Shown in pieces: positions 1 through 36,824 of a DNA stretch of 36,824 bases. Location of the stretch: positions 14,974,651-15,011,474 of the forward strand of contig NC_057753.1 in the NCBI RefSeq assembly GCF_004010195.1, given 5' to 3'. The notes under the pieces were generated by a model. That model saw nothing but the letters and a program-made list of their open reading frames with translations. It was not told the origin of the DNA and made no database searches. Position numbers and translations under genes: made by a program. The DNA is from Chiloscyllium plagiosum (taxonomy: Eukaryota). The stretch's first letter is position 1. Each line of letters starts with the position of its first letter.

Positions 1-801
1 GGTTTCAATGTCATCATTACTCAGACAAAATTTCCGTTCTAGATTACCCACTGAATTTGAACTCCACCAGCTACCATTCTGAAATGTGTGAGAAATACTC
101 TTTCCGCACGACCACTTTCCCTCATGTTACTGATCAAGGTGTAATGCTTGTTATAACGCAACGATATTCTGAGATAGGACAGCTGACATTTTTACTTAAC
201 TTTGTCATAAATCCCACACTTGGTTTTTCAAATTTTTAACGTTTCATAAATACCATCTAAGATGACAATTATTTTTCAGAACTTCTGCACGTATCTAGAT
301 CGTTCATCAAACGTCAAGTCTGTCTCTCTGTCCAAGGATGTTTTCAGACTCATGGGGTGTTGAAGAAAATTCTGTTCGTGCATCTGAAGTCGTGTGGGCC
401 TCTGAGTGATAACACTCGGACGTATAGGTAGCGCGTCGGGAGAGTTTGCAAAATCAGAACAGACGTGCTAAAAATAGATAATTTGACAGCTTTGAGTGGA
501 ATTCTCACGAGTGTTGCCTCTGACAAAGTATAGCAAATCGGCCACCGTGCATTAGGGATAACCAGGGAGCATTTCAATTCCCTCTTTGTGAGATCAGTCC
601 CACCACTACCCAACAATCACAGGGTACGTCATTTCCCCATTGTTCCACATTTACCAGCCGTGTTACTCCACAGCTTTCTCGAATGGTTGGAAAGGGAAGG
701 TGATGCAAAACTATTGGAGAAGCCGTCACTGACGATTTTTAAAATCATAATTTTCGTTCGATTGTTAATTCTCGTTGTTCTCAATAAATCTCATGTTACA
801 G

Positions 802-1119
802 ATGAGAATTTCTGGCCAAGACTAGTGAATGGGGGAAGCCGCTGTGATGGCCGAGTTGAGATTTACTACAACGGTAGCTGGGACACAGTGCAAGACACCC
901 TGTGGGATCTGAGTGAAGCTGACGTTCTCTGCAGACAGCTCGAATGTGGACATGCTTTGGAAACGTATAACACCTCAAAATATGGAGACAGTAGTGAGCG
1001 TGGGACCGTACATAGTGTCCAGTGTCACGGACAGGAATTGCTTCTCCGGGACTGCAATATCTCCAACACATTGAATCAGTTTGTCTCCGACAGCACTGAT
1101 GTTGGCGTCCTCTGCTCAG
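802..1119 (+). CDS. Copy A SRCR exon A1 (6-Cys variant lacking the C2/C7 pair) of a CD163/WC1-like group-B SRCR receptor
   Basis: ttacag|AT...TCAG|gtgagg; 318 nt, phase 1-1; translates DENFWPRLVNGGSRCDGRVEIYYNGSWDTVQD...CRQLECG...QCHGQE...DC...VGVLCS, no stop. Confidence 0.93.
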
Positions 1120-1149
1120 GTGAGGAGACAGTTCACAGCTAAACATTTC

Positions 1150-1727
1150 TTGTTGCAGCTGTGCAAAACTCTGGTGTGGCAACTTTGGAGTATTGCATAC
1201 AGTTCTGGTCACCACATTGTGGGAAGGATGTGGAAGATTTGGAAAGGGTTCAGAGGCGATGTACGAGGATGTTGCCTCGAATGGAGGGAAGGTCTTATAA
1301 GTAAAGGCTAAAGGACTTGAAGCTGTTTTTGTCAGAGATAAGAAGTTTGAGAGGAAACTTAATTGAGACAGGAAAGATTAGATCGGGTGGACAATGAGAT
1401 CCTTTTTCCTCGGAATGTGATGGCCAGCACGGGAAGACATCATATAAAATTGAGGGGAGATAGGACAGATGTTAGAGGTAGTTTATTTCCTCAGAGTGTA
1501 GAAGGGACGTGGAACACTCTGCTTGCAACAGCAGTGGGTTCACTGACTTTAAGGGCTTTTAAGTGGTCAATGGATAAACATGTGAACGAAAATGGATTAA
1601 ATGGACAAATATATGAATGAAAATGTAGTAGGGTAGGATATTTAGTCTTCAGATTGTTTTCAGTGGTCAGCACGACACTGAGGGCCGAAGGGCCAGTACT
1701 GTGCTGTAATGCTCATGTTCTATGTTT
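1150..1727 (+). mobile_element. CR1-type LINE 3' fragment, decayed
   Basis: LEYCIQFWSPH-like and ERVQRRCTRMLP-like ORF2 C-terminal motifs; tgttctatgtt tail. Confidence 0.85.
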
Positions 1728-2020
1728 TAAACCTGCTGTAAGATATCAAATCAGATTTCGTTCTTCTGAGCAGATTGAAAATGTGCTGGAATTGTTCTTC
1801 CGTATTACCCAGAACAATGATTTAACACTGTGGTGGAAGCAGTCATGGACCAGATGGATGCTTGTGAGGAACTCAGCATTTTTTGCAAGATAAAAACCAA
1901 AACAATTTTATGATTCAGAAAGTAAAACTGACACAGATATATGAGAGAGTCGTTAGTATGGGGAGATGTTTCAGGATGAATATCTAAACTTGTTCACTAC
2001 GGGCTGAAGTTCGTATTTGA

Positions 2021-2355
2021 TGCACAAGAAGACACATTCTGTATTCAACAGTTGTCTTGAGATAATTAGCACAGGAAACTGATTTGAAAAGACGCATGGG
2101 GTATAAGTGCATAGAGGATAGAGGGCTTGTGAGGATACACCGAATACAAGAGACCAAGACATAAATGTTGACACGGATTTGTGAAGGGTAGGTCTTGCCT
2201 TTGCACAAGAAGACACATTCTGTATTCAACAGTTGTCTTGAGATAATTAGCACAGGAAACTGATTTGAAAAGACGCATGGGGGATAAGTGCATAGAGGAT
2301 AGAGGGCTTGTGAGGATACACCGAATACAAGACACCAAGACATAAATGTTGACAC
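2021..2355. repeat. 154-bp direct duplication (2021-2174, 2202-2355) with 27-bp filler
   Basis: one mismatch seen (gagacc/gacacc). Confidence 0.95.
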
Positions 2356-3377
2356 TTCAAGGCAACTATGACCATGTGACTATTTTTCCATCGCAACCAT
2401 TTCCATCTTGTTATCATCGTCTCCTGCCATGCAATAAGTCGAAAGGTGAATTATTCTGTCCTGAATCAAGACTTTTCCATTTGACCAGGAGGTGAGTTTC
2501 CTGTCCATGCCATATCTAAAGCCCTTCGTTTGCACCATTTTAACATTGGTTAACCTCACCTTTAATTCAACTGATGTACAGCTGAGATTCGCATCCTGTT
2601 GCCTGGACTAATCCATTGCTCTCCGACTACCTCCCCCCATGTTACCTTCTGGAAACCTGTGTTAATTAATAACTACTGTGTCCTTGAGCAATCTCAGTCT
2701 ATGTCTGGTTCCTTAATTGCCATGTGCACAGTGCTGTACATTCCGTCGCAGTTAACATAGCTAATAAATTCCTATCACTCTGACCATTGTTTCCCACTTA
2801 ATGTACCGATCATTGAATTCCTACGATAGGCTTAGTGATATACTTAACAGCAGGTAATACGATTGCCTAAGTCTGCCAGTATCGAGATTCCTCTTCGAAA
2901 CCCCCCTTTGTCTTCACCTGTCTTTACTTCAACCTGAAAAGCTAACACTTGGTTATGTTTTGTATATTGTTGAGCAGCTTTATATGAAGTTTGGAGCAGT
3001 GTCCCTTATGTCTCTGTGTTGTAATGTTTTATTCTGATTTACCTGTAGTTTTAAATGTTGAAGTTGAAGGACGTATGAGACAGGCTTTATATCGGGCGTA
3101 ATGTGATGGGTGCAGTCAAATGACAATCAATTGGTCAAGACATATATTGAGACGTTCATGCAATAATTATTTGATAAAATCATTTTATTGCTGCACATTC
3201 ATGGGAAAATAACTGATTTTATCGATTAACATTGACAGCTGTTGCATTTCATGCTTTTATGCACATTTCACAGGAAAATATGAAACCGCATTTTGCCTGA
3301 TTCTATGCATAATGCTGGAATGAACAAACAGGGCAGTGGGGATTGAAACTGAAATCGTCTGTGTTATTGTCTAACAG

Positions 3378-3695
3378 AACACATCCAGTTAAGGCTGTCA
3401 GATGGATGGACCCGCTGTGCTGGTCGATTGGAGATTTACTACGGAGGCATATGGGGCTCCGTGTGTGATGATGCTTGGGATGAGATAGATGCTCAAGTGG
3501 TTTGTAAACAACTAGGTTGTGGAAAGACCCTGGATATGACACCGCATTTTTCCTTTGAACCCGGCTCAGGCCCAATTTGGTTGAAAGATGTGAAGTGTTC
3601 TGGAAACGAATCACTTCTTTGGGAATGCCCGTCAGCACAATTGGGTCAGCAAGACGACTGTTCTCATAAAGAGGATGTGAGAATTGTATGCTCAG
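3378..3695 (+). CDS. Copy A SRCR exon A2 (8 Cys)
   Basis: ctaacag|AA...TCAG|gtaag; 318 nt, phase 1-1; EHIQLRLSDGWTRCAGRLEIYYGGIWGSVCDDAW...CSHKEDVRIVCS. Confidence 0.95.
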
Positions 3696-4681
3696 GTAAG
3701 AAGACTCAGTGTTCTTGCTCTCCTTCAATGCAATATCCAATGATTCATACAGCATCAATCTCGTGAATTTGTGAGGATGCGCAACTGAGGCAGCATTTAA
3801 AAGCAGTGGTTCATGTCATGTCCATATTGCACAAAGTGATCAGAGCCATTATTTTATCTATACTGAACAATCTTTCGATGAAACCAAATCTCTATCTGAC
3901 ACGTGCAGAGCCAAGCGTCAAAGGCGCAATTGAGGTCCATTGTCACGACTCAGAGTGAATTAAATACTCTCCAAATTGATTTATTTGTAATAAACTCTAA
4001 TTTATGATCTTCAGACTTGTACTCAGAGACTAGAAATGTGGTTTTTATCTAAATATAACTCAATCGTGTCACTTTTCTACAACAGTTTGATGTTTATTTT
4101 GTGATATCACAGCATAATCAACCAAATAATTTCCACTGAACAGAATTAATTTTTTCCTCACTCATTACCGTGTATCTTTTCCATTGCAAATGATGCACAG
4201 TACTTGCCTTTTGAGCGATTTTTCGGAACTGTAACTCCGTAATTTGTTGTCAATCAGAATGCTTGAAATTGCTTCTGGGTCACCAAATGCAAATTGTTGC
4301 TCGCAATATTAAACCGCCATGACGTCTTCACCAGTTCAAAAAATGGATCGCCACTCTCAGTATTCTGAAAATCTGACAATCTACTTTGAACACAGACCTT
4401 CCTTTTTCTGTGAGGTTTATTCTCTACTATTTTTGCACGTTCAATCACTTCAAGGTTCCAGTCGGACATTTTTGAAAGACTTCTGAAACTACATGCACGG
4501 TCCAGGTTTTTTTGTCCTGCGTCTACTTGGTATTTCCACAAATTCTTAACGACGTTTCCCAAGTTATAGTGTGCACCATATTCATATGTCTCACTTGAGT
4601 TGCACCTCAGAGGGTAGTCACAGGTATGTACTGAAGACGTTGTCAATCTCTCAATTTGGTTACCTGTTATTGCATGAACAG

Positions 4682-4999
4682 AACACAAGGAGGTACGGTT
4701 GGCGAATGGAAAGCATCGCTGCCAGGGGAGAATAGAAGTGTTCGACAATGGGACCTGGGGAACGGTATGCTTGGAAAATCCAGATGGACGGAGTGCTGAA
4801 CGAATTTGTGAAGATTTCGACTGTGGTGACCTTTTGTCCATTGATTTTGACGCTCAGTCATTCGGAAAAGGGACGGGACCTGTTTGGCTCGGTGGGTTGG
4901 AGTGTCTGTCGCACAGGTCGGCTGTGCGGCAATGTCAGGCAGATCCCTGGGGCCGTTGCAGCTCTGGACAGTTGGAAAATGCAGGTGTCTTTTGTTCAG
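4682..4999 (+). CDS. Copy A SRCR exon A3 (divergent, C7 shifted)
   Basis: gaacag|AA...TCAG|gtaac; 318 nt, phase 1-1; EHKEVRLANGKHRCQGRIEVFDNGTWGTVC...DPWGRCSSGQLENAGVFCS. Confidence 0.93.
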
Positions 5000-5082
5000 G
5001 TAACACAACAAACTTTCTCAAGGTCTGGCTGTCATTTCAGTAGTGACTTCCAATGAGCTCATCATGTTTCTCCCCTTAACAG

Positions 5083-5139
5083 AGAGAAATGTGACAAAGG
5101 AGCAGAGCCTCAATTCAAATTCCTGCGATCAACGATCAG
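5083..5139 (+). CDS. Copy A interdomain linker micro-exon (ERNVTKEQSLNSNSCDQRS)
   Basis: ttaacag|AG...TCAG|gtgcg; 57 nt, phase 1-1, open; same length and splice sites in copy B (27670-27726). Confidence 0.8.
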
Positions 5140-5225
5140 GTGCGTCCTCTTAATGAGTGCGTCAGCTCTGGGAATGGGGTTTCTGCTTTGCACTTCGTTC
5201 AATAATAATCAATTCTTTGCCACAG

Positions 5226-5543
5226 AGCCACAACACAGCGTGCGCCTGGATGGAGGACGCAGCAACTGTTCTGGGAGAGTGGAGATCATGTGCGATAAAC
5301 GTTGGGGCACGGTGTGTGGTGATTCCTGGGATATAACTGACGCCAATGTTGTCTGCAGACAGATGGGATGTGGGTTTGCTGTATCGGCCGGAGGAGGGGC
5401 CCCGGTCTCCCTGAGTGAAGGTGTGATCTGGCAGAATGATGTGAAGTGTAAGGGAAGTGAATCCTTTCTCTCCGACTGTCTCTCCCCAGCCCCAGCTCAA
5501 ATGGAGTGTAATCACAAGGAAATTGCCAGTGTGATTTGCTCTG
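5226..5543 (+). CDS. Copy A membrane-proximal SRCR exon A4 (9 Cys)
   Basis: ccacag|AG...TCTG|gtaag; 318 nt; EPQHSVRLDGGRSNCSGRVEIMCDKRWGTVCGDSW...CNHKEIASVICS. Confidence 0.95.
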
Positions 5544-5662
5544 GTAAGAACAAAGCTGACTGGCGCCGACCCGTGGTTATTAAATGCTGAAAATTAGTGC
5601 TAGCCTTTGTCATCCTAAATTAAGTTTCACGTTCATGAATATTTATGCAATCTCTTCCACAG

Positions 5663-5704
5663 AATTCGAGTTGTTGCTGACTTCCCCTTCACCTCCACCT
5701 GCGG
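5663..5704 (+). CDS. Copy A Pro/Ser-rich stalk micro-exon (EFELLLTSPSPPPA)
   Basis: cttccacag|AA...GCGG|gtattt; 42 nt, phase 1-1; conserved in copy B (28253-28294). Confidence 0.75.
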
Positions 5705-5887
5705 GTATTTAACATTGTTACTTTTATTAATATTTATGTCAGCGTTACTTTCATGGCTAGTGGCATTGACGCTCTTGGCATTTTTCGATTTCCGAATTTA
5801 TGTCAATGTTTTCTTATTGTTGAATTCTTTCGAACCTTACACGCAGATTGTATCTAATATGAATTTCTCTGCAATCTCTTCTTCAAG

Positions 5888-6004
5888 GACAGGAAAGTAA
5901 ACCTATTTCTACACCTGTTGTCGTCGGCCTAACCTTGGGAACCCTGTTAATCTGTGAGTTGTTCGCACTACTGGTGGTAATGCAGAGAAAGTTAGAAATG
6001 AAAG
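5888..6004 (+). CDS. Copy A transmembrane exon (GQESKPISTPVVVGLTLGTLLICELFALLVVMQRKLEMK)
   Basis: cttcaag|GA...AAAG|gtgaac; 117 nt, phase 1-1; ~22-aa hydrophobic stretch followed by basic QRK; not in the ORF track. Confidence 0.88.
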
Positions 6005-7299
6005 GTGAACCTCATATCTACTGACTGAGCTTACACTGAGACTGTTTTATACTTCCATATGGTATGGGGGCTGTTGCATTTTTATGGCAACTCTCCATTA
6101 CTTGGCTTCAATTGTGGTGATTGTGGGGCGTTTTCTAGATACTTGCTTTCTTCAAGAAGCTTGACCCGTTGAAATGTTAAATTTAAAATTGAGGCAAAGA
6201 TAAAACTCTTCAACAATGTAAATAGGCGCTAAAATGTGATACAAATCACATCAAATATTTATCAAGTTCTTTCACATCTATAGAGAGAACAAAATGTAAA
6301 ATTAGCGTGGTGTTCTCCCGAATTATTGTCAATAAGAAGGAAATGCAATGACTAAATCACTCTTATTTTTCCGTTTGCATGTACATGACATTCCAGAACA
6401 ATTTACTCATCATTGCACTGTGTCTACAAGATCCATTAAGGCGTATACACAGTGCGCTAGTTATTTATTCATCAGTTAGTTTTATAGTTCTTCACTTCTT
6501 GGATGCTGATGGCAGAACCCAAGATCAGCGTAAAGATTAAGATTTTTTTTGTTCGTTCAGTCATCCAACAACTGGCTTCTCGTCACTGATGAGATGACAC
6601 TTGTTCACATTTTACACAGGCTTCAAAGGATTTACCTTGGAGCAATTCACCTCTTGATGCCCATAACAATAAAGACGAATAACAAAAGATATATTTTTGA
6701 ATACTTTTGTACGTTTTCTTAAGTTTAGTTTGTATTAGCAAACAAAAGCATGCACTTAATTTATCATTTTCAATGTTAGTAAGGTTCTCCTGATTTCACG
6801 TTTCTCACGTTATTGCATCCGACTAATTACAATAAATACACACTTATCTGATTACAACACCTGAAATCTAATAAAGATACTTGCCCCCCGCCCCCCTTTT
6901 TTTGCTACGTTTATCTTCAGCATTGAATTGTGACCTCCTATGGTCATCCACATTCTTAAGCAATTGTCTACAAATTATCGGTAGGTTCTCCACGTTATTA
7001 AGTTGAGAAATTTTAATTTCAGTCGTCAGTGCAAGATTGTGAGCTGAGAATGGTCTTAAATAAGCATTTATATAAGTAAAATTCGAATAGAACTGGCCAG
7101 ACACATCCCAACAAGCAGCATCTTACTTTGTGTGGTTAACATCGTAAGTATCAGTGATCTTTCCACGTTGTGCGAAGATTCACTTCTCCAGGACTGCATG
7201 AACTACAACTCTTCACACTAATGTAGCTTCGGAGGTAAACACCATGTTGCTGCGAGTGGTCAGCTACAAATGCTGAGCTGTATATTTTTCTTTCAACAG

Positions 7300-7407
7300 A
7301 ACCTCACACTGGCGACAGAGACCCCAATCTTGGTTTGTACCAAGGAATTTATGAAGAAATTGAAGATATTCCCCCTGCACAGAAGACGGATCCGAAACAT
7401 GGATCAG
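7300..7407 (+). CDS. Copy A cytoplasmic exon 1 (EPHTGDRDPNLGLYQGIYEEIEDIPPAQKTDPKHGS)
   Basis: strong polypyrimidine tract tttttctttcaacag|AA...TCAG|gtacg; 108 nt, phase 1-1; YEEI motif. Confidence 0.85.
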
Positions 7408-7876
7408 GTACGTATTTCCTAATTTATAGTCAGTCATAATTCGATAAGGATGGCTTTCATCCAACTTCCAGTTTTCAATCATCAGTGAACTGTAAGGACA
7501 TGATTAGTTATCAATTAATTGTGTTGAAAGTTATCACAGTGAATGAATCACAGTCTGTGTTGAATGAGATGAAGAATTGCACTTTGACAATTCTCACTGC
7601 CTTTCATTCCAGAAACATTATTTCTGACATTTGTAAATACCAACAGAACTATCCTTTCTAATTCGATACTGGCTCCACTCTGATTACTTCAGATAACTGA
7701 ACACTAAATTCATTCCCTGACTTATTTTGCAATGATAAAATTATTGTCACGACTCTCAGTTACACAGCACCTAATATTGCAAGTTAAGCTGAGGAATTCC
7801 TATGCAAATAGATACGAACAATCACAGAGGTGCAAACAGTGCAGACCGAAGCGCTTTGGTTCATCGTGTCTACACC

Positions 7877-9820
7877 AGTTCTAAGATCTATAAATAGCAC
7901 TAAAACGAGATGTTTGACTTCTATAATGTTTCGTGATTGATAATGTGGGATGCATATATATGTAACAAATGCATAGACGCGATTCCTGCCCACCAAGAGT
8001 GCAAAAAACCCCAATGGGGAGGATTCCCTTGTGAATCTGGTGACGCAGATTGAGATGCATCAACTAGAAAATAGAATAAAATAAACAACGGGAGATTGTG
8101 ATCTTTGACCTAAGAATTGTGACTATAAAAATGGAAAGCAACATTACATGATCTGAGATAAAAATGATTGATTAATATTTCCAACACAGAATACTACAGA
8201 AATTAAAATTAAATAAAAGCATTCTCAAAGATTGGCACACTGCCATAATCAGATGAGTTTAAAGAACATTTAATAGATTAAAGAAATTTAGATTGTTTTA
8301 CAGAAATAATAACACTTAAAGACAAATTGGACAACATTGAAAGTAGTTGTCAGGGAAACTGAAGCAATTCAATTTACTTGATCATATACGCTTAACAAAT
8401 GTCAAAGACTACAAATTAGGTGATTAAGTGTATTGTGTGTAAAATTGTGTGATCGTTGTGAGAACTGAAATTTGTTTCCAACCTCTCATCACAGCGATTT
8501 TGCATTGCAATTCACCTTAAAGCGGTGCAATTCGTGCTTCGAGGGCTTTCCCATAATATGCTCCATTGACGGTATTCTGGCTGTCATTACCGTGATGATA
8601 AAATAATGATGTTTTCTTATTTTAACGCTCCTCCATTAGATGTAAAACCATTGTCTACTACGCTGAGAGATATAGGATTCGACCTTGATCGTTTTGCTCA
8701 GTGAGCCTGCTCTGTTCGTCAATTGCGGCTGACAGGTTTCTCAAACCCAATCTCCTGCCATTTCCCTGGAAGCTTTTGTTCTCTTACTCATCACGGAGCT
8801 AATTGTCTCCACCTTGAAGACACTCAGTGACCTCGCCTCCACAGCCTCAGTTCTAATATCTATAAATAGCACTAAAACGAGATGTTTGACTTCTATAATG
8901 TTTCGTGATTGATAATGTGGGATGCATATATATGTAACAAATGCATAGACACGATTCCTGCCCACCAAGAGTGCAAAAAAACCCAATGGGGAGGATTCCC
9001 TTGTGAATCTGGTGACGGGCATTGTGATGCATCAACTAGAAAATATAATAAAGTAAACAACGGGAGATTATGACCTTTGACCTAAGAATTGTGACTATAA
9101 GAATGGAAAGCAACATTACATGATCAGAGATAAAAATGATTGATTAATATTTCCAACACAGAATACTACAGAAAAGAAAATTAAATAAAAGCATTCTCAA
9201 AGATTAGCACACTGCCATAATCAGATGAGTTTAAAGAACATTTAATAGATTAAAGAAATTTAGATTGTTTTACAGAAATAATAACACTTAAAGACAAATT
9301 GGACCACATTGAAAGTAGTTGTTAGGGAAACTGAAGCAATTCAATTTACTTGATCATATACGCTGAACAAATATCAAAGACTACAAATTAAGTGATTAAG
9401 TGCATTGTGTGTAAAATTGTGTGATCGTTGTGAGAACTGAAATTTGTTTCCCACCTTTCGTCACAGCGATTTTGCATTGCAATTCACCTTAAAGCGGTGC
9501 AATTCGTGCTTCGAGGGCTTTCCCATAATATGCTCCATTGACGGTATTCTGGCTGTCATTACCGTGATGATAAAATAATGATGTTTTCTTATTTTAACGC
9601 TCCTCCATTAAATGTAAAACCATTGTCTATAACGCTGAGAGATATAGGATTAGACGTTGATCATTTTGCTCAGTGAGCCTGCTCTGTTCGTCAATTGCTG
9701 CTGACAGGTTTCTCAAACCCAATCTCCTGCCATCTCCCTGGAAGCTTTTGTTCTCTTACTCATCACGGAGCTAATTGTCTCCACCTTGAAGACACTCAGT
9801 GACCTCGCCTCCACAGCCTC
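7877..9820. repeat. 972-bp tandem duplication (7877-8848, 8849-9820); each unit ends in a minus-strand CR1-like remnant
   Basis: direct reading; scattered substitutions between units. Confidence 0.95.
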
Positions 9821-9943
9821 TGCATCAATGCGTTTCACAGATTCACTACCCTCTGGCTGAAGGAATTTTGATTCATTGCAGTTCCCTCAGGTTGTGCCTT
9901 CACGAGATTGAATTTTACATTAACCCTCCCCTTGTATTTTTAG

Positions 9944-10051
9944 GAATTTCCATTGACTCAGTCAATCACATTGAATACTGCACCAGCCACAACGTCAGTG
10001 ACAATAGTCTGGAAGCAGAAAATCCTGGGGTGAACTTCAACAGTATTCCAG
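9944..10051 (+). CDS. Copy A cytoplasmic exon 2 (GISIDSVNHIEYCTSHNVSDNSLEAENPGVNFNSIP)
   Basis: atttttag|GA...CCAG|gtatg; 108 nt, phase 1-1; paralogue at 32955-33069. Confidence 0.82.
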
Positions 10052-10199
10052 GTATGCATGTGTTCACTTTCTGTCAGTTCACATTTGTCTTTCAATCAAT
10101 CCGCCATCCAAAGCAAAAAATGTCAATGTTCACAACAATCTAGAATGATGCCGCCACCAAAGGCTGTTTCATTAGCATTGTCAGTGAAAAAAAAAGTTG

Positions 10200-10800
10200 C
10201 TGGTTTGGAGATAGAGAGACATGGCCCATGAGTACTTCTCCGTGAAATGTTTTAATTATTCCATTAACTATTCTCATCCCATATCCCAGCACTTGGCCCG
10301 TAGACTTATATGACTTGGATTCACACCACCTCGATGGGTGCATCAATAAGGAGGTTTGGAAGGTTATGGGTCTTGTGCTGTCTAATGAGATTAAATCACT
10401 TCAGGATATGGTCAGTACGGACACTTTGGCCTGAAGGAGCTGTTTCCATGTTGTGTAATTCTATGATTCCATGTACGAGTAAACACTTCTTAAATCCTAT
10501 GAGAATTTGTTCTTCCACCGCCCTTACAAGCGGTTAATTCCGGATTTACAGTGGCGTCCGTCTCAAAACATTCTCCCTCACCGTTTCTTGATTTCTCCCA
10601 TCGCTTACCTGACCTCCTCTTATCTTACATCTAACACCTCCGTTCTTTGAGCTCTCCAGCAAAGAGAAAAGTTCCTTCCTTGCTATCCCACCCGTGTCCA
10701 TCATAATTTCATAATGCATTTCAACGTGTCCCCCTTTAAAGTCCTCAATTCCACTGGAAAAAAATAAAATAGAAACAGCTTTTCTGCAACTCATCCCCTA
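10200..10800 (-). mobile_element. Decayed CR1-like LINE fragments
   Basis: minus-strand ORF remnants (RKELFSLLESS..., YEIM) resemble the CR1 ORF2 end; paralogous sequence at ~33230-33600. Confidence 0.5.
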
Positions 10801-11329
10801 AGAAGTGTTCCTGTAATCAGTGAGATTATTCCCGGCTGCTGTATGCCGAATATTCAAGCATCTGCCTTTGACCCACTTTCCATAATAGCTTTGATGAAGA
10901 GTAACATATCGCAAATTTAATATTTACAACGGATCTAATATCAACTGCCTTTTGGAGAATATAATTCTCTCATAGATTTTGTTCATCCACACATCTCTCC
11001 TGAAGGTTGTGACATTAGTTCTCAGAATGTGTCTCCAAATCGAGAATCGTTCAACCTTTGAAGTGGTTAATCTTTAACTACCATGCCTTATGCCGTGAAT
11101 ACCTTGAAGAATTTAGTCAGACACTCTTAACCTTCTAATTTTTAGAGAAAACAGTTATCGGATTCATTGCCTCTGCTAATCCAGTGACTCCTGAGGAACA
11201 CTGAAGTATCAAACTCTTTAAATATTCACTTTCCAGAACTAAGATTATATTACAACACGGATCTCCTTTTCCAGCTCTCAGTGCTGTGTGTTACAGCTTG
11301 TGTCAGTGATACTCATCTTTTCCTCCAAG

Positions 11330-11461
11330 GTCCACTTCGTGCTGATTACGACGATATTGAGACTGAAGATGTTGAATCTCAGGATGGCCAGTTACAATTG
11401 GACAGTGATCCTGATGAAGCCCTCTCACTGACAAATAACGACAATGGCCATTGCGTACTTG
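11330..11461 (+). CDS. Copy A cytoplasmic exon 3 (GPLRADYDDIETEDVESQDGQLQLDSDPDEALSLTNNDNGHCVL)
   Basis: tttcctccaag|GT...CTTG|gtgagt; 132 nt, phase 1-1; acidic, DYDDI motif. Confidence 0.82.
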
Positions 11462-12254
11462 GTGAGTTGAGTTTCAGATACTCGCACATCAACTCACACA
11501 CTGTGTGTTTGCACTGCTTTAATTCCTTTGCATTGTTTGATTAATATTAGGCCTGATGAAAATCTAAGACGACCATTCAAAGATGTCACAGCCTTACCTC
11601 CACAAGCTGCCATTGTGGAAAAGTTGTATTACTGGACAGGGTTATTCATTTCAAGGCAATGACGAATTGTGTATCAAACATTATTAAAGACATAGATATT
11701 GATTATACACTGCACTTGATCAACTCTTTGAATATCCGTCACTATGTTCACCCAGTTGTGATGTTAAAAGTCTATCATGCTCCTGTTTCAAAAAATCGCC
11801 ACATGGCTAAACAGACAAAAAAAAAAGCCGAAAGGGGGACTTACATGCTCGAAGTTTGCAATGCCATATTTCTCTGTCCTCACTGGAAAGACAAACGCTG
11901 GGGATCTTTATTTACAGAGAGGTATGTTTGATATTGTTGCTCCGTGGACCTGGACTCATCTCAGTTCCGGAGGGGGAATGACTCTCTCTCATGTGAACAT
12001 CATCAGAGCCATTGCTGCTCTTGCAACTAAAATCCAGACTATCCAACCAGCTGCTTAGTCATTTCAACATTTCCAATTGGCCTTTGGAAAATCTTACTCC
12101 ATAAAATTCTTACCTTTCGTGTTCCTATGTTTCCCCAATGATCATCATGAATCAATCCCTAATTTATCTCCTCACACCCACTGACGTCGTTTCTCTGATG
12201 CTTTTAAGTACCTTTTGTGTGTACTTCTCACCAAAATGAGCTATTCAGCACCCT

Positions 12255-12410
12255 GTTACACACCCTCCTGCGTCTTCTCGAAAGAAGAATCTCTGCATCC
12301 ATGGCGTCCACTCTGCTTTCTGTCCATTGATGCTGCCAGCCCTGCTGGGTTGTGCCGCAATTTCTGCTTTTCTTCCCGACTTCCAGTGTCCGCAGTTCTT
12401 TCAGCTTCCT
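12255..12410 (+). mobile_element. Short decayed repeat, probably a Penelope-like terminal fragment
   Basis: gatgctgccagccctgctgggtt...caatttctgc...ttccagtgtccgcagttc; related reverse-strand sequence at ~20081-20140; family call from recalled similarity. Confidence 0.4.
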
Positions 12411-12942
12411 ATATCTACTTTCACACTTTTCCATCTTTAACGTCACAACATGTAAGGTCTCCAAAGATATCTCTGCTAAATATGAATTGTGTCAGTGTAT
12501 TTCAATTCCTCCAATTAGAGTTCACAAATGTTTCAATATTGAGATATCATTGATCAAAGCCACAGGTAAAATCCTCGGTGATTATGAAAATGATTAATAA
12601 TCGTTGCTCATCGTTCGTAATCTGACTAAAGTCTTATTAACAAGGAAGACATAAATTAACAGTGAAAAACAGGAAATTAGAGTGGATTTGAGGACAATAT
12701 TCATTGCGATGTTACAAGTCTGCAATACTTCTGTTTTAATGAACCGCCATCTGACAGGGCGGAAAATATGAAAGAGGACCTTACAATCTCGAAGTTTTCA
12801 ATGTCGTATTGCAGACGCAGATTTAGTCTTTTCCCCAGTCCCTGGAGTGAGAAACCTCAGCTGGGGATGGACAGGTTCACGTGCTGCAAATACGCCCACA
12901 GGTGACTCAAGTGGACTCAAACTATTTTCTTTATCATTTCAG

Positions 12943-12953
12943 GTGAACGTTAG
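12943..12953 (+). CDS. Probable coding part of copy A last exon (GER-stop)
   Basis: acceptor ttttctttatcatttcag|GTGAACGTTAG gives a stop in phase 1; AT-rich region with AATAAA follows. Confidence 0.55.
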
Positions 12954-13331
12954 TCTGTTTCAACATGGGACGTCCTGAGGCTGATAATCCTTGAGAAGTC
13001 GTCTACAATCGTTTCCCGAATGCTGTTTTTTCTTTGCTTCCCTTCAGTATAAGGTTAACTTCATTGTAATTCATCAACATTTGACCTTTATTGACCTGAC
13101 TATATTCATATTCGCTGTTTCTTGATTTGATCGCGTACATTGTTATGAGTTAAAAGGGGAAATTATTAGATTGCACACATAACATTTCAATCTTTGGATT
13201 AATGTTACGATTCATGCCTCTGTATTGTATAATAGACTCGTAACTGGGGACGATATACCCATGGTTTATCTCTGAAGTATTTTAAGGCATTCCATGTGTA
13301 TTTGCTTCAGTTTTTTCATACCTGATGCAGG

Positions 13332-13476
13332 AATAAATAAAATGTGTGAAATCAAAATATTATCCGAGCTGCTCTTTCACTGTTTAATGGATGAATATGC
13401 TTTGCCATATACTTGATTAACTGGTAATCTTTCTGGTCGTGAGAATGTCCAATGTAAATTGAATTTCATCAATAAA
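13332..13476 (+). promoter_or_regulatory. Candidate polyadenylation signals of copy A
   Basis: AATAAA at 13332, 13336 and 13471; GT-rich sequence downstream of 13500. Confidence 0.45.
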
Positions 13477-13553
13477 AGTGTGGCGATATCATGTTTGCGC
13501 TGGAAGTCTGTGTCTCTTTGTGAGTGTCAATGCCACAGTGAATGCGTGAGTGC

Positions 13554-13954
13554 CAGTGAATGAGAGTATGAATGTATTTGCATACAATTGTGTATATGTG
13601 TGTGAATGAGAACGTGAGTGTGGTTGTCTGTGTTTGTGTGAATACATGTGAGTGTCAGTGAATAAGTAAGTGTGGCAAAAAAATTTGTGTTATTACGTAA
13701 CTCAGTGTGCGACTGTGAATGTGAGTGTAATTGTTTGTGCAAGTATTTTGGAAGCAGTGAATGAGAGTATGAATGCATTTGCATGCAATTGTGCATATGT
13801 GTGTGAATGAGAACGTGAGTTTGGTTGTCTGTGTTTGTGTGAATACATGTGAGTGTCAGTGAATAAATAAGTGTGGCAAAAATTTTGTGTTATTACGTAA
13901 CTCAGTGTGCGACTGTGAATGTGATTGTAATTGTTTGTGCAAGTATTTTGGAAG
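13554..13954. repeat. ~200-bp tandem duplication of GT-rich sequence (13554-13754, 13755-13954)
   Basis: direct reading; few substitutions and a 1-bp indel. Confidence 0.92.
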
Positions 13955-14620
13955 GCGTAATGAAGGAATGACGTACACATTAAATGGCAGAAATCTCAGA
14001 AACGTTAAAATACAGAAGGTCATCGGTGTACAGAGGTACAGTTACCTGAATGTATCAACAAAGGTTAATGAGATGGTCAAGAAGGCAAATTGCATTCTTG
14101 TCTTCATTAGTTGGGGCTTGGAACACATGGTTTGAAGTCAAGTATCTTGAAATTGAAATTTACACCGGCACGTTTGGAATATTGCATACAGTTCTGGTTG
14201 CCAGACTATTGGAATAACGTGGGGGCTTTGGAGAGGCTGCAGAAACGGGTGACCAGAATGTTGCCTGGTTTGGTGGGTATTAGCTGCAAGGAGAAACGAG
14301 AAAAAGTTTGCTCGTCGACCCTTGAATGTCGGAGGTTGAGGGGCGACCTGGCAAAACCTTACAAAATGATGGCATTCCCGTGCAGAATGGATGATCGGAG
14401 TCATTTTTCCTCAGGGTAGAAATGTCAATTATTTGGGAACATAGCTTCCACGCAAAATGGGTTATGTTTAAAGGAGATGCAAAAGACAAGTTTTTAACAC
14501 AGAAAGTGATAAGTGCCTCAACTGGCTGCCAGGGGAGTTGGTGATGGCAGAAGCGATAGGAACTTCAAAGAAACATCTTGAAAAAGAATAGGTATGGAAT
14601 GGAAGGATACAGACCACGGA
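13940..14620 (+). mobile_element. CR1-type LINE 3' fragment
   Basis: YTLNGRNL, VKKANCILVFI, LEYCIQFW, LERLQKRVTRMLPGL, RRLRGDL motifs. Confidence 0.88.
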
Positions 14621-15599
14621 GAGGCAATAGGCCTTAAATTTAGAAACGTGCCATGTGTTGGCCTTTCCTTTGAGGGCCGAACATCTGTTTCCAGCTTTGG
14701 ACTGCTCTTTGCTCTTTGGTCAGTTTTCTGTGGGATTGCGTACTTGCGTCAATCAATTGGTTTCGAAAGACTTTGTCGTGCAAGTAGTCTGGGTTTGTAG
14801 CTTCACCATGTTGGCGCATCGTTTTTAGGTGTGCAGTCCCACTGTCCAAGTATCAATAACTCTGCAATATAATGACAACTCTTACCCCCAGTTTGTTTGA
14901 TCTGTTTAATGTACGTCTTAGTGCTGCATTGATTCCTAAATCCTTATTTCCTACTTCAGGTAGACTTGTGGACACTCAGGCCGATAAGACTGGTAATTGC
15001 ATGTTATTTCAATACAGAGTGGAATTCCTATATCCGGGTGAAGCTGTTCAGACACGAAGTTGTAATGATAGTTTCTACGCATTAGTGTTCATTTGTTCAC
15101 CAGCTGTTGGTTCATGATCGAAAGGGGGATGCATTACTGCTGAAGGTCCCTAGTTCTCGGCTTTCTGGGGAACAGAGTGTGAAGTTTTATCTCCCACACA
15201 CACTGCTGTCCCCAAAGGTAGAGACTAAGAATAGGGGGTATGTGGAAGATTGGTTCACAAACACACCATTGATCCTCAGATGGAGAAACAGTTAATTGGA
15301 GATTGTGAAATACCAGCTACACACAAAGTGTTGCTATCGGAAATGTATTTATATTATTTCACTCATTAGTGAGTGCTGACATCGTGCTCACATCACCATA
15401 CATCCCACAACATTTCTGGCTGTGATAGATGGAGATGACGTTTGATTTTATGATGCTCCCAGGCAGTACCAATTGAGCCTTCCTGCCAAGCAGTGCTGAG
15501 GACGATAGAAAATAGACTCCACCCCTGGCTCCACCCCTTTCGGTTTTCCTGAACTTCAAATGTTTTCTGAACACTAGCCCTGAATGGGGGCAGCTCCAA

Positions 15600-16050
15600 C
15601 CACAGTCGAAATGCTCGTCACCATCCGGGGAAAACAGCAGCCCCCGCTTAGTTGGCACCACATCCACAAACGTCCCCTCCCTCCCATCCTCCACCCACCG
15701 ACGTTTTGAAGCAGCACCGTGCCTCATCTACAAGGTGCACGGTAGAAATACGCCAAAGGTCTTCAGATAGCACCTTCCAAACCCACGACCACTTCCATGT
15801 AGTCGGTCAACAGCAGACAATACACGGTAACAACAGCCCCTGCAATTTCCCCATAGCACTCAGCATCATTTCTTGGATACATATCACTATACCTTACATG
15901 CTGCCGCGTCAAAATCCTGAAAATGCCTCGCTATGGGACATTGAGGGTCAAACTACAGCATATTCACTGCAGCAGTTCAAGAAAGCTCGCGAGGGGAGAT
16001 AAGTGTCACCACAGGCAGTGACGTTCATATTCCGTGGATGAATAATAATT
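15600..16050 (+). mobile_element. Decayed non-LTR retrotransposon 3' end
   Basis: resembles a common elasmobranch LINE 3' region (catctacaaggtgcac, gcaccttccaaacccacgaccacttccat, gtcaaaatcctg) with an A-rich end; recalled similarity. Confidence 0.55.
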
Positions 16051-16191
16051 TTCCCACGTTGTCCCGTTTAGAGCAATTTTCTCGATGGAACCATTTTTCT
16101 AACCCTCCCTGTCTGTGAATGAACATCACTTAATTAAACCTCCTTCCCATTTCACCATGTTCAGTTCGTGTTTTGTGCGATATTGTAGCAG

Positions 16192-16227
16192 AATGCATTT
16201 CTACCATCTCCTCATACCTTTTGCTTG
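16192..16227 (+). other. Candidate phase 1-1 micro-exon just upstream of the first SRCR exon of copy B (possibly part of a split leader)
   Basis: gtagcag|AATGC...CTTG|gtgaac, 36 nt, reads xCISTISSYLLL; no paralogue in the window to confirm. Confidence 0.3.
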
Positions 16228-16307
16228 GTGAACGGGGATAACGGCTGTATTGGGAATGTTCATGTTCAAACATTTTGAAATTCAGTTGCTATTTCTGAAT
16301 CTTACAG

Positions 16308-16622
16308 AGACAGTGAGGCGGAGACTTGAGAATGGAGGCAGCCCTTGCGCTGGCCGAGTGGACGTTCACTACAGGGGACAGTGAGGGACTGTTGAAGATG
16401 AAGATTGGGACATACCGGATCCAACTGTTGTGTGCCGGGAGCTGGATTGTGGGACCGCAATCTCTGCCCCGGGCGGGGCACACTTTGGCCCAGGCTCTGG
16501 ACCCATTGTAACCTGGAATGTTAAGTGCAGTGGGACCGAACGCGTTCTGAAGGAGTGTTATTCATCGCCATGGCATTCCCGTTCCTGGTTACACAGCAAT
16601 GATGCTGGTGTCGTCTGTTCAG
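16308..16622 (+). pseudogene. Copy B SRCR exon B1 (lacks C2/C7), in-frame stop
   Basis: ttacag|AG...TCAG|gtaaa, 315 nt; ETVRRRLENGGSPCAGRVDVHYRGQ*GTVE...; TGA at 16382-16384 replaces the conserved Trp of WGTV. Confidence 0.9.
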
Positions 16623-17186
16623 GTAAAAGCCTATTTTCGTTTCTGTGTAATTTTATCGAAATTCGGTGCTGTCTGAAACCAGAAAGGAGCATGCAAACAG
16701 AACGTAAAACTGTACAATAATTATTAACATAATAATAGAATCCCTGATTTGTTTGGTGTCATTAAACAGCGTGTTGAGTATTTGAAAGTATCGGAGCGGT
16801 GAGTACCTGTTGCTGTTTACTCTCCAGTGAGGGGGCAGGAGAGTGTCCATTATGATGTCATTTGAAGTCACCTTGAGAGAGCTGCATCGCTGGGACTATC
16901 ACTTATACAACCCAATGTATAATGAGATTCGACATTGTTTTGGATGGCAGAATCATTTTGTGTAAATTATCTGCAGGCTGAATGCCGATTTATTTTGAAA
17001 CGTTTGTGGGTCAAGATTCTAGGGATGAACATGAATGAGGTCAACAGGGCTGAAAAGCCACACAGATTGATGGAACAATTTTTTATCCAGATGTGCCGGA
17101 TCTGCCATTAAACAAATGAATGTTCATCAGTCAATAATGTGAGTTAGCATTGTTTAAGTTTATACTGATTGAATTTTTGTTTTCAG

Positions 17187-17501
17187 AACACATCGATCCA
17201 AGGTTGGTACCTGGAAATTCCCAATGCTTCGGCAGACTGGAGGTCCAGTTCGGTGACACCTGGAAAACAGTGTGTGGTCTTGACTGGGATTTGAAAAATG
17301 CCAATGCGGTTTGTGCACAGCTTCACTGTGGAGTGGCCGTATCTGTTTCAAGCTCTGCCCGTTCTGGAGGCAGGACTGTGATCATGGGTACTGAGGTCTT
17401 TCAATGTATAGGCAATGAGACTCAACTGTGGAAGTGCCCTCGGTCTTCAACCATTCACCAGGATTTCAGTAGACACAAAAATGTCACCCTAATATGATCT
17501 G
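17187..17501 (+). pseudogene. Copy B SRCR exon B2, in-frame stop
   Basis: tttcag|AA...TCTG|gtgagt, 315 nt; TGA at 17495-17497 replaces C8; the C7 position reads Phe. Confidence 0.9.
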
Positions 17502-19109
17502 GTGAGTATAGATTTAATGGAAACAAGACATATTTTGCTCTAATATTTGTAAAAGTGGTGGCGCTATCATTCCTGGATTGCTCTAACAGTGTCAAATCCA
17601 AACCCGTCCTTCTGTTCTACAATGCTGTCATGCACCAAGTGTAATGTGGTAAAATATACGCACAATTATTGGAAATTAAGGTGTTTCGAAGTCTTTACAC
17701 TTGCATTGAAAAATAGATTTCTTCAAGTTTGTTATCTGTCTGCACCCAATATATTTTATTGTCTTGATTGTCCAGAAGTCAATAATTGACGATAATATTA
17801 AGCACCAGTCAATGTAGATGCATTGAAGTGAACATCAGGCGATTACATTTCTGACAATTTTCTGAAGTCTCCCTGTCATTGATAACATTTCTGCTCAACG
17901 TTTCTTAACAGTTTCAAATAATTTTATATCAATCTTTAAAACTATTGCACCAGCAAGGATTTCTAGCCCGCAAAGACTTACCATCCAATATGTACCACCT
18001 TGGTCATACGTTCAACTATCGTATTCTGTATCTAATATGGCACCCAAAGAGGATTCAGTTAATTCTCTGATCTTTTACGTTGGTTTGAATTTCTCTTGCC
18101 TTAACGCCATTGTGTATTTTACACTGGTGTCTATAGTATGAGTTGTCTTTTCAATGTGCACGACACCTTTTGCAGCGAACCTTGACATTTGTTCCAAACA
18201 CTCTTCCAAGGACTAGCTAATGGGAGCATTTTGTCTTTTCTTTTCCTGTACTCTTCCAAAATTCATATTCTCGTCTAACTCTATTTTACCTCGCTGCTTT
18301 AATTGATTACCACCTATGGCCTGTTCAATATATCCATGTTGAAAATAGAAGCAAGTTCGTATGTCTATTCGAACGTCACTCGTCTCCACTTCCTCAAGGA
18401 CCGTGACACCTTTTCTGAATTATGTGTTGCACATGCGTGAACACAATGTTTTTCTATCGGCTTAACAATCAAAAAAACATCTTTATTTCTGTAACAATTC
18501 ACTCTATTTGCCAATTAAGTTTAAGTTGCATTCTTGGCTACTCTGCAACGTATTCTGTCAACTTCAAGTATCATAGCTCTTGAAGCGCTAAGCCCTTCTG
18601 TTTAACCTCCCTTCTTCAAAAAGGCTAAAAACGATGAGGTGAAAACCTCAAAATATATGTTGCACGCCATTTTCCAAGCTGCGAACACATATCCCCACAC
18701 ATGTCTTTGCATTAAGTTCCATCTGCCACCTGTCTGTCCGTTATATGCCCTACTGAAGTTTGTACCTGCCATTGTTAATAGTTTGAACCCATTAATATGT
18801 GGCACTATGAACTAATTTTGAAATGTTTCGCTGTATCTTAATGCAAACTTGTTCCAATCGACAAAAACACAAATCCATAGTGTCCAATCGCTTCCCTTAA
18901 TGTGTCACGTCACTCTAAATGATCCTTCCTTAGGGATAATCAATTTTGCAAATTGAGTTATTTACCTTTCCCATATACATTTAATAGGTTGTAGTGTAAA
19001 AACAACACACACGCACATGAAGCAGAAGGGATCACGGATTAGAGAAATATATGTGGATTTTGAGGCAACGTGACAGGGGTTCGATTTGACTCTGCAGCAC
19101 ACCTCTGAT

Positions 19110-19320
19110 GGGGATCGGTTAGCACAGTTGTCCAAACGGCTGCGTTGTGATGCATGGTGACGCTAACAGCGTTATTCCATCACCCACACAATCTGACGCT
19201 GTCATGGAGGTCCTAACCTTTTTTTTTTACCTCTCCCTTCTCCCCTCTCCAGACGGTTGGAGACCATCAGGTTAAATCACCACCAGTCGTCTCTCGCTAA
19301 AGAGAGATCTGCCTTTGTAA
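19110..19320 (+). mobile_element. Decayed tRNA-derived SINE-like element, also at the paralogous site ~36040-36230
   Basis: A-box-like ggttagcacagttg; gaccatcaggttaaatcacca shared by both sites. Confidence 0.5.
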
Positions 19321-20249
19321 TGAACGCCGATCTGAGAGCAGCCGGAAGGCCACAAATGTCTGATCAGAAACTGCATGCATTGTTAACACTCTTTCAGACG
19401 TTGACTTGTAAGTAGGAGGAGGAATCCTTTGAAAGAAAACGCGCTTTCTGTCAGCAGTGCTTCTACTGGGTGAAATTCTCACGTTTAAAAATTATGAGCC
19501 ATCTTGTCATTTCACAAGACTTTGAGACGTTGCAACCTCCCTTTCAAATAGGGACAAGCAGGTTTTTTGTTTTATTCGAAATGGTGGTGGTTATTCTAAT
19601 GCCATTCACAAGAATTTGGTGTAGACTCGGATTGTCATTTTCGTCAAGAGGAATCCATAACGTTTTGATAAATGATTGAGTTCAGCTTTATGGAGGAGGA
19701 GCGGCGGGGGAAAGAGTGAAATGAGGCAGGGAACACTCGTTGTCTTAGCTAAGACCTTAATTTTTTTTTTGAAGAAGTGCATACATACTCAGGCTTCTGA
19801 ACATCTAGTTAAAAGGAGAAGAGCATTTCTATACACGATGTAAATACCAGGTGCAATAGCTAGCAACGTTAGAAGTTAGATGGGCAGTGGGATTATGACA
19901 ATACACTGTGAACTCATTGTTAATGTCAGAAAATTACCTTCATAAGGAAGAATGCAGCAAAAAAGTGGAAATGCATTTTCAGATGCCGCTCGTATTCCAT
20001 TATTAGTACTCATGTCGTGATGCTAAAGTTCTTTCTTGTGGGTTGAAGGGCTTCACTTCCAAATTGAGCACCAAGTTATATGAACAGAAACTGCTAGAGA
20101 AACTCAGCTGCTCTGACAGCAACTGTTGAGAGAAATCAGATTCAATATTAGGAGGCCCGTGACCCTTATTCAAAACTGTGCTGCGTTATCAATATTAGTG
20201 TGGAATAATTGCAATGACCATTGTGCATTGCAGACAGAACATTTAGAAA

Positions 20250-20798
20250 GAATAGACCACACTTGGAATGTTGTGTTCAGTTCTGGTCGCCTCATTCCAG
20301 AAAAAAAGTTGAAGCTTTAGACAGGGTGCAGAGAAGATTTGCCAGGATGTTGCCTGGTCTGGAGGGTATGTCTTATGAAGAATGTTTGAGGGAGCTAGGG
20401 CTTTTCTTATTGAAGTGAAGAAGGGTGAGAGATGGCTTGACCGAGTGTACAAAATGCTGAGAGGCATAGATAGAGTAGATAGCCAGAGACTTTTTCCCAG
20501 GGCATAAATGTCTATCATGAGGGGCCATCATTGTAAGGTGATGTGAGGAAAGTTTGGGGGAAGCTGTCAGAGGTAGGTTCCTTACTCAGAGAAAGATCGG
20601 TGCATGGAATGCACTGCCAGAAGTGGTAGTAGAGTCAGATATATTAGGGACATTTAAGCGACTCTTGGATTGGCACTTGGAAGTTTATACAATGAAGTGG
20701 ACGTAGGTTAGTCTGATCTTAGAGTAGGGTAAAATGCCGGCACAACATCGAGGGGCTGAAGGCCTGTACTATGCTGTAGTGTTGTATGTTCTATTTTC
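20250..20798 (+). mobile_element. CR1-type LINE 3' fragment
   Basis: RPHLECCVQFWSPH...RVQRRFARMLPGLEGMSYEE; tatgttctat tail. Confidence 0.9.
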
Positions 20799-21547
20799 TG
20801 TGTTGTTGTGCCTCTGCGTGCCCATGATGTTGGCCTTGAAGAAGGAGTTTATGAGGAAATTCTAGCCCATTTGGGCAGGATGTCGTTTGGAAATAATGTC
20901 GCTGCATACCCGCATTTTGTTTTTGTTGGGAATAGATGTTTGAAAGCATTATCATTAAATGAGCCGGAAATGGTTATGGATAAAGTTTTCTAATATCTTG
21001 TATTGGAACGTGCAAACAAGGGGACAGTTTGTTAACTGGCCGGGAGCAGGAATATGAAAAGTGAATCCACTCATATTCCAGAGAAACTACATTGAGGCAA
21101 TCCTCATTGGAGAGAAATATTCTGACCTATCGCCAGCATATGGGGAGTTTGCAACATCCGAACTATCATGTCAAAAACAGCGAAGATTGCGGCATTGAAT
21201 AAAATCCTCACAAGTGTTGCCGGTGACAATGTTTAATCAATTAAGAATGATGAATAGAGATTAGGCAGCAAGCATTCCAATTCACTGCTTCAGACCACTT
21301 CCCAAAAATTATGAGCTATTGACAATTCAATTCATTTCATCCTTGCTCCATATCACAGCATGTGTTTCTCCATATTGCTCTCAAATATTTGGAAAAGTAA
21401 GGCAATGGAAAAGATGAAACTTTCTGAAAAGCTATCAGATAAGCCATGATTGAATTTTTTCTAAAATGATGCATGTACTTTTGATTGCTAATTCTTGAAC
21501 GTTTCGATTCAGTTTAACTTTTTATCTAAATACATCTTATGTTGCCG

Positions 21548-21865
21548 ATGAAATTTGGTGGCCAAGACTGATGAATGGGGGAAGCCGCTGTGATGGCCGG
21601 GTTGAGGTTTACTACAATGGAAGCTGGGGCAGAGTGCAGGACTCCTTGTGGGAGCTGAATGAAGCCCACGTGGTCTGCAGACAGCTGGGATGCGGTCATG
21701 CTTTAGAAACGTATAATTCTTCAAAGTATGAGGAGAGTGATGACAGTCCGTGGGTGTATGCCATCCACTGTCATGGACAGGAATCTTAGCTCCGGGCTTG
21801 CAGGATCTCAGGTCCATTGAATTTGTCAATCACTGACAGCAGTGGTGTAGTCAGCGTCTGTTTAG
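21548..21865 (+). pseudogene. Copy B SRCR exon B3 (paralogue of A1), stop and dead acceptor
   Basis: acceptor gttgccg versus gttacag in copy A; TAG at 21787-21789; 318 nt. Confidence 0.9.
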
Positions 21866-22043
21866 GTAAAAAGACGCTTCACAGAAAATCTTGCGCATCA
21901 CATGTTCTTCAGTGTTAGACAAACAAATTATATAACACTGGGTGAAAGCAGACGTGTCCAGATGAATGGGTGAGGAACTGAAACTTCGATTTTGCAAGAT
22001 TAAAGTTGCGAGGATTTTATTATCCCAAAGTGAAACTGACACA

Positions 22044-22392
22044 TGGGAGAGGTATCAGCATGGGAAGAGGGTAGAATTATGATGAGAATGGTGTGTTGGA
22101 AGGACCGTGTTTTCTATCCGTAGAGATTTTAGCGAGATTTGACAAGATTTGTAGCTCAGTTTGAGGTTTTGGGTGTAGCTTTGCTCACTGAGCAGGAAGG
22201 TTCATTTGATTAGATTAGATTAGATTTGGGAGAGGTATCAGCATGGGAAGAGGGTAGAATTATGATGAGAATGGTGTGTTGGAAGGACCGTGTTTTCTAT
22301 CCGTAGAGATTTTAGCGAGATTTGACAAGATTCGTAGCTCAGTTTGAGGTTTTGGGTGTAGCTTTGCTCACTGAGCAGAAAGGTTCATTTGA
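22044..22392. repeat. 166-bp direct duplication (22044-22209, 22227-22392) with 17-bp (TTAGA)n filler; overlaps a Penelope-like remnant (~22135-22470)
   Basis: direct reading; two substitutions seen. Confidence 0.95.
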
Positions 22393-22499
22393 AGACGTTT
22401 CGTCACCATACTAGGTAACATTTTCAGTGAGCTTCTGGACAAAGCACTGGTGATAATTCCTGCTTTATAATTATAATCTTTGATGAATTGTAGGACTCT

Positions 22500-22960
22500 G
22501 GGAATCAACGAACATCAATGGGATTTGATGGGTATGTCCATCTGTTGCTTACAGTAGAGGGGCAGGTAGTTAGAATGGTCAACAAGGAAAATGGAATACT
22601 TGCCTTTATTATCCGAGACATTAAGGATAACTGCGAGGAGGTTACAATGAAACCATATTAAACTTTACTTTGGACAAAGATAGAACAATGAATGTGGCTC
22701 TGAAATCCACAACATTGGAGGAGTGCCGTCGCACTGGCAAAAGGTCTTTCCATTATTTTCCTAGGGGTGAAATTTTGAAATTATGAAGGAAGTTTTCACA
22801 GTCTGTGCTTGCTTTCTTTCGGAGGAGACTGAGGATTCGACCCTGACCGTGAGGAATAAAATCATGACGGACGTCGATCGTGGAGAAAGCAAAGATCCTT
22901 GCCTCTTCAGCAATTCATAAGTGGGATCTTGCTTGTCAGGCTTCAAGGTTAACCGAATCA
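22500..22960 (+). mobile_element. Heavily decayed CR1-like fragment
   Basis: atggtcaacaaggaaaatggaatacttgcctttatt (VxKxNGILAFI) motif. Confidence 0.5.
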
Positions 22961-23595
22961 GGAAATTGTGAAGTTGCACAGATCTTCTTTGGTTTCCATC
23001 ACAACCTTTTCCAGCTTGGAAGCTTAATCCTCGCCCTGCAAACTGTCGAAAGCTAAAGCATACTCTTCTAATCTTGACCGCTACATTTGATCAGGAGGTG
23101 ATTTTGATGCCCATATCGCACCATTTTGAAATTTGCAAACCTCACCCGTCATTCAACTGATGTGCAGTTGTGACCCTAATCCTGTTACTTGGCTAATTAT
23201 TGCCCTCCCATTCCTTTCCTCCTGCTACCGCTGGGAACATGATGTCATTCCAATCTCTTCTCACCACGACCTCCTTCGGACTATGTCCGCTCACTCATCT
23301 ATTATGTACACACCGCTTTACGTTTCATCCCGGTAAAAGTTCCTGACAAATTTAAACAGTGTTTTAAAATATTTCCCATTTAATGTGTCTATTATTATAA
23401 ACCCAAATGCTTAATAAATAGCCTCCACTCTTTCCAGTGTCTTAATATCCCGCTGATGCAGAATTCGCAGATCTTATTGTGCTGCAGTAAGTCTAGTCTT
23501 TTGTCCATTCCGAACTTAATTGTTCCAACACAGGTACTGGTCATATCATTTCCCGAACGAAAATATTGAAAATCCCTTCCTAAACCTCCCTTCTT

Positions 23596-24025
23596 TCATA
23601 GAGTCATAGAGTCATGGAGATGCATAGCACGGAAACAGATCCTTTGATCCAACACGTCCTTGCCGGCCAGATATCTCAATCCAAACTAGTCGCACCTGCC
23701 AGCACCCGGCCCAAATCCCTCCCAACCCTTGCTATTCACAGACCCATCCAGATGCCTTTTAAATGTTGCAATCTTACTAGCCTCCAACACTTCCTCCGGC
23801 AGCTCATTCCATGCACGTACCACCCTTTGCGTGAAAACGTTGCCCCTTGAGACTTTTTTATATCTTTCCCCCTCTCACTCGAAACCTATGCCCTCTACTA
23901 CTGGAATCCCCCACCCCAGGGAAGGGACTTTGTCTATTTATCCTATCCATGACCCTTATGATTTTATAAACTACTATAAGGTTTTCCCTCAGCCTCCGAA
24001 GCTCCAGGGCAACCTTCCTTTCAAC
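23596..24025 (-). mobile_element. CR1-type LINE 3' end with (CTCTATGA)n tail
   Basis: tcatagagtcatagagtcat tail, then reverse-complement CR1 3' UTR/ORF2 end. Confidence 0.85.
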
Positions 24026-24106
24026 CTGTTGTTGTTGTATCCTTTATAGACAACACTTAGCCATGTTTTTAGACAGCTCAACAGGAATTTTGTTGAACAG
24101 CTTCGG

Positions 24107-25697
24107 TGCAGCAACATAACCTCCCAGCTTTTAAAATCAATCGCTTTAACAATGAAAGATAAAATTCCATTTGCCTTCCTGATTATGTGCTGCACTTGCA
24201 GACTACCCTTTTGTGACATCGATGCCACTGCGCAGCAGTGTTTTGCAATTTCTTACCATTCAAGTAATAGTCCTTATTACAGTTATTCAACCGAATTGGA
24301 TGAATTCACATTTATTAACATGGTACTCCATCTTCCAGACCCTTGCCCACTAGGTTACGCTGTCTATTTGCAAAGTTTCACATTCCCCTCCACACTTTAC
24401 TCTGCCACTCCTCTTCGTGCCATCTGCAAATGAGGCACATTACATTTGGTCCCCAACTCCACATCATCTGTGTAAATTGTCCCGGATTGTGGTGCCAACA
24501 CTGATCCCTGAGGCACATCGCTAGGTACTGATTGCCAAGTAGAATAGCATTCACTCATCCCCACACTTTTCTTCCTGTTGCTTAACGAATCCTCTATACA
24601 TGTTCATTCATCATCCTTGCATTTTTATCTTATGCAGGAAACTTTTGTTTGCCACCTTGTCAAATGCCTTTTTGGAAATCTAGATACAACGCATGTTCTG
24701 GATCCCCGTTATGCACCGTGTTCTTAATGTTTTCATAGAATTCCAAAAGATTAGTTAAGCTTGACTATACTTCATGGACCTATGCTGCATCTGTCCAACG
24801 GGATAATTTCCATCTAAATGCTTTGTTATTTCTTCCTTGACAATAGACTCAAGCATTTTCCTCTTTACAGAAGTTGAGGTAACCGGTCTATGATTCCCCA
24901 TATTTTGTCTACCTCCCTTTTTAAACAGTGGCGTCAAATTTTCTGTTTTCCAATCTGTTGGAACTGCCTCAAAGTCCATTGAATTTTGTAAAATTACCAG
25001 AAGTGCATTTGCTATGTCTCCCGCTATCTCTTGTAATACCCTGGGATGCATTACATCAGGGTCAGTAGACTTGTCTGCCCTTAGATCCATTAGCTTGCCC
25101 AACACTATCTCTTCCACAATACTGATTGTTTCCAGGTCCTTACCTAACTTCGTCTCTTTCTCTTTCATTGGCACGTTATTCATGTCATCCACTGTGTAGA
25201 CAGAGACAAAATACGAATTCAATGCCTCAGCCATTTCCTTATATCCCATGACTAAATTCCCCTTCTCATCCCCGAAATAACCCATGTTTACTTTAGCCAC
25301 TCATTTTTTATATATTTAAAGAAACATTTGCGATCTGTCTGTATATTCCATGGTTATTTTTTCTTTCATGAAATATCTCACTTAACTTAAAGCTTTTTTG
25401 TGGCTTTCTGTTGATCTTTAATGATTTGACAATATTCTCGTTTCTGGCTGATCTTAGTCACTTTGTGTGCCTTCTCTTCTAATTTGATAGCCTCCAATTT
25501 TTCCTTAGGCACACATGGCAGATTAACCCTTTTCTTACAGTCCTTCATTTTCACTGCTATATACTTTTGTTGAGTATTTTGAAATATTGCTCTGAAATTC
25601 TTCTACTGTTCATCAGCTGCCCCACAATATTGTTTTTGCTTCCAGTCTGCTTTTGCCAATTCCTCCATCATTCTTTTGCAGTCTCCACTGTTTAAGC
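24107..25697 (-). mobile_element. CR1-type LINE ORF2 (tether/RT region), disrupted
   Basis: ORF 24755-25300: MAEALNSYFVSV, DKSTDPDVMHPRVL, VPTDWKTENLTPLFKKG, NHRPVT; plus IIRKANGILSFI. Confidence 0.9.
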
Positions 25698-25783
25698 ATT
25701 ACATGAATCAATATGCTATGCTGAATTGAACGAAGAAGGGAGTGGGTATTGAAAGTGTAAAATTCTGTGTTGTTGTCTAACCG

Positions 25784-26101
25784 AACATATCCACGTAGGA
25801 CTGTCAGATGGTGGAAACCCTTGTGCTGGTCGAGTGGAGATTTACTACAATGGGACATGGGGATCAGTTTTTGACGACTCCTGGGATTTGAAAGACGCTG
25901 AATTGGTTTGCAAACAACTAGGCTGTGGATACGTAATGGATATGTCACTTCTTTCCTCGTATGAACCGGGCTCAGGTCCAGTTTGGTTTAAAGATGTGAA
26001 GTGTTCTGGAAATGAATCATGTCTCTGGGAATGTCCTTCAGCACAACGAGGTCGCCAAGATGATTGTTCTCAGAAAGAAGATGTGAGAATTATGTGCTCC
26101 G
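25784..26101 (+). pseudogene. Copy B SRCR exon B4 (paralogue of A2), dead acceptor
   Basis: acceptor ctaaccg versus ctaacag in copy A; frame open but C2 changed to Phe (GSVF); 318 nt. Confidence 0.88.
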
Positions 26102-26204
26102 GTAAGGCCACTCTCTGTATTGCTATTCACCTTTTTATGTGAGTCTTTATGAACTGCTGTATAGTGAATTAGAGAGTATGTGCAGCAAAGACAGCGACTC
26201 AACA

Positions 26205-26588
26205 CAGTGGAACATGTGGCTGAGTGATTTGCACAGCTGCCTCAGGTTGCTAGTGACCTGCGTTGGATTCCAGCCTCGGGCGACTGTCTGTGTGGTGTTT
26301 GCATATTTCCCCCCGGGTCTGCGTGGTTTCCTCCCACAATCCAAAGATGTGCAGGTCAGCGTGGATTGGCCGCGCTAAATTGACCATAGTCTTCGGGGAT
26401 GTGTAGGTTAGCGTGGATTGGCCGTGCTAAATTGCCCATCGTGTTCAGCGATGTGTACGTTCAATGCAGTTGTGAGGTGTAAATGTAGCACAATAAGTTG
26501 GTGCAATGGGTCTGGCTGGGTTAACACTTCGGAGGTTCGGGTGGACTTGTTGGTCGAACGGCCTGCTTCCACGCTGCAGAGATTCTAT
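26205..26588 (+). mobile_element. tRNA-derived SINE of HE1/V-SINE type with internal ~52-bp repeat
   Basis: gtggctgagtg A-box-like, ggattcca B-box-like, tctgtgtggtgtttgca...ggtttcctcccacaatccaaagatgtgc V-domain-like core; LINE-derived end gattctat. Confidence 0.8.
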
Positions 26589-27320
26589 TGGATATATTTC
26601 TTCACCTGCATTCGAGTGTCCTTCCATGAGTATATTCCTATATGAAATGCATGGCAAGCTATACGGTAAAGAAGTCAATAATGGTTCATTGTTAATATTC
26701 TGGGGAAAGTTAATATCTCCAAAAATGTTTAAAAAGATATATTCAGAATGAACTGCTACTTACGATCTTTAGTTCTGTAGCCAGCCATCAGGATTGTCCT
26801 TCCTGTCTGTGTATCCTTCAATCTCTCAGTGGCTCTATATCAGATTGATTCTGAGTCGCAGAAAGTGCATATCCTCTTTACACTTTGCTCCAGATTTCCC
26901 CACATTCGACTGAACTGAATTAAAATTCATGCTGGGCACTCATGCTGGCCATTTATTCTGATTCACTTGTGTTTTTTATTTGCGTGATATTTCCTGATGT
27001 GTCACCATACTTCCTAAGTCATTGTCAATCGGAATGTTTGAAATTGCCTTGGGGATACCAAATCCAAATTGCTGATCCAATACTAAACAGGCATGACGTC
27101 AGCCCCAGTTCCAGTGGATCTTCCACTCTTCAGCAAATCTGACAATCTCCTTTGACCACAGACTTTCTATTTTCGGTCAGTTTAGTTTCCCTACAACTTT
27201 GCAAACTGAATGTGTTCAAGATTCTATGAGCACTTTGTTGAATGTACTTTGAAATCCCATGTGCCTTGCATATTCTGCCCTGCTTCTACTTTCAATGTCT
27301 CGGAGTTCTTCGAAACGTTT

Positions 27321-27589
27321 AGTGGAAGTGTTCTACATCGGGACGTGGAGAACGGTGTGCTCAGAAAGTCTCGAGCTCCACGATGCTGAAGTAATCTGTA
27401 AACAGTTGCACTGTGGCTCTGTCCTGTCCATTGACTATTACGTTCGAGTATTCGGAGCAGGAACGCGACCTATTTGGCTCGATGAGATTGATTGCCCATC
27501 ACATGCGTCTGCCCTGTGGCAGTGTCAGAGAGATCCGTGGGGCCAACACAACTGCAAGCACATGGAAGATGTAGGTGTTGTTTGTTCAG
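27321..27589 (+). pseudogene. Copy B SRCR exon B5 (paralogue of A3), 5'-deleted
   Basis: starts abruptly at VEVFYIGTW; the acceptor and first ~17 codons present in copy A are missing; donor TCAG|gtatc intact. Confidence 0.88.
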
Positions 27590-27669
27590 GTATCACAAGA
27601 TTCTTAACATTCGGGTGTCATTTCAAACACCGATTTCGAATAGAGTCAGCATCTTTCTCCTCTCTCCAG

Positions 27670-27726
27670 AGAGCAATGTGGCGAAGGAGCAACCGCACAG
27701 GTCAAATTCCTGCCATCAGGAATCAG
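27670..27726 (+). pseudogene. Copy B linker micro-exon (ESNVAKEQPHRSNSCHQES)
   Basis: 57 nt, intact splice sites, homologous to 5083-5139. Confidence 0.78.
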
Positions 27727-27812
27727 GTGCGTCCACATCATGAACGTACCAAATCTGGGAATGATGTTTCTGCTTTGTACTGCATTCAATATTACTCAAT
27801 TCTGTGCCACAG

Positions 27813-28130
27813 ATTCGCAACATAGCACGCGCCTGGATGGAGGAAGCAGCAACTGTTCTGGGAGAGTGCAGATCATGTGCGATAAACGCTGGGGCACGGT
27901 GTGTGGTGATTCCTGGGATATAACTGATGCCAATGTTGTCTGCAGACAGCTGGGATGTGGCTTCGCTCTATCGGCCCGAGGAGGGCCCACTGTCTCCCAG
28001 GGGAAAGGTGTTATATGGCAGAATGACGTGAAGTGTAAAGGGAGTGAATCCTGTCTGTCCGACTGTCTCTCACCAGCACCAGCTCTAAACGAATGCCATC
28101 ACAAGGAAGTTGCCAGTGTGATCTGTTCTG
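27813..28130 (+). pseudogene. Copy B membrane-proximal SRCR exon B6 (paralogue of A4), itself intact
   Basis: 318 nt, open frame, canonical AG/GT; 18 amino-acid differences from A4 by hand count. Confidence 0.88.
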
Positions 28131-28630
28131 GTAAGAATGATGCTGACTCACTCGTGTTGATCGGTGATCATTAATATTGCACATTTGTGCAACCATTACA
28201 TTTACGCAGTTTAATTTCTCATTGATATATATGTGTACAATCTCTTCCACAGGATCCGGGTTGTTGCTGACTTCCCCTTCATCTCCACCTGCTGGTATTT
28301 ATAATTGGGCCCACTGTCTCCCAGGGGAAAGGTGTTATATGGCAGAATGACGTGAAGTGTAAAGGGAGTGAATCCTGTCTGTCCGACTGTCTCTCACCAG
28401 CACCAGCTCTAAACGAATGCCATCACAAGGAAGTTGCCAGTGTGATCTGTTCTGGTAAGAATGATGCTGACTCACTCGTGTTGATCGGTGATCATTAATA
28501 TTGCACATCTGTGCAACCATTACATTTACACAGTTTAATTTCTCATTGATATATAGGTGCACAATCTCTTCCACAGCATCCGTGTTGTTGCTGACTTCCC
28601 CTTCACCTCCACCTGCTGGTATTTATAATT
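27983..28630. repeat. 324-bp tandem duplication (27983-28306, 28307-28630) copying half of SRCR exon B6 and the stalk exon
   Basis: direct reading. Confidence 0.95.
28253..28294 (+). pseudogene. Copy B stalk micro-exon (GSGLLLTSPSSPPA); duplicated at 28577-28618
   Basis: 42 nt, homologous to 5663-5704. Confidence 0.72.
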
Positions 28631-28803
28631 CATACTGCTAATAATATTTGTGTTCGAGTTAAGTTCCTGACTAACGATATTGATGCTGTTCGCATATTCA
28701 AGACTTGGAAGCTAATTGTCATTGTTTTCTTAATGATGATTATTTGCAACTTTCCAAGGCATCCCCTAACTAAGCTAAATCTGTTTGTAATCCCTCCTTT
28801 GTG

Positions 28804-28920
28804 GACAGGAAAGTACATCGATTTCCATGCCTGTTGTTGTCTGCTTAACCTTGGGAGTCCTGTTAATCTGTAAGTTGGTCGCACTACTGGTGGTCACGCA
28901 GAGAAAATTACAAATGAAAG
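28804..28920 (+). pseudogene. Copy B transmembrane exon (GQESTSISMPVVVCLTLGVLLICKLVALLVVTQRKLQMK), acceptor lost
   Basis: homologous to 5888-6004; acceptor ctttgtg versus cttcaag; donor AAAG|gtgagc. Confidence 0.85.
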
Positions 28921-29515
28921 GTGAGCGCCACATCTACTGATTGAGCTAACACTGAGCCAACACTGTTCCATGTGGTCTCAGGGCTGAAGATTGTTATTAC
29001 ACTTTTCCATTGTTTGGCCTAGATGACAATGAGTGTGTGGCCGTTCCGAGCTATTTGTTTTCATCACGGATATTTATCCAATGAAACGCCAAGGTGAAAT
29101 ATTGATTAAATCGTTCAATATTAACGTTTGAAGCGGAGTTGCCCCAAGTCATTATCACTCAGAAAGAAATGTAAAGACTGTACATTCTTATGTTTCAGTT
29201 AACCTGTGCACAACAGTTCAGTACAAGTTGTTGATTGCAGCGATATGTCTTGAAGTTTCACTGAATCATTTTCACACTGCCTCTAAATGTTTATTCATTA
29301 GTTACTAATCGTTTGTGCTTCGTCAGTTTCTGGGTGCTGATGCCAGAACCAAAGATTAGTGACAGGTCCTCTAATGGGAATTTCCAGTCAAGCACCAACT
29401 GGGTTCCCTTGACTGAGCAGCTGACCCTTCTTTACTTTTCACAGCGATTGAAAAATCCTTTGGCTGAGAGCCATTTTCTACTATGTGGCAATGTCAGCCA
29501 ACACCAATAATGATT

Positions 29516-29714
29516 TGGAGATGCCGGTGTTGGACTAGGGTGTGTAAAGGTAAAGATAACACAGCACCAGGTTATAGTCCAACAAACTTAATTGGAAGCA
29601 TACTAGCTTTCCGAGAGCCTCTCCACCTGATGAAGGAGCGGTGCTCCGAAAGCTAGTGTACTTCCAATTAAACCTGATGGACTATAGCCTGGTGTTGTGT
29701 GACTTTTAACTTTG
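29516..29714. mobile_element. Penelope-like inverted-repeat (hairpin) insertion with 16-bp target-site duplication
   Basis: arms ~29546-29618 and ~29642-29713 are imperfect reverse complements; flanked by aacaccaataa(t/c)gatt at 29500-29515 and 29715-29730. Confidence 0.75.
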
Positions 29715-30446
29715 AACACCAATAACGATTATTTTCTATACATTTGACATGTTGTTAAATTTACTTTGCATGTACTAATGAAACGTATGGACATAGTTTA
29801 TCCTTACGACTCTCAAAAAAAGTTCTCCTTATTTCATTTGTCTCAGATTTTTACAGTTATCTAATTGTGATAAGCATGTACTTGTATCATTAAAACATTC
29901 CAACAGCATTGTTATCCACTAATTGTTTGACGGAACACTATCTAAACACTGATTTGTACCCGCCTCACGGTGACGAAAGTTTTTAAAATTGCCCACAAAT
30001 TATTAAACTTTTGGTTTGTTCCTTGCATTACGGAGTTTCAATTTCTGCAGTCAGCATTTACGTTCACAAGTAGCATTGCGAGCTGTCAATTTTCAATAAC
30101 TCTTGGTTACACAGCAAAACTGAGTGGAAGCAAAATTCAGGAATTAATGCGCAAATATGTATGGTGAATTACAGAAATGTGAACAGCTCAGACTGAACCC
30201 TTTCGATACATCGTGTCTATTTCGATTCTTTGCAACCAAAGAATAATAATCAAACGATTTTTATTAGATTATATGATTGTACTAGACAGCTAATGTGGGA
30301 ACATTGGATACGTGGATACTTCGTCAAATAGTGACATCCTTCATGTCTGCAAAGTTTGTGGAATTGGTGATGGTGAACGAGAAATATCATTATAGAGAAT
30401 AGAATTAAGGTAGCAACTGGGAATTTTGATATTGACATAAATATCA

Positions 30447-30805
30447 TGGAACATTGAACACTGCAGCGCAGTACAAGCCTTTCGGTGCTCGATGTTGCGC
30501 CGACCTGTGGTATCAGTCTGAAGCCCATCTACCCCACATTATTCAGTTCACGTACATACCTGTATCCAATGACCATTAAATACCCTTGAAGTTGCAGGCA
30601 GTGCGTTCCACGCCCCCACTCCTCTCTAAACAAAGAAACTACCTCTGGCATCTGTCCTGTTTCTATCATCTCTCAATTTAAAGCTATATCCCCTCATTCT
30701 AGCCATTACCATCCAAGGAAACAGGGTCTCACTATCCATCCTGTCTAATCTCCTGATTGTCTTGTATGTCTCAATTAAGTCACCCCTCAACCTTCTTCTC
30801 TCTGT
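30447..30805 (-). mobile_element. CR1-type LINE 3' end
   Basis: ERRRLRGDLIETYKTIRRLDR...RGYSFKLR motif; gaacattgaaca tail. Confidence 0.88.
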
Positions 30806-31197
30806 CGTTGCTATGAAAATAGGACGGTCCATTACAGTATCGCAATCGAAATTATTGAGTCGGTTTTGGAACTCAACATATCACTGAAAATAAAGTTAAA
30901 TTAAACCATCCTTACAGGACAGCACACAACAGGATCACAGGCAAGAACATGTGGTGTAGTAGATTCACAAAATATGCACTTTGTCACAGAAATGATATCA
31001 GTTCAAGTCGTATCAGACACGTTGACTCTGCTGAGGAAACAGAAGGCATTCAGTTGACTTCATTCCAGTTTTCTCTGAACAAATGGTGGGGATTTCGAAT
31101 GAAGTCATTAAAAATACTTTGTGCAGAAGTGTCTCATTGCAGTGATTTAACATTTCACTTAATCTTGAACCACTGCAATATGTTCATTAAATGCTGC

Positions 31198-31444
31198 CAG
31201 TGACTAATGGCGTGCCACAGGGATCAGCTTTGGGACCACAACTAGGTAAAAATTACACAAGAAGATTTGGAGTTGGAGACCACGTGTAGTGTATCGACGC
31301 TAGTGGATGACGCTGACATGAGTGGTAGAGCAAAATATGCAGAGGACATGAACCTTTGCAGGGATGTGTAGTCAGTTTAAATGAGTGAGAAAAGGTCTCA
31401 TAGATGGATTGCAATGCTGATAAATGTGAGTTCCTCCATTTTGG
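31198..31444 (+). mobile_element. CR1 RT internal fragment
   Basis: VTNGVPQGSALGP and NADKCEFLHFG motifs. Confidence 0.75.
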
Positions 31445-32150
31445 AGTCTCTTGAGCTCGTTGTTGAGGACAGCTGATTTCCTTGAGAAGCTGATATCCTG
31501 GAGGATTTCTGAGAGTCCGGTCATCATTGTCTGGACGTTCCAACTTCCCAGTTTTCGAGCTGGTCTCTTTTGTTGTTTTCTTTTGTTGCTTGGTGCGGTG
31601 ATTGCAACCTGCTCTTCGGATAATTCCCAACCTCTGTGCACCCAATGAGGATAGCAGGTTGTGGCGGGACAGCATGTTACTGGCGGGGGCCTGGCCAACT
31701 TGAGGCAGGCGGTAGCTATCCCAGTGGGATCCAATAAGTCCCTCCCACCACCGGGCGGAACCGCTGGCGTCATGCTGTACGTCAATCTAACGATGACTTT
31801 GACTGGTATCTGCTGCCCAACCCCCACCCCGTGTTGTGTTGCCGCTGCAGGCGAAACTGGAGTGTCTTCTCCAGGTGCAATGGTGGTAGGATGTAAGCCG
31901 AGGTGGTGTGGTTCACCCTCTCCACAACACTGGCTAATCCAAAGGAACAGCAAAGCTGTTACAGTTTGGTACCAGCGCCGTCGCAGGAACTGCCAGAATG
32001 AGGTTGGAGATAACGACGAAATGCCTTTGGGGCCCCGACTCTGAATGTTTCCTCGAGGTTTCCTCCTGAAGCCTTTCCCATATATGGTTCTGCCAGCAAG
32101 ACAGCGGAGGTTTGAAATCAGAATTTTCCTTCTCTTTACCAGGAAACAGC
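31445..32150 (-). mobile_element. RTE-clade LINE 5' UTR plus start of the APE endonuclease
   Basis: KLGSWNVQTMMTGLSEILQDISFSRKSAVLNNELKRLQ matches the RTE N-terminal (WNVRT) pattern; GC-rich leader. Confidence 0.78.
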
Positions 32151-32159
32151 CCGCCTGTG

Positions 32160-32555
32160 GGCCTCTCCTAACCCTCCTTATCCACATCTTTCCGCAATCT
32201 TCTTATCCACACCTCTCCCAACCCTCCTTATCCACATGTCTCGTAATCTTCCTTTCCTTACTCAACTCCTATATCTTTTATATCCCCAATCTCCCTCCTT
32301 ACCCAACTGTCCCACATAACTTACATCATTGTAAGTCTCACTCTCACGCCCCCACCCCCAAACCAGGTCTCTGCCCCACTCCCATCTTTCTCTCTCCCTC
32401 ACCCTCCACCATCTGACCATGTTTCTCTACCCCAGATCCCATTCCTCTTTCTGCCAAACTGACCCCTCCCCATCTCACCTGCTGTTACCCCCCAGACCCC
32501 AACCTCACACCGCCACCCCTCTGGATCTCTTTCTGACTCTCGCCCCCGCCTCCAG
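32160..32555. repeat. C/T-rich low-complexity tract
   Basis: pyrimidine-rich; accctccttatccacat at 32171 and 32221. Confidence 0.7.
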
Positions 32556-32954
32556 TACGTTTGTAGAGTCGGGTAATGGCAATGTTCGAGTTCTAGAAGC
32601 ACAGCCAAAGCTGCTGTAGCTGGGCCTTGGCCTCACGTTCTCTGGGACTGCTGTCAGGCTCGGGCACCTTTCTTGTCATTGGGCCCATCGAGTGTATTCT
32701 GCCATTCGATCATGGCTGAGGTGAGTCTCAACGTCTTCCTTCTACCTTCTACATGGAAATTCTTATCCCCTCGTCAATCAATAACCATTTTATTTCTGTC
32801 TTAAAGATGCTCACCGACTTGGAGTCCATAATCTTTTGCGTTCCATAGATTCGCCACCCTTAGGCTGAAGATATTTCACCTTATTACAATTCGAAAGAGC
32901 CAAGGCTTCACCAGGATATTGAACTTAACATTAACTCTCCATTTTTGATTTTAG

Positions 32955-33069
32955 CAATTTCTGCTTCCATTGATTCACTCAATCACTTTTGAATACTACA
33001 CCAGTCAGAACTTGAGAGAAACTGATCCCGAAATGGGAAATCCTGAGGTCAACTTCAACAGTATTCCAG
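32955..33069 (+). pseudogene. Copy B cytoplasmic exon 2 with a +1 frameshift
   Basis: homologous to 9944-10051; 115 nt; extra T in cacttttgaatac creates TGA. Confidence 0.82.
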
Positions 33070-33820
33070 GTGTGTACGTGATCACTTTCTGACAATTCGC
33101 TTTTGTCCTTCACTTTCTGTGCCGACCAAACTTTAAAGATGTGAAACGTCACAAGACTGAGGAATTGCAATGTCACGACTGGCTGTTTCATGAGGCAGAT
33201 CAAGTCGAAAGAAAGTTGCTGTTTTTGTACCACGTGTTCATGGACATGGTTCATCCAGTCAGAGCCTGTCAAAAGCAGACTCAAATTATTCCAATTGCAA
33301 TTACCAGCACACTTGACCCATAGCCTTGTATGTCTTGGCATCTCACGTGTACCACTGAATACTTCTTAAAAGTTATGAGTGTCTTTTGTCTCTATCGCCC
33401 TTACAGGTGGCGAGTCGCAGATTCACAACAGCTTCTGGGGGAAGATAATTTTCCTCCCATCCTCTTTACTTCTCCCATCACTTTATTAAAATCGATGGCC
33501 CTGATCTTTGATCTCTCCACCAAAAAGATATGTTCTTTCCTGTCCTCACCACTTATATCCATCATAATTATATCATGTACCTCAACTATGGCCGCTACTC
33601 TGTGTCCACTGCTCCAAGTCATTCAACAGGAAGATATGTGCAGCTGTAAATTGCTTAGCCGCTCTAAGCTCTTCCTCCATTCAATGAGATGATTTCTGTC
33701 TATGGTGTGACCTAAATCCAGATATCTGTCTTTGAACAACATCCCTTAACACATTTGATCCACAATAATCTAGCTCGCATTTAAAATTAAGAATTGATCG
33801 AACATCAACTGTCTTTTGGG

Positions 33821-34231
33821 GAACATAAGACATAGAACACAGAACGTAGAACATAGAACAATACAGCACAGAACAGGCCCTTGCGCCCTCAATGTTGCGC
33901 CGACCTGTGAAGTATTCTCAGTTCGTCCCCCTCCACTATCCCAAAATCATCCATGTGCTTATCTAAGGATTGTTAAAATCTCCCTAATGTGGCTGAGTTG
34001 ATTACATTAGCAGATGGGACATTCCACGCCCTTACCACTCTCTGCGTAAAGAACCTGCCTCTGACATCCGATTCAAATCTATCACCCCATCAATGTGGAG
34101 CTATGCCCCCTCGTACAAGCTGACGTCATCATCCTAGGAAAAATACTTTCACTGTCTACCCTACCTACTCCTCTGATCATCTTGTACGTCTCTATCAAAT
34201 CCTCTCTTAGCCTTCTTCTTTCCAATGAGAA
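33821..34231 (-). mobile_element. CR1-type LINE 3' end with (TATGTTC)n tail
   Basis: repeated gaacata units; related to 30447-30805. Confidence 0.88.
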
Positions 34232-34347
34232 TTCTAAACTTTGTACAGATCCTTACTCTTGCTTGGATCCTTGCTGAACGGTCTGACATGAGCTACTAAA
34301 ATATACGGCCTAGATCTGGAATAGCCCCACCAATTGATATTGGTTTT

Positions 34348-34847
34348 NNNNNNNNNNNNNNNNNNNNNNNNNNNNNNNNNNNNNNNNNNNNNNNNNNNNN
34401 NNNNNNNNNNNNNNNNNNNNNNNNNNNNNNNNNNNNNNNNNNNNNNNNNNNNNNNNNNNNNNNNNNNNNNNNNNNNNNNNNNNNNNNNNNNNNNNNNNNN
34501 NNNNNNNNNNNNNNNNNNNNNNNNNNNNNNNNNNNNNNNNNNNNNNNNNNNNNNNNNNNNNNNNNNNNNNNNNNNNNNNNNNNNNNNNNNNNNNNNNNNN
34601 NNNNNNNNNNNNNNNNNNNNNNNNNNNNNNNNNNNNNNNNNNNNNNNNNNNNNNNNNNNNNNNNNNNNNNNNNNNNNNNNNNNNNNNNNNNNNNNNNNNN
34701 NNNNNNNNNNNNNNNNNNNNNNNNNNNNNNNNNNNNNNNNNNNNNNNNNNNNNNNNNNNNNNNNNNNNNNNNNNNNNNNNNNNNNNNNNNNNNNNNNNNN
34801 NNNNNNNNNNNNNNNNNNNNNNNNNNNNNNNNNNNNNNNNNNNNNNN
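34348..34847. other. Assembly gap (500 N)
   Basis: run of N; the round length suggests a placeholder of unknown size. Confidence 0.99.
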
Positions 34848-36603
34848 TCGTTGGCTGATAGATATTATCATGGTAATTAATTCACCGTTCTGTCCCTTCC
34901 TTGCGACCCTTCTCAATCTCAGAACTTTCACGTTGCTGTAAATTTATCTTGCCTTCGTAACACGTTGTATTTTGCATGGTATGCACTTTGTCAACTGTCT
35001 GATTCACTACATTCCAATATGAAATACTGTGCACCTTTTGTCCGAAATCGTAACATTATTGCCTGTTACTCTTTCGATGATCAATTGGCAGGTCCCGTAA
35101 TTTCTTTCGTTTGCTGCTTTGTTCATCAAGTAATATTCTCGTACACCTCTATCAGTTCCAGCTTCATTGCTTCAATATGATCCATAACCTGTACAATACA
35201 CATTAGTCGAAAATAGAAGCCTGTTCGCGTATCTCTTCGAGTATGCATCTCCTCAAGAGCCAGGACACACTTTGTCAATTATGTGTTCCACATAATCATA
35301 AACAATGTTTTCCTATCTTCGCCAACGGAAACGAATTATTTCTCTCTTTCTGCCCTAAATGCTTCTATTCTTAAATTTAAGTTTAAGTTGCATTGCTGAC
35401 TCCTCTACCAAGTATTCTGTCAACTTGATGTATCTCAGCTTTTGAAGCTCCAGCACTTCTGTCTAAGTGCACTTATTCACAACATGAAGAGGGAAAAGGT
35501 GAAAACATCTAAATGCACGTTGTATGTCATTTTCCAGGCTGCCAAAATATACTGCCTCAAACTGCTTTGCTTAAAGTTTCATCTGTCACTTACTTATCTG
35601 TTCTGCTCTCTTTGCATGCTCTACTGAAATTGGGAGATGTCATGAATAATGGTTTGAAAACATTGATGCATGGTACCAGGGGCTAATTTTGAAGTGTTAC
35701 TCTGCATTTCAATGCAAATTCGGGGAAGTCCATGTCACATTCTACCAAACGGTACACTTTCACAGGTTATAATTGATTTCATTACTGTATGTTCGATGGG
35801 ATAATAAAGGTTAATATTATTGAAACTGCATATTGCAGCCAGCATCTGATGCACTGGTCATGATTTGGTCACCTGGACGCTCAACATCTTACTGTACAAA
35901 AAAACTTTTAACATTATAATTATCTCAATTGCCTCAAACTTGTAAACTCATTTGTTGCCCATGTTTCAGAAATTGCTTTCAAAAATAATTATTTAATACA
36001 TTCGCCTAGTTAGCTGCACTGTATTGTAACACCCTGATGGAATCGACTACCTCAGTGGGCTGAATGACTGGTCTTTGATATAAGGTAATGCCATCAGCGT
36101 TGTTTCATTACCCCCACAATCTGAAGTTGCCATGATGGTCCTCACCTTCTGAGCTCAACCCTCGGCTGATGAATAGTGACCATCAGGTTAAATCACCATC
36201 AACCACATCTCTCTAACAAGAATGCAGCCACGTATTCATCAGTAAATTGAGTTAAGCATTACTGCATGATTGCAAAAGTCAATCTAACCTGCACGAGCAA
36301 TCGGGACCAAAAGTACACTGCTGTTATCAAACTATGGACTGCATCAAGTCAACCTTTACACCCTCGTTTCATAGGTTTTCCAGGACTGAGGTAAATGATC
36401 ATAATCACTATCTTGGGAATACCCTTTAAATGGGAATAGTGGAAAGAGTTTCATGAAATAATCGTAATTATTTTGAAGACATTGTAACTGTCACGTATTG
36501 TATTGGGCAATGGAGGATGAGATTCGATTTATTTTCTCTTTTGAATCTTGAACAAGTGCGTGGATATTTGCAAACGTTTGTTTCTTTATTTGATCCAAAA
36601 CAG

Positions 36604-36824
36604 GAAACAATGGTCCCCGATTGGTTGGTGGGGAGAACAGGTGCTCTGGGCGAGTGGAGGTCCTGCATGGAGAGCAGTGGGGAACGCTGTGCGGTGTTTA
36701 CTTTGACTTACAAGACGCCAATGTGGTCTGTGAACACCTTTTTTGCGGGACTGTAAAGTCGATCCCGAGAGATGCTCGATTTGGGAGGGGAGCCCGACCA
36801 GTGTGGAAGGAAAACTATGAATGC
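36604..36824 (+). CDS. SRCR exon of a probable third paralogue (copy C), cut by the window end
   Basis: aaacag|GA then GNNGPRLVGGENRCSGRVEVLHGEQWGTLCGVYFDLQDANVVCEHLFCG...VWKENYEC, open to the edge; this frame is not in the ORF track. Confidence 0.88.

Follow-up and report, generated by a model that had tools for sequence, protein, structure and literature searches.

A tandem cluster of probable CD163/WC1-family receptor genes with a hybrid-like domain layout in the shark Chiloscyllium plagiosum

Introduction

In cattle, WC1 proteins on gamma-delta T cells act as helper receptors that bind bacteria. The published survey of the CD163/WC1 family reaches back only to chicken and platypus and describes chicken WC1/CD163c-alpha hybrids, GgCD163_1 and GgCD163_8, with the layout a-b-c-n-d-e-d' (Herzig et al. 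2010, PMC2906472). According to the same survey, WC1 and CD163c-alpha share the tail motif Y-(Q/E)-(D/C/E)-(I/L), and domain n of CD163c-alpha, which lacks Cys2 and Cys7, stands just before d-e-d' (PMC2906472). In the WC1 gene, each domain, inter-domain piece and transmembrane (TM) piece has a single exon, and the tail has four (PMC2681482). In cod, an m130-like gene is reported to mark a gamma-delta T-cell cluster (PMC9276791).

Results

Three paralogous units in one window

The window, i.e. the whole stretch of 36,824 nucleotides analysed here (NC_057753.1, positions 14,974,651 to 15,011,474), contains a head-to-tail cluster of three paralogous units, A, B and C. An initial annotation, made from the letters alone, had proposed a cartilaginous fish and same-strand paralogous units; the record is indeed named Chiloscyllium plagiosum, and units A and B are collinear paralogues with 69-79% DNA identity and offsets of 20.1-23.0 kb. 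Fifteen pieces were scanned against Pfam, and PF00530 scored above cut-off in 11/11 SRCR exons, while the four TM/tail pieces gave no match. The group B SRCR architecture suggested at the outset is borne out by domains of 100-110 amino acids with 6-8 cysteines, each on one exon. A full unit comprises exactly seven SRCR types, where at least seven had been counted before, and each is represented by one domain of the full-length model P0131. Their order is a-like, b/c, b/c, n-like, d-like, e-like and d'-like, after which come a stalk, a single membrane helix and a roughly 130-residue tail that carries the motifs YEEI and YDDI. Overall, the genes of the cluster very probably encode group B SRCR receptors of the CD163/WC1 family. 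Databases name them only "M130-like" or "DMBT1-like", as had been expected of automated labels, and matches in the ESM Atlas fall into generic SRCR or M130-like clusters only.

Unit A

Unit A begins in the window at its fourth SRCR exon, and its first three SRCR types lie upstream.

802..1119, + strand: SRCR type 4, n-like position, without Cys2 and Cys7; spliced to the next exon
3378..3695, + strand: SRCR type 5, d-like (Pfam, frame, PDB stretches)
4682..4999, + strand: SRCR type 6, e-like, without Cys7 in this copy (Pfam, trees)
5083..5139, + strand: 57-nt inter-domain exon between types 6 and 7 (joint 5139>5226)
5226..5543, + strand: SRCR type 7, membrane-proximal, d' by position (Pfam, frame)
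5663..5704, + strand: stalk exon, Pro/Ser/Thr (joint 5543>5663, runs X1 and X2)
5888..6004, + strand: transmembrane exon, Cys-Glu pair within the helix (frame; splicing predicted)
7300..7407, + strand: tail exon 1, tandem YQGI-YEEI motif; spliced to the next exon
9944..10051, + strand: tail exon 2 (frame, splice joints)
11330..11461, + strand: tail exon 3, YDDI motif (frame, splice joints)
12943..13337, + strand: last exon, stop codon 12951-12953; first AATAAA at 13332, transcript end inferred

The ten exons tested are in phase 1, flanked by AG..GT and divisible by 3 in length, in agreement with the one-domain phase-1 exons described initially, and the 57-nt exon obeys the same rule. The description of unit A as apparently intact holds for the frame, which is open up to the stop codon, and does not extend to the first three SRCR exons outside the window. 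Unit A matches RefSeq XP_043538437.1 (C. plagiosum, "M130-like") at 100%. The N-terminus of this model is not a signal peptide, and a signal-peptide exon sought for it was not found. The best PDB stretches for type 5 are CD163 domains 7 and 9, and the PDB score ranking places CD163 above CD5L, CD6 and CD5.

Transcripts contain at least six spliced joints of unit A among the joints listed, all GT..AG, from two runs without tissue label: 1119>3378, 5139>5226, 5543>5663, 7407>9944, 10051>11330 and 11461>12943 in run X2, with 5543>5663 also in run X1. The proposed check of the splice joints was positive for these six, and neither flank of the TM exon (linker>TM, TM>tail) was among the joints listed. 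A contig over tail exons 2-3 differs in 1/246 letters and therefore derives from unit A and not from a paralogue.

Unit B

Unit B is a pseudogene, as had been recognized from the start, with stop codons, lost acceptors and a frameshift in its exons.

14960..14992, + strand: 33-nt exon before SRCR type 1; a depth-3.4 contig joins 14984 to 16306
16308..16622, + strand: SRCR type 1, a-like; stop codon at 16382
17187..17501, + strand: SRCR type 2, b/c clade; stop codon at 17495
21548..21865, + strand: SRCR type 4; acceptor lost, stop codon at 21787
25784..26101, + strand: SRCR type 5; acceptor lost, frame open
27322..27589, + strand: SRCR type 6; 5' end and acceptor deleted
27670..27726, + strand: inter-domain exon
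27813..28130, + strand: SRCR type 7; open frame
27983..28630, + strand: 324-bp tandem duplication of the 3' half of type 7 and the stalk exon
28804..28920, + strand: transmembrane exon; acceptor lost
32955..33069, + strand: tail exon 2; frameshifted

The two stalk copies of the duplication lie at 28253-28294 and 28577-28618. Linker, stalk, TM and tail exons had been reported for both units; all are present in A, and in B we find the linker, the stalk, the TM exon and tail exon 2. A local alignment search of unit B for the YEEI-motif exon failed (score 77, below the shuffled maximum of 91), and searches for its leader exon, a type 3 remnant and tail exons 1, 3 and 4 returned nothing above chance. 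As several intact-looking models of other species also lack type 3, its absence from unit B need not be a lesion. The dN/dS ratio between A and B is 0.24-0.47 over four exons, which indicates that selection acted on unit B for a long time before its decay.

Unit C

34348..34847: assembly gap of 500 N between the tail of unit B and the second intron region of unit C
36604..36824, + strand: unit C SRCR type 3, b/c clade; truncated at the end of the window

The DNA before the unit C exon matches the unit B intron after type 2 (18237-18847 versus 35105-35718, 68%). Together with the type 3 identity of the exon, this means that the first exons of unit C lie in the gap or are lost. The earlier view that unit C starts after the gap has to be corrected, as the exon at 36604 encodes the third domain of the unit.

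Domain trees place types 2 and 3 with the b and c domains

The first tree was built from 103/1,690 domains and the second from 70 rows, with hand-picked rows and about 104 informative columns; the reference set contained a single WC1 a sequence and none from SCART1, chicken hybrids, CD5 or CD6. Types were assigned in shark proteins only, because the shark-built profiles are biased towards type 1 on non-shark proteins. Types 2 and 3 group with the b and c domains of sheep WC1, serow CD163, teleosts and coelacanth, with support of 100/97 and then 99/96 in two further trees. Type 6 groups with e domains in three trees (98/90, 99/63, 89/17), and type 1 with domain a of WC1 (99/87, 99/92; 88/86 without the Cys2/Cys7 columns), where an AU test left another place for WC1 a acceptable (p 0.46). 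These trees show the family placement of types 2 and 3 and, less firmly, that of types 1 and 6. Type 4, which lacks Cys2 and Cys7 and stands directly ahead of the d-e-d' block, joins the domain at position 4 of teleost proteins in one tree (100/95) and not in two others. Types 5 and 7 find no placement in free trees. The d' grouping was not recovered freely; the constrained tree lay 1.9 log units higher and was not rejected. The AU test rejected a single clade of all shark domains, i.e. a shark-only origin (p 0.011).

Two further ideas were examined. Sharks may have the b and c domains exchanged, with type 3 next to b (97/77 and 99/88); this looked real at first, but the AU test did not reject the positional order, nor in general either arrangement of the two domains (p 0.31-0.49). 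Variation concentrated in the a-like domain is a weak proposition, as mean identity among paralogues is 71.5% for type 1 versus 73.1% and 73.2% for types 4 and 6; type 5 reaches 81.8%.

The trees also bear on the idea that these genes encode mainly secreted or epithelial SRCR proteins of the DMBT1/SSC type whose likeness to WC1 is generic. Many of the 30 proteins matched in our tail search are named "DMBT1-like", and types 5 and 7 are not set apart from generic SRCR domains. However, uniting shark and DMBT1-type domains in one clade was rejected (p-AU 0.002), the proteins have a TM segment and a tyrosine tail whose exons are spliced, the Pfam families listed for the 30 matches are SRCR only, with neither CUB nor ZP, and P0131 and its like consist of seven distinct conserved types instead of near-identical repeats. 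This identity is thus largely refuted, and we consider it highly improbable. The per-domain phylogeny proposed as a check came out in favour of the WC1/CD163 family for types 2 and 3 and against DMBT1, and left types 5 and 7 unplaced.

Tyrosine motifs and an acidic residue in the membrane helix

YEEI, which fits the motif common to WC1 and CD163c-alpha, is present in unit A and in 30/31 shark tails, and the remaining one has YAEI. Two tail searches returned 18 and 30 proteins, all from sharks; no ray, chimaera or bony vertebrate was found, and since matches require shared five-residue words, this absence outside sharks is weak evidence. An Asp or Glu lies inside the predicted helix of 31/31 shark tails with a TM-plus-motif segment. 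These come from 29/36 shark proteins examined (the other seven models are without such a segment) and span Heptranchias, Heterodontus, Scyliorhinus, Mustelus and five carpet sharks.

Membrane acidic residues drive the assembly of CD3, DAP12, FcR-gamma and CD16A complexes. The shark protein might accordingly be an obligate complex subunit, with a basic-residue partner or an ITAM adaptor as in CD16A and FcepsilonRI alpha, and act in any cell as a signalling subunit or a stand-alone activating receptor. The acidic residue is found in 0/6 teleost and mammal tails, and the TM exon of pseudogene B, which has lost it, carries Lys where intact family members are acidic. On the other hand, the control is just six sequences without SCART1 or the chicken hybrids, the shark sequences are kin, so that 31/31 reflects one origin kept and not 31 events, any partner is hypothetical, and conservation of a polar residue may be explained by self-association or quality control alone. 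For two copies of the TM region (P0131 836-900), a complex predictor gave no informative model (score 0.01). Taken as the main explanation, such an obligate subunit seems unlikely to us.

Cell type

Among the 8,645 rows of the shark sheet in the cluster-level marker table of the bamboo shark atlas, whose entries carry RefSeq descriptions, none contains the terms "M130", "scavenger receptor" or "deleted in malignant", and cd247 and cd8a are listed there as T-cell markers. Two single-cell runs were sampled to about 2% and 6%; the first yielded 36 reads that fitted in part and lay on repeats, the second 0.

The absence from the T-cell cluster markers would suit myeloid scavenger or pattern-recognition receptors like mammalian CD163A and CD163b, in which the tyrosine motifs would act in endocytosis (YxxPhi) or in myeloid signalling. 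The YxxPhi sorting consensus is likewise matched by both YEEI and YDDI. The trees are silent on cell type, because b, c, d, e and d' also occur in the macrophage receptor CD163A. However, the family does not mark the myeloid clusters of the atlas table either, no shark domain in the trees corresponds to h-i-j-k of CD163A, the tail motif is of the WC1/CD163c kind and not YREM (PMC2906472), and the cod relative is reported in T cells (PMC9276791). We regard a myeloid role as rather unlikely, and a lymphocyte co-receptor function, given the family placement, as slightly favoured by analogy.

Discussion

Taken together, we propose a CD163/WC1-family cluster with a hybrid layout that encodes leukocyte co-receptors, a reading whose chances, as a whole, we rate as even. 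By analogy to WC1 and SCART, the protein would be displayed by part of the leukocytes, T cells most probably, and its outer domains would bind microbial surfaces. Clustering with an activating receptor would then lead to phosphorylation of the membrane-proximal tyrosine and a stronger signal. Paralogues with differing ectodomains would arise by tandem duplication and later be lost again; the birth-and-death mode assumed initially fits the several copies per carpet-shark assembly, the decayed copy and the variable domain content.

The cluster suggests that WC1/CD163-type receptors are as old as jawed vertebrates. If the shark genes are relatives of WC1 and CD163c, the domain set predates the split of sharks and bony fish, CD163A of macrophages branched off late, and a candidate family of surface markers and co-receptors becomes available for the T-cell subsets of sharks, for which markers are lacking. 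Whether the link between SRCR arrays and gamma-delta T cells is ancestral becomes testable with existing single-cell data. Furthermore, the acidic residue in the helix suggests a mode of signalling that the bony-vertebrate relatives examined lack. More speculatively, and with a good deal of doubt, the jawed-vertebrate ancestor may have had a multigene a-b-c-n-d-e-d' family that marked gamma-delta or innate-like T-cell subsets and gave rise to WC1, SCART and CD163; its shark version would assemble through the acidic residue with a partner or an ITAM adaptor and form a germline-encoded, paralogue-variable pathogen sensor of shark T cells in an antigen-receptor-type complex. The surprise is moderate, since the CD163-like annotation, an ancestral multigene state (proposed in 2010) and a cod relative reported on gamma-delta T cells were already known.

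Comparison with known systems

DMBT1 shares group B SRCR domains on one exon each with the shark genes, and differs in having CUB and ZP domains where the shark proteins have a TM segment and a signalling tail; the AU test sets the two apart. CD163A (M130) has the b/c, d, e and d' block and is the best solved-structure match. However, the shark genes are multigene, without h-i-j-k (hence without the haptoglobin-binding j) and without a YREM tail, and the name M130 that RefSeq gives to unit A reflects the nearest hit. Teleost "M130-like" receptors (loach P0079/P0091, eel P0065; cod m130) share the seven-step order ending in n-d-e-d'-like, the TM segment and a YEEI tail; in contrast to sharks, 3/3 teleost tails are without an acidic TM residue and show a single tyrosine motif, EAVYEEI, instead of the tandem YQ(G/A/V)IYEEI.

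With CD163c-alpha, SCART1 and SCART2 (m-l-b-c-n-d-e-d'), the shark genes share the tail motif and, between the b/c pair and the d-e-d' block, a domain with six Cys. They differ in being multigene versus one or two genes and in having one a-like domain before b/c (P0131, P0126, P0143) instead of m and l, whose absence was judged by domain count and tree position, with no m/l or SCART references.

Ruminant WC1 (sheep WC1.1, P0083) has a domain a with which type 1, itself lacking Cys2/Cys7, groups in the trees but not exclusively by the AU test, and it resembles the shark genes in b/c and probable e types, one exon per domain, an inter-domain exon before d', four tail exons and the tandem family, with YEEL in the place of YEEI. 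Unlike WC1, the shark unit has seven domains with an extra n-like type 4 and not a-[b-c-d-e-d]-[b-c-d-e-d'] or the six-domain swine type, it is without the long c-d linker, its diversity is not concentrated in domain a, and its TM helix is acidic. Compared by layout only, the chicken hybrids share the N-terminal a-like domain followed by an n-d-e-d'-like block, the multigene state (three units in the window and several models per carpet-shark assembly) and a Y-E-E-I/L motif; the acidic helix residue and possibly the b/c order distinguish the shark genes from them. The shark genes are neither strict WC1 nor CD163A, and they are better called WC1/CD163c hybrids than WC1.

Organization of the Three Units

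All 11 SRCR exons of the window lie on the + strand in three units, and every one of them scores above the Pfam cut-off. Ten exons of unit A (802-12953) are all of phase 1, AG/GT-flanked and with lengths that are multiples of three, and their stop-free frame runs from four SRCR domains through a Pro/Ser/Thr stalk and a hydrophobic helix to a tail with four tyrosines. Two further features are:

5083-5139, + strand: 57-nt exon of unit A, flanked by its third and fourth SRCR exons in the window
34348-34847: assembly gap of 500 N

The gene of unit A is already annotated under a nearest-hit name, and its RefSeq model contains seven SRCR domains of types 1-7. In the window, types 4-7 are found in unit A, types 1, 2 and 4-7 in unit B and type 3 at 36604, which bears out the seven exon types of the initial annotation, the same seven as in the RefSeq model. 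The three units also stand, but unit A is not whole, as its start lies upstream of the window. Furthermore, unit C does not start right after the gap, as had been supposed: the exon at 36604 is of type 3 and the upstream DNA matches the intron behind type 2 of unit B, and therefore this exon is the third domain of C.

The second RefSeq model, XP_043538440.1 (P0125), begins with 19 residues encoded at 33588-33644, followed by types 4-7, TM and tail; because of this start, we place these parts past the window end, where they would form the rest of unit C. The starting stretch is intronic sequence behind unit B and the type 3 exon at 36604 is skipped; the model is probably patched across the gap. 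A signal peptide is present at the start of neither this model nor that of unit A and is plausible in the relatives P0151 and P0142, and a search of the window for a matching signal-peptide exon found none. The N-termini of several RefSeq family models (residues 1-55 of the full-length P0131; P0124; P0133) look retroelement-derived, unlike signal peptides, and the start of P0124 has matching repeat fragments at 1227, 14216 and 20305.

Repeat fragments (LINE, SINE and other) occur at 1178-1700, 14050-14600, 20263-20760, 26208-26580 and 29520-29710, with very high contig depth where sequencing runs cover them; the repeat near 26208 is similar to the HE1 SINE of sharks. A tandem duplication of ~972 bp (7876-9820, 96.6% identical) sits within the unit A intron that separates tail exons 1 and 2, and smaller ones are located at 2021-2355 (~181 bp), 13554-13971 (~201 bp) and 22044-22392 (~183 bp). 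As a contig of run X2 lacks the ~181-bp copy, this copy may represent a polymorphism or an artefact of the assembly.

Unit B (14960-33069) is collinear with unit A at 69-79% DNA identity and is a pseudogene, as proposed initially: stop codons interrupt it at 16382, 17495 and 21787, no acceptor remains at the exons of types 4 and 5 or at the TM exon, type 6 has a 5' deletion and tail exon 2 a frameshift. It also contains a 324-bp internal duplication, and no exon with the YEEI motif is recognisable in it. A comparison of A and B by simple counting gave a dN/dS of 0.24-0.47 on four exons, which indicates that most of their divergence arose while both were under selection.

Splicing and Expression

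Four sequencing runs were compared with positions 600-17700 of the window, among them X2, whose library kind is unrecorded, and X1 from another study, which we take to be RNA. The X2 contigs contain at least six GT..AG joints where they were predicted (type 4 to 5, inter-domain exon to type 7, type 7 to stalk, and tail exons 1 to 2, 2 to 3 and 3 to 4); five more joints lie outside this displayed set. The set includes no joint on either side of the TM exon; the bin with this exon has a depth of 36.9. The joint from type 7 to stalk was also found in X1. Contigs with joints reach a depth of 30-119 in X2 versus about 9-16 in purely intronic bins, and the contig across tail exons 2-3, with a single mismatch to the window in 246 letters, thus stems from unit A. 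We read these joints as spliced mRNA; a retrocopy would need a depth above that of the locus itself. One X2 contig jumps 311 bases just past the stop codon (12953 to 13265); the ends of the jump are non-canonical, and the contig may reflect a paralogue or an alternative 3' UTR. At 5663-5710, a transcript reading through the donor of the stalk exon would reach a stop within three codons and could encode a secreted seven-domain form.

As far as the accessible parts of the bamboo shark immune atlas go (PMC11372145), its main text names none of CD163, WC1, scavenger, SCART or DMBT1, and none of the 8,645 rows of its shark marker sheet is M130-, scavenger- or DMBT1-like, while cd247 and cd8a are listed there. 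This indicates for that sheet that none of the liver, spleen and kidney clusters as a whole is marked by the family; a subset that is small or variegated would escape. The T-subcluster markers (Supplementary Data 9 of the atlas) may bear on expression in T-cell subsets.

Family Placement

The lettered domain orders, according to Herzig et al. 2010 (PMC2906472), are a-b-c-d-e-d-b-c-d-e-d' in WC1, m-l-b-c-n-d-e-d' in CD163c-alpha and h-i-j-k-b-c-d-e-d' in CD163A, with a plus c-n-d-e-d' in chicken hybrids. We lettered the domains of a sheep WC1 model (P0083) and of the CD163 part of serow P0074 by position and calculated three trees, each from domains selected by hand (103 of 1,690; 70 rows; the 70 rows minus the Cys2/Cys7 columns), all without SCART, chicken hybrid, CD5 or CD6 sequences. 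Every tree places types 2 and 3 inside a b+c clade that also holds mammal, coelacanth and teleost domains (100/97, 99/96, 99/96), and AU tests favour neither order of b and c. Type 6 groups with e (98/90, 99/63, 89/17) and type 1 with WC1 a (99/87, 99/92, 88/86), although moving WC1 a elsewhere is not rejected (AU p 0.46). The proposed WC1/CD163 affinity therefore holds firmly for types 2 and 3 and less so for 6 and 1. Types 5 and 7 have no placement in the free trees, and a tree in which 7 is forced to join d' fits no worse than the free one. Type 4 joins a teleost position-4 domain in one of three trees; it lacks Cys2 and Cys7, sits at the position of domain n and would be n-like by position and cysteine pattern alone. 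A single clade of all shark family domains was rejected (AU p 0.011), as was one uniting them with DMBT1-type domains (AU p 0.002), which indicates that the SRCR types predate the shark/bony-fish split; DMBT1-like secretion of the shark proteins is accordingly very unlikely. Judged from its domains, the shark family is best called a WC1/CD163c-like hybrid. Domains of b, c and e type also occur in P0110 (coelacanth) and P0079, P0091, P0065, P0070 and P0111 (teleosts) under DMBT1-like or M130-like names; these models are further, differently named members of the CD163/WC1 family.

A search with a single TM-plus-tail stretch returned 18 proteins, all from carpet sharks. The profile of eight tails gave 30 matches among 7,999 candidates scored and added Heptranchias, Heterodontus, Scyliorhinus and Mustelus; rays and chimaeras are absent from these matches, which is weak evidence. 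In each carpet shark, the majority of models map to sequence of a single length, which is what one cluster would give. P0142, P0144 and P0104 mark a second family locus in carpet sharks on other sequence; its domains are more divergent, and its second SRCR domain is a shortened one (~80 aa), which also occurs in models of the four added genera. Many family models fuse adjacent genes, and the models used contain 3-7 type 7 domains per carpet-shark species, near-identical copies included. Domain content varies: types 1-2 are doubled, type 3 is missing or a shortened domain stands behind type 1. Copy number and varied content are consistent with the birth-and-death mode suggested initially; they do not demonstrate an ongoing expansion.

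Putative Function and Comparison With Known Receptors

In 29 of 36 shark family proteins examined the TM is followed by a tyrosine motif, which gives 31 such tails in total. All 31 carry Asp or Glu within the helix, mostly behind Cys, versus none of six teleost and mammal tails; the pseudogene B has Lys at this position. Most shark copies also have a second tyrosine four residues before YEEI. Acidic membrane residues drive the assembly of CD3, DAP12, FcR-gamma and CD16A complexes, and a receptor coupled to an adaptor or partner is the second rival reading, which we regard as improbable.

WC1 binds Leptospira, joins the gamma-delta TCR upon activation and requires tail tyrosine phosphorylation, according to the accessible part of PMC8356672. 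Beside the observed anatomy, splicing and family placement, the ligand, cell type and signalling of the intact units may be proposed by this analogy: on the favoured reading they would serve a subset of leukocytes as surface pattern-recognition co-receptors, and paralogues would supply differing ectodomains. The nearest outside support is an m130-like gene in a cod gamma-delta cluster (accessible part of PMC9276791), a putative relative by its name. The main rival, a myeloid scavenger role, is somewhat unlikely and stands ahead of adaptor coupling. In the non-subscription full texts searched, we found no description of WC1/CD163c-like genes in cartilaginous fish; PMC9207270 and PMC6238376 contain CD163 in their reference lists only. 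Such a hybrid in sharks would move the CD163/WC1 family to the base of jawed vertebrates. The cluster itself is real, and the shark version adds an acidic membrane residue.

Compared with named systems, the shark family is not of the DMBT1 kind; its full unit lacks the m and l domains of SCART and the h-k domains of CD163A, and differs from strict WC1 by an extra domain. The shark YEEI fits the common tail motif of WC1 and CD163c-alpha, as the available part of PMC2906472 gives it, and the exon plan fits that of WC1 in the accessible part of PMC2681482.
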